DNA of 64,000 nucleotides from Marsupella aquatica (lineage: Eukaryota; Plantae; Marchantiophyta), in assembly GCA_973895155.1 (NCBI GenBank), contig OZ316896.1, positions 3,510,738 through 3,574,737 on the forward strand. Direction: 5' to 3'. The number at the start of each line of letters is the position of its first letter. Within the stretch, counting starts at the first letter, position 1. Below, in pieces: positions 1 through 64,000 of the stretch. The translations under genes and the position numbers were made by a program. Below the pieces are notes generated by a model. That model worked only from the letters and a program-made list of their open reading frames with translations, made no database searches and had not been told where the DNA came from.

Positions 1-3000
1 TGGTACAAACGCCACGATCGTTGTTGTGGACGCTGTCCAGACAATTCGAGTACGACCTGCCACGATCAACTTCTCAATGTCCGCCCGGGCTACCTTTGCC
101 GTCTCTGGCTTTCCTGTTATTTTCGTACTCAAGTCTGCCTTTTCTGCCTAATTATACCCAATTCATGAATGAAAGTGAGAGACGAATGTAGTCGTTAGCG
201 TCTCGATAGATATTTGTCGGTCGCATAAATCCATGTCGACGCATACTAATTAATAATACTTATGAGTATCTACACGTAATTGATTTTCTTGGCACTCGGT
301 GGACTTTAGGGGTACATCGTACCTTCAGCTCTTTACTCTGACTAAGAAATGTTTCCTTTCCTCGCGCGATGCTTGTTAGAATGTAGTCTCCCCATCTTGT
401 CCGGGGAATGGGGCTGACGTTATTCGTCAAGTCAAAGAAAAAACGATCATTCATTTGAGATTCACTTTAGTTCACATTCATCCTTTCGACGTGATGAATC
501 TCGACGTGGTGAATCTCGAGTGATCTCGACGTCTCAACGTCTCCGCTGCCCGTTCACAAGGTCGAGAAAAGTACGTTCTCTCTTTCCGAAATTAAATGTG
601 GCTCGGCCTGAACGGCTGCCAGACGTTACTTTTGAGTTAGTTTCGCTCCTGGACAGAAAGAAACTGGAACGAAGCGATGATCTGGGGATTGGGATCTGGG
701 AAAGTAAAACTTCTTGGACAGAAAGGAGCTCTATGACGCGGGCTATGACGGAACCAAGCAACGATCTGGGATCTCGACCTGGGAAAGTATAACTTTTCGT
801 ATTCGAAATTCTATAAGGTTTTGGCGAAGAAGGCTTTTGTGATCGTGGGATGTATTGACGTATTTACGTCTTGAAGGAGGAAGTCTCATTGTAGTCCGTG
901 ACTAAAGAAATCTGCGAACGTTTAACTGGCGTGAGCAGCATATATAGTAGACTCACGTCTCCTTATAGATCTCTTTCTTCATGAAGTTCAAGCCCGAGTT
1001 CAAGGGGTCGGAGTATTCCAGAGTCTCTCATATTGACGGCCAGCCCTTAGGAAGGAGGCTGTGGCCCGGCCTTCGCAGTAAGAGGATGAGGCAAACGAAG
1101 AGAATGTTCCCAAGCCCCAAGAAATGTGGTCCATTTGAATCTCAGCTGATTCCCCGCTTCCATGACAAATTACCGTCCTGAATTTGTCGACCAGTTCAAG
1201 GAAGTGTCTGCAAGGTGAGGCAATCTTTCTGCCCCTGACTGGGATATCCCTTCAAGTCTAAGAAACCCCACTCCTCAGTATAGACTCCCCTGATGTCGAT
1301 TTCTCTGTCTTACCCTTCCGTGCTCTAACTCCTTGATCATTTCTTCGTCCTTATTTCTAGATTGGTTACACGACTTTCAGATCCAGCAGACAGAATTTCA
1401 CGACCCAAATCCGATTCGTCTGACGACAATTGAAGTCTTACATGCATTGTTTGGGTCGCAGGGAGGGGTTAGGTCTGTAGAGATAGGTACGTACTGTGCT
1501 TAGAAAATATTCCTGCTCAAAACAATGTCAAGATGCGGGCGGTTCCGGAGAACGCTAGCTTAAGTTACGAAGCATGACAATTATGAACCTGTCATTGACA
1601 AAGAATTCTTCTATCGACCAAATTGACAGTAGTTAATATGGTCGATATGCTTAAACTTCCGAGATGTACTGGAGAGAAATTGCTTCCGGAGACTTCAAAT
1701 TGTGCTCTATGAACAGTCAACCAATTGAACGCAATCCATCCTGCACGACATCCTCTGTAACTTCACATCTTTGGACCAAATTTGTGCTCTCAATTACAGT
1801 TACCAGCAAAGACATTTTTAGAATTTTTGGATTTACTGTCAACTGTTCGGTGTGAAGTGGCTGTTAACCAACCAGTTTCCTTTCAATGGTTCATCCACTG
1901 TGGAGCTGAATTACAACGAGCTCCTATAATGCGCGCACACTCAAAGAGACGTCATATCTCACGTACTGCAACTCCGATGGTCATGGCTTTACAGCTGTAC
2001 CTACAGTGGCTTCATTTTGTTGTCGTGACGAAAAACTACAACCCTGTTTTGCCATCACATGCACCCGGGGACTTCGGCAGGGCTGGAGAAAGCTTAAGTG
2101 CCAAGCATGTCCGGTTGGGTTAGTTGACCTCCATGATTTTGACCACTGCTAGTGCTGGCATTGAAGCACATTGTTACAGGAACGACAGAGCTTAATTATT
2201 AGACTTGTTCAGAAGACCAAAGTACCAAACTCACAAACTATTACTGTCTTCTGGGTTGGCAACAGAGGTATGGAACCAATCTTTTACTCCGCAAGCATAT
2301 CTCTTAATCGATAAGTCTCTTAAAGATTTTATCGCAGTGAAATTGTTTCCATTTCTCCCTGACTATGGTTTTCATAAACTAATCGATGCTGTCAGATAGC
2401 CACTGTGTTGTCCAAATGGCCCCCCGTTCAGTTAAGCTATCTACTACCCAAATCGAAACACAGTTTTCTGAAACGGAAAAATTAATGCAGAGCTATTTAT
2501 TAAGCGAGTTTCTGCAAGGGAACAAGAATAGCTCAGAACGAGAAGTGAGACATCAACCACAGTGATATCATGATCGATATCTGATCTGTTTGGTTCCAAA
2601 GGACATCCAGCCAGAAAACCTTAGCAGATCGATGATACTGCTTCGGAGGAGTAAACTAATATAACTCCAATCGGCAGACCCACCCAAACGGAAAGCATTA
2701 GTTGTCAACTGACAATCATAGAAAGGCTCGTCCTCGGAGAAACCTCCTCTCGCTAATACAACAAATCAGTAAAAAACCTGCAGGAAAGGGATTGCTTGCA
2801 AACGACGCTTTCAATACGCATGTTTCAATCCCCTTTAACTGACCAATTTCTTTGGAATTGCTCAAACCTGACATACCTTAGAGAATACGCGTAAGCAAAA
2901 GCGGAAGTCTGCAGGCACCGCACAAACGAACACCTCACCAAACCTTTGCTAGCCAATTGTGTGAGACGGTCCCAATTAAACAGAACGTACAAAAGTCATG

Positions 3001-3229
3001 CATTCCGATCTGTGACTACCCAAGAACAGGGGAGATTGAAAAATCTGTAGCGAATGAACAGGATAGGTGACCTGACTCCAACCAATCACAGGTCACCAAG
3101 CTCTAAAATAGAAGTTATGAACATTGAGGATGGGGGCCAGAGATAGGAGGGAGTGTCTAAAGTAATGCCGCAAGCAAAGTCTTATGTATGTGACCTTTGG
3201 AGATGAGAATGTATTTGGATTGTCATAAA

Positions 3230-3640
3230 GCCAATTTATTTCCTTGTGCCTCACTTAGGGGGCATGTATTTAGATAGCCCATAATTTTTTTGTCCCTGTC
3301 ATAAAGCCAGTTTCTTTTCTTGGCTATACCTTATGGCCTTCTTTTTTCGTCTCTGTCATGAAGCTAATTTATTTCCTTGGATGTACCGCCTAAGGCCCTG
3401 TTTTTTGGGTCCCTGTCATAAAGCCAGTTTATTCCCTTGGTTGTACCTCACTTGCAGCCCTGTTTTGACACGTCCTAGTAGCCATCTTCAGTATGGTATT
3501 TCTTTGGTAGTACCTCACTTACAGCCCAACCTGTTTTGACACGTCCTAGTAGCCATCTTCAGTATGGTATTTCCTTGGTTGTACCTCACTTACGCCCCTG
3601 CTTTGAAACGCCCTAGTAGTCATCTTCAATATGGTAATTG
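3230..3640. repeat. Degenerate tandem repeats (~60-bp GTCATAAAGCC units, then ~3 x ~68-bp TACCTCACTT...CCTAGTAGCCATCTTCAGTATGGTA units)
   Basis: Repeated blocks seen directly, e.g. CTGTTTTGACACGTCCTAGTAGCCATCTTCAGTATGGTATTT at ~3460 and ~3531, with a third degenerate copy at ~3598. Confidence 0.8.
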
Positions 3641-6600
3641 ATGTGGCAGAGCCAATCAACCAGAGGCTAGAGGACACAGGTGGATGGCTTGAGGGCTGAA
3701 TGGTCAGAGGGCGGAGGCAGGTGGCCTAAGGTCCATAGGCCAGAGGTTTCCACCAAATTGAGTTGGAAACTTAAGAGAGCATATCATTGTCCATCATCCA
3801 AAGTTCATTTCATGACTTGTTTTCACGGATGAGTGCAGGACATCACAAGATTCCCAGTAGATGAGCAGAGGAACACCCAGAGAAACTGGCAAATAATAGT
3901 TATGGGATTAGGTGCTGGGTTGCCCTGGAGTTGTTCGGAAGTGGATTCAGGAGGTTTCTGGTTCAGTGTGCATAGTTCTGGGGGTAATCCGGGTTCATCA
4001 AAGGCATCGACCACTCCCATAAACCTATTCTAATAGTATGTAATCTTGTATTGTCATAACTCCCCGTAGTTGCTTACAAAATCAACATATGCATTCCAGA
4101 GATTTTTTGGTAATTGTTGGATAGTGGGCATTGGGTTGCCCAAAGAGTGTCACTCTGTTATCTTGAGAAGGGCTTATGTACTAGGTTATAGATTACCTAA
4201 GTCGTCCGTTTGTTACAAATTATACCATAAAATAATAAGTCCAAGTAAATGTAAGATGATACATGTGGTACACCTGTACTTCCTGGGTGTACTTTATTAC
4301 ATAGGAAAAACAGACATAGACACATGGTGGAAGGTTTAATATGAAATGGAGAAGACAAAGTCATCGAATTCAATGTGCTTGATTTTAATTTTTATGTTAG
4401 CTCGCACCCCCCCCCCCCCCCACCAACTTTTGGAGGTGAATGAAGTGGACTTTTTCTTAATTTGTAGGTGCATGCAAATTGTTGACAGTGGCAAGATGAC
4501 TCAACCTTTCATTTAATTTTCTTGGCACTGCCCAGTATTGCTTCTTTGAATGCATGGAAAATTTTCAGGATCCATAGATTTTTTGCCCTTGTGGGATTAA
4601 TTTTCTTTGCAACGTATTCACACTAAATACTTTTGTGCCCACAACCTTTAGTTTGTGTCAACCTAAACATTCCATGTTGATAGTACTTTGCACCCAATTT
4701 AGGTGGTTCTTTTCTTTCCATAGGAACCGGAATGGGATGGATAGAAGGACTGCGAGGAAAGGGAATTTTCAAGGAGGACCCACAGTCCGTCGCCATGTTT
4801 GCTTTCACCTTGTGCCATCTGCCTTCCCTAGCTTGCACCTCACCCTTACACACCGCCTCCCTGGCATGGGCAAGAGGAGGAGAGAAGCAAGAGGCCGGGA
4901 TAGGAGGAAAAGCATCTTCTAATGTATGCAACGAAATCCTTTATGCAACTGATACCATCTTGTGTGCAACACAACAGTATTGAGCAAGTTAGGATAAGAT
5001 AAACCTAGCATATGTGTACCACATGTGTCTGGGTTTAGTGATGGTATTTGATTAGAGGCCCTCTCCCTAGGAGTATTTTAGGGAATATTTTAGTTAATGC
5101 TCCAAGGGAGGTTTGTTGGCTTGAGTTATTTGGGGTTATAGCAAGGGTAGTCCCAAGTAGAGGCAAAGGGGGAACTCTATCATTCGATATTTTGGAGCTG
5201 GAAGTACACCCTACCACAAAGCTCATGTGGAGTAGTGAGACTAGAAAGTGGTATGCTATTCCATGGAGACTGAAGCTAGGTCAAATTAGTATCAATTTTC
5301 TCAAATTAATCATGAAAACTCAAAATCAAGTCAAAATCAAACCATCATTGACAAAAGTAAACAGAATTGGGAAAGATCACAAATCAAACCAAACCAGACT
5401 AAACTATAGGAGCGACCATGAAATTAAAGCAAAATTAAAGCAAATTGAATATAGATATAGACTACCATAGCATACCACAAGAAAATTTGTACATATAACT
5501 TTTAAGTACATTGCCACTAAAGATGTTTGAATTTATAATAATGTCACTGTTTTTCTGGTATTCGGGTTTCTCTATATAGTTCCCCTAGTTACCTTGGTAA
5601 ATTTGTCATCCTTTAGTTTAGTAAAGGGTGGCATTTTTATAGATACACACAAAACACTGGCAATATTGTGAATAAAAGATCTTTAGTTGCAAACTGATTA
5701 AAAGGTGTTGGCACATATACACTCCAAATGGCCCAAACGGAGATCCTCTTGTTCTTCGATTCTAGTTGTTCACAGTTCAGTGAGGCAAGGGAGCAATTTC
5801 AGCTCCCGCCTATCTGCTCTTGCTTGGGTTCTTCAGTATCAGTGTCCTCATTACTGTAATCATCATGCTCGGACGCCTTCCAGAGAGCCATTGATTTGCG
5901 CTTCCGTGATGAAATCAACAAAACTAGGCCGCATCAAAGAATCCACTCATCTCCGGTGAACAGAATGACGTTTACTCTGCGCAACTCGTCCGTGATTCTG
6001 GGTACCGGAGCGCCAGGATCTGGTTTGTAGGTATAAATCGAGCATTGGCCGGACTGAATGCATCGCTCCTACGTACGTCATGACCAAGGTGATTCTCTAG
6101 AAATAGAGGAGAAAGTTCAACGGAGGACTTTATTCTGACTTCAGCCGGAAGGAAAGTATACAAGCCCACATAGTAATACATAGTAAAGTCCATCAGATAT
6201 ACTATTTGTATTATTGTTTGACAAGTGACCTGATGCTGACTCTTATATGAGATCAACAGTATTGTTCTTTCAAGGGGGCAATCCTTTCATAGGATGTTCT
6301 CTCTAAGGTAGGATCTACCTAGAACACTATTAAACAGGAATTAACTGACACAATTCGACGACCATTCCACGATACTGCGACAATGTCAAAATCACAGACA
6401 TGAACGCGTTCCCGACCAACTGTCTCGTAACATCCAATTGCTGACGATTCTCGCCTGGTTTCTCGCCTGTCACTGACTGGCCGGTAGAGCGCTGAAAGTC
6501 AAATGCATATCCCCCGGTATCCAACGTGACGCCGCGAAAGCACTCTTTTTCACTTTTGACGTTGCAAGCTTGTCTCAACCCTTACCGCAGAAAAGTTAGT

Positions 6601-9295
6601 CATCCTTCTGCGTTGCTACCCCGCAGGCACCTGAGGAGAATGTATTTGTTCTGCAGAGAAGCCTCTTCGGCACTCACTTTACGCATTCACCAACGGCTAC
6701 TCCTGTAGATCTGATATATTCTTTGCGAGAATACATTGCGGAGTTTTACAATTGCTTTTACACTTGTGGAGACGAGACCAGCGGCGCTGAGATCTACCGT
6801 GCCTTATTAGTACTCACACTCTTGTGGCAACGTGCAACCAGGTAGCCTCTCCATGTACGTATGTTTGACAATCCCAAGCTAGACGATCCCTGGTTCCGCC
6901 ATTGCCATCTACAGTAGCTTTCAGTTGAGAATGCAGCTTACACTCTCATGTTCAACCCTCAAAACAGGACTCTACGGCGCACAGTAACGGATTGCTAGGA
7001 GAGTGGCCTCCACTGCTAGTAGGCTGGATTGCCCTGGCTGAGAAGAAATAGAGCTATTTATCGATTCATCCTCAGACAGGGCTCGGGCCAGGGAATTCAC
7101 CAAAATTGACTTCCCTTCTCAATAATTCTAATGAACAATGTACACATTTTTAGTGGTGGCCTTCAAGAAAATAGCCCTCGTTTCGGATTGTTTTCATGTT
7201 AAATATTAAAAATATCAATTTGTAAACTCAAGGTAAGGAAACTATAGGGATTGCAATAGACCAATCAAAACAACAATTATAGTTTTAGTTTGGAACCAAA
7301 AATGAATGTCCCTTTTGGATCTTCGTTCTCGTGGATGAAAGAATAAGTCATTTTTAGTGATTACATGTATCATAGCTCCTATGCGCAAGTTTGAATTGGG
7401 ATATATACTGTACAGATTATCACATTGAGGTCTATCTTTCCAGACAAACACAGGTTAACGGTCAAGACACTCCTCATCCCAAACATGGACATACGTCAGT
7501 TATACAGTTCTTCCTCAATCAAGTGCTAAACACAAATTCTAAGTTCTAATATTCACGATGTAAATTGACTTACTCGAGCATGTATATCTAGTTGCAGCTG
7601 CATTCAACAAGGGATTTTGATTCAGACAATTTTGACACACTCCAGTTGAATTTGTATGTATTACAAGTTAGGCCCTTCTAAGAATCCCGCCTGAACTTTT
7701 TGCCCTCTGGTTACAAGTCGGGGAGGGGGGGGGGAGGGGTGACAATTAAAGATCCACTAGCCATGACAAAAACATGGTTCCACAAATTTCACCATGTTTA
7801 GATTTTTTTCCTGAAATGGAGGAGCAAAACCTCACAGTAGAGGAGAGGAGCAAAACCTCACGGTAGAGGAGAGGAATGGAAAAATGGGAGAAGTATGGAC
7901 ACTCCTCCTTTTATATGGCCGGTGCAGGGGCCAGCCACTGCTGGTTTAAGGAGAAATTAAGGGGAGCTAGGGGGAGGCACACGGGAGGAAATAAGGATAG
8001 GGGGAGGTTCAATCCTGGCCCTTCCCCTCTCGGCCACGTGATGGGAAAAAGGGAGGGGTGAGAATCACAAGGACAAAAGTCCTCCTTACTCTCGCCTCTC
8101 CCCCTCTGTCAATCCTGGCCTCTTCACCTCCCAAGTGAGTACACCTGCCCCCTCCCTACACCCCCTTCCACACAACTAGGTAGTTCATCACATGTATTTT
8201 TTTGCACGTATTGACAATGGTGGTTTTTTCACTTTGTGCATTGTGGCCTTTCCGGTCCAAATTGATTATTTAATATAGGCTACATCTTTTGTGTAATTAT
8301 ATGTTTTATTTTATTTGCTAAACTTACTACATCTTTTGTGTAATGTTATGTTTTATATAAGGACACCACTTCAAGAACTATAATACAATGTTCCACCTTT
8401 TATGCAGTGGTAGTTTGTTGAATCTGAAGGGCCCACAAAGTAAAAAATGTGACCAAAGAGAAGGAATAAACCAAAATAAAATTATATATAGTGTGAAGAA
8501 AAGAATGACACATTTTCCAAGCAAGCAGTAATGAGGATTCCCAAGGCATGAAAATCAAGTACTATATGGACCATCTATGCATAGTACCATCCATGCATAG
8601 AAAATACTACTCTCCATGCCACGACATCCATTAATATCAAGTACCCAAGTGGTAATCTATGTCATACCCTACACATCAAACCAAAAAGTAGAGGGGAAAA
8701 GGGGGGATTTAAGGTTTAAAAGGAATTTAAAAAAAAATACAAAGAAAAAAGTCATTCTTACCTGGTGGTCCTTTGTGGTTGTTGTCGCGCATTTGCACTG
8801 TGACATCTTTTACTAGATAACAATTTTTGTGTAATGAGATGTTTTTGACAAAAAAATCTTTTACTCATTGATATATTTGCACCATGATATTTTTCTTAAA
8901 AAAATCTTTAGTATAATGTGGTCTATTCTACATTAACATCTTTTGCCAAATGATATCTTTTATCACTTAGACATATTTAACGCAACAACATATTATATTC
9001 ATCCACATGTTTTGCACATGATTTTGAAAAATGTCTTCTGAGCCAGGTCCTCGCCTAGGATTGATCTAACTGCACTTCCAAGTTACTTCAAGCGTAATCA
9101 ATATCTTCTGGTGTGGACAATGTCTTCTGTAGTCGACTCCAAGAGTCCTGTCAGATGCGTCGGCCGATGTGGTGAAGGCGGGCCCTGTCAGATTGCCACG
9201 AATCCTATCCCATGTGGTGAAGGTGGACCTTAATCAGAAACAGATCTACGCCAAGTAGAACCAGCAGAGCACTCCCAGCATATATCTGAAGTTAA

Positions 9296-9306
9296 GAGTA
9301 TTTATA
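9296..9306 (+). promoter_or_regulatory. Putative TATA box of GLP copy 1
   Basis: GAGTATTTATA lies ~130 bp upstream of the ATG; the same 11-mer lies at an equivalent distance upstream of GLP copy 3 (26966-26976, minus strand). Confidence 0.6.
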
Positions 9307-9432
9307 AGCTGTGCGCAATAGCTTATATCATCAACTTCACTCAGCTCATCAGACAAATTTATCAACATCGTCCTCGTTCTATCACTCAGCTTGCTTGTTC
9401 GACAGACCTGCTTCTTCATCGAAAGGCCCAGC

Positions 9433-10149
9433 ATGGCATCGACAGTTGCACATCTCCAAGTTCTTCTGATGATCGTGGGTCTGGCAGTTGCAGGCCTCGG
9501 CAACGCCCCGAAAGGAGTGATAGCGGCTGATTCGGATCCGCTCCAAGACTTCTGTATTGCGGACCTGACCGCCGCAGGGCCTGCAGTTAACGGTTTCCCA
9601 TGCCAGGACCCCGCACTCGCCACCACCGAAGACTTCGCATTTTCGGGGCTAGCGAACGCCGCTAATCTCACGGGCAACCCGATCAATGGCACAGCCACAT
9701 TCGGCTTTGTTCGAGAATGGCCTGCACTTAACACATTGGGATTGGGTCTGGCTCGATTGGACATCAACCCTGGCGGAATCATCATGCCACATACTCATAA
9801 TTTGGCTACGGAGATCCTGTTCTGTCTAGAGGGAGAGATCTACACCGGCTTCGTCACAAATAGCGATAACCCCACAGTCCCCAACAAGCTGTACGCGAAG
9901 ATCGTCAAAAAGGGCGAGGCATTTATCTTCCCGAGGGGACTCCTCCACTTCCAGCTGAACAAGGGCACCGTACCAGCAGTCAGCTTGAACGTGCTGAATG
10001 GACAAAATCCGGGCATTCAGCTTATGCCGGTGGCGCTCTTTGGGGTAGGGATCGATCCAGAGCTTCTCGCCAAATCATTCTTCATCAATGAAACTGCGGT
10101 GGCCGACTTAGAAAGCATCTTGTCTCAATTCGTCCATGTCTTTGACTGA
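9433..10149 (+). CDS. Germin-like protein (cupin_1), secreted, intronless; copy 1
   Basis: Signal peptide, N-terminal DPLQDFCIAD, germin box 1 GGIIMPHTHNLATEI and box 2 GEAFIFPRGLLHFQLN; the Mn ligands H,H,E,H are intact. Confidence 0.95.
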   Translation: MASTVAHLQVLLMIVGLAVAGLGNAPKGVIAADSDPLQDFCIADLTAAGPAVNGFPCQDPALATTEDFAFSGLANAANLTGNPINGTATFGFVREWPALNTLGLGLARLDINPGGIIMPHTHNLATEILFCLEGEIYTGFVTNSDNPTVPNKLYAKIVKKGEAFIFPRGLLHFQLNKGTVPAVSLNVLNGQNPGIQLMPVALFGVGIDPELLAKSFFINETAVADLESILSQFVHVFD

Positions 10150-11003
10150 GCTGAGCTGCAATGAATATATTTTACCAGCGATGCTACGGCACGACTGCAA
10201 GAAGCCTTTTCCTTCGTACGATATGAGTATATAAAATAACCCGCGCGCGCGTCATAAAATCCGTCAGCCCTTCTCTTCGCGCGAACAAATTGTATATTTT
10301 GCCCAGACAGTAGCTGGAGCCCGGGCTTGAATCTTGTCCGAATGATGTGCACTCCGGTAGATTAAAATACCGACACCTTCTTTGTATTTGATCGACCAGA
10401 GCTTCTTAGGCCTAATAAATTTTAAAGAGTCAATTTGGTGTGCGTCGTGAGACTGGTTTGGTTGGTGGATTACTTGTGAAGTGCTTCAACTTTTGGTCTC
10501 AATCAATATTGAATGAAGTTGAATGGGGTACATTTTTGATAATTTGATGATCATTCTGGTTTAGCTCAATTATGTAACTGAAAATTCAATGTTAGAATGG
10601 ATTAACGATACTTGCGAGCGTGCTGGACCTAGCTGTATTCTACATCTGCTTCCAATTAATTTGACATCTCCGCTATATACCCTTCTGGTAGGTCAGTTTG
10701 CAAATGAATCCCAGCAACCTCAATCACCTCAGTTGTCCACAAGCACATACAGCATTACTCAGCCGCTCCGACAATTTCTGCAACTAAGTTGATGATCGAT
10801 CTGCGTCATTCGAACTCCAGATTTGGGGCCAGCGAAGAAGCTAGCTATGCCGGCTGAGCTACGGTCTAATGTTATCACCCGAATGTAACCCTTTTGGCAA
10901 CAAGTTTTTGTTGTCAGCTAGCCGTTTAACTAGAAAGGCAGCCCAATATAGTAGCCACTCATTTCCCAACTGAGAGTAGATGCATCTAGTCTAGATTTGA
11001 TGC

Positions 11004-11110
11004 TGTCTTCCCTAACTCACGCTCAAGTTTTCATCGGGCGCTAGCTAGCAAGTTCTGTCTCTTCCCTAGGTCACGCTCAAGTTTTCATCGGGCGCTAGCT
11101 AGCAAGTTCT
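11004..11110. repeat. Tandem duplication of ~55 bp
   Basis: TCACGCTCAAGTTTTCATCGGGCGCTAGCTAGCAAGTTCT occurs twice in tandem. Confidence 0.85.
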
Positions 11111-13799
11111 ATCAAGGATTATGATAATCGTACACTTAGCTTGCAGCCTTGCTACGTAGATATCCCTATAACTCGGAATCTAACATCATGGTGTAAAATC
11201 CAATCGAGGGCAATATTCGAATGGAAGGTTCCCTGTGCAACTTTCAAGGCGGGATAGATACTACAAACACAGATATTGGAAAGGGATATGCCCATCAGTT
11301 ATTTTCAGTGATTGGATGTATCGATATTATTTAAATTCTAGTTTTATTGTATATAAGGGTGAGCACACCCTAGCTAATCCCAGCCATGTTCCGCAAATTA
11401 AACGGTTTTTTTGGCGTTACAAGAATCTGTCGTTTATCTTAGCGTGTTTCATTAGGCTGCAGCGAATGCAACTCTGAGCAACAGGAATTGCAGAGAAAGC
11501 GACTCTGAACAACAGGAAGGTTCTGTATTGAAGTGCGAGGTATTCAGCTGTATACCCCAAGACAAATGAAGTGGAGGAGCTCACAAAGCCGCTCCGAGTC
11601 GAATAGAGTTCAAACGGCTCGTGAAACGATTGTGACAAGGCTGTAGCCGGCATGCATGACCTCGTGCATATATGGCCAGCTGCTTTTCACGTTTCCTTCT
11701 TGTTTGGGCTCAGGCGGTTGTTTGATACCAAATCCTTCTTAGAAGAATCGACCGGCAGATCTGGTCTCATCGGCTTTATTATTGGGGCTCTTTCCGTTCT
11801 TTCCTCCTAGTGCTTCACGTGTCTTCTCCACTGGATGAATGAAATGCAGAGTATGTCCTTCCCTTCTTCAGGCCCTGTCATGAGCTTGTGACAGCTCTAG
11901 ACAACAAATTACCGGTATCCGTTAGGGGGTCTCCAACCTAAAATTTTGATGACCCTTTACTCAGTACACTAGTTAAAGTTGCCCACAATAATTGTGGACC
12001 ACCAAATTTATATTATATAACTTTTGTCATAAAGATTGGTCATATGCCATGTCATTACCATAAATCAAACTAAGTCTAAGTCAGTGTGAAGGTTAGTGAA
12101 AAAAAACACTTCTACATAACCATTTGAAAAAGCTATGGCCATTTGCTTATGGCCAGAAGCCATTGTCGGCAGCTTTGAGAAGCACTAATTAGGCTTCCAA
12201 GCACAATGGTCACCATGTCAAGAGGGGAATGTGGCAGCTCTGCAGGGTGAAACGGAGGGATCTTAGAGAGTTCTTCCAAGCGTAGTGGGTCACCAAGAGG
12301 GGACAGCTCTGCAGGGTGAAACTCTCGGTTTCACCTTGGAGCAAACAGTAGAAGCGCTGCATGCAATCTATGGCCTGAGCTGGCAGTCATTTGGTAATCC
12401 TATATGAAAAATAGCAGAGAGCCTTAAAGTTTTCCTATTGTTGGGGCTGTCATAAGTAAAATTTCTAAAGAGATAACTTGTATTGAGTCTCAGAGCATTC
12501 CCACATAAGACTGCAAAACTGACTCGGCATCCAACAAAGTAGTAAAGGCCAGTTACCAGACTTTGGGCATTTAGACATGCCTGGTCACATATCCTACAGG
12601 TGCACCAAAATTCAGGTTACTTTGGTTTCAAACCCAAGCCTGCACAACTCAAATCAGAGAATTGAAGAAACTTTCAAGGAATGTTGGTACAAAAAAGTAG
12701 ATAATCAAATTCTTGATTTTGCACGCACTTATTTTTAACAGTGGTGGACCTCCCACAAAGCACCCCTAATTGTCAAGCTCAATCCTCTCTCTTGCGGCGT
12801 GCTCAACCTTGCCACTAACACGGAAACTTGAATAAGCTAAGCTCATGTGATCCCATTCACTGAGGGCAACAACTCCCATGTGTAAAGCCTCACTTCTGCC
12901 AGCAAGGCTAAAAGTCATGGACTCAATATTCTCACTCAATACTGACATGCACATATATATATATATAGAGAATGATCCCCAAGGTAAATACTCCATTTAA
13001 TTAACTTGACAGTTGCTCAACAATTAGTGGTAAAGTGGAACCTACCGGACTATGTTTTTCACATTAAAAAGTCCAAAAAGGGAGGAGGGAACAAAGCTGC
13101 CAACAGCAAGCAAGGGGGAAAAAACCACCCAAGCCAACTTTAAGAACCTGGGGAACAAGGGCACCAAACAGCAACCAAGCAAGAAGTTAGCTTACCTATA
13201 GCATCCACCCCAAGGAAAATAACTCGGAAAATAAGGGGAAACTCTAATAAAGCCATGAGTGCCAACAGATCCACCAGTGCATATATGCAGCCAGAGCTTA
13301 TGGTGTCAACCAAAACCCAAAACAAAAAGTTGCTATCAATCCAAATCAGATAGCTATTTAAGATCCAATTGCTCCACCTAGTGCTAAGCACCTATGCATG
13401 CCTTGGCTGCCATTACCTGTCTCACACTTTCCCCAACCTATAATTTTGCAACACTCTTTTGTGAAACAACCTCTTTTATGCAACATCTTATACTACCTAC
13501 AGTCAAACTAAAGCGCCTGGTAGAGTGTGTGGTGTTTGACTAGAGGCCTGCCCTAAGACCCCTAGCAAAGACTGTGAATGCTTGAGCCAAGACACTTTAG
13601 TAACTTACAATTTTTAGTGGCTCTAAAGCCACTCTAAGGTGGGCAGGCTAGCCCTTGAGATGGCTGGTGGCCTCCAGCTCCGGCCCATCAGTAGTGAATC
13701 CCCAGGCTGCTTCTTCTTCTTCTCTGCCTTGGAAGCCAAAAGTATACCCATCCAACAGAGGATAGACGCAGGGAAAGACGCGGGGATAGAATATGCGCC

Positions 13800-14100
13800 A
13801 GTGTAGGGTTGGACACCTAAGTAGGCATCACGGACCCATACCAGGAAGGAGAGAGGGTTGGACACCTAGGGATCACGGACCCATACCAGGAAGGAGGAGG
13901 GTTGGACTCTACTTTGGAGTATGCACCACTGTAGAGTAGCCCATAAGGGGGGACGATAACCAGGTATCCAACCAATACAAGGAAGGAGAGAGGGTTGGAC
14001 ACCTAGGGATCCCACAGAGACACATTCCAGGAAGAAGGAGGGTTGGACCAGGACCACATAGCGGACAGGGACCCATTCTAAGTAGGAAGATGGAGGGTTA
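13800..14100. repeat. Degenerate GGAAGGAG(A)GGGTTGGAC / GACCCATACCA repeats
   Basis: GGGTTGGAC-containing units recur at ~13806, 13855, 13899, 13992 and 14040. Confidence 0.7.
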
Positions 14101-14146
14101 CCCCAGGACCACAAAGCAGTCAGCCAAAGATTGAGAAGAAACAAGT

Positions 14147-14790
14147 ACTCACACCACTACACCCCACCCACAAAAACACAATTCCCTTAGTGTGGAGGGT
14201 GGATTGGCTGACAGACCCAGAAGAAACCAGTACTTGCACCACTACACCCCACTCACACAAACACAAAGTAACATTCCCTTAGTTCAAATGGTGGATTGGC
14301 CATCCGAGAAGAAACCAGTACTAACTCGCACCGCTACACCCCATCCACACAAACACAAACATTCCCTTACTAGTGCGGAGAGTGGATTGGCTGACCAAGA
14401 AGAAACCAGTACTCGCACCATTACACCCCATCCACACAAACACAAACATTCCCTTACTAGTGCGAAGGGTGGATTGGCTGACCGAGAAGAAATCAATACT
14501 CGCACCACTACACCCCACCCACACAAACACAAAAATTCCCTTAGTGCGGACGGGGGAATTGGCTGACCGAGAACAAACCTTTACTCGCACCACTACACCC
14601 CACCCACACAAACACAAAAATTGGTTAGTGCGGAGGGTGGATTGGCTGACCCAGAAGAAACCAGTACTTGCAGCACTACACAAGTGGGGAGGGGGATTGG
14701 CTGACCGAAAATAACCATTACTCACACCAGTACACCCCACTCACACAAACACAAGCATTCCATTACTGAGGAGCACACAAACACAACCAT
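14147..14790. repeat. ~85-bp minisatellite, ~8 copies
   Basis: Unit TACTCGCACCACTACACCCCACCCACACAAACACAAA...GGTGGATTGGCTGACCGAGAAGAAACCAG starts at about 14147, 14231, 14323, 14410, 14497, 14582, 14665 and 14719. Confidence 0.9.
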
Positions 14791-16997
14791 TTCCTCACTG
14801 AGGAGGGGGATTAAACCAGTGACCTCTTTGTTCTGGGCTATCCGCTGGCCAAGGCTAATCCCCTGGCAAAATGATAGAAGCCAGCTTCGTCTCCTCCTCA
14901 TTGTTGCTGTCACTGCAAGAGTCAGGGCGGGGAAGTCTAGATGGGGTCGATCGATTATAATTGTGCCTTCTTTGTATCGCCTCCTCGTTTCTAATCATCC
15001 CTGAGTCCCTCAATTTCCTTCGCGAGCCGTCTCATCGGTCGATCCACTGTACATGTCTTGGCGTCATCGCTCGACTTTGCCAAGTTCTTTGTAACTATCG
15101 CCCGCTCAATTTTAGCCAAGCTTGACTGACTTATTATTAGTTGATTCATGAGCCCTCTCATCGATCAATTTATCTGCTTTACAATTCTTGGTGTGATCCA
15201 TCGTATCGCCCGCTCTCAATTTTAATCACCTTTGAAATCTACATTGTTGTGAAGACAGGAAAATCCGTCGTCACTTGCTCATTCGTGAGTCCTCACATCC
15301 AGCAGTACAATTCACCATCATCATGGTGCAGTCTTCTTGTGCCCGGGGTTCGGGTGCTGTGCTGCAGGCGTGGGGAACTGTACTGTAGACTCTTGCGGAA
15401 TTGAGCCTACCCCAGAGACTCCAAACTGTTCGCCGGGCACATTGTTCGGCGCTACAGTTGCGAAGTATCCGTTGTTGAACGAGTCTAGATTCCGGAACGA
15501 GACAGTTGAACTTCGTTGTTTCTTTGCAAGCTCGAGCTGGACTGGGTGGCACCGGAGTCTTTGGTGGTCTCAACTGTCAAGGTGTGAAGCCTGAACCCCG
15601 AGGCCGCATTGAAGATTCTCTTCGCGCGGTTCCAGAGTCTGTACAGTCGTTTTCGTCGTTTTGTCTAATTCTTGAATGGTCTTCACTCGCGGCTGCAGGC
15701 AATTTTCTTGTCAGTCCTCTTCTCCTCTCTTCTACATTAGACCGTCATGCAGGTCATCAGCTTGAGATTGCTTTTATGACAAATCTCCATTGATTTGCAG
15801 CCAGTCAATTTTCTTCTTCTGTAGATCATCAATTCTGGGTGGTTCTTTGGTAAAGCTTTCCAGGCCATTTATTTGTCGGCAGTTCTCGTCCCTTCTTCTC
15901 CACTGTAATCCTCTGCAGCTTCAGGTTGCTCTGGAGAGATTTCCCAGGCATTTCGAGCCTGCGGAGGTTTTGGAGAGGAATAATAGAGAACTGTTTTTAT
16001 TGTTGGTGTTGAATTGTTCACAATAAGGTATCGCTAGATCGATCGTAAGAGGAAGTTCTTTGCGTTTGGCTTGCCAATAATTTTCCTCCGAATTGCGATT
16101 GGCTGCGCTCGAGCCATTCAATTTCAATCTAAATGCGAGCAGTATGGTTCAGATTTCATTTCTTTCATTCGCTCATCATTCTTGGCGTTCAGTGAGCTTC
16201 CTCATACTCGCCAATTCCAACGACCATCAATCTTGCATCCCATGATCGTGAAGATCTGCAGCTACGCGGAGATTCAGCCAATAATTGGAATATCAAGGTA
16301 AGGAACAGGATATGGAAAAAGGCTTTCTCAATATTGCTTTCATCATCTCCGTTCGTGCATGAACCCATTTTCCTCTAGGTTGCATGAGTAAGATCTGCCT
16401 TCCACCCAATTGACTTTCGGGTACAGCGAATTGGGACAAGGGTGGATCAATTGGGTTTCCGTTGCCCCACTCATTTTTCCTCCTTAATCGGCACTTTTAC
16501 TTAGACTTATCATCGGATGTCAGCCAAGTAGGCGGCTGTTTCTCCAAGGAGGTTTCGTGGAATCGTTGGAGGGGCCTGCACTTCCTCGAAACCACCTCAC
16601 TCACCGTCGTTCCCCGGGGTATGGTGTGATGCAATCGAACCGACCATTTTGCGTGATTGACCAGCTCTGCTAGCTAGCTACCTCACTTAAGAGTGAGCGT
16701 CTTTTTCCTAACTCACCCAATTAGAGGATTTTGAGAGGGCTGCCCCTTGAAAGCTTCCGTTCCCCTGTTCCAGATCGTAATACTGACTTCAGTTTACCGG
16801 TTTTTTTATTCTATGGCAGATCTGCGTGCTCTGTCCACGCGGGAGATGACGTTATAGTAAAGGACAGCGGTCAAAGTGTGAAGATAGGTGGCCACATCCC
16901 GCTCATGCCAAGGAATACAACAGCTGAGAGAGCCAGTGGAGAATTTGAAAATTGTGATGATGAAGCCGATCCTTTGGGAGATTGAGAAACTTTCGGT

Positions 16998-18923
16998 ATG
17001 TTGACTGAAGGGGTCCGGAGGGCAGATGCGTCGAAGGTGACGCAGTCACGGGATTCTTGTAAGGGTGGAGAAACGACGCCTTCTCACGACATATGTTCAG
17101 TAGGGGACCGCTTGTATTCACAGGTCCATGTGTGCAATCACGCAAGGTGTGCTTCAAAAGATCCGGACTACAATGTCAAATCAGCAGTTCCTGCGAGGAA
17201 ATTCCTCGTTACAAAGAATCACGCGTATGGAGGACTGGAGGAGAAGGAAGAGAATAAGAGGGCCAGTAGTGGATCTAGCACCACCGCTCCCGATCATCGA
17301 CAAGATCGGAACCATACTCTCAAGTCTCTCACCTATTCGGTGCTCACAACAGTGAGTGGGTCCAATACTAAAGTAAGGTCAAATGAGCTTCGCACAAATG
17401 CCAATTCTGTCCGGCAAAGCAGGCGAGCAACAAGAGACGATGGTAGCATCAGCTCGAACACTAGGATGGTTGTCCAACGGAAATTATTGAGACCCACCAC
17501 TACTCAGTCGTCCTCCGTCCCCTTTGGTAGCTCTACCAAACGCAGTGGTGTGACAAGTCCTAAATCCCAATCCACGGCTACAAAACAAAGCAAGCAGTCG
17601 GAGTACTCGGCATCCCCGGATACCTCTCTCAGTTCTATCAGAAATACACAAATCATTTCCACGAGGAGAGATGAGAAGGAGGGGGAGGGTGAGGCAGCTG
17701 CTACATCCTCACCCCCAGCATCGGTCGGTTCCAATCACGACAGCGAGTTCTCCAGCTTGAAAGAGACTGTCATAGTTCTTCAGCAGGTTGGGATTGTCGA
17801 GCTACCTTCCAGTGTTTTGCACAATAACTGTGGGAACAGGGAGGCTACTTCTGACTCCCCTTCTCCTTCTACTTCTTCTTACAGGCCACCTGGCTCGAAT
17901 TCCCTGCCTCCATCATCGCCATCCACGAGTATAGCGCCCACCTCTCCACCTTTGCCAAATGCAGCTGTCGCTCAGGACGAGATTAATTGTGGCTCGTCTA
18001 TTCCATCCGTGGAATCCAGTCCAACTACATCTGGATCGTTAACTTCATCAGTAACTTCTCTCAAGTCAGGGCCACGCCTAGGTAGCCCTACATCTCCTGT
18101 AAGATCTTTTCGTAATACAACTCCTCCATCATCATCTGACAACCTTGCTAGGAATATTATAACTAAGTTGAAGGAAAATCTCGAGGTGGGGTCAGCTTTG
18201 TCATCAGCGTCGCGTGCTGCACCTACTATGCCTTGGGGAATTCCCAGACATTCAGTTTCAGCAGCTGCGGTGGATTCTTCTCCTGCTCCCCAAAATACAT
18301 CAAGGTTAGCGAAAAGATTTATCACAGATTTGCAGGCGAGAAGTGCTGCCCGGAGAAGTACCAAGGGAGTTCGTTCCATTGAACTGAGAGGTGGGAAGCC
18401 CCAGAGCTACTCCGCGACCACCGTCACCAGCTGGAATATGACAACTGCTGAGACCTCAGTGTCTATTTCAGAAATTACGAGTGTTGAGTCAGGGCTTGCA
18501 GGGAGTGGACTAATAGAAGTCTCTGTCAAACCAGAGCAATTCAGCAAGAAGAAATCTCTAACTGCAGCCGGTGGTGCAAATGCCTCGGCAGCAATTCCGA
18601 AGACTTTGAAGGAGGCTCCCAGAACTCTGAAATTTGCAAAGAGCGCGAGAAGCTCTGAGGGTGTGCAGGTGAAGGCCGAGACTGTTGCTTTGAAACATGG
18701 TGAGGTTGCAGAGCGAAGACTGTCCGAGGAGTACATGACAAATCATGCTTTGGAAGGTGTAGTAAGGAAGATTTCGGAGAATGATCGTCGGGTGAAAGTT
18801 CTGGTTGATGCTTTTGAGACTATAGCTACCCTCACCGACTCCGAGGCCCTTGCCATGGAGGAGAAAACTTTAAACCAGCAACTGGGTCACGAATCATTGA
18901 CAGCCACATTAATCGCTGTGTAG
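16998..18923 (+). CDS. Ser/Pro-rich protein with C-terminal plant calmodulin-binding domain (CaM_binding/PICBP-like)
   Basis: 641-aa uninterrupted ORF; the C-terminus VALKHGEVAERRLSEEYMTNHALEGVVRKISENDRRVKVLVDAFETI matches the plant CaM-binding consensus (V-L-R/K-H...KV..LV.AFETV); upstream exons are possible. Confidence 0.8.
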   Translation: MLTEGVRRADASKVTQSRDSCKGGETTPSHDICSVGDRLYSQVHVCNHARCASKDPDYNVKSAVPARKFLVTKNHAYGGLEEKEENKRASSGSSTTAPDHRQDRNHTLKSLTYSVLTTVSGSNTKVRSNELRTNANSVRQSRRATRDDGSISSNTRMVVQRKLLRPTTTQSSSVPFGSSTKRSGVTSPKSQSTATKQSKQSEYSASPDTSLSSIRNTQIISTRRDEKEGEGEAAATSSPPASVGSNHDSEFSSLKETVIVLQQVGIVELPSSVLHNNCGNREATSDSPSPSTSSYRPPGSNSLPPSSPSTSIAPTSPPLPNAAVAQDEINCGSSIPSVESSPTTSGSLTSSVTSLKSGPRLGSPTSPVRSFRNTTPPSSSDNLARNIITKLKENLEVGSALSSASRAAPTMPWGIPRHSVSAAAVDSSPAPQNTSRLAKRFITDLQARSAARRSTKGVRSIELRGGKPQSYSATTVTSWNMTTAETSVSISEITSVESGLAGSGLIEVSVKPEQFSKKKSLTAAGGANASAAIPKTLKEAPRTLKFAKSARSSEGVQVKAETVALKHGEVAERRLSEEYMTNHALEGVVRKISENDRRVKVLVDAFETIATLTDSEALAMEEKTLNQQLGHESLTATLIAV

Positions 18924-20004
18924 ATCTCGTAGCAAAGGTACTTCCACTCGAAACCACTTTGTCATGAATTCATATTGTGTTTGGACCACATTTCCACTAC
19001 ATTTCAGTGGAAATGTGGGCTGAAAAATGACTGTCCCTGAGACGCCTTTGCACCTCATCTGATTCAGTCAAACTGAGGGTTTATTCGCTACCGGTCTTAT
19101 TCATATTAGAAAATGATGAAGAGTCTAGATTTAGATTTAGATAAACCCTAAAGTTTGTACATATTTGCAACTGTAATGCTTTCATCAGCAGCTCAGATTG
19201 TCCTGGAGTATTGTCTTTTGGAGTTCACTTACTTATCTGTTTGATCCTGGAGAATTGGCCGTCCAGAGGGTCCCTCAGGAAGGTCACTCCCCTTAAAACC
19301 GTGAGGATGCCTGTCATTGCGCCCGTTCTCGAAGTGCAACTCAAAGCTCGTATTCTGTTTGGAAAGTGAATTCATCTGAAATGAAGGTCTTGGTTAGAGA
19401 ACTAAGCTGGTTGGCTGAGGACGAAGTGCTGAATTTCGTATTTTCCATAAAAGATGATTTGAGAAGCTGTTTTACCCGGAACGAGACAGATCCAATTTTA
19501 GGATTGTCTAGCTTCCACTTCAAAGAATCCCCTGCGCTAAGAGGTCGATGAAAGTCTGACATGTATTTGTGTGACTGTTATTTTCTGCACAGGAAGGTGA
19601 TTCTAGCGAGGTTTTTGGACCTAAAAGATAAGTAAATATGCCGTAATTTCAACGACGGCAAGAAATGCCATGTTCGAGAATACATGTTCAATTAATGGCT
19701 TTGCATGTGCCGTAGCTCTATTGTGCAGAGTAGATGGACAAAAGACGATGTCCCAAGGATAGAGACGCAATCTACTCACGTGATTGATGGTGAGGACAAG
19801 AGTGTACAGCAAGAGAGGCAATATTAGGTAGGAGCGTCTAAACCCATTGTACAGCTTCCTTTTGAGAAAGCAACCTAAAAGAACCCTCGATCCAAAGTAA
19901 GGATTTTGGGAGGAGGATCACCAGAAATGGAATCCAGTAGAAAATATGGCTAGGGGGAAAATCACGCTCGACATCGTCGTAAGATTTATGTCCTGCCCCT
20001 CAAA

Positions 20005-20715
20005 GATACTTGCTTGAAAGACCGGGCATCAATTGGACGGTTTAGCCAGAGTTCGACTTAACAGTGAGACAAAACGGTTGCAAATGGTTCTTGGCTGGTG
20101 GTCGTAGCAGTGATCTTGACTAAGGAACGCTGGACGATCTAGTATAGTGCCGACAACTGCTTGCTTTTCTTGCAAGACAGGTCGATAAGTCGGCAAGGTT
20201 AGAGGAGCGGCTTCTAACAATATCTTACCAGATTTTAGCATGTCTGAAATATATCCTTGCAACAATTCGAGATACTTGCTTAGAAAGAACAGGCACTAAT
20301 TTGACTTCAACTTCACAGTGGGATAAAGCAGCTGCAAGTGGTTCCCCGAGTGGTTCTTGGCTTCTGATCTTAGGAGCAATCTCGACTATGGACCGCTGGA
20401 CGAGAGCAGGGTCTGAAGATATCTTAGAGGATTTAAGCCCACCTCAATTTTGACCAATCATGCAGAACTTACTATCCTCGCAATTAGAGGTGTTTGCTTG
20501 GAAAGAACGGGCATGAATTTGGATGGTTTAAGCAGACTTCAACCTCAGTGGGATAAAACGGCTACAACCGGTTCTTGGCTTCTGGTCGTAGCAGCGATCT
20601 TGACTTTAGAACGATAAGCGAGAGTAGAAAGGTAGGTGCCGACAACTATTTGCTTTAGTGGCAACAAGGTCAATTGGCAAGACCCCATCTTCTGAGGATA
20701 TCTGAAAGGATTCAA
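20005..20715. repeat. Old degenerate triplication of a ~230-265 bp unit
   Basis: TTGCTTGGAAAGAACGGGCA...CAGTGGGATAAA...GGTTCTTGGCT...GATCTTGACT blocks recur at ~20005, ~20271 and ~20493. Confidence 0.7.
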
Positions 20716-21537
20716 GCATGTATGGATAATTATCCGCCCAAGCATGCATACCTTAAGTTGGACACAAGTATTCATGGATGGGAAAGAATAAAATTAACAT
20801 AATTTAGTCATATCGAGGACCCATCATCTACAGGAAGGTGCATGCTGTCGTCTAAGACAGAAGGGGGATGCCTACTGTACGTTGTTTTATGAAGTTCTTC
20901 ATCCAGCCCGGGTGATTTTCGGTCAGGACACCCTCTTCGTCGGTTCACTCCTGTTCTTACAATGAATAACCATTTTAGTACCATGGAGAATTAAGTTCCC
21001 GAGATTGGAACCATCACGTCATTTTGTCTCTAGTGATGGATGGATTGAGTGATCCACTCTGATCCCCATTGCGTTGTTCTGAGGGACACATTGAATGGAC
21101 TGAGCTGCATCAAAAACCGCAACTGTTTACAGTGTTTGGCATCGCGCCGAGATCAGCGCTGCTCAATGCATGATTAGGCTATAGCCAGGATCTGGTCGGG
21201 GATCTGGCCTGTGGTTAGAATCAGCCACTGGGCCCAGAAACACATGTGGTTCATGACTCACATGATTATTTGTCGCTGTGTGAATCTAAAACACATAACG
21301 ACTTGTAGATGCACGTACACGAGAGAATATACAAGAGATGGAATATATGAACGCAGTGCTCAGATCTGCTTCTCACGGTATGTCTGATTATAATACAATC
21401 ACTGCAAGGGCAGGGACATATAACATGAAGGAACAATCATCCGCGGGCGGCAGACAGGGGCGCAGCCCAAGTGGAATGGAGCGCGTCCAGGGAGCGGCCC
21501 TGCTGGCAACCAAGTGGAACAGAAAGAGAGAAACAAC

Positions 21538-21602
21538 GACAGCTAACAACGTGTCGCTGAAAACGATAGCTAACTACGTGTCGCTGAAAACTACAGCTAA
21601 TG
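21538..21602. repeat. 27-bp tandem repeat, ~2.5 copies
   Basis: AGCTAAC(A/T)ACGTGTCGCTGAAAAC repeated. Confidence 0.8.
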
Positions 21603-22310
21603 CAAATGATGACTAGTCTGTCTACGTATATCTATACGGTCATCAACAGGTCGATCGCTTCCAGTCGTATGTCAGAATTAAGGAAGACAATTCAGATTGA
21701 CACGCTGGCTGAATTCCTAGATCTCGATAGCGTCTAGCGTAACTACTAAGATATCACCGGCAGGGAGACTAGACACAACTGGAAAGAACAATTGAGATCA
21801 GCAGTTTCAATCGAAGATGAATAATTCAGCAGAAACGTGACTGTTCTCACAGGAGGTCATGGAAGCCTGAATGAGTAGCTCTGTTCTTACATTCGCTCAC
21901 AGGAATTCATGACATCAGATTAGTGACTTTGTTCTCATACCAATTCAAAGCAATTCATCAAATTAGATCAATGACTTACTTTGTTCTCACAGACAATTAG
22001 AGGAACTGATCCACGGAAATAAGCGACAGCGCTGTGTAACATCAGACCATAGAAATAAATCAATTGAAGATTGTCTGATGACAGAGTTTTATTGATATGG
22101 GACACGGCGCTAATACCTTCAAATGTGAAGATCCTATCTGTAACGTGGGTAAAAGAATGTAGAAGGAATGAATGCATGTCATTACCCAAATGGGCAATGG
22201 GATGAACAATGTATAACAGCTTCCCGACAGGATGGCAAGGGTGATCGATCCAGGAGGTCAGGAACAGGGGACTCAAGTACCCAAACTCCCTGAAAAATTT
22301 GGAAATTTAA

Positions 22311-23021
22311 TCAAGCTAGCGCATGGACAAGTTTCGATAGGACACCTCCCAAGCTCGCCACCTCCGACTCGGTCATGAAGAAGGACTTGGCCAGAAGCTG
22401 AGGATCAATACCAACCCCAAACAACGCCACGGGCATTAGCTGAATGCCAGGATTCTGGCTGTTCAGCACGTTCAAGCTCACTGCTCGAACGGTTCCCATG
22501 TTGAGCTGGAAGTGCAGCAGACCTCTGGGAAAAATGAATGCCTCACCCTTCTTGACAATCTTGGCATACAGCTTGTTGGGGACTGCGGGGTTATCGCTAT
22601 TTGTGACGAAGCCGGTGTAGATCTCTCCCTCCAGACAGAAGAGGATCTCGGTGGCCAAATTGTGGGTGTGCGGCATAATGATTCCCCCAGGGTTGAGGTC
22701 CAGTCGAACCAGACCCAATCCCAATGTGTTCAGTGCAGGCCATTCTCGAACAAATCCGAACGTTGCAGTACCATTAGTGGGATTTCCCGTGAGATTCGCG
22801 TAGTTAGCCAATCCGGCGAATGCGAAGTCTTCCGTCGTGATGAACTCAGCTGCCTTACATGCGTAGCCATTCACACTGGGCCCCCCCGCTTCCACATCCG
22901 CCACACAGAAGTCTTGCAAAGGATCAGGGTCAGTCGCCCTGACGCCAATGGCAATTGCCGCCATCGCTATGATCGTTACAAATAGTCTGAAGTAGTGCCG
23001 GGTTGAATTTGTAAATGCCAT
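22311..23021 (-). CDS. Germin-like protein, secreted, intronless; copy 2
   Basis: Signal peptide, DPDPLQDFCVAD, PHTHNLATE and FPRGLLHFQLN germin boxes. Confidence 0.95.
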   Translation of the reverse strand: MAFTNSTRHYFRLFVTIIAMAAIAIGVRATDPDPLQDFCVADVEAGGPSVNGYACKAAEFITTEDFAFAGLANYANLTGNPTNGTATFGFVREWPALNTLGLGLVRLDLNPGGIIMPHTHNLATEILFCLEGEIYTGFVTNSDNPAVPNKLYAKIVKKGEAFIFPRGLLHFQLNMGTVRAVSLNVLNSQNPGIQLMPVALFGVGIDPQLLAKSFFMTESEVASLGGVLSKLVHALA

Positions 23022-24983
23022 TGTCGAATATAGAACTGCAAACCGGAGACGGACATTTCTAGCTTTTTCAATCTAGAGACAGTTCTAGCTTTGGGCTGCG
23101 AGAGATCAATGCACTCTACAATGGTACGAGGTAGACAGCAATATGCACTTGAGTTTAGTGAACTGCGAAGTGTTGACGATGGCTGGAAAATCTATCACAT
23201 ACTATGTTAGATTGTGGTCCTCAAGTGGAAGAGTTGAGAGAACCGGAAGCTCAAAAGCGAGATTCAAATAAACTTGAACTGCGATGACTGAGAGCGTGCC
23301 GCACTGTGAGGTGGAGCTGGTTCACTATGAGCAAGTGATAGTTTGACTTCAATGCATTGAAGCCAGGTATTTAAGCTCTTGATCGAATCCGGTAATGATG
23401 TGTTCCCTGGACGTTCCCAGCTGCTGTGAAGGAACTTTCACTAGTCACTACATTCGCCCTTCCAAGAGTCCCTTCCCCAAATCGGACAAATCCCCCACAG
23501 GACGTGTCGACGTGATATAAGTTTAACCATGATCGTGGGTCCCGCTTAGACTTCGATCCAAAGTAAGGCAATCCCAACCACAGCAGTGGACTGTGTTCAA
23601 CGCGATCCTCCAGAGCAACGAAGCTGTAACGTAATGTCCTGGGTCAATCTACATCCGTTGGAGAAACTTTATAGGTCCCAAGTGTACATATCATTACACA
23701 TCATACTAAAGAGAATTAAACTACTGTATTATGAAAGGGACATCGCGGACAAATATCCACCACCGCGAAGTGACGAAACCTGTCCACCAGAACTCAGACT
23801 TATTGACAGTGTACTTTTGACCACGTTTGATAGCTTGGACATGACTGTCCGTGAGATTCGGATGGCCCTCAGATACCTTCCGGGATGCTGCACCGATGGC
23901 TACAAAGCACGCTGCTGGTACGAGGTAAGTTCACTCCACTTGTAGTGGAGCTGACTTGTGTTTCGGACGCGCTGAGCTTGTTTGTGAGTAAATTGCTCTT
24001 TGTTAACTCACGTTGACTTACCCTCCACAATGTCAACAACCAATGTCGGAATGATCTGATCACTGAGTTGAATGGCCTTTGAAGATACTGTGGTTTCGAC
24101 GCTATGGAGTGGCGGCTTTATCAGCTCGAATAAAGTAGTTTGGAGGCGATTATGCGTAGACATATTCCAGGCGGCAGATTCTCATATTGATTACAATGTT
24201 GGAAGCTTGTATGGCGGAGTTAATCTAATTGGACGAGAACAAGGGACAATACAGGTTTGCGGTCAGATTTCAACGTTAATCTGTGCCTTCATTTTTTACG
24301 AATATTTTGAAGAATTCAGCCATACTAACACTGTGGCATCGAAATTACAAACAAAGAAAGCAATTCATGCACTAAAGGGTGAAAAGTGCGAGCAATAATG
24401 AGCCCGGTCCTCTGTGAGTAAAGGGAATTAGTGTGGAAGTCTACCAAGCAGAATCCAATAGTTTTGTACCAAAAACCCTTACAGGAACTTTTCGATTTTC
24501 ATTGACGAATCAGTAAACACTACTAATTTGTTGCACGTGAGATTGCAAGAAACCAAAGCTGCGCCAGCTGACCATGATAATTGTCAATGGTATGGAAGGT
24601 TCAACGATTGCTGTATCTAAGTGCTAATATTTGAACTCCATTCACAGACAAGACTTTAAATATCAATTAATAAGTGCACAGGATATAGTCAGTGCACGGT
24701 AGTGCAGAAATCTCAACTACTATGTACCATAAAGATGGAGTAAAATATATTATCTAACTGGATTTGCATGATTAGGACCCAGATACCCAAGATAGAATAG
24801 CGCCTTTCAACTGACGTTTTCATTGATTGCAAGGTGTTGGTCTCTCCTTTACAGGTTTCTAGGACCAAATAATTTTATACATGGATCTAACCTCTATTTG
24901 TCAAGAAGTCTCACACAATATATCTACATTTGCACGACAAGATGTTCTAATATAGAGCTGCTAGTTTTAAGTATCACAACTAG

Positions 24984-25588
24984 ATGGTACTCTACTGCTG
25001 GTCTTGCCGATCAGACAATTTTATGTTAGTTACAGATGACTGTTCGCGGTATACTTGGGTGTTCTTTTGCAAAACAAGGTTCATTCAAGTGTTTCCACTG
25101 TCTCGCGAAACAATATCGTTTGCTGACAATGGGGTTGATCTACGCTCCGCATCAGGAGATGTTTTTTCAAATTGGCAGGGGGTGCCATCAGATGTAAGTC
25201 AGGTAAGCAAGTTTCCATTGCTGCCAGTTCTACCGAAGCCGAATACCACTGTTATTCTGTTGCTACTAAGGAGGCGGTCTGGGTTCGTGCGCTGCTTCAA
25301 TAATTGGCTGTGTTCTCTTCTGATGTTCCTCCTGTGGTCATTTATGGGGAGAACAAGCTTGCAATGGCTTTGGCTGTCATTCCTGAACACCAACTGAAAA
25401 CAAAGAGCACTGAAATTCATTGGCGTTACGTTTGGGAGCTCGTCAAGAAAGGCACTGTTCTTTTGAAATACTTGTCCACTGACAATATGCCGGCAGATGG
25501 ATTGACCAAGCCACGGAAGAAATCACATTTGGTCATTTCATTCAACTACTCGGGCTTACGCTTTTGCCAGTTGATTTTGATCATGTAG
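24984..25588 (+). mobile_element. Degenerate Ty1/Copia retrotransposon remnant (integrase and RNase H fragments)
   Basis: FMLVTDDCSRYTWVFF is a Copia integrase motif; VIYGENKLAMALA...KSTEIHWRYVWELV...YLSTDNMPADGLTKP is Copia RNase H; the fragments are separated by deletions and frameshifts. Confidence 0.85.
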
Positions 25589-26134
25589 ACTACATGATTT
25601 TGATCGACGTCACGTTTTTAGACTGGACTTAAACAGACACAAATGCCCTACCACAGCTACTAGAGCCTGTACTCGGAAAAATTGAATCGGAAAAAAAAAT
25701 TTAGAACCCTTGAAGCTCAAGCACCATATATTAATGAAAGTCTCTTCAATTCGCCATGACAGAATCCCAGCTGATCGCACTCGATCAAGGTCGGAAACTC
25801 GACAGGATCACATAATTGAGCTGGATGGATAAAACTGTGAAGCAAATATATTTCATTCATCTTTATGCATATATGTAGACGGCATATTAAAACACTTTAT
25901 CATAAAAGTGATTCATGGACCATCCAAACTAAAATTTCAGGTCGCAGCGTAGATTGCGTATTAGTTGCTAGAAATTAGGCCTAGGGTAATGGTTGAATGA
26001 ACAAATAGAGAACTACATATTTGTCTGCAAGAATGCCCAGTGTTCTCGATCTAACGAAGCAAATTACTGTAAAGACTCGGAATCATGCCATCCCGCCATC
26101 CTGCATGTAGTATCGCTGGAGCATTTCATTTTTT

Positions 26135-26839
26135 TCAGGCGAGTTGAGACAGGACGCTTTCCAAGCTTGCCACCTGAGCGGTATCGATAAAGAATGATTT
26201 GGCCAGAAGCTCGGGATCGATGCCGACCCCAAACAACGCCACCGGCATAAGCTGAAAGCCGGGATTCTGTCCATTCAGCACGTTAAAGCTGACTGCTGGT
26301 ACAGTGCCCTTGTTCAGCTGGAAGTGGAGGAGTCCCCGTGGGAAGATGAATGCCTCCCCCTTTTTGACGATCTTCGCGTACAGCTTGTTGGGGACTGCGG
26401 CGTTATCGCTATTTGTGACGAAGCCGGTGTAGATCTCGCCCTCCAGACAGAAGAGGATCTCCGTCGCCAGATTATGAGTATGCGGCATGACGACGCCGCC
26501 AGGATTGATGTCCAGTCGAGCTATAGCCAAACCCAGAGTGTTTAGTGCGGGCCAGTCTTGAACAAAAGCGCGTGTGGCTGTGCCATTGAGCGGGTTGCCA
26601 GTGAAATTCGGGGCTTTTGCTAGCCCTGCAAATGCGAAGTCTTCGGCGGTGGCGAGTGTTGGGTCCTGGCATGTGTAGCCGTTAGCCGTTGGCCCTGCAG
26701 CAGTCAGGTCCGCAATACAGAAGTCTTGGAGCGGATCCGGGTCAGCTGCTATCACTCCATTCGGAACATTGCCCAGGCCTACGATCGCCAGGCCCACGAT
26801 CATCAGGAGAACATGGAGGTTTGGAACTGTCGATGCCAT
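26135..26839 (-). CDS. Germin-like protein, secreted, intronless; copy 3
   Basis: MASTV signal peptide, DPDPLQDFCIAD and intact germin boxes. Confidence 0.95.
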   Translation of the reverse strand: MASTVPNLHVLLMIVGLAIVGLGNVPNGVIAADPDPLQDFCIADLTAAGPTANGYTCQDPTLATAEDFAFAGLAKAPNFTGNPLNGTATRAFVQDWPALNTLGLAIARLDINPGGVVMPHTHNLATEILFCLEGEIYTGFVTNSDNAAVPNKLYAKIVKKGEAFIFPRGLLHFQLNKGTVPAVSFNVLNGQNPGFQLMPVALFGVGIDPELLAKSFFIDTAQVASLESVLSQLA

Positions 26840-26965
26840 GTTGGACCTTGGATCTAACACAACTGACTGGAAACAGGCTCGACGTTGCGTTCGCTAATGT
26901 GATCGAACAGACTGAAGCACAGAAGTGTGAATCGAACTTGATGATTAATGTTACTTCCGACTGCC

Positions 26966-26976
26966 TATAAATACTC
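26966..26976 (-). promoter_or_regulatory. Putative TATA box of GLP copy 3
   Basis: GAGTATTTATA on the minus strand, conserved with copy 1. Confidence 0.6.
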
Positions 26977-27597
26977 TCCAGATTTTCAATTGAAGTGGCT
27001 GTGTTTCAGTCAATGGTCCATTCTGACTTCGCTTCCCAATGATCTCTGCAAACCAAATGAAGGGTCCACTCTGACTTTGCTTCCGGATGATCCTTGCAAA
27101 CTAAATTGATGGAGGCCGAATTAAGTCACCAGATAGGACCACGTATGGGACAGTCACTACTTCTCGCGTCAACTCCATACAACAACACTTGCGCATGAAG
27201 GAGCTCAAGGGCGGAGTGCAGTTAAACAAGTAAGTGCATCACCAGTGGTTTAAGGCACAATGTACTCTGAAGTCAAAATATAGCGTAATTGTAACGTGCG
27301 AGCAAACAGTAAAATTTTTATTCGCACGAGCAAAAAAAATTCTTGCATGACCCCTATTTTTCTACATGCAACTGCCTTGCTATCAACTACTTGGTTGGTA
27401 ACATCCCTTTTGGGGACTCCCTTTTTGCTAGCGAGCTCGCTCGCCATCTGCAGCCTTTAAAAAAACACAAAAAAGTAAAAGGCACCAAAAAGTAACTGAA
27501 ATTTGGAACCATTATTGTCTCGCTATCAAAATCTCCTTGCTATCAAAATCTCCTGTTTGCTCGCAACATAGAATACCTCCAAAATATAGCCCAAGGC

Positions 27598-27750
27598 TAG
27601 AAATTAGACAAGCCAGCACATCATACACCTAGAAATTAGAAAAGCCCTCATATTGAATTCACTGTCCTAGAAATTAGAAAAGCTCTCATATTGAATTCAA
27701 TGTCCACTGGTAGAAATTAGAAAAACTCTCATATTGAATTCAATGTCCAC
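27598..27750. repeat. Tandem TAGAAATTAGAAAAGCCCTCATATTGAATTCA repeats (3-4 copies)
   Basis: Units visible at ~27598 (partial), 27630, 27668 and 27711. Confidence 0.85.
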
Positions 27751-28937
27751 TGGTGCACAGCTTCTTCGGGTTGCGCACGCCCCCTAGTACTCGCACCCTC
27801 AAAACTGGGGGGCACCCTCACCCTCAACCCCCATGGAACCACTCCCCCACCCTCGATCACCCCCAGCTCATTACTCGGCTCATTACACCACCAAAAGCTA
27901 CAGTAGGGTGGCACTCGCCCCCTAGTATGCGCACCCCAAAAATTGGGGGGTACTCCCACCCCTAACCCCTCCAAAATGCGCACACAACAAGTTTCACCCC
28001 CAATATTCCCAAATCATAATATTCTTAAATAATACCAGACCTTAAAAACCCTCCAAAAAGATGTGTTGTCATATCTAACTTAAAGAGCCAAAAATAAATA
28101 AATAAATAATTGTCAATCATAGCCATGATCTTATGACATGTGGTGGAATCTTTGTCATAGATGGGAATAGAAGTCAGGATAGAGGGGTCTCTCCTGGCTG
28201 CCATTTCTGATGTACCAAATAAAGGTCAATGGTTGTCAAAATGAAAACTAGCTGCCATTTATTTAGGGATAGGGGCCACTGGTGGGAATCCATGCATCTC
28301 TCCAAATATCAACCCCTATATTTTAGTTTTAGAGGTTATAATTAGATGCTCTGACTAAAAGAGGCAAGTTTTGGGTCGAGTCTAAATAGAGATAGCAACA
28401 TCCTGGCCATTTCAATAAGAGGTTCTAATGGCCAGGATTAGACACTTTAATTAGCAACAGACCTACCGCATGAAGAGTCGACATAAAGAGTCACTATGAA
28501 TAGGATAATGTCCTGGTAAGAGGACATTGTGGGATATAATGCCTAGAAAAACAAGGGCAGTAGCCTGAGTTTTGAGGGCATTATGAAAGACATTATTTTC
28601 ATAATGCCCATAACTAGTACATTAATGTACGTAAAAACTTGAGTGACTTTTAGGTAACAAACAAGAAAAAGTGAATCTTTGAAATAGAAAATTCAAATTA
28701 AAGGGTCATCCAAGAAGTGGTTGTCATGGAATTGGCCAAAAATATAAGTTCTTTAGTTATATTAGATTCTATTCATAGATATTTTGTTAGTATCACAATA
28801 TAAAATTTGGTATGATCATCTTCAGATCTTGACTAATTTTTAATTTTTTTGGTATGGTAAAACCATATTTAATTTTTACTTTTACTATATTTATGGTGTT
28901 TTGTATAATCCACTCCTCAAAGAAAGGGGTGCATTAT

Positions 28938-29020
28938 GGAGAATTAATGCACTCAAATATACAAAGAGCAAAAGTCTTTAAGGAGAGTTAATGCACTCAA
29001 ATATACAAAGAGGAAAGTCA
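28938..29020. repeat. ~44-bp tandem duplication
   Basis: TTAATGCACTCAAATATACAAAGAG occurs twice. Confidence 0.85.
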
Positions 29021-31496
29021 AGAAAGTCTTTACGGTGGACCCTTTGACCATGCGTTAGATCTACGTTGCATTAAGACCTCCAAGATGTCGGGTGAGTTGT
29101 ATGCGTACTGCCCGCACCACTCCCGATGCTGCCTGCCCGCTGCACAGCCCCGACGACAGTTAATGTTTTGCCACCCGCCCCACATCCGTCGATGGAAACT
29201 TTCCATCGATTTCAAAATGGGGCGGGAATGGTGGTGCGGTACAACCCCGACGCCACATGTTTTGTTATTGTTGTACCTGTGGTTTGTAATCTACTTTTTG
29301 TGTACCATGCATTCTGCCCACATGCTTTGCATTCTCCTTGATGGTCTATGCTCTATTTGTGCATGCGATTATGTGCACAAATAAATGCATGTACCAAGAT
29401 TTAGGGCCTGATTTAGGGTAGTGGTGGAGTTTACTCAATAGTGGAGCGGTGAGCGGGTTTGCATGGGCTTGGGAAGGATTACGACCTGACGTTGTTCTCT
29501 TAGCTTGTTTTTTATTCTGGTGTGAGCTGTGAGCTAGCACACTTCTCACTTCTTGCACTTTGCTGTAAGGTTTCAATCTATCTATGAGACTTTTGCATCC
29601 TTTTAATCTGGCAGTGATTCCTTGGGGTGTAGGGGTTTACGCACCACTGTCTGCATTTGCATTGATTGATTTGGCGATGATCTCTCTCTTCTATGCAGCA
29701 TTCAAGTGTAATGCAATGTTTGTATATTTTGTTCACTCGTAGGTGGCCAAAATATGCAAACATGTCATTTCAATGTCATGCTTTGGCTCTTAGTGTTACG
29801 GTTAATGTTTTGCTCGCCCAATATAGCGATTCCAGTTGTCTGATCTTAGCATTCAACCGGATTGTCATTCAAGGAATGTCGCGTGTAGGATGCACCATGC
29901 AGCCTCGGAAGAAGAAGCCCCTCGTTCCACCAGAGGTAGAATGGAGAAAATTCCCGGAGGCAAAGATGAACCAACATTGGATGAAAGCCAAGAACCCAAG
30001 CCACAGAAGAACGGGTGGTACAGGATTTCTTTGCAAAGTGATGAGCACTGACTCTTGCCAACACTTTGTGAAGCCAAGCAAGCATTTTTGGATCATATGC
30101 GAGCAGTGCATCGAATGAATCCAAGAGAGTGTCCTATCGGCCGTCCCAAAACATCTGCATGACAAAGGTATGAATCTTTCAAAATCCACACTCAATTTAC
30201 CATTCACACACTATTGGTTAATGTTTTATTGTACTTTCTATTCCCCTAAGTGGAAACGTCACTCTAAGGAAGTACGGGCTGAAAATCCTACTTCTCTGGC
30301 GAGCCACTAATATATGAGATCAGATGGACTTTCATCACTTTGCAAATGATCAAACATCTGATCACTAGCTTTTGCAGCAGAGTACGTGGGTTGGATTATA
30401 CAAGTGTATTGGTTAATGTTTTGGATTACAACTATGAGTCTCCTATGTTTTGGTTTAGATTTTTGATTCAAACAGTTTTTCCATTGCTTGCTTGTAGGAA
30501 TCCACCTGGTACAGCTGCCGTGGCACACAGCCGAGAATCGACTCTGGGCTCCTACCCTGGGCGGGTCTGGAAGCTGAAGCGCCAGCAGATGACATGGTTG
30601 TTACATTGGGCTCACAACCACAAACAGGCTCATTTTGACCAAGGCAACAGAGCGCTACAATGATTGGAGGGCCTCACAAGACTTCACCAACATGTTGTCC
30701 TCGGTGAAACAAAATGTCCTTGCTTTTTGGCAGAATAATAGTCCCAACTTGGATGTAGAAGAGTTGCAAGCTAAGGTATGTTTTGACATTCATCACCCTA
30801 TTCATTAAAACTGGAATTTCTCTAGTCCAGAAGTTGACCTTCAAATTTCTTATTTTACCCCCAAAAGTTCTATAACTTGTTCCCCAAAAGCATATATTTT
30901 AGTGGCCAAATATACACTTTTTGAGGTCTAAAATTACAATTCTAATGCCCAAATTATTAATTAAATAATTCAGTTATCAATTATTAATACTTATTAATTA
31001 AAAGACAATAAAGTGTTCTTATTATATACAATATAAACAATGAAAAAATAGAATAAGACAATATAATAAATTCAAATGACCCGTGATAACCAAGTTACAC
31101 AAACAGGGAAGGTAAACCAATGATGTATTATAAAAGTAAAAAACCTATTTTTACAGGGTCGAGACCACGTCTGCCCCAATGCAGGCTCTAGATGGTTTTG
31201 ACCGGTTGTTGAATGTATATCAATTACTATGTAAAAATCTATGTCGAGATTATCTCGACCCAAATGTAGGGTCCACATAATTTTGACCCGTTGTTGAATC
31301 TTTATCTCTAGCTATTCCCTTTGTATAGGGTCGAGACCCAAATAACCTTTTTCTAATCTGAACATATCTACAAGTAAAAGAGGATCAACAGCATCTAGAC
31401 TCAAATGGATAGTACGCATAGCTTCACTTATTTTTGAGTAAGAATATGTATATCTACAACTCACATTGTAACTGTTCAGTGTAGGGTCGAGATAAT

Positions 31497-32554
31497 CTAG
31501 ACCCAAATCTCATGCTCCTCCACCCCGCAGAATTCATTTGAGCAAGTAAATCTAGACCCTGACGGGTCATATTTCATATCATGATTGCAGAAACCGAGAG
31601 GCTTCCTATTCCAAAACTTCATGGTGAGGGCCCTACACCTCAAGACTTCCGAAACAAATCCCCGATGATTGTCTCTATAGGGTCCTGTGTACTGATATCC
31701 AATTAACATCTTTGCAAGGTCGTTGATCGCCTCCTCCGTCAATTCCTCCATTGGTGGTAATTGTTGCACTTCATTCTTGACATCCCAAGGAATTTTGTCC
31801 GCTATGACATCCAAGACTGTATGGATAACCGAATGAACCCATACCATACTACCCCACCGCTCCGTCAACAACGCATAAATGGCAGCCTGTTGATCTCTGT
31901 CCGCTAAAACATTTATCATAGACCACTTTGGATGATTGATAAAAAGGTAGTGCTGAAGATTGAAGGCATGATACAATTTCTTGAGCATAGGCCATAGTAT
32001 TTCTGGAAAGAATGTATCATCCGTGGAGTGATGCAAAAATGAGGAAGGAAACAACCCACAATTCTCTGGATTCGCAAATGCCTTCATTGGAGTGTCATCA
32101 AGAAGGAGTGTATTAGTTTCGTCGTATAATCCACCATAACGCTTCCAAACCACCCTCAAATCCTTCAAATGAATATTTGCCTTTCCATTGGTAATGTCAG
32201 GCCTCTGGATTCCAGTATCGAATGTATCTTCTTGTGTGAGAATAAACTTGAATTGCTCTCGCTCTTCTTGACTGAAGATCAAATGAATCATTTCATCCGT
32301 CCTGGGTTTCCTTGCACAAGTCCAAATGGCAACATCAAATAACGAAAAAGCTGCGATTAAGAACTCGTGAAGATGGGGTCGCTCAACATACATAAAGTTA
32401 AACCCTCCATGTCTCCCCCAGTGGACACCCTTGACACTTGTTGCACTACGGCGCAGTTCGGAACTTGGCGTTTTGACAGAATCCCAACACATTTTGTTGA
32501 GGTCAAGAATCAATAGCTTCCGTCTGATCGGACCGTGAAGTGGAGGCAAGGGTC
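31497..32554 (-). CDS. FCP1/NIF-family HAD phosphatase-like exon (probably the last exon of the ParB-MTase gene)
   Basis: RKLLILDLN, ERPHLHEFL...FDVAIWTCA, KDLRVVW and NTLLLDDTPMKAFANPEN motifs; acceptor TTGCAG at 32555 joins in frame to donor AG|GTATGA at 32659. Confidence 0.85.
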
Positions 32555-33345
32555 CTGCAAAGAAGGAACACCAATGTTAGAATTGTGGGAGATAAAACAA
32601 AGGAATGCTCGAGACGATCTTGAGCATCACAAGTGAATGAACAACAGTCAACGTCATACCTATTGTTGGTTGAAGGTCAGTAGTTGAAGAAATCTCAGGA
32701 CATCTTTGGAGATTATTGTCGACGCACTCCACAACTGGTAAGGGCCCGCCTTATGTGAAGGTAGACATAATAATTTAGACGGCTGAATTTCAGGACTGTT
32801 CAAACTAACTTGGGTTTCAACCTCACGTGCTGAAAGACCCAAATTCATCTAGAAGGTTATCTCCTAGTTGGTTTTGGATGTCCAAATTTATCCCTCCGGG
32901 AAGGGTCTCAACAAGAGCTGGCTCAGACCAAACTGGCACTAATTTGAACTTATCCTTCCTATACTTTCTAGATCGAATAATCTTCTCAGACTGCTCTATA
33001 CTGACTTGTTGACCTTTTGACGGTCCATCAGTCCAAAACATAATGAGTAGCACTTGCTTTGAGTGATTTGTAACCAGTTCTACCAATTTCAGTCCCCGGT
33101 TTCCTAACAAAAGGGAGAATTACGGGGCTTCCAATAGAAGAATCTGTGAAAACAAGCTTATTCTCTGAAGCGCAAAACATTTGGTCCAAGGGAGAGGACG
33201 ATGCACCTGCCTCATCCTGAGGGGGAGTATGGCAGCCACTAGCTTTCTTAGTAGAGAAAATCTCATCCAGTTGAGGAGGGTTTGGAATTGGTTGGCTAAT
33301 TGCATCCTGCAAGGTGGATTCCCAACCAACATCCAAGGTTGAAGA

Positions 33346-34400
33346 CTATTGTTCACGTTGTGCATCCCCAAGGTCACCCGATGAAGGAACACCTGGAACG
33401 TCGAGATCATCTCGAGCATCATTTCCAAATTCAGGCAGTATTTCACCCTCCTCTTCCATGTAGCTTGTGATTTTTGGGCCCTCCATTTTGCGATGCTCTA
33501 AATTCTCCGCAAATACTTCCTCATAAACACTGGCTTCCACCGGAGCTATGTCTAAGGCCGCCTCTTCTATTACAACAAGGGAACCGACAATAATTTCCTC
33601 AGATGGTAACAGCTCCTTGGGTGGCACATATAAAACCTGCTTGTTGTCATGAAGGAGCTGAGCAAAGGCTTCTGTGAATTCCATCTCTTGAGCTGTGTCT
33701 GAATACACAAAACAATCCCGACCAAGAATGACACAAGCTTTCAATGTCTGTCCTCCAGAGAAGAAATCCAACACTGTATGACCTGGGCACAAGAAATAAT
33801 CAACAAGATGCTTTGTCATTCGCAAAGGCTTTGCTCTCGGATTTACAAAGCCACCACGACGACTGACCATCTCATAAGATGGGGCCATCTTCTCCAAAAC
33901 TTCGACATCAACAGTGGATTCATCGAGCTTATCTTTCCCCTTTGATTGGTCTTTGTTGTTCCCAGTAGGGGCCTTCAAAGGCAAGACTGTGAAGTCTCTG
34001 TCCCACTTCTCACTGTAGTTCCAGAACGCATAAAAGTCATCAAAGAAAATTTGGGACCAGTCTGGTTCCTCTTCACAACAAATTCCCCCAAAGATGATTG
34101 AGTCTTGGCTCCAATGAGAAAATCTCCCTCCTCCTTGGGCAGCTGATCACGGTAGTAGCTCCCGTACTCCAGCTTCGTGTGGACTTTCTTCTCACGATGA
34201 ATCTTCTCAAAGGCACTCTGAATCTGGCCTATCAATGGGCCTTGACGGACAAAAAAGATTACTAAGAGCTCCGTCGAGTTCGCCATCTGCAAACAATACT
34301 CCAGCAAGACAAAAAAAATGGCATCTGTCCACTACCGTTGTCAAAGACGACCAAAATCAACAATGGAGAGTGGGCACGTCCTTTGCACCGAGTCAACAAT
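33346..34400 (-). pseudogene. Beta-class N4/N6 DNA methyltransferase-like domain (degenerate)
   Basis: C-terminal NPRAKPLRMTKHLVDYFLCPGHTVLDFFSGGQTLKACVILGRD resembles the HPTQKP...PGD.VLDPFxGSGTT..A..LGR SAM-binding end of N6_N4_Mtase; upstream CPLSIVDFGR sits at the expected DPPY position; stops and a frameshift are present. Confidence 0.65.
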
Positions 34401-34568
34401 CTCAGGCTTCATTGTCCTCATCAAATTATCGCTAAAAAATGTGCGATAAGGAGTATCCTCCATTGAAGGCAACCCGCCAAATACCTTGCAATATATTTGC
34501 TCAAGCCTAACAATGAGACTTTGCGGAAATGGGTCTTTTGGCCTATTTCTTTTTAGGAGGTTGGAAAT

Positions 34569-37500
34569 TCAAACCTCTCCAGCAAGTTGTCTAAGTTTCG
34601 GCAACTCACCACGATCCATAAATGCAGGCAAAAATTGAGTTAGCTCAAACCAAGTGAGTGAATTGGCAAACCGATCCGGATACTTCAAAACAAAGTACTC
34701 CACAATTTTTGCCCTCAGCTTGGTCATGACTTTGAAAGTATGAGCCATATCACTCATTGATTGAACATCAAATTTGTTGGCTGGGTCTTTCTTCAATAAA
34801 ACCTTCTGTTGTTGAACAACAGTAAAAAGTTTCAGAATGTCATCACTACTCAGGTCTCCTTCACAACATCTAAACAATGCCGGCGTAATCATTTTTGTTG
34901 TCCGGGATTTCCCATTTATTTTTGAACCTAACTCCCCTAGACCATCCGGAAGAAGTCCCTTGACCCAATCGATGCACATTTGTCTCCAAGTTCGGAAAAG
35001 GTTCTCATTCAAAAACAACAACCAAAAAATATTCCTTAGATAGGATTTTCTAGTCGTTATTTTGGCAAGGGCCATATAATCCTGATCCAAACAGTACAAA
35101 GAAAATTTGAGGCTCAAGACGATCTCGAGGTAGAATTAAGGAACTATGGTAAAATTTATGGGAGAATACATTCATGAAGATAAATCAAATACAGAAACTT
35201 GACCACGAGGCTCGAGACAATCTCAAGCTAGAAGTGGATTTGAGGTCGAATATACCTGGAACTTTTGATGATCCGTTAGTCTATTGGACCCAATCACGGG
35301 TCTCTCCCGACGGCCACACTCATCAAACTGTCGACGGGCATGGACCATAGTATCAAGAAAATAGGACTCATACTCCATGGTCTTATTAACAGCATTTGCC
35401 CTTTGTGAGTGTTGAGCAAGTATTGTTCTTGGAGTTCTGTCCGAAAGAATTCGTGACTTTCGATATTGCAGACTCTTCGCAACCTCCTTCAACTTTGCAT
35501 CGCTCTTAGCCCAACCTATGATCCAAACAGCTGCCTTTGCCGAGTGTTGTCCACTGATTGCAAGGAACTGCACCTTCTTATTCTTAACACCCCACTCGAA
35601 CTCCTTTCGATCCTCAGCAGTATTCTCATAATGGAGCAACTGCAAACTCTCTCTTGAATATGGAATTAAATCTGCCATAGCTAGTACCATTCCAGGGTTT
35701 CTAACCATGGATTTTGCGACCTCCATGGCATGGTCTTTATTGAACATCCTATATACCAAAATTGCAGACGGCGAATCTATACTAGTGACAGGAATGTCAA
35801 AAGTTTCATTCATGCCAAATGTGTAATACTCCTCAATCTCCTTAAGAACTTTGGCTCCTTCCTTAATGCTCTTTTCTCCCGGAGCATCTCCTGGAGTGCC
35901 ATCATCATCGGTATGTGCATTCACACCCGAGGAAGATGCCGGAATGAGATCTACTTTGGGCGGCGCGGACTTTTTTTGAGGTGGAGCCTTCTTCGCTTTG
36001 CTTTTGGGTTTCTCAACCCTCTTCCTCTTTTGAGACACCTTTGCTTCCTTTTTGTCCAAACCGGACGTCTTGTCTCCCGCAGCTACAGATCTCAATTTAC
36101 CTGTTTGTCTTCGATGAGACAACACCCACTTTTTACAAGCATCCTCGTCAAATTCTCCGGCTCCAAACACAAAATCAGGGGATATGGATTCAAACTCCCC
36201 CAATTTGGATTCCGATATTAGTCTCAAAACCTTCCACGTGAAAGGAGTCGTGAATGCATCATCACGATCAAACCCATACTTTCAACAATAAAGGAATCCA
36301 AAAATTATGTCCGCTCCAGATATAGGAGTATCTTCTAGTAAATTACTTGTAGTAAAACCCTCGGGGAAGAACCCCATTGATATCACGCTCAGTTGTTTTC
36401 TGGCTGCACGTTCAATGTTAAGATCGCAAGAGTAGTTTTTGGCGTGAAGTCTAATTAGAGCTCACTTCCCTGTCTCGTAGTTTTCCACTGTCAAAACCAT
36501 GTCCTTACCGTTACTCGTCACAATAGAAACAACAGGCCCTAGAAGGCTGCACACTAGAGGATCGACTGATGGAGACCTTGTCTTCACACAAATAATTCCT
36601 TCCATGTCTTCAGTTTCAGCAAGCTCAATGGCCCAACAGAATCCAAATAAACCTTGTCCAGGGCAAGAAACCTCGATTGCATGTTCATCTTCGACTACCA
36701 AATTAGGCGATCCCAATTTCGCACCTGGGACAGCCAAAATGTAGCAATTGTCATAAACATGTACTACAAAACCAAGAAACAAATAGGTGGCTCGAGATGA
36801 TCTCGATCTTCCTTCTAAGTTTAATAGTCTGACATGTTCCAATGCCATTTCATCCGTGGAATTTAAAAAGAGATTTCAAACCCAAGAAATCTAAAAAGAT
36901 AACTCAATAGTTAGGAAACACAATAGGCTCGAGATGATCTCGAGCCACCATCTGTTTAAAAGATCTCGATCCTCATATATATCAGTTGAGGTTTTATTCC
37001 ATTGCATATCATGAACCAGTCAAATTTAACGAACAACATTTTCAAGAATGATCCAATGTCACCTATTCGACCACATTCAAAACCCTCTAACTCAGTGGTT
37101 TGTCATCTTCACAAACGAGTTGGAGGACTAAGAAAGTGGTCCAAAAGGCAAGCTTGGATCACAATGAAAAGGATATTAGTAATTGACGACATGGAGTCCT
37201 TCCAACTGGAAGAAATTGGCCAAGGGATACGAATGACCATAAAGGAAGATGGTGAGGGATATATTTGGCTCGAGACAATCTCGAGCCTAACATGTCAAAC
37301 GAGTGATCCGAATATCATATTCAATAATGAACATCATATTCAATCAATGATTAAAATCCACTTTCTCCATTGACTTCTGATACCCACAAACCCGTTCGGA
37401 TGTCAATGATCAGAACGAGTTGGAGGGTATAGAAGTCCTTGGAGGAAGGAAATTTTAGATATTGTTTCACTTTGGAAGGATAAGGGTTTCCAACTTGAAG

Positions 37501-37871
37501 AAATCTCACTAGGTCACATGCAAGAATTGCATATTGGCTTGAGACGATCTCGAGCCTCATGCCACTGTCTTACATCAAATGCAAAATCAATTGATAGATC
37601 ACAACTTTTGAAGCAAAGTATTGCAGAAAACATCAATAGGCTCGAGATGATCTCGAGCCTCAACTGCATCCAAGGAATCCAGAAACAAGTGGACCAATTG
37701 AAGCTCGAGACAATCTCGAGTTAAACCTGAACAGAACAAAGATGATGAATTACGTTTAATGGTGTGATGGATCTGATGCGCTGAGTCTAGATGGGTCTGA
37801 AGCTCTTCGCCAATGGTTGCAAGGTTGTACTCAGCAAAGTCCTCCTTGGAGAAATCTACAACAGCCGACAT
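34569..37871 (-). pseudogene. N-terminal exons including a ParB/Srx-like domain
   Basis: FDIPVTSID...YRMFNKDHAMEVAKSMVRNPG...FLAISGQHSAKA resembles the ParB-N/DGQHR motif; intron 35082-35255 joins FQ|DYMALAK in frame; further fragments extend to an ATG at 37871 (their membership in this gene is uncertain). Confidence 0.6.
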
Positions 37872-39243
37872 GGCTGGTGAAGAGAGGAACGTACTACGGG
37901 CTGAGAACTTAAAAACAAATCTTGAGCCTAAGCAGAATATCTTGACCCTATAGAAGCTCGAGCTTAAACACAAAATCTTGACCCTACAAAATATTGAGGA
38001 AAAAACCTAATCTCGACCCTATGCAATCTCGAGGCTAATACAAGGATCTCGAGGCAAGAGCGCAAAACAATCTAGAGGCAAGGAGGCAAGGGACGCGAGG
38101 AGGTGAAGAGGCGAGGAGGCGAATGTGAAAATGGGGAATTCAAAACCCCTGAAGCCACTATAAGCCCCTCGGGGGTCGGCCTTGGCCGTGCCAAGCGTGC
38201 CAAGGCTCGTGCAGGCTCAGGCAGGCTGCCACGCAACCTGTTGGGTGCGTACAATCATTATTACGGTCACACATGTTGTCATTATTGTTATCTGTACTTC
38301 AGCCCTGCCGTGAGTTTAGCCGTGACACAAGTTCAACGAAACCGTCTTATTGGCCTTTCTGTCTGTCAGGGTTTTATATATTGCTTGTCTTTGGTCTCCA
38401 GCGGGTCATTCTTCTCATTTCGTTTCATTGCTTGCTCGTTTCTCCCTCTGCCTCTCTCTCCCTCTCCCTCTCCCTCTCTTTGGCTCTAGATTTCTGCTCT
38501 GATCTCTTTCTGTTGTTCTTTTCAAGGGTTGTGGACTCTATGTTTGTGTTTAGGATATTTCGAGAAATTCTCATTTTAAGCCCTGAAGGAGGTCTAAACT
38601 AATTGAGCTCCTATCTTTTAGAAAACCAAACCTTTTCAGCTTATACTCTAGTGTCGGTCAAAATCCATTTGGAAGCCTGTTCCCTCTATTTGATGGCCTT
38701 TTAGAAGCTATTTCTCAGTGTCTGGAAGTAAACTAGGAGCGTACTTTCTTAATTGCACCAAATCATTCCTCTAGATCATCTAGAGCAATTTATATGTTCT
38801 TATTTTGGGTTTCTTATTATTCATAATAGTTTCTTTGTCAAATACAATGTCCTTTTTGGCTCAAGATCATCTCGAGTCATAAGTTTGATCCTCAAACTTA
38901 TTCACTTTTGCCTTCTTTCTAATGGTGCATTCGGTTTTCCTTCTTATAATTGAGTTTATAGAGAGTCGGAGGTATAGAATCTAAATTTGCTATTCAGTGA
39001 GATTTCATATTTTACCTCGAGATTGTCTCGAGCTAAATACTTCTGAATTTTTACATATTGGAGTTTTTGGTCCCTCTTCTACCTCGAGATTGTCTCAAGG
39101 TAGAAGAGTTTCTTATTTTCTCTATCACATAATTTTGTGGGATAAACTTCTACACTTGGGTTTTTTGGTTTGTTTTTGTAGTCACTTTACCTCGAGATCA
39201 TCTCGAGGTAACTACATCCAACTGTTTGGACCACGTTTTCAAA

Positions 39244-42200
39244 ATGGGGATTTTCTTTCGAGGGGACAAGGTTTGCCTCGTAATCGACGGAGTGGAAGTT
39301 GCTTGCGGGACCGTCCTCAAGGTTGACCCGGGTGACTCAGTGCGTAATGTTGATTTGGGAAGTAATCATATAGGAGTTCTCATTGAGAAGTGCTATGAGG
39401 GATCACGGGAAATTCCTTACCCTTTGCCGCCGATCAGGACCCTGTTTGATGCTGTCGACTCCTGCATTATTTGGGATGCCTCTTTTGAATATTTGAAGTC
39501 ATAGTCAACTCCAGCGACAACACAAATGGATGCCTCTTGTTCTACAAAGGATACGGTTCCCGGTTTTGTACCAGAAAAATCTTTGGTGGGAAGTTTTGGA
39601 GACTCGATTATATCTGGCGATGAAGTTGAGCTCTGGATCGGCAATCAGATTGTGGCTCGTGGATTTGTGTTCAAGACGAATCCCGATGAGACCTGTCACA
39701 ATGAAAGACTTGGCACTTCTAGGATTAGTGTGAAAACATGTGAAGTTTTTCAAGGAAGGGAGAGGTTACCCTTTCCTCACAATGGAGCCGATACCGTTCA
39801 GGAAGCATTGGACACTTTTGTATTCTGGAATTTAAAGGATGTTACTCGAAGGAGTTCTTCCCAGGATATGCTAAACGACCTGTCCACACGAGATGTTTTT
39901 TCAAATTATAATTTCAAGGATTATAGTTTGCGTTCTAATTGGACGACCGAGGAGGTGGAATTGTATGCTGAGGATAATTGGACCAAAGTGGGGGTTGGCA
40001 TCATCACAGTTCCTTTTGAGTCAGGTGCAATTGATAATGATGTTCTTGGACCAGATCACGTTGGGGTTGCTGTCACACGCGTGATTGACCCTCTATTTTT
40101 CCCAAATATCTCCCTAGGAGTGCCTGGTCTTGTTAGGTGGACCGTCCGTTCACTTCTGCTGATATCAAGGGGTATTTTTCTTTTGGATCTCATTGAAGTG
40201 GTTTCTCCGAAACCAATTATTGATGGTCGAGATCATCTAGAGGTAGATATGAAAGGTGACACTGAGTTTTCAAAGCGCCCGTATAATTTCATCAAGAGAA
40301 CGAAGGTCAACCCAGATAAAAAAAGGAAGAAGCACTTGGAGTCTCGGGCGATACTGAAAATCACAGAGGAGGAAATCGACTCCATCCAAAGAGAAGGTTG
40401 TTGTAAGTTGAAGTGTTGGCTCAGCATGCCGAGAGAAGACCTATAGGCGATCAAGAGGGAATACCATGGGATGTCAAGCGACAACAAAACCAGTCACATT
40501 CTCACTCTTTTTGGCTGTAGGGAGAAGGAAGTGGAGACAAAAGGATATTTCGTTGTAAGTAGACTTGTTTGCAAGGGTGCATTTATTAAAATGCATGGAT
40601 TCAGCACTGCCAAGTATTATGATTACAAAAATCAATATGAAGCAGGTTGCACGGTTGGATTCCATGGAAACAAGGGTTCACACAAGACACGGGGAAGCAC
40701 CTTGCATGCTCGTGCTTTGTTGGAGTCCATTCTAACCCAAAACGGAGAACCCATGCCGCATCTTCCCTATGGAGGGTCTCACGGGATTGACACAGTTGAG
40801 TACAGACTTCCATCTTGTTTCACCAAGAAAGAGATTTTTGAGTCCAAGGTATACTCAAAAATGGAATTAGATGGCTACGTGAAGGTGAGTGAAAACACTA
40901 TGTATAAACTCTGGAGTGAGTCCTTCATGAATTTTGACTTTCACAAGGGAAGTGCATTTGCAAAGTGTACACTTTGCACTGAGTTCAAAGATCAGTTGAT
41001 GCAGGAGAAGAGAAAGAAAGAGCGTTTAGAGATTGAGGAAAGAAGAGCTCGCCATCTTCGTGAGCAAATGTCTAGGAGATATGTTTACTATGCTCATAGG
41101 GTTCTTGCGAAGAAGGATCCTGAGAACTATCTTTGCATTATACATGACAAGATGGACCAGGCCAAGACATGGATCCCTAGGTTGGTCCCCACTCCTGAAT
41201 CATTGTCTGGTAGTGGTCAACCGCTCCCCATTGCGCTCACTGGGATGTTGACCCATGGAAGGGATCCCGGATTGTATGCTCACTTCAGTTTCACTGGGCT
41301 TTGGCTGGGAGATGCAGACTTCACAGTGACATCATTGGCCAAGTGCCTTAGAGATCTGGAGGATTACAAGGGGGACAAATCTAGAGACCTCCTTGAAGGA
41401 TTATATTGGGCTGCAACGAGGCCAATTTTTCAATCTCTTTTGGACTTTGAAGCATTTCTCGCAGGTTACTTAGAACCCAAAAAAGTCTCAATTGCTAGAT
41501 TTCAAGGAGCTGAAGATGACCAAGACGACTTTGGTGTTGATCCCAAGGCTACGTCTACCTCTTTCAAACCATTGCCAAGGCACCTGACCTTGCAAATGGA
41601 TAATTCAGGGAAAGATAACAAAAACTAGTACGTGATGGCATTTTGCAGTGAGCTTGTTAGTAGAGGGGTTTTTGAAACAGTGCAGATGTCATTTCTCATG
41701 GTTGGTCACACCCATGAGGATGTCGATGCATTGTTTTCAAAAGTATCCAACCAAGTGAAGTACAAGGAGGTTTCTACCCTCTTGGGGTTGATGGCTGAGG
41801 TTTGGGAGTGTGAAAGCATTCATCCTGTCCCACTTGATCCAAGAGGTTGCAGCTTACAAAGAGTTTTTGAAAACTTTCAAGGTAAAAGACATAGAGGGTC
41901 ACTTAAAACCAGTGGCATTTCTTTTCTCTATGAGAGATAATGTTCCAATATATCAATACAAAGCACATGTGAAACAACCTTGGTACCCTCCAACCGAAAG
42001 GTCCATTTGGAGAACTAATTCCAGCACCAATGCTCTCATTTTACCAGAAGGTCAACCATTTGCAAAACCCATCTCCGGGGATGTACGAGGCAAGGTTGAA
42101 GAAATCATCCCATTCCTTAATCGTTACATTGAGTTTTTGAAGAAGAGTTGTAAGGATGAGACCTCTACAGCATATCGTGAGCGGTTTCCTTTGGTGAAAT

Positions 42201-42931
42201 ATTGGGAGATGGTGGTGCAAGTATTATCTGGGGAGCTTACAATTGAAGGGGAGGCAGAAATACAGTTAGCATTGACATATGAATTCTGGCCAAAAACCAA
42301 CCACGGAACTGGTTACAAGGTTAATAGTACAGGAACCTCTGAACCATTGGGGGAGCCTAGTAGTAGTACACAGAATCCACCAATGGTGGAGCTTCAGAAT
42401 GAGTACCTGGAAGAGATGGAGGATCAAGCTGCAACATTTGTTGGCGCTCGACACGAGCGAGAACTTGCATGTTGGATTCCTCTGCAGGACATTCAAGAGG
42501 GTCACTTTGTATTTCTCCGTCCAGAGGATGAATGGGAAAAGAAGAATGGGAAATAACGTTTCTGGTTGGTGAGAGCTTTGGGAGTTGTGGACCCAAACCA
42601 TGAAGTTCCTTCAGGAGACTTGCAATGCAATGAGAATTCTCCTACTAGTGCACGGTATGCTCCTATGTTCCAAGTGCAATGGTGGAGGCCTAAACATGGT
42701 AAGCATGATGCACCGGATCATGTGCGATATTCACGTTGCTTTCAGACCACTAAGACTTGGGAGGTGGATCCTGGGTTTGACAGTGCCACTGAACGTTGGC
42801 AATTTGCTAATTCTGCTATGTATGGATTCAAGTCACGCTCTAGAGAAGAAAATATAATTGATAGAGGTTTGACCATTCCCAAGAATGTTTTGAAAACACT
42901 CAAAACCTACATGGAAGGGATTGTTGAGTAA
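39244..42931 (+). pseudogene. Sola-like (DUF7869-type) DDE transposase with three N-terminal CACTA-TnpA-like repeats
   Basis: CTLC...H zinc motif, CIIHDKMD, LTLQMDNSGKDNKN and FLMVGHTHEDVDALFS; N-terminal repeats VAxG.V....P......LG.....V.......P.P......A....+W; in-frame stops at 39502, 40444, 41626 and 42554, frameshift at ~41830. Confidence 0.8.
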
Positions 42932-42956
42932 GTCAAATATTTTTTAGTAGTCACTC

Positions 42957-43047
42957 TGTCAGAGTGAGGGAGTCTATGTCATTTAGTTTGGAATTAGACA
43001 TGTCAGAGTGAGGGAGTCTATGTCAATTAGTTTGGAATCAGACATGT
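42957..43047. repeat. ~44-bp tandem duplication
   Basis: TGTCAGAGTGAGGGAGTCTATGTCA.TTAGTTTGGAAT.AGACA occurs twice. Confidence 0.85.
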
Positions 43048-43407
43048 CTTTATTAGTACTTATTGTTGGTTAGTACTAAGTAGTATATCTATTTAAGTAA
43101 CTAATTATTATAATATTTTGGGATACTAGTTTGAATAGGTGGAGGTAATTGGACTTGGATACCTTTATAATTGCTTTAATTAATTATTATATCAATACAG
43201 ACTATATATTACATGAAGTCTTAATATCCATGATAGGATGTGAGTGCCTCTTAGTACTGTCTAGTAGTAAACTTTAGTTTCAACTTGAGTTGCTTAGAAT
43301 GTAACAAATTACTTGTCTGAATGGATAGTAAGCCAGGTATCATTCAAATTTAATATATTAAATGCTCTCAATTAGTAACTAAGTAGAAGGTTAATTTAGC
43401 TAGCTAA

Positions 43408-43512
43408 GGGTAGAGATCATATTGAAGCTTTACTAGTTATATGGGTCTAGAGATCATATTATTTGAAGCTTTACTAGTTATATGGGTAGAGATCATATTG
43501 AAGCTTTACTAG
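43408..43512. repeat. ~37-bp tandem repeat, 3 copies
   Basis: TAGAGATCATATTGAAGCTTTACTAG repeated. Confidence 0.85.
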
Positions 43513-43992
43513 ACACTTATATTCTATTAGTCAAATTGAATCAATGTAAGTAAGTTCTACTTATTATCCAACATATTTTACATTATTATCACCCAAATGT
43601 TTTTCTTTAGAATTCAAATTAATATTTCATTTTCTCCTATGTACAATCTTGATCCCCCAAATGTACAACATCTGGTGCCCAAATGTACAACTCCCACTGC
43701 CCAAATGTACAATTCTTGTGCCCAAATGTACAATTCTTGTGCCCAAATATATATTTTTTGGTGCCTAAATGTCCAAAGATCAAAGAATTTTCCAGTTTTA
43801 ATGAATAGACTAATATTCCCATTACCATATATTGGTAACTTGTTGCAATTTATGTTGTGACCTTCCCATTAACATATATTGGTTTGTTGCAGTTTATGTT
43901 TTGACCTTCCCATTTAAATATAATTATTGGTTTGTTTCCAAGTTGTGACTTTTGTAATGCATAACTGAATAGGCAATGCTTCCTCAAGATGT

Positions 43993-44633
43993 TGTTAGAT
44001 ATTGCTCTAGTCTTGTGACTCATGAGCTAACCATACTTAGTCTCGGGGGTCTCACTATATGGGGACCTCCCCATCGCCTGCGATGTTTTTAAGCCTCGGA
44101 CCCCCTAAAATGTAAGAATTTTTAATATTTTTTAACCCCTATAAAGTTGGAATATTCTTGGAATATTCTAAAAATTGGATTAAAAAGACCCTAATGTTCT
44201 TATAAGTCTCAAAATTGAATTTAAAAGACCCTATTGTTCTTCTACAAAAATTCTTAAGTCTTCCCTTAGAACCAATAAAATGACCCTATCCTTCGTCGCA
44301 CGTGATATGCCATTTTTTTGGAAGTGAAACCCCCGAGCACTTAGTCTAACTCGGGTTATTACTTAGCTAATGTTAGCGGTAGTGCTGTTGTGTATTAAGC
44401 CAGGGCTGATGCCAGACCCTGGGTGGAACTTAGGCTCATTGTTACGGAGCTAGTTGAGAGATAGGGAGAGCTTGTGTTGTGGATGCTTGGTATGGCCGGT
44501 CGACCTAGAGTGCAGTAAAGCTCTTGTGTGTTCCCGTGGACGTAGGCCTCATGTGGAGGTGAACCACGTATCTCTCTGTGTCAACTCTTGTGCGTTGGAT
44601 GGTTCATGGGCTTGCACTTGTCTATGCTCAACA
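43993..44633 (+). mobile_element. Solo LTR (Copia-like TGTTAG...CAACA), interrupted by a MITE
   Basis: TG...CA ends, perfect 5-bp TSD GATGT (43988-43992 / 44634-44638); homologous inverted copy at 48466-48809; orientation inferred. Confidence 0.9.
44042..44337. mobile_element. MITE with CTCGGGGGT(C/T)TCACT TIRs and 8-bp TSD
   Basis: 15-bp TIR with 1 mismatch; TSD TACTTAGT/CACTTAGT; the second LTR copy shows the empty site. Confidence 0.9.
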
Positions 44634-47600
44634 GATGTTGAAGAATGGAGCAGCAATGATGGTATGCCAGAGGTGGATGTCAAGCAGACCGACTTTAAGG
44701 CTGAAAAGATTTTTTTCAAGAAGCGCCAAATTTATGAGAAGGTGGAGCCACCTAAACCTAAATTGAAGTCCCGAGTCAAGCACACACGGACTGCCACCTC
44801 CCAGGGCAAGACAAAAGAAACCACCATCTCCATTTCCAAGGTCAAGGACTTTCAAGCTTATGTCTTCCCATGCATTGAGAAACATTGCTTTATTTGCCTT
44901 GTGTACTATTGGATGGGAGTATTTTTGGGTGTGTATAGGCAAAGGCTGTTCTTGACCAAGCATCTAGAGCCAACAGAAGGAAACAGCCAGACTCAAAAAG
45001 GACATGGAACAACCACCAAACAAGAGGCAATTTAAGAAGAACAACAGTGAAGCCGAGGTATGTCACGATGTCTTTCTCTGGAAGCTTTTTCATTTGTTCA
45101 AGTGTTTTCTTGTCTGTCTCATCTTTTGTTTTGTATTTGCCTTTGGTGTGTATCAAGCTTAGGTTCATGTTTATAGACCTGGTTACTTTTGCCATTAAAA
45201 ATTATATAGGTGTACTGGTTAATGTTTTGCAAATACCAATTAGAGGAGGTTGGTTAATGTTTTGTTTCTACCAATCATGTGCATAATGGTTGATGTTTTA
45301 CCTTCACCAATTGTGTATAGTAATGGTTACAATTTTGCCACAAAAAATTATAGAGTTTTGGTTTGACTTTACTGGAGTTAAATTTGGTACGGTTTATGTT
45401 TTGCCGAAATCGTAACACAACCACACTAGATATTTTACTTTGAAGTTAGCCTCTCCTGTGTATATTAGACTTAGCATGTTATGTGTATTGATGCTCTGCC
45501 TTCCAGACGTCTGCACCAAATGAAGACAGCATAGAGGCCACAACATATGCCTCGACCTCCAAGAACTTAGGTGAACAACAGCAGGGCACTAAAGACCCCA
45601 CAACAGATCATGCAACAGAAGAAGGCATTGCTGATGAAGGCAGAGTAGATGTGGCCATAGTGGATGCCTCCACCTCCGACCAAGCTTCACAAGATGAGGA
45701 CACTAATGACAAGGAAGAGGAAGCATCAGAACAAGCAAATACACAACAAGAAGCTAGCAGTGATGGGGCAAAAGATACAGCCATGGATGGGGATGAAAAT
45801 GAAGATGAAGGCACAAAAGATGGTGCACAAGATGAAGCAACCAATGATGGGACCTCAGAAGACAGTGCCACAGGAGTGCCAGATCTGTTGCCACCTAGTG
45901 GCCAAGGTGAATCTAGAGAGGAATCAGGGCATGAAGGCAGCCAAGAAGCCACAAAAGAGGACGGAGCGACAGATGAGCAAGAACAACAAGAACAAGAGGA
46001 ACAACAAGAGGAACCGGATAATGAATGTCTTGCAGCAGCGTTTGTGAAACGCTTGTCTACAATCAAGGTTGGGGCAACTGTATGTTCATTGTATAGTGTG
46101 TGTTGTTTGGTGCTTGTCATTAGATGGTTTAAATGTCCTAAAATGGTGTATGCTTGCCATGTAGGGTAGGGCAAAACAGCCGCACTCTCAGAAGAAGAAG
46201 GTGGCTGCCAACAACAAACCACCTAAGAAGACAAAGAGGGTCTCATTCCTTAATGCAAAGTCTACCAGAGCACCCCTACCTGGCCCAGAATCGTGGGCTA
46301 AGGGGAAATGGACTGAGCAACTGGGTAATTGTATAATGCATGCCCTTGAGACTCTCCTTCCAATTGTCCATCCCTTGCCAGACTTACTTGTCAATGGGGT
46401 TAGTACTCCATTCCTCTAGACCTATAACCTAGCTTGGAGGCTGGGATGGTAACCAGTTGTGGTTGCCAATACATGCCCATAGACGCAAGTTGTGCACTAC
46501 ACGGGAAATTTGGCCCTGGGTTTATCACACAAGGTAACCTTAAACCCTTTTTCAGTTGTGTAATGGTTTATGTTTTGTCTCCATTCCACATCATGTGTAA
46601 TGGTTTAAGTATTGTCTCGCAGGAAAGTGGTCGTGCCATTCCCACCGGTTCATGAAGATCATCTATGGCCAGGGTACTTGTCTGTGTGGGTCGCCCCAGA
46701 TGGCGTCCCAATTTTACCAAGGCATATAGAGCACTTGATGAAACATCGCCGGACCCTCATCATCTTTCACATTGAGAAAACCATACGCCCTAGGGGTGAA
46801 GACATTGGGGTCCTAGAGGACCTATAAAAAAATTCCCATGCCTTACTAGGGATCCTGTGTCCGAGCATGTGCCCATAGTGGCATGAGTGTAGCCAACTAA
46901 CATGTAAAGTTAGGCAGCTCCTATTGGCAATGGTGGATACAATGAATTTTGGATGTATCGGCCCCATTGTGCACTCTATGTCGTGATACTATTGCCTCTT
47001 GTCGCACAGTTGTACTAAAGTTAAGGGTGCCTTTTTGTAGGCAAAACACTTGTTGTAGCTTTAACTATAATAAACTAACACAATTTTGGACCGACCAAGA
47101 AGTGTGACACACTTCTCGTTTAGCCCAATTCCATTTTTTTTCTAAGGCAATGCAATCTCCGATAAAACTGCCGAAAAATTGAAAAAACACGAGTTGCCTA
47201 CATTGCATTGCCCGCGGGAATGCACGGAGCGATACGTGCATCGGGTTTTACATTTGGTCTGTGAAAAAGTCCAAACTGTGAGTAAATTGGTCCGAACCAC
47301 GTAATCAAGGGTCGACCACGTACTAACCCGGGTTAGTACAAATGTAACCATGGTTAGAGCGTCCCCTATATAAAGAGGAGCGGGCTGCCCATAAAAGGTT
47401 TATTTTTGCCGGAGTGAACAACACCTCACTCAGAGCGAATACTGGACTCCTATCAAGTCTTACATTCCTCACAAGAGACTTGACTCTTTCTCCAGAGAAC
47501 CCGATAAATTTATCAGAACTACCATTCCAGTTCGAGTAACATCTATGTAAGGTTGACTTGTCATTTGGTGGCAATGTCCTGACCCGAACGGATTGCAATA

Positions 47601-47715
47601 AATTTATCGCATTCTGCATTCCTCAGTTGCATTCCTTTGAAGAATTGAATATGTTTGAAGAACATCAAATAGAATTATAGGAGTGAGCAATCATTCCATA
47701 TACTATATTCAAGGT

Positions 47716-48005
47716 CCGATAAATTTATCAGAGTCTTCATTCCTTTGATGGATTAAGGATTATTTGAGTCAACTCCGATAAATTTATCGGAGTCTTCATT
47801 CCTTTGACGGATTAAGGATTATTTGAGACTTCAATAAATATCGGAGTTGACATTCCTTTGACGGATTGAGGATTAGTTGAGACTCCGATAAATTTATCGG
47901 AGGCTTCATTCCTTTGACGGATTAAGGATTATTTGAGACTCCGATGAATTTATCGGAGTCTCCATTCATCTAATGGATTTAGGATTATTTGAGACTCCGA
48001 TAAAT
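47716..48005. repeat. ~55-bp tandem repeat (~5 copies), each carrying the palindrome CCGATAAATTTATCGG or a variant
   Basis: CCGATAAATTTATCGGAGTCTTCATTCCTTTGACGGATTAAGGATTATTTGAGACT units. Confidence 0.9.
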
Positions 48006-48075
48006 TGCAAAGATTGACCTCGAAGACATGACTTCTACATGAGTTGGGCTAAACGAGAAGTGTGTCTCCGATAGA

Positions 48076-49180
48076 TTCCAAAGATTGATATTGTTTTATC
48101 ATTATATAAAGTTACAAAACTAAGAATTGTTGGTATGTTGTTTGTGGGTGTACATAGATAGTCATGTTTTGACTCATCTTGAAGCCTTCAATGAGCCCAG
48201 TCTAATAGCGGTGTTATGTTGTCCATATTATCTTTCAATACAAGATAATAATAGGGACAATATTTGTTACTCAAAACCTCGTGCTAATGGATCTAACCTC
48301 GAGAGACCAACCAGGATTACCCAAAATATAAGGAAGAATGAAAGTTACGATAAATTTATCGTTGTTTGTATTCCAAAGATTGATATTGTTTTATCATTAT
48401 AGAAAGTTACAAAACTAAGAATGGTTGACATGTTGTTTGTGGATTTACATAGATAGTCAAGTTTGTGTTGAGCATAGACGACATTCGCAACGGCAAGCCC
48501 ATGAACCATCCAACGCACAATAGTTGACACAGAGAGATACGTGGTTCACCTCCACATGAGGCTACGTCCACGGGAACACACAAGAGCTTTACTACACTCT
48601 AGGCCGACCGGCCATACCAAGCATCCACAGCACAAGCTCTCCCTATCTTTCAACTAGCTCCATAACAATGAGCCTAAGTTCCACCAGGGTCTGGCATCAG
48701 CCCTGGCTATATACACAACAGCACTACCGCTAACATTAGCTAAGTCCTAACCCAAGTTAGACTAACTGTGGTTAGCTCATGAGTCACAAGACTAGAGCAA
48801 TATCTAATAGTTTGGACTTATTTTGAAGCCCTCAATGAGCCCAATCTAACAGTGGTGTTATGTTGTCCATATTATCTTTCAATACAAGATAATAATAGGG
48901 ACAATATTTGTTACTCAAAACCTCGTGCTAATGGATCTAACCTCGAGAGACCAACCAGGAGTACCCAAAATATATGGAAGAATGAAAGTTATGATAAATT
49001 TATCGTTGTTTGTATTCCAAAGATTGATATTGTTTTATCATTATAGAAACTAAGTTACAAAACTAATAATGGTTGACATGTTGTTTGAATGTGGATTTAC
49101 ATAGATAGTCATGTTTGGACTCATTTTGAAGCCCTCAATGAGCCCAATCTAATAGTGGTGTTATGTTGTCCATGTTATCT
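48076..49180. repeat. ~295-bp direct repeat, ~2.5 copies (the second is interrupted by a solo LTR)
   Basis: ATTCCAAAGATTGATATTGTTTTATCATTATA starts units at ~48075, ~48370 and ~49013; the duplicated ORFs at 48127 and 48852 reflect this. Confidence 0.9.
48466..48809 (-). mobile_element. Solo LTR, second copy of the same family (inverted)
   Basis: Reverse complement of 43993-44633 without the MITE; 5-bp TSD GTTTG (48461-48465 / 48810-48814); the empty site is seen in the neighbouring repeat unit. Confidence 0.9.
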
Positions 49181-51134
49181 TTTGTCCGAATTCGTGTTTC
49201 AAATATTTCTAAGAACTCTTGTTATATTTGCTCTTGTGCTTTGCTAACTTCTCCTCTCCAATGCTTGTGCCTTCCGATGCTCGTTTAGCAATGTTGAGAA
49301 TTTTCTTCAATAATAAAAAAGTTTAGAACTTTGCTAGATTGATAGCGATAAATTTATCGGGTTCAATATTCAAACACTTGATTCGATTACCATAATGTTA
49401 AACCATGACAGCGATAAATTTATCGGGATAAGTATTCAAACTATTCAAACAATATATTCACTCACAATTACCCAACAAGAAGCATTGGAATCCTCAACCC
49501 GGTAAAATTATCGGGAGTAACACACAGGATTAGAAACTTACTCTTTTCTGCTTCTTGTTCCTCACCCGAAGATTGAAAAATCCGTCGTTGAATGTGAGTT
49601 GAATGTGGCGACTTGAATGCCGAGTGCGATACACGTATCGGTTGCCAGATACCCTCTCCATAACCCGGGATGGATGGTCTGAGGCGACGTCTCAGACCTA
49701 AACGTGGGATTGAAATTTTCTCAATTCTTGGCGATGGAACGCTCAAGAGACGACGCTTCTTAGGTTTATTAGGCGACACATAGTAAGAACTGGGCTTAGG
49801 ACCAGAACTTGCATCAGAATCCCAATCAAAGTCAAAGATTTCAGGCACAATCTACTATATGAGAGAGGTAGAGCTTTAGGGATGCAACTTGGCAAAGAGC
49901 AAGTGACAACATTAGGAGAGGATTTTAACTAAACTTGAAGGTGAATCTGTGTCTGATTGAGACATGGTTATCCGAGACACTATGGGGCTTTGCATTACTC
50001 CCTCAATCAGGGAAAACTAATGGCTCAACGGACAAAATATTGCTCCAAGAACACAACTCCCAAAAATCTACTATGGATAATGATGCCAAAAACTTATCGG
50101 TGGTGGCCCTTTTATAGTGTCTGTTGACGGGTGGCCCACGTGGCCACTTTTGATTGGTCGTCGCCCTAAATGACAAAATAGCAGAGAAGGGTATATTTCT
50201 TGGATTTCCAATTTCATTCTTACACGTGCATCGTGGCAAAATTATATAGTTTTGAAATTTAACCGATAAATTTATCTGATGTTGGTATTGCAAAAAGTGT
50301 TTCCTTCATATGGAAGTTGAAATTTTGAAATTGAAGCGATAAATTTATTTAATGTTGGTATTGCAAAAAGTGTTTTCTTCAGATGGATAGTTGCAATTTT
50401 GAAATTTAACCGATGAACAGAAGGATCTTAGTATTGTTGGCAAGTATTTTTGCCGTTCGTAGTTTTTGTGATAATTTTATCGGACTGCGCATTGTTGTTG
50501 AAATAACGGCATGTTGACTATGGTCACTTGCGGGAGGTAACTATGGTCAATTGCGGAGGTAACTGCAAGGTAAGTTTGACCAACCGTGCAATAATTTCTT
50601 ATCGACTGTGATGTAAAATAGTTACGGTAAATAACCAAAAACTGAGAAAATTGAGATTGGGTCGGAACTTTCATGGTTGAAATCCAGAGTCCGATATAGT
50701 TATCGGACTTTGCTCAAAATGTGGTTATGGATTTCTAGATAAGACCTTTCATATATCTTCGGAGAGCGTGAATATGAGGTTCAGGTGAAAGTTTTTCGTA
50801 TCTAATTTTCCTTGATAAATTGTATGTTTGTGAGCATTAATTTCAGTGGTTTTGAACATTCCTGAATTTCTTGATTCAATCCGAACTTTGATACGGATTA
50901 CATTATTTCCCCCAAAACTTGTTTTTGATTAAAAAAACCACCGATTTTGTGAGATTTGGCGGAAATTGAAAACACACTTCTCGTTTGCGGAAATAGTTCT
51001 CGTTTGCGGAAATAGTTCTCGTTCGGTCGGAAATCGTGTTAACTCATCATGGTTTTTGCTCCTAAAAAATTTTCCATTGCATATTGGATATTTGTCTCCA
51101 AGTTATGGTGTATGATTTGCCATTAGTAGGCAAC

Positions 51135-51435
51135 ACATTTTGCACGAGTCATTGTTAATGTTTTGCTATTACAAGGTACCCAATACATTCTGGCAATCAT
51201 GGTTAAGGTTTTGCCATTACAAGCTAATTACCCAATACATTTTGCACGAGTCATTGTTAATGTTTTGCTATTACAAGGTACCCAATACATTCCAGCAGTC
51301 ATGGTTAAGGTTTTGCCATTACAAGCTAATTACCCAATACATTTTGGACGACTCATGGTTTATGTTGTGCTATTACAAGGTACACAATACATTTTGGGAG
51401 AGTCATGGTTCAGGTTTTGCCTTTACAAGGTACAC
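51135..51435. repeat. ~101-bp tandem repeat (3 copies, two ~50-bp subunits each) carrying GTTAA(T/G)GTTTTGC
   Basis: Seen directly; the repetitive ORF translation at 51140-51457 reflects it. Confidence 0.85.
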
Positions 51436-52422
51436 AAGTGCCTATTGGCAACACTGAATACAATGAATTTAATTTAATTGGATGTCATCGGTCCTAGCCT
51501 AGTGAGCACTCATTACTACTGTCCCAACTTTGACTATAATTAACTCATCAAGGTTTTCTTTCCAAAGAGTGTAAGACTTACTTTTTGTTTTGTCGCACAA
51601 GTCTTCAATGATGAATGGTTCTATCCCAAGGCAATGTCCCCGTAATAGATAGGTACCCAATGGACAAGTCATGGTTAGTGAGTTTTGCCATTATAAAGTA
51701 CCCGATGGACGAGTGATGGTTTAAGGTTTGCCATATTCTCTATTCAATCACACCTTGATCCAAGAGATTTTCAGATGAGATCTGATGACTATGATGAGTG
51801 GATTGTACGAGGTTACTATAAACGACTCAATACAAGTAGTGGCACAATTGTATTATTGGAAACACTGCAAAATGGAGTAACCTCTCAAAATCAGGTAACA
51901 CAAGCATCTTTGCCTTTATGATTGACAATCAAAATTACATTGAGGGTATCGGCACTTCTCATTGCTCAGAGATTTGGCACATTGCGAGAGAACATCCAGC
52001 TACGTTAGCACAAGTCATAATGCAATTGGATGAACGATTGAGTAAACTTTGTGATGCTGTAAAGACATTCTATGATAAGGCTTACTCTCAAGAAAATCTT
52101 CAACATGTTCCAGCCCGAAGTTCTGGTTCTGGCATTTATGAGTCACCGGCAACATCTTTGTATATCAACACCCGGTTTCATAAAGTCTATGGCAAAACAA
52201 ATACTGGGGTGCTCATTCCAGTTGAAGTTTATGATAGCATGGTAATGAAACACCAGCTTGATCCTAGATGCTATCAATTGTCTACCACAAAGGTAGGCAA
52301 TCGTCTTGTTCACCTCACACATCAAAAAAGGGTGAAAGTATATGCAAAATACTTACGGGCGGCCAATCGGGGCAAAGCTTATACTTGCATTTACCTTCAA
52401 CATCCACACGGGCATCCACATT

Positions 52423-54320
52423 CTAACAATCCTGAGATTGTGAAGGGCAATGTTGAGAGACCACCTCTTCAGCTGGAGTGGCAGTGTCCGTGTCATCATG
52501 AAGTGCGCTCAGTTGTTGTCTATTACAGTCTTCCAATTCTGCTTCATGAATAGTATCATTGTTTTTGCCAACATTGGCATCTAGGTGGTCAATGCCACCC
52601 ATGAGGCTACCAAACCTGGTCCCTAGTTGTTGAACCAAGACAGCACCTTCACAACCTCTAACTAGCAACGCCTTCAGCTGGTGCTTGCACATGTTTCCCT
52701 CGTCAGCCCATTTACAGCAGCATGAAGGAAAGTTGGAAAAAATATTATGAACAATATAGTCTTTCCCATTGGGTTTCAAACTACTAACAATGGCCTGGTT
52801 GGGCAATGTTGGATTTGGAAAACTAACTTCAGTTGGTGGTCTTTCATTAGGTGTTGTGCCAAGGTTGTGAAGACTATTGAGGACTATCTCCTCTTTCCTG
52901 TAGTTGATGAATCTCCCCCTAGTTTTGCACCATATTTGGTACCAAAAGAAAGGGAGCATGACATGGAATAGAGAATTGACAACCCTGTCTAGGCGCAAAG
53001 CTCCTATGGACCCAATATCCCTCTTTATCATCTTCTTCAATGTCAAATGCCAAGCCTCAATCGCACCATTTGTGTTTTGGTTGGCACGAGGCATGTCTCG
53101 GACAGCCCTCATCCACTCGCCTGTCATTCCACAGACACATAATAACATCCATTAGTGGTAAGCATGAGGAAACTGCAAAGAAGCCTACTTTAGTCATTTC
53201 AAGGGACAAATGAATATGACGTATGCAGAGCATTAACCTGTTCTGTGCATCCAAGTGTCTTCAAAAAAAGCCAAAAACCGTTGTTTCGTGTGATATTTAG
53301 CTTGGAAGAATCGCCACTTGACCTGCATGTCTTCCTCAGTAATGGCGTACATGAGATCCCCAAGATCATCATTCATAGCTTAGAGGAGCTTGGTTCTGTT
53401 TGGTACAGTCTTGATTAAGTTCTCCAATCTGGTTTGTCCGCTAGTGCTCTATCCTTAACTCCCTTTAAAAAAATGCCAATTTGATCTGCTGATTCAGACT
53501 GCTGGATGCACCATGCTATGGGTAATCCCCATCTGGTGTTTGTCGAAAGCAACAAGGGTGAAGAAAGGGAACTACAACAGGACCAAAGGTCAGAGGCAAA
53601 CTTTAACTCAAAGTTAGACAGAAAAAATGCAGGACTTCCACCACTGTACGGGCAGTAGGGCACAAAATGCAATGAAATTGACACAACGGAATAGGTTGAC
53701 AGAGCAGAATGTTAGTCATAAGAGGCAAAATCCAATCAGATAGACACAACATAACAGGTTGACGAGGCAAATTAAAGCTTAACCATAAGATGCTAAATGC
53801 AATCACATGGACACAACAAACAACTTAATGCAGTCACGTTGGCAAAACCTTAACCATAACACCTGATATAGACATAACAGAAGAGGGTAACAAAGCGCAA
53901 CTTGAACTACAAAACACAATATATATGAAATAGATAGGGATAACTAAAACATGCCAAATGCAATTGATTTACTTAAATTGCTTACCCCGTATTTATTAGT
54001 TGCAAATGTGCTATCCAAAGTCAACACTGATCCATGAGACAGGTTTGTCATTTGTGCTCTTTGCCAAGGTGACTGCAATGAAAGCATGAACTCTTGCTTT
54101 GGAGGGCCCTCCATGTACTCTCGAGAGAGTAGCACTCGCTCAGGATATAGCCCTATCCATTTGCACATTGATGCTTGGTCATTGTCTGCCCATAACCAGG
54201 TTTCCTTGTCAATTTTCCTTTTGAGGTTTTGGAGGTCTTGTTTAGAAACCAGGTCATCTCTTCCATCGAAAGTCAAAGTGATGTCTGGCCGGGTCAGTGA
54301 TATTGTGCCCTCGATCATGG
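52423..54320 (-). pseudogene. MULE (Mutator) DDE transposase with SWIM zinc finger, decayed
   Basis: LQSPWQ...VLTLDSTFATNKYG (first D), GLPIAW, NTNGAIEAWHLTLK (E) and SWIM CCCKWADEGNMCKH; GT-AG introns; frameshift and an apparent deletion around the second D. Confidence 0.85.
54183..54320. repeat. 138-bp direct repeat, copy A (copy B at 62328-62465), flanking cassette 2
   Basis: TGTCTGCCCATAACC...GATCATGG is near-identical at both sites (2 substitutions seen). Confidence 0.95.
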
Positions 54321-57300
54321 TAAAACCAACCGGTAGTCGGGAATTCCCAGTAAAATGGAGTTCAGGACAATGATCTTCCTTCAAAGATTGTAGCCCAATA
54401 AGGTTTGAGATTGAAGGATCTTCAGCGCTAGATAACGGCTTGAATCTTGGATCCTTTGGGACCTTTCCTTTAAAAGAAACCCGACAAACTATATCCAGTC
54501 TAGAGTGAAGACCTGCAAAAGTTGACAAACCAACTGGATTTTAGAAATCTGTTATTCATGAGAGAAGACCTACTAAGAAAGAAAGTGTAGCGCCGGGCGC
54601 TAGTATAGCTCTACTCAGAGAGAACATTTACCTGGACATCTGTCTTGGATCTGTACATTGGGACAGACATGAAAACATTGTGCGTATTGATGCACATGAA
54701 CTTCTTGGATTACTGACATGCAGAAATGACCTGGGAAATCTGATCGTGGTCATCCGAGTATAAGATAGCGAGCATGCCGTCATCGGAAAGGAAAGGGTCC
54801 ATCGCCAGAAAGAATGATTCGGCTGCTGTGTGATCTGTGACATTCCATTTCGGGACCCGACGGTCAACAATTGTGGGTTTCAAACCAGTTCCAAGGGAGA
54901 TAGATGAAACCCGCATTCACCCCAAATGATCGTTCCTTCCCACCTCAAATGATTCCTTTATCTCTACACCCGGATTTGATCAAATCCTTACCCCACTTCT
55001 CAGTGTCTGAGACCCAATCTGGCTTCTCTTCCTTACTAAATGCACTATCAATGAATTCTGCCAAGCTTGATTCGACCATACAGTGTCTTCCGAGTTTAGT
55101 CTTGAAAGTCCCCACATCCCATTGGATACCGGCCCCAGAAGCATTATCTCGCGACGATTCCCAGACATCGATGGTCCTTTTATTCTTCTTCTTCTTTGTG
55201 CTTGTAGCATCCATAGGAACTATAACCTTCCCCTTCTCAACGGGGGTGATGGGGTCTGGATTGGCACCAGTGTTGGCCTCAGGGACTTCTGGTGTTGCAT
55301 CGACTTTTGTGTCATCCGTGGTGGCATCAGATTTTCGACCACCTACCAAAAAATGGTGTCAATCACAGAAATAGTGTTAGCGCCAGGCGCTGACTAAACA
55401 CCCACATTAATTTTGGGAAATAAGACACATTAAACTTACAACACATGATAGCGCCAGGCGCTAACAAAGGAGGAAGTCGGAAGAAGGAGGTGTAGCTTAC
55501 GTTTTTTCCCAGACTTGGCACTAGCACTTGCCACAGGGGAATCCGCCTTGGCTTTGGCTCTTGGATTTTGGCTTCGATCAACATGAACCACTGTGGTTTC
55601 GCATTTTTTTGCAACTCAGTCATCAACGAGTTGACATCCCTCTCAATTCCTTGCTTCATGTCGGAGACAAATTGTCTCGGAACTTGGGATTTAGACAGTT
55701 TATGGAAAGCATCCTTCTCAGTGTCGTCAAAAGGAGAATCCCATCTATCGGTGTCAAGGTACCAAGGGCAGTGAATTCTCTCCCACTCGGAAAATTTCCT
55801 CGGTGGAAGTATACCCTCAGCGGGATACATCGAATACAGTTCGGCCAAAATGTCTCCATCTGCGCAGATGACCCAATTCTGGAAAGTAGCTGGGTAAGCC
55901 CAAAAATAGTCAGGCTTCACAATCTCCATGTGCATGAAGAAACGATAGACATATCGTTTCGCGTGCTTTTGATTCTTGAGTGTGTAGTCTTCCTTGTCCG
56001 GGTACTTGGACATCCACATCGTATTGAAAAACTTACCTTTCACTGCATCCCCAATTTTTTTGAAATCATTGCACACTATTTCAACGAGTGAATCATAAGA
56101 CTCACACTTCCATTCCTCCAATCGATTGGAAGGAATTATTTCACTGATTTGCTGGAGGGCAGTCTGCAGCATACCAATGGCAATTCCCTCCACGCTATTC
56201 CAAGTTTGCCAAGTGTGGCACCACTGCTTCACAGGGTCATCGCTAACGCTTTGCGGATGAAAGAACTGCTTCCTGAGCTCTGGCGTGCAATGCGCTACTA
56301 ACAAAGTGCTCCTCAATTTGGGGTCGAGGGCGGAGACTGTTGTAAATAACCTGGCATGATCCATGGTACAGACAACCGCATCCGGTTTCTTCTCGTGTTT
56401 GTTCACCTCTATCATCGGATACATCTCAGCATAGGTTGTCATGAAGTCTTCAAACTCAGGACTCAACAAGGGAGTGATCTTTGAGACCTTGATCGCCCAA
56501 TCCTTCGTTGCTTCTTTCATCATGACCGCATGTCGTTTGGATGTCTCTTCTTGAGACCAAGGATTTCCCTGAGCGGTAGCCGACTCCATGTCCATCTTGA
56601 ATTGTCGAGAATAGGATTTAATCTTATTCTCGCATAAGATATACATAAGTGCTTCTTGAGGCATTTTCTTGGAATACCATGATCGTTTTCGAGTCTTCTG
56701 CATCACCTGCCTAAACTTCTTGAAGTTTGCCCCATCGATGATTGATTTGTAGTATTCTAGATCGTTGGACAAAATCCTCTTAATTCGGTCTGCATCAAGT
56801 ATCCAGGAAGGTTCCACCACGGCCTATCCAAGTCTACAGAAGAATTTGTCAGTCAATAGCGCCAGGTGCTAGTAAAAACTACACTATAAAAGATAAGGAT
56901 AGGTGAAATTCAAAGAGAGACTTACTGGTTCATAGTATGCATAGTCGCCTCAATTTCAATCAAAGATCCCTTTTCACCCTTGAAGATAGTACATTGCACA
57001 CGCGGGTGATACTTGCTATCTTCCGGATTTTCTTTCGTAACGATCGACCATGCGTAAAGTCGATGGTTACCGTCAAAAACCCTAAAACATCTTATCTTGT
57101 AACACCATGAAGTCTGGATCGGCCGCACATTCAGCTTCAAACTTCTCGTTCTTGGCCACCCACACAGGGTCCCAGGTCGCTCAAATTTCTGGAGTACACG
57201 TCTGGACATTCCCATTCGAATCTGCCGGCTGGACATAGAACAACATTCCGATTTTTGAGTTGTATCCTGTGCTACAAAAAGAGTCCTTCAACTTTTCAAT

Positions 57301-57575
57301 TGAAGGACTTCCCTTCTGTAAGGTGCGGACAACTTCCATGTGAACCAAGCGGCACATTGGAATCCTTGGGGGGTCTTTGTTGTGCCCTCAAAAATCCTTG
57401 CCAAACACCATAACGTGCTTGGAGATAACGTTGGACATCGTCAATGACAGTTCTCCTCGATTTTCCACAGCGTATGTGTCAAGATCGTCCATCTTTGCTC
57501 TCCTGCTCTTCGGAAATGTGACTACCGCGACTGTTTCAAGATCTTGGGATGCTGTAGACCGTGTCACACGACGAC
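54321..57575 (-). pseudogene. Second ParB-like gene with a degenerate MTase-like region, truncated at 54321
   Basis: RIPMCRLVHMEVVR...IEKLKDSFCSTGY...FYV...W...FRVFDGNHRLYAW (ParB-N, frameshifted); 485-aa helical exon; IVDRRVPKWN...AMDPFLSDDGMLAILY resembles the motif IV-VI region of beta-MTases; introns at ~56832-56925, 55343-55500 and ~54512-54630. Confidence 0.65.
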
Positions 57576-58626
57576 TGTAAACAGATCCAGAAAACGAGCA
57601 CTCGGATGTCTAGGAATGGATCTGCTCTCTCTTCCTGTTAGCACTATACCCATGCGAGGTGGTGGGGAGAGGGTCCATGTTTCGCACACACGAAGTGCTT
57701 CACGATCGTGATGAGTACCTCATTTGTACCGTACTTCTTCTAGAGAATTCTTGCACGAAGAACCTCCAAAACGGAGCCTAAATACAGCGGACAAGGGAGG
57801 TGGGGAGAGTATCATCTCTAAACTATCCACTCGCTACATTGATATCTATTTACGACATTCTCCTGAGTGCCACTTGTCAATTTTGGATTAGTGGTTTAGA
57901 ATACCGTTGGCATATCTTCAACGTTACGTGACCTAACGTTACTGTTGAATATGACCGTTAAAGAAGAGTTTGGTTATTTTAATCTATATTCCTAGGTCAA
58001 ATCTGATATTGGTCAATGGTAGCGTCTGGCGCTACCCAAATCGATCAATATTTAAACCCTAAATTTTCCCTAAGTTAGGCCAACATTGACCTTTAAGTAT
58101 AAAATAAAAAACAAAATGAATACAATTTTTGAATATTTTGCCTTAAATGAATGTCATGATTACCGTTTCAGATTAGCGCCCGACGCTAATATTAAATAGA
58201 TAATATTTGGAAAATAGCTACAAACATTAGGATTTATTCTGAAACCCCGGATAAAATATTCCAGTTTTATACCACAATTTAGGGTGTGGGTTTGAGTAGC
58301 GCCTGGCGCTAAACATATATTGAACCATTTTGGGTCCATGTTGGAGTGAGGATGTTTGAGTAGCGCTCGACGCTACTCAATTAAGATGATTTAATAAACA
58401 TGATTATGGTCTTCGTAAACGGACATCTTTAGGCTCATTAGTGTAAATGTCGTTGACATAACGACAAAAAACATTTATTGTGTCAGATGTGCTTTCGACC
58501 GGTAGTGATTCTGCCGTATTCTAACGGCTCTGACAAACGGATTATTGACTATGAATACCATTGTGTGCATTCGAAGACGTCATTCATTATTGTGAACTGA
58601 GTGTTTTTGGGTTGGATGATCTTACA

Positions 58627-61600
58627 ATGTCGAGGTCAATCGTTCTAACGCGTCCGTCTACGGGTGACCTTGTATCCATTCCATTGTCGGCCAATGACGT
58701 ATACAAGCAAGTTAGTGAGAATTATCTCTGTGGGCGCTTTGGTTTGGATTTGAATGACATTGAGGACATTTTGGAGGAGGGAAACGGAGATGAAGCCTCT
58801 AATTTCACTGCTTCTTTTGATGTTGATGATGGGATTCGTTTTTGGCACCTGAATGCAGGAATTCGGTATTCTATTGTCATTTGAAAACCAGTCGCATCCG
58901 ATCTCCCATCTTCATCCAAACCCTTTGTTGATGTTGTCTTGCTTTCAGATAGAGACAATGATGGACCTTCTGGTTTGCCTGAGTCTAGTGCTAAACCCCC
59001 TCACACAGTTGTTAAACAGGAGGTTACCCCTGTTAAACAGGAGGTTAGAGCAGTTTTTACCAAAAATTCCATTGTGTATCGGAGAAGTGCAATGGATACC
59101 ATTCTTAAGTCAACTGGTTCCAGTGAAATCTCGAGGTTCATCGCGGCTGGGGACTTCTGCCATGAACAAGTCGGTTGTTTGCCAAAGAAATACAATGGAA
59201 ATATTGTATTCGAGTTGCCTCCTGCGGGAGCTCTTTCAAAGGGGTCACGTCTACGCGACATGGACCGGTCGAAGGATTGCTACATCTGGACCAGAATATT
59301 TCCTACATCAGCTAATGTTCATCCCAAGAAATATTGGGAATTTGGTAAAGTAACGTGCACTGGTTCCATTGAGTGTAGGAATAATACTTGCGACTATTTT
59401 TGACAGAAGAAAATGAGGAACCAGAAGGCCTGGGGTGGAACCCCCAAACTTGGCGGGCAACATCGTGTTGGCTCCTTCATTGATGAAGATGGAGTTGTTT
59501 GCCAATTTTGTGATCAAGTTCCGTTTTGTGTCCAATCTTGTCCAGCAAGGTTATTTTACATGTACCCCCAGGTTCTAGTTGACTCAGAAACCTGTACTCA
59601 CATGTCCCGCTTGGCAATTCATATGGGGATGCACAACCATCCTTCAAGAAAGGTGTTTTCTCAGAGCGCAGAGAAGATTGTTGAGGAGGTTATCAAAAAG
59701 AAATTGGAAGGAAATCCAATTTTCACTCCTGCTGGTGTAAAAAATGTGGCGACAGGGTCTTTTGTAAAGTCCTTGTGTGAAAGTGTGGAAGATATTCAAG
59801 ATATTGAAGAAACCGAGATATTTGAGTCGCTCATGGTAGTTTCCACATCCCAGAAGTTTGCGTCCCTCTTTCGTAGTGTTAGACAGGACCAGAAAGGTCG
59901 AGGTGAACTAGATTTTATTGTTCGGTATCAAAGAAATATCAACATGAAGAAAAAGGTTGGCCTCTTTGAGGCATGTGAAATGGACCAAAATCGAGCTATT
60001 TCTCAGGTTGCTGCTTACACTGCGTATCGGAAAGGGTTGGATAGAGGAAAAGGTCCTCGGGGGGGTCACTTCCACGGAAGTGACACATCACGTGCGACGA
60101 AGTATAGGCCCATTTAAATGGGTGTGGCGGAAGACTTCCAAAGTTTGGTGGAAGAACACATAGGGCATGTTTTATTGATTGGTCGACTTTAAAGAACACA
60201 TAGGCCTATTTAATTGCAAAAAATACTTTCTATAAAGTTTTTAGGGGTTTTTTAATAAAAAATGACAAAATTTTAAGAAAGAAAGGGCTTTGCAAAAAAA
60301 TATTTTTCACTTTAAAGTTAGGGGGGTCAAACCCTAAAACGTCGCACGCGATGTATGACCCTCCATATAGTGACCCCCCCGAGAAAAGGTCCAACAATTT
60401 GGGAACTTGCTTTCCAATCAGCAGACCAGGCAGGCTCCCCCAAGTTGTATGAAGATGCAATGAATATGCTACTGTCCAACGCTGCCAAGTTTGAGTTGGA
60501 GAGACGTGCACCTCTCAATGGAGACGTTGTCACCAAATCTTTGAAGAGGAAAGGACATGCTTCTGGGAATATCTCGCCACAAGACTCCCGTAGGCATGAT
60601 AAAATCCTTGTCACCTCGCCCAATACTAGATTGATGAAAAGGAAGAATCTTAATCGCACGACGTTTGATGCTATCCCTAGCCCCACGCCTCAAGTTAATC
60701 CTGTTGTTAATCTGTCTGGAAGTGACATTTCGGGCGGTGGAGAAGATGTCGATTTCAATACCCCTCCTGCTCAAGACCGAACGCATTCAACGAGGCTTCC
60801 CCAGACTGCTCCCTCCGTGCTTCAGCAACCGTTACAAGAGTGTCCTGTCCGTGAGACCGAGGTTGCTCCAGCTGCATGGCAATTACGTCGAACTTCAAAA
60901 TTTGGCGCTGTTTCTCAATGCAACGGATCATTTTCCCGTAATTCTGAAAGAGATGAGTGTCACAATCGCGTGAAAAAAGTTGGATTTCCCTCACCACATG
61001 GTGTTATCGGCGTTGTTGTCAAAGGACAACGCATTTTCAGGGGGGAACCCATAACCAAAATGATTTGGTTTTGCCCAAACAATACATGTTACAGAAGCCG
61101 CCCTCGTCAAGGTGTATTGAACCTGCCCCCTTTCCCGGATGTTCTTCCCGTTTTGAAAGGGACAAATGTTTCGGAAGACGAGCTGCAATATCTTCTTGAC
61201 AACGGAATCTCCCTAGTGCGCGGAAATGAACGTACAACTACACCCCCGTCATATTTTGATCTTCGAATCAATGTCAATATCTTTCCAGAACATGTGAATC
61301 TTGTCGAACCCAATGTTCGTCTCCGAAGCCGGAATGGGAGGAATACGGTTCCTTGGTCAAATCTTACCCAGGGTCACATGAACAGAATTGTGTCTGCAAA
61401 AAAAGAGACGATGTCCATTCAGGGAGAGTGGGATGTTGCGATTGGGAATGCATGGGGAAAGCAGTTTAAGGTGCAAACGCACGAAAATATGCGGACGCCA
61501 AATTGTTACTTTGTTCAAATTTGCATTTTCCCCACTTGCTCGTGTGAGGATTTCTACCAGTGACATTCTCGGAAACATCCATATATGCCTTGCAAACATT

Positions 61601-61725
61601 TGTATTGGATTTTCCTTACCATTTTCAAACTAGACGTTGAGGAATCTACATTGACCAGCCAACCAATTCTCACTGTTGGAGAGGTTCGGCTCATATTAGA
61701 GAGGCAAAATGCTCATGGTTTATAG
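58627..61725 (+). pseudogene. Transposon-type gene with GCM/WRKY-like zinc finger and C-terminal SWIM finger, split by a MITE
   Basis: CTGSIECRNNTC...CQFC...CPARL...HMGMHNHP (GCM-like); YRKG...GKGP|TIWEL is rejoined by removing the MITE; YFVQICIFPTCSCEDF...CKHLYWIF (SWIM); several in-frame TGA stops. Confidence 0.65.
60056..60383. mobile_element. MITE, same family as 44042-44337 (opposite orientation)
   Basis: TIR CTCGGGGGGGTCACT/AGTGACCCCCCCGAG; perfect 8-bp TSD AAAAGGTC (60048-60055 / 60384-60391); subterminal ATCACGTGCGACGAAG shared with the first copy. Confidence 0.95.
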
Positions 61726-62327
61726 CATGAATCATGATGATGTAGGTTGTATTATCGGTCCAAACGGTTATATTGATTTTGTCGTATGTCAATGGAAAAG
61801 TGTTATTTATGTCGCATCATGTTTTGTTAGCGCCAGGCGCTGATAATTTTGTCGTTTAGGCTACACCGTTAAATATCATCGTGTTGTGCTTGATGTTCTC
61901 AACGCCAACTATTTGTTTCCTTAAATACCGATAAGATAGCGCCAGGCGCTAGTCAAGACGTTGTTCGCTTTTATTTTGGACCATATAATACCATAAAGTT
62001 TTGGGATGCATTCATTTTGTATTAATTTTATATATTTTGTTGCCGATTGTGGTGGGACCTACCATTTTTGTGCGCATTCCTTGACATTTTTATGTATGCT
62101 CCCCCTTGTTTGTGTTGGGATATGAGGTTCAATTATTATGTGGTTTAGCGATTCATGACATGGTATCCTCCCTCACCGCAATGGACTAACTCCAACTTAA
62201 ACAATTCTAAACTCCTGATTGTGTGTTCTTTCCCCTGGTACAAGATGTTTTTTCCTGGTAACAGCATAAGGCAAACAGGAAAAGTATTTGTTGTTTGCCT
62301 GTTTGCTGTCTCGGTCGCTATACCCAA

Positions 62328-62465
62328 TGTCTGCCCATAACCAGGTTTCCTTGTCAATTTTCCTTTTGAGGTTTTGGAGGTCTTGTTTAGAAACCAGGTC
62401 ATCTCTTCCATCGAAAGTCAAAGTGATGTCCGGCCGGGTCAGTGATATTGTGCCCTTGATCATGG
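62328..62465. repeat. 138-bp direct repeat, copy B (MULE transposase segment)
   Basis: Matches 54183-54320; both translate to MIxGTISLTRPDITLTFDGRDDLVSKQDLQNLKRKIDKETWLWAD. Confidence 0.95.
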
Positions 62466-63362
62466 CCATCTCTTTCTGTGGTGCATCCCATGGCTCCCTA
62501 AACCCAAGAAACCCCCCTTGCGCAAGCCGATTCCCGCGGCTTAGCGGCATGGGGCGCTGCTAACCTCTACTACTACTATTAACATTTTACACACATATAC
62601 TGGACAGATCCTTCATCGGGTCATGAGATATGTAGCCGGCCTAATCTAGGCCTTCCCTTGTCTTCCCCTCCGTCTTGTTAGGTATGTTTGGATTTCGCCG
62701 CCAGAATGATCCCCAATAGGCTTGGTTAAGCCGCTAAGACCTCTCTCAGCTTGACACATCCAACTCTCACTCCCCTGCTTACTTTCCTTCCTCTATTAGT
62801 TGATGTGGGCACTCTTCACACAAGCTAATGCGACACACAAATAGCAAAATGACTCCTTCTGACTGAGTCATACCATGCACTTGCCATACAAACAGTACAT
62901 CTCATACACAAGCTCTACGAACTAAGCCGTGAGGCCAACTCTATTCAGCTCTTAGGCATGAGGAAACATGAATATACACAAGGGTCACTGTATGACTAAC
63001 CGAGAGCTTCTCGTACTACTTGATCCCAGCCTGGCTGGTGCAAACTAAAAACTTGCTAAAGAAGAGGCCCTGAGCTCCCCGCTACCCAGGTACTTATCCT
63101 GGTAGTGGATCCGCCTAATTCTTTGCAGCGTAAGCCTAATCTACCTAACAGTAATCTAACTGCCCGGATCTACCTATGTACAGCAAGGCAGGAGCACAAA
63201 TGTTGCTCCTACCAGTGGAACCGCAATCCCACTAAGCTAAGTGTCAGGGCCGCTCCTGGTCCTGATCCTAATCTTAAACTTGGAGATCAGCGCCCGCCCT
63301 GCCCACTCACGCCTCCTACCTCCACGTCTGCCCTTCTTAAAAGGAACGGCGCCCTTGCACCG

Positions 63363-64000
63363 TCATGACACCGGTGGTGGATCCTCAATGGACGCCCCCA
63401 ACGCTTCCTCCTTAGCCACTGTCGTAGGTTCGTTTTTTGACAGATTACCTGCCCTTGACTGAGTCAACTCTCCATCGGCCTGACTGGGTCCACCATCGGC
63501 ATCGGCATCGGCTTGGGAATCATTCACGGCTACGGCCTCAGCCCCGGCTACGGTCTCCTCGGCCTGCTCAAGAGGCGGATCTGGGATACCGGCCTCATTA
63601 TTGAGTAGTTCGGCTTGGGCCGCGCCACCCCCACCTTTGGTGATAGCGGGATCTATTGCCGTGTTCATGCCGGAGGTTGGTGCCGTTTTGAGTACGGCTT
63701 GAGGGGTCGAATAACCTCCGGACCCCGAAGGTTTCCGCTTCTTCTTCTTCACTATCTCCACAGCCGTTTCCTTCCCCTTACCGCCAACGTCCGGCACCGG
63801 GCCGTGTGTCACGGCTGGTCCTTCGGCAATTACCACCCCTGGTAACTGGTTTGCCCCAACGGGAGATGGACCTGATGCAGCTAAGCATTTAAATACTACG
63901 GCTTGTTTCTTCAGCCGCTCTGTTTGGTTGTCGGCCCGCCGCTGTAGGTTCTCCATCTTCCTCGTGATTTCCTCCAACTCCTCCTGGGTCTCATCCAGGT
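63363..64000 (-). CDS. 3' part of an ORF running off the window; unknown, probably TE-derived (coiled-coil, low-complexity tail)
   Basis: The reading frame is open to the window edge, with KGKE and KKKKRK motifs; no diagnostic domain seen. Confidence 0.35.
   Translation of the reverse strand, partial: LDETQEELEEITRKMENLQRRADNQTERLKKQAVVFKCLAASGPSPVGANQLPGVVIAEGPAVTHGPVPDVGGKGKETAVEIVKKKKRKPSGSGGYSTPQAVLKTAPTSGMNTAIDPAITKGGGGAAQAELLNNEAGIPDPPLEQAEETVAGAEAVAVNDSQADADADGGPSQADGELTQSRAGNLSKNEPTTVAKEEALGASIEDPPPVS

Follow-up and report, generated by a model that had tools for sequence, protein, structure and literature searches.

Palindromes and opposite-strand ParB-like accessory genes in neighbouring transposon remnants of the liverwort Marsupella aquatica

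The window, a 64,000-nucleotide stretch of the Marsupella aquatica genome, contains two cassettes in which a plus-strand gene is paired with a divergently transcribed accessory gene on the minus strand. The first cassette (element 1) has the following features.

30792..43814, no strand: element 1, a Sola-like DNA transposon of 13,023 bp, dead copy of a multi-copy family (by TIR, TSD, and contig depth)
30792..30816, plus: left TIR, 25-bp imperfect repeat, 3 mismatches
31243..40242, no strand: palindrome P1, 18 copies, at 31243, 31486, 32608, 33400, 35113, 35211, 36791, 36928, 37269, 37538, 37641, 37704, 38769, 38860, 39016, 39083, 39191, and 40226
31497..32554, minus: NIF/FCP1-like HAD domain, likely last exon of accessory gene 1, with DLNKM in place of DxDxT
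33640..34430, minus: beta-class methyltransferase (MTase)-like region of accessory gene 1, with motifs X and I recognisable and motif IV not (DFG[RK] by eye)
34572..35081, minus: helical stretch behind the ParB domain and candidate HTH-like domain for DNA recognition, conserved in P0008, P0054, P0055, and L001
35256..36770, minus: accessory gene 1, main exon, encoding an unnamed N-terminal domain, a basic linker, and a ParB/Srx-fold domain (about 35816-35256) with the motif ISGQHSAKA
39247..42931, plus: transposase pseudogene, with three repeated N-terminal domains followed by a DUF7869 core
43592..43776, no strand: CCCAAATRTA subterminal repeats near the right end, with a weak counterpart at 30876-30939, not related to P1
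43790..43814, minus: right TIR, 25-bp imperfect repeat, 3 mismatches

TIRs and a 4-bp target duplication are features of the Sola superfamily, and element 1 has both, the duplication being ATTC at 30788-30791 and 43815-43818. Contig depth in run X1, which is not a copy number, was 404-2352 in bins fully inside the element versus 25-29 on the left flank. DUF7869, which we take to be linked to Sola transposases, was matched in two pieces of the plus-strand pseudogene (Pfam E values of 1e-7 and 3e-21), and the repeated N-terminal domains are visible in its translation. TIR, TSD, and multi-copy state thus bear out the transposon context proposed by an earlier, sequence-only reading of this DNA, whose description of the DUF7869 transposase, of the divergently arranged genes, and of pseudogenisation by stops and frameshifts also holds; the true ends are an addition to it. 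We infer that the CCCAAATRTA repeats are candidate transposase sites.

Accessory protein 1 has a predicted ParB/Srx fold. Its ParB domain was modelled by AF2 at a pLDDT of 91.5; the best Foldseek match of the model was Noc (E 7e-4), and VIA-align placed it on PadC with Z 7.8 (rmsd 3.2, 98 aligned). Because the VIA-align Z is below 8, the assignment depends on the agreement of the matches, and the top 12 of Foldseek and the top 8 of VIA-align are all ParB, Noc, KorB, or Srx structures. This supports the ParB fold previously suggested for this cassette. The CTP clamp suggested along with it fared differently: the CTP-pocket motif of ParB, GxxRxxA in the published description (PMC10419367), is replaced by GQHSxxA; of 46 family rows, 44 have Ser at the arginine position and none has Arg. 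Judged from this motif, the ParB part of the element 1 family may act without CTP hydrolysis. For the helical region behind the ParB domain, a model of the relative P0008 (pLDDT 70) aligned over residues 114-267 with KorB 151-252 (Z 4.5, rmsd 3.9, 97 aligned), a match that ranks third among unrelated rows and is within noise, and Foldseek gave no match.

The MTase-like region of accessory gene 1 matches Pfam N6_N4_Mtase at E 2e-5, under the cut-off, with further support from PHROG (3e-7), atlas (0.94), and M.RsrI (E 0.02). Motifs X and I sit at the C-terminal end of the domain, and motif I reads FSGG, one residue shorter than FxGxG. The N-terminal half was not detected by the profile, its score of 1.2 bits being reached by 4 of 300 shuffles. 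The catalytic motif IV, [DNS][PLI]P[YFW], is absent from every minus-strand frame of accessory genes 1 and 2, which tells against the DNA-modifying activity proposed earlier; DPPY, DLPY, or SPPY is found in 56 of 56 phage MTases of the comparison profile, all chosen for carrying such a motif. Because the candidate motif IV position reads DFG[RK] or DFAR in the window, in L001, and in Riccia P0054 alike, the missing catalytic motif is a family trait. Given this loss and the Ser in place of the CTP-pocket Arg, binding is a likelier role for accessory protein 1 than methyl writing. We consider it improbable that the accessory protein has N4C or N6A methyltransferase activity and, brought to the palindromes by its ParB part, writes a protective mark there. 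Such an activity would fit the similarity of the motif X-I region to beta-class MTases and an Ectocarpus protein annotated as an N4C/N6A MTase (PMC12477816), and in cassette 2, where the copy here lacks the 3' part of the accessory gene, a frameshift in the putative motif IV region prevents the motif from being judged; the lack of motif IV from all minus-strand frames of both genes, the family-wide DFG[RK]/DFAR, and the shortened motif I argue against it. The NIF/HAD domain behind the MTase-like region (Pfam NIF, E 5e-17; NCBIfam HAD-IIID, E 5e-14), missed in the sequence-only reading, is likely the last exon of the same gene, as suggested by continuous frames and splice sites.

To the right of element 1 lie a further palindrome cluster and the second cassette.

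47502..50705, no strand: palindrome P3, 15 sites at no more than 2 mismatches, including several within a 56-bp tandem array (47713-48005)
49471..49965, minus: gene remnant (5' exon) amid the P3 sites, with no significant match in family searches
51697..52450, plus: partial gene of Fpg/Nei-like H2TH type, lying downstream of the P3 sites
52426..54320, minus: 3' part of a presumed Mutator-type transposase pseudogene, with a SWIM finger (E 0.03)
54400..56833, minus: later exons of accessory gene 2, with a 441-aa region without matches and, by eye, what may be an MTase N-half; 3' part missing
54588..61951, no strand: palindrome P2, 10 copies, 4 in three accessory gene 2 introns, 4 between the divergent genes, and 2 behind the plus-strand gene
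56926..57700, minus: accessory gene 2, first exon, a ParB-like piece with GxxRxxA intact (DGNHRLYA), with stops and a frameshift
58630..61725, plus: plus-strand gene of cassette 2, resembling GCM and SWIM by eye, with a small repeat inserted at about 60050-60384

In cassette 2, the first exon of the accessory gene had phrog_1033 (ParB-like) as its sole match, weak at E 0.13, and neither Pfam, NCBIfam, nor relative searches matched the ParB-like piece; GxxRxxA is kept as GNHRLYA (57071, minus strand). The sequence-only reading had placed a ParB-MTase gene in both cassettes. The MTase part is borne out for cassette 1 as far as the motif X-I region goes and is unconfirmed in cassette 2, where no MTase profile matched and motifs X and I are missing from the copy here. 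The GCM label of the plus-strand gene was likewise by eye only, with no Pfam match (SWIM, E 0.24), and no DDE core was recognised in that gene. Accessory proteins 1 and 2 showed no homology in hhalign (probability 0.2%), and the plus-strand genes are unrelated. The two cassettes have in common only an opposite-strand ParB-like gene and a palindrome of 15-17 bp, which is a parS-like size.

P1 (CTCGAGAnnnTCTCGAG) occurs at 6 perfect sites and at 17 sites with no more than 2 mismatches, all within 31243-40242 and thus inside element 1; an 18th site, at 31486, carries 3 mismatches. The chance level is 0.2 per window, with a maximum of 2 in 30 first-order Markov samples. P2 (TAGCGCCnGGCGCTA) has 4 perfect sites and 10 with no more than 2 mismatches, all within 54588-61951 (expected, 0.0). 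The counts of about 18 and 10 given previously are therefore sound, and the confinement of each palindrome to its own cassette holds within the window at up to 2 mismatches; at 3 mismatches, there are two stray matches to P1 (21723 and 54109) and one to P2 (9650). As also stated there, most sites lie in introns or intergenic DNA: by our own gene models, 26 of 28 P1 and P2 sites are non-coding, namely, 16 of 18 for P1, although about 67% of cassette 1 codes (binomial p 1.6e-6), and 10 of 10 for P2, although about 72% of cassette 2 does (p 2.8e-6). The P1 spacer is constrained to just 4 types, Y-R-A on one strand, and where the site is damaged here (35116), other copies have the consensus letter. 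Since 6 of 17 P1 mismatches are CpG transitions, the P1 sites of the present copy were probably methylated at some time. The single homologous intron located elsewhere, in L001, has no clear P1-like site and just one imperfect AT-rich inverted repeat.

P3 (CGATAAATTTATCG), a private palindrome between element 1 and cassette 2 that had gone unnoticed, has 11 sites at no more than 1 mismatch in 47502-50277 (expected, 0.0). No ParB gene was identifiable at the cluster. The neighbouring H2TH fragment matched Pfam H2TH (E 0.0018) and NCBIfam fpg (E 0.002), and its PDB matches were NEIL2/Fpg-type in 4 of 4 cases (E 0.5-1.4), all under curated cut-offs. The Mutator label of the adjacent pseudogene is our assumption from its motif pattern; part of it (54180-54320) is duplicated at 62325-62465.

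The motifs are kept while most flanks diverge, and they avoid coding sequence. It is very improbable that the palindromes are neutral filler from local duplication, or sites of host factors: some P1 and P3 copies do share flanks or stand in tandem arrays, but most P1 and P2 copies are single sites with unrelated flanks, in separate introns spread over 9 and 7 kb, and every motif is limited to one element. Distinctly unlikely, too, is that the transposase or its repeated N-terminal domains bind the palindromes, the ParB-like gene being independent cargo. Every cassette does pair its own transposase-type gene with its own palindrome, P3 lies near the Mutator-type gene, with no ParB gene found there, and a 2026 preprint reports that a Mutator transposase itself can activate cognate copies in a sequence-specific way (10.64898/2026.08.24.746577). 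Against this, element 1 has its distinct subterminal repeats beside the TIRs, and unrelated plus-strand genes would have had to converge on one design of perfect palindromes dispersed among introns.

The palindromes cluster in accessory gene introns and around promoters, away from the element ends. After masking of the palindromes, the observed/expected ratio of CpG is 0.65 in DNA no more than 1 kb from a site and 0.33 farther off, a trend matched in strength by 1 of 125 circular shifts; no such trend was seen for CHG. In element 1 coding DNA the values are 0.58 near sites and 0.33 farther away (p 0.018). Because codon-boundary CpGs do not differ significantly between the promoter-distal accessory gene (0.39) and the distal transposase (0.28, p 0.25), promoter closeness may account for part of the trend; in addition, values of 0.56-0.89 are reached at 15-27 kb, in the host-gene region, where there are no palindromes. 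A further, unlikely explanation is that the ParB-fold protein binds the palindromes for transposition or autoregulation rather than against silencing: it would bridge or compact a long element for the transposase, or repress the divergent promoters in the manner of plasmid KorB. In its favour, KorB ranks with the best structural matches, the elements are long (13 kb), and site density peaks at the divergent promoters (36791-39191 and 58020-58361). However, the final 3.5 kb of element 1 has no P1 site, leaving one end unmarked; some sites lie as far as 5-7 kb away from the promoter, in distal introns; and the CpG trend is not expected of a repressor.

The explanation that we prefer, tentatively and at somewhat less than even confidence, is that these are nested, broken DNA transposons whose accessory protein binds the palindromes of its own element and guards the DNA from CpG methylation and silencing. 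Binding of the palindromes by the accessory protein is, taken alone, rather probable; given binding, anti-silencing is its quite probable purpose. In favour of this reading are the conserved, non-coding motifs, their placement in accessory gene introns and at promoters, the predicted ParB fold, the CpG trend, the VANC parallel, and the algal proposals already published; the CpG transitions at P1 sites, the codon-boundary, host-gene, and CHG results, the P3 cluster with no identifiable ParB gene, the weak ParB match of cassette 2, and the L001 intron speak against it. A dimer would read the two half-sites through the helical domain behind the ParB domain, the MTase-like part of the element 1 family could serve as a non-catalytic DNA- or SAM-binding module, and protection might come from occupancy or recruitment, by analogy with VANC. 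A broader and doubtful extension is a modular anti-silencing kit of bacterial origin, common to bryophyte DNA transposons from several superfamilies and made up of a ParB-fold reader, a private palindrome per family, and interchangeable effectors (a pseudo-methyltransferase and a CTD-phosphatase-like domain in element 1, and possibly an Fpg/Nei-type glycosylase beside P3), with the two-fold CpG retention as a fossil footprint of protection. If true, one genome would naturally contain several orthogonal epigenetic de-silencers, each addressed to its own sites.

Several parts of this arrangement have known counterparts. The predicted N-terminal fold of accessory protein 1 and the similar size of its palindromic site recall bacterial ParB, Noc, and KorB (PDB 7ol9, 7bnk, 6ryk, and 8qa8), whereas accessory gene 1 is eukaryotic, contains introns, and has no ParA; compared with bacterial ParB as described (PMC10419367), GxxRxxA is intact in cassette 2 and has Ser for Arg in the element 1 family. 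The order of motifs X and I at the C-terminal end is that of beta-class amino-methyltransferases (M.RsrI and phage MTases), which, unlike accessory protein 1, have D/N/S-PP-Y/F/W and a full-length motif I. VANDAL transposons of Arabidopsis resemble the elements here in two respects: they encode an accessory protein, VANC, and their introns and intergenic DNA carry motifs specific to the family, a specificity that holds here within the window. The reported VANC motifs are 9-bp, non-palindromic, and in tandem arrays, with experimentally proven binding and loss of methylation (PMC5735166), which here is suggested just by CpG content. None of the translated pieces searched here matched a VANC-type domain in Pfam. 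VANDAL/VANC has been described as the sole known transposon system that binds and de-silences its own sequence, and in 2025 a further one was proposed, the ParB-bearing accessory genes of algae (bioRxiv 10.1101/2025.02.11.637652).

It is to these algal elements that element 1, a transposase with an opposite-strand ParB-like/MTase-like gene, corresponds by architecture. (i) Sola1-1_Ec32 of Ectocarpus, matched by architecture and not by sequence, is reported as a giant Sola-type element with an opposite-strand ParB-like and N4C/N6A-MTase-like gene, whose protein its authors propose to bind and modify its own element (PMC12477816). It is from a brown alga and the main text of its description mentions no palindromes, whereas element 1 is from a liverwort, carries the P1 sites, and encodes a protein in which no catalytic motif is recognisable and whose last domain seems to be NIF/HAD. 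(ii) Plavaka (EnSpm) elements of Bostrychia and other red algae are described with the accessory genes PAG2 and PAG3, in which a PF01555 MTase and a ParB-like domain occur; arrays of inverted repeats lie beside the ParB gene, self-binding has been proposed for PAG3, and the cassette moves between transposon superfamilies (bioRxiv 10.1101/2025.02.11.637652). According to that account, a 2OG oxygenase is the fusion partner of ParB and a SET domain that of the MTase, the two fusions are encoded by different genes, and the repeats are arrayed in tandem, while in element 1 the ParB and MTase-like parts share one gene and the sites here are mostly single, in introns. The window is thus a land-plant variant of a ParB-accessory design already in print for algae. 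It extends this design to a liverwort and suggests that in one clade or more neither methyl transfer nor the CTP-pocket arginine is needed, which bears on the choice of assays; with two or three distinct palindromes in adjacent elements, specificity can be tested in one genome, each protein against each motif.

An unbiased count of gapped palindromes across the whole window returned the two palindromes that the sequence-only reading had described, P1 in the Sola-like transposon (element 1, or cassette 1) and P2 in cassette 2 (sites at 54588-61951), together with a third, P3 (CGATAAATTTATCG), in the region between them. At up to 2 mismatches, P1 has 17 sites in the window (0.2 expected) and P2 has 10 (0.0 expected); neither has a site outside its own cassette at that threshold. 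Both are real and confined, as had been claimed. P3 has 11 sites, at 47502-50277, if at most 1 mismatch is allowed, and 15 if 2 are allowed. According to our own gene models, 16 of 18 P1 sites (p ~2e-6) and all 10 P2 sites (p ~3e-6) are non-coding. Among the introns of the accessory genes, which run opposite to the main gene of each cassette, three in accessory gene 2 and at least two in accessory gene 1 hold one or two sites each. P1 is missing from the final 3.5 kb of element 1. Flanks are unrelated at most sites, and local duplication gave rise to some P1 and P3 copies. We regard it as very improbable that the palindromes are filler or host sites. In a 44%-identical relative (L001:697-830), the homologous intron holds a single imperfect inverted repeat around AGACAATTGTCT, which may be due to chance.

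The window is eukaryotic (GT-AG introns), with germin-like (cupin) genes in its first half and nested transposons in its second. The features are as follows.

9322-10149, 22311-23072 and 26135-26893: three germin-like (Cupin_1) host genes, 78-86% identical to one another in DNA
14113-14809: tandem array of ~87-bp units
30792-43814: element 1, with a 25-bp imperfect terminal inverted repeat (TIR) and a 4-bp duplication, ATTC
31497-32554, minus strand: NIF/FCP1-like HAD domain, DLNKM replacing DxDxT (E 5e-17)
43995-44633 and 48466-48807: section of another high-copy repeat, duplicated in inverted orientation (92-96%) within the P3 region
44041-44340 and 60053-60384: ~300-bp repeat, two diverged copies (72%) in opposite orientations
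47106-47131 and 48041-48066: 26-bp inverted repeat GACACACTTCTCGTTTAGCCC bracketing the P3 tandem array; related sequence near 50970
51131-51436: tandem array of ~102-bp units
54180-54320 and 62325-62465: Mutator-type coding sequence of 141 bp, directly duplicated (98%) so as to flank cassette 2 on both sides

Element 1, a putative Sola element by its 4-bp duplication, is inserted in an intron of a low-copy spliced gene (29870-30775 and 44620-47000, plus strand). This gene is CpG-poor and has a zinc-finger-like start and an acidic middle. In four public DNA runs, contigs over element 1 are far deeper than those over its left flank; in one of them (X1), contig depth, which does not equal copy number, is 25-29 in the left flank and 404-2352 in bins wholly within the element. 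At four stops of accessory gene 1, contigs of the public runs show sense codons in other copies, and at a damaged P1 site the consensus letter is present in other copies. Thus, the family once had an intact gene and motif, and element 1 is here one of its decayed copies. A DUF7869 transposase is encoded on the plus strand, and repeats of CCCAAATRTA, distinct from P1, adjoin the right TIR. At the N terminus of the transposase, an unnamed domain of ~70 aa occurs three times in tandem (39247-40200, plus strand); the piece searched had no match in Pfam or PHROG, and the domain is reminiscent of accessory domains of plant CACTA elements. It is conceivable, if unlikely, that the transposase is the palindrome binder: a preprint (10.64898/2026.08.24.746577) reports that a Mutator transposase itself activates cognate copies.

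The likelier candidate binder is accessory protein 1. Its 190-residue core had 62 matches at E <=0.001 among cluster representatives; of the 20 relatives looked up, those with a name are from the liverworts Calypogeia fissa (P0008) and Riccia sorocarpa (five proteins), besides one spurious nematode match. The window therefore probably comes from a liverwort or another bryophyte. The alignment A1 comprises 46 rows, the window piece and 45 matches. The 16 of 62 left out were two Trichinella DNase II proteins (P0045 and P0062, judged spurious), 12 short or partial sequences, P0027, and P0051. When folded with the 46 sequences, the core reached a pLDDT of 91.5; the top Foldseek ranks were Noc, ParB, PadC, and sulfiredoxin (best E 7e-4), and the top VIA-align rows were PadC (Z 7.8) and KorB (7.6), followed by six more ParB/Srx-fold rows. 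The ParB fold that had been proposed is therefore well supported as a prediction, on the basis of an AF2 model. Pfam found ParB_N in none of the 46 rows and DndB in two (E 0.04), and PDB sequence searches with A1 and a further alignment, A5, gave only noise. Where ParB has GxxRxxA, its CTP-pocket motif (PMC10419367), the family reads GQHSxxA, and Arg occurs there in 0 of 46 rows. The next exon encodes a conserved helical region that resembles the ParB helix-turn-helix by eye; in the model of the Calypogeia relative, this region matched the C-terminal part of a KorB chain at Z 4.5, within noise. A1 was too diverse for a locus search. In metagenomes, 82 pattern matches for the alignment A2 yielded two loci; viral contigs (0/16) and prokaryote genomes (0/5) yielded none. 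A word-indexed search with a Riccia relative (P0054) returned only itself, a weak negative.

A methyltransferase-like region in cassette 1 had also been described, and this stands only in part. Downstream of the helical region, the sequence clearly shows beta-class methyltransferase motifs X and I, also against our profile of 56 phage enzymes (24.8 bits). The N-terminal half was undetected by the same profile (1.2 bits, with 4 of 300 shuffles equally high), no D/N/S-PP-Y/F/W motif exists in any minus-strand frame, and a word-indexed homolog search with the methyltransferase piece gave no match (weak negative). Three independent sequences have DFG[RK] or DFAR at the likely motif position, a register set by eye rather than by a tool. 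The NIF/HAD domain is probably fused, as the last exon of accessory gene 1, and is possibly inactive. N4C methyltransferases are found in Marchantia and bdelloids. With motifs X and I present and the D/N/S-PP-Y/F/W motif missing, active methyl writing appears distinctly improbable here.

Cassette 2 is arranged like cassette 1, but on thinner evidence; its proposed methyltransferase found no support in any profile search. GxxRxxA is intact in the first exon of accessory gene 2, whose one ParB-like match is weak (E 0.13). Similarity of the exon to accessory protein 1 was undetectable. Relatives were found neither by a word-indexed search with the long exon (a weak negative) nor by a locus search with the exon (0/6). 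The 3' part of the gene is absent, and the gene abuts a Mutator-type transposase fragment. A search for the ends of cassette 2 found neither these nor a TIR. The plus-strand GCM/SWIM-like gene is interrupted by the ~300-bp repeat copy at 60053-60384. The bin that contains the other copy (44.0-44.3 kb) is very deeply covered, and the contigs of all four runs skip that copy.

In the P3 region, a minus-strand 5' remnant is surrounded by P3 sites, and a plus-strand gene downstream matches the Fpg/Nei H2TH domain, weakly in each case (Pfam, E 0.0018; NCBIfam, E 0.002; PDB, 4/4). This match was preferred over an inverted 5' half of a Mutator gene at 51840-52640, which was dropped. No ParB gene was found in the P3 region, where fragments with a by-eye likeness to one were searched without support; such a gene may have been lost by deletion or may always have been absent. 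The GACACACTTCTCGTTTAGCCC repeats are possibly the ends of a small non-autonomous element. A P3 array beside a transposon-borne DNA-glycosylase-like gene (47502-52450) would be a candidate base-excision de-silencer, and our literature search found no account of a glycosylase-like gene with a motif array on a transposon.

CpG content was analyzed over 30.8-62.3 kb, with palindromes masked and three nested inserts excluded. Up to 1 kb from a site the observed/expected ratio is 0.65, against 0.33 farther away, and when the sites were circularly shifted, 1 of 125 shifts equalled this trend; in coding DNA of element 1 only, the values are 0.58 and 0.33 (p 0.018). More than 2.5 kb from promoters, the palindrome-containing accessory gene has 0.55 versus 0.33 in the palindrome-free transposase end (p 0.045); at codon-boundary CpGs, the same contrast is 0.39 versus 0.28 (p 0.25). 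There is no such trend for CHG, and at 15-27 kb, where palindromes are absent, the DNA of host genes is equally CpG-rich. The footprint is suggestive, and no more, of past protection from CpG methylation. Tentatively, and at somewhat less than even confidence, we favor a reading in which the putative accessory protein would bind the palindromes of its own element and keep that element unsilenced, the protection acting through occupancy or recruitment rather than 4mC/6mA writing. The same binding could instead serve transposition or autoregulation, which we consider possible but rather unlikely. Overall, the observation behind the sequence-only reading stands, and its interpretation is supported in part.

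No land-plant account of such a system was found in the literature searched, a scope outside which lie the 2011 Iyer review and the supplements of the two algal papers, where such palindromes or plant members may already appear. In Ectocarpus (PMC12477816), a Sola element is described that carries on its opposite strand a gene for a 1104-aa ParB-like and N4C/N6A methyltransferase protein, for which self-binding was proposed. In Bostrychia (bioRxiv 10.1101/2025.02.11.637652), the accessory genes described are of the ParB-2OG and MTase-SET types; they are accompanied by inverted-repeat arrays and are mobile among transposon superfamilies. PMC4738411 lists adenine methyltransferases fused to ParB-HTH in chlorophytes and fungi, an architecture other than the present one. 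VANC of Arabidopsis is the experimentally tested analogue (PMC5735166). The design is already known in kind, itself untested, and what we describe is a variant of it. New here are the occurrence in a land plant, a form that is apparently non-catalytic, the distinct private palindromes in adjoining elements, and the tentative CpG footprint.
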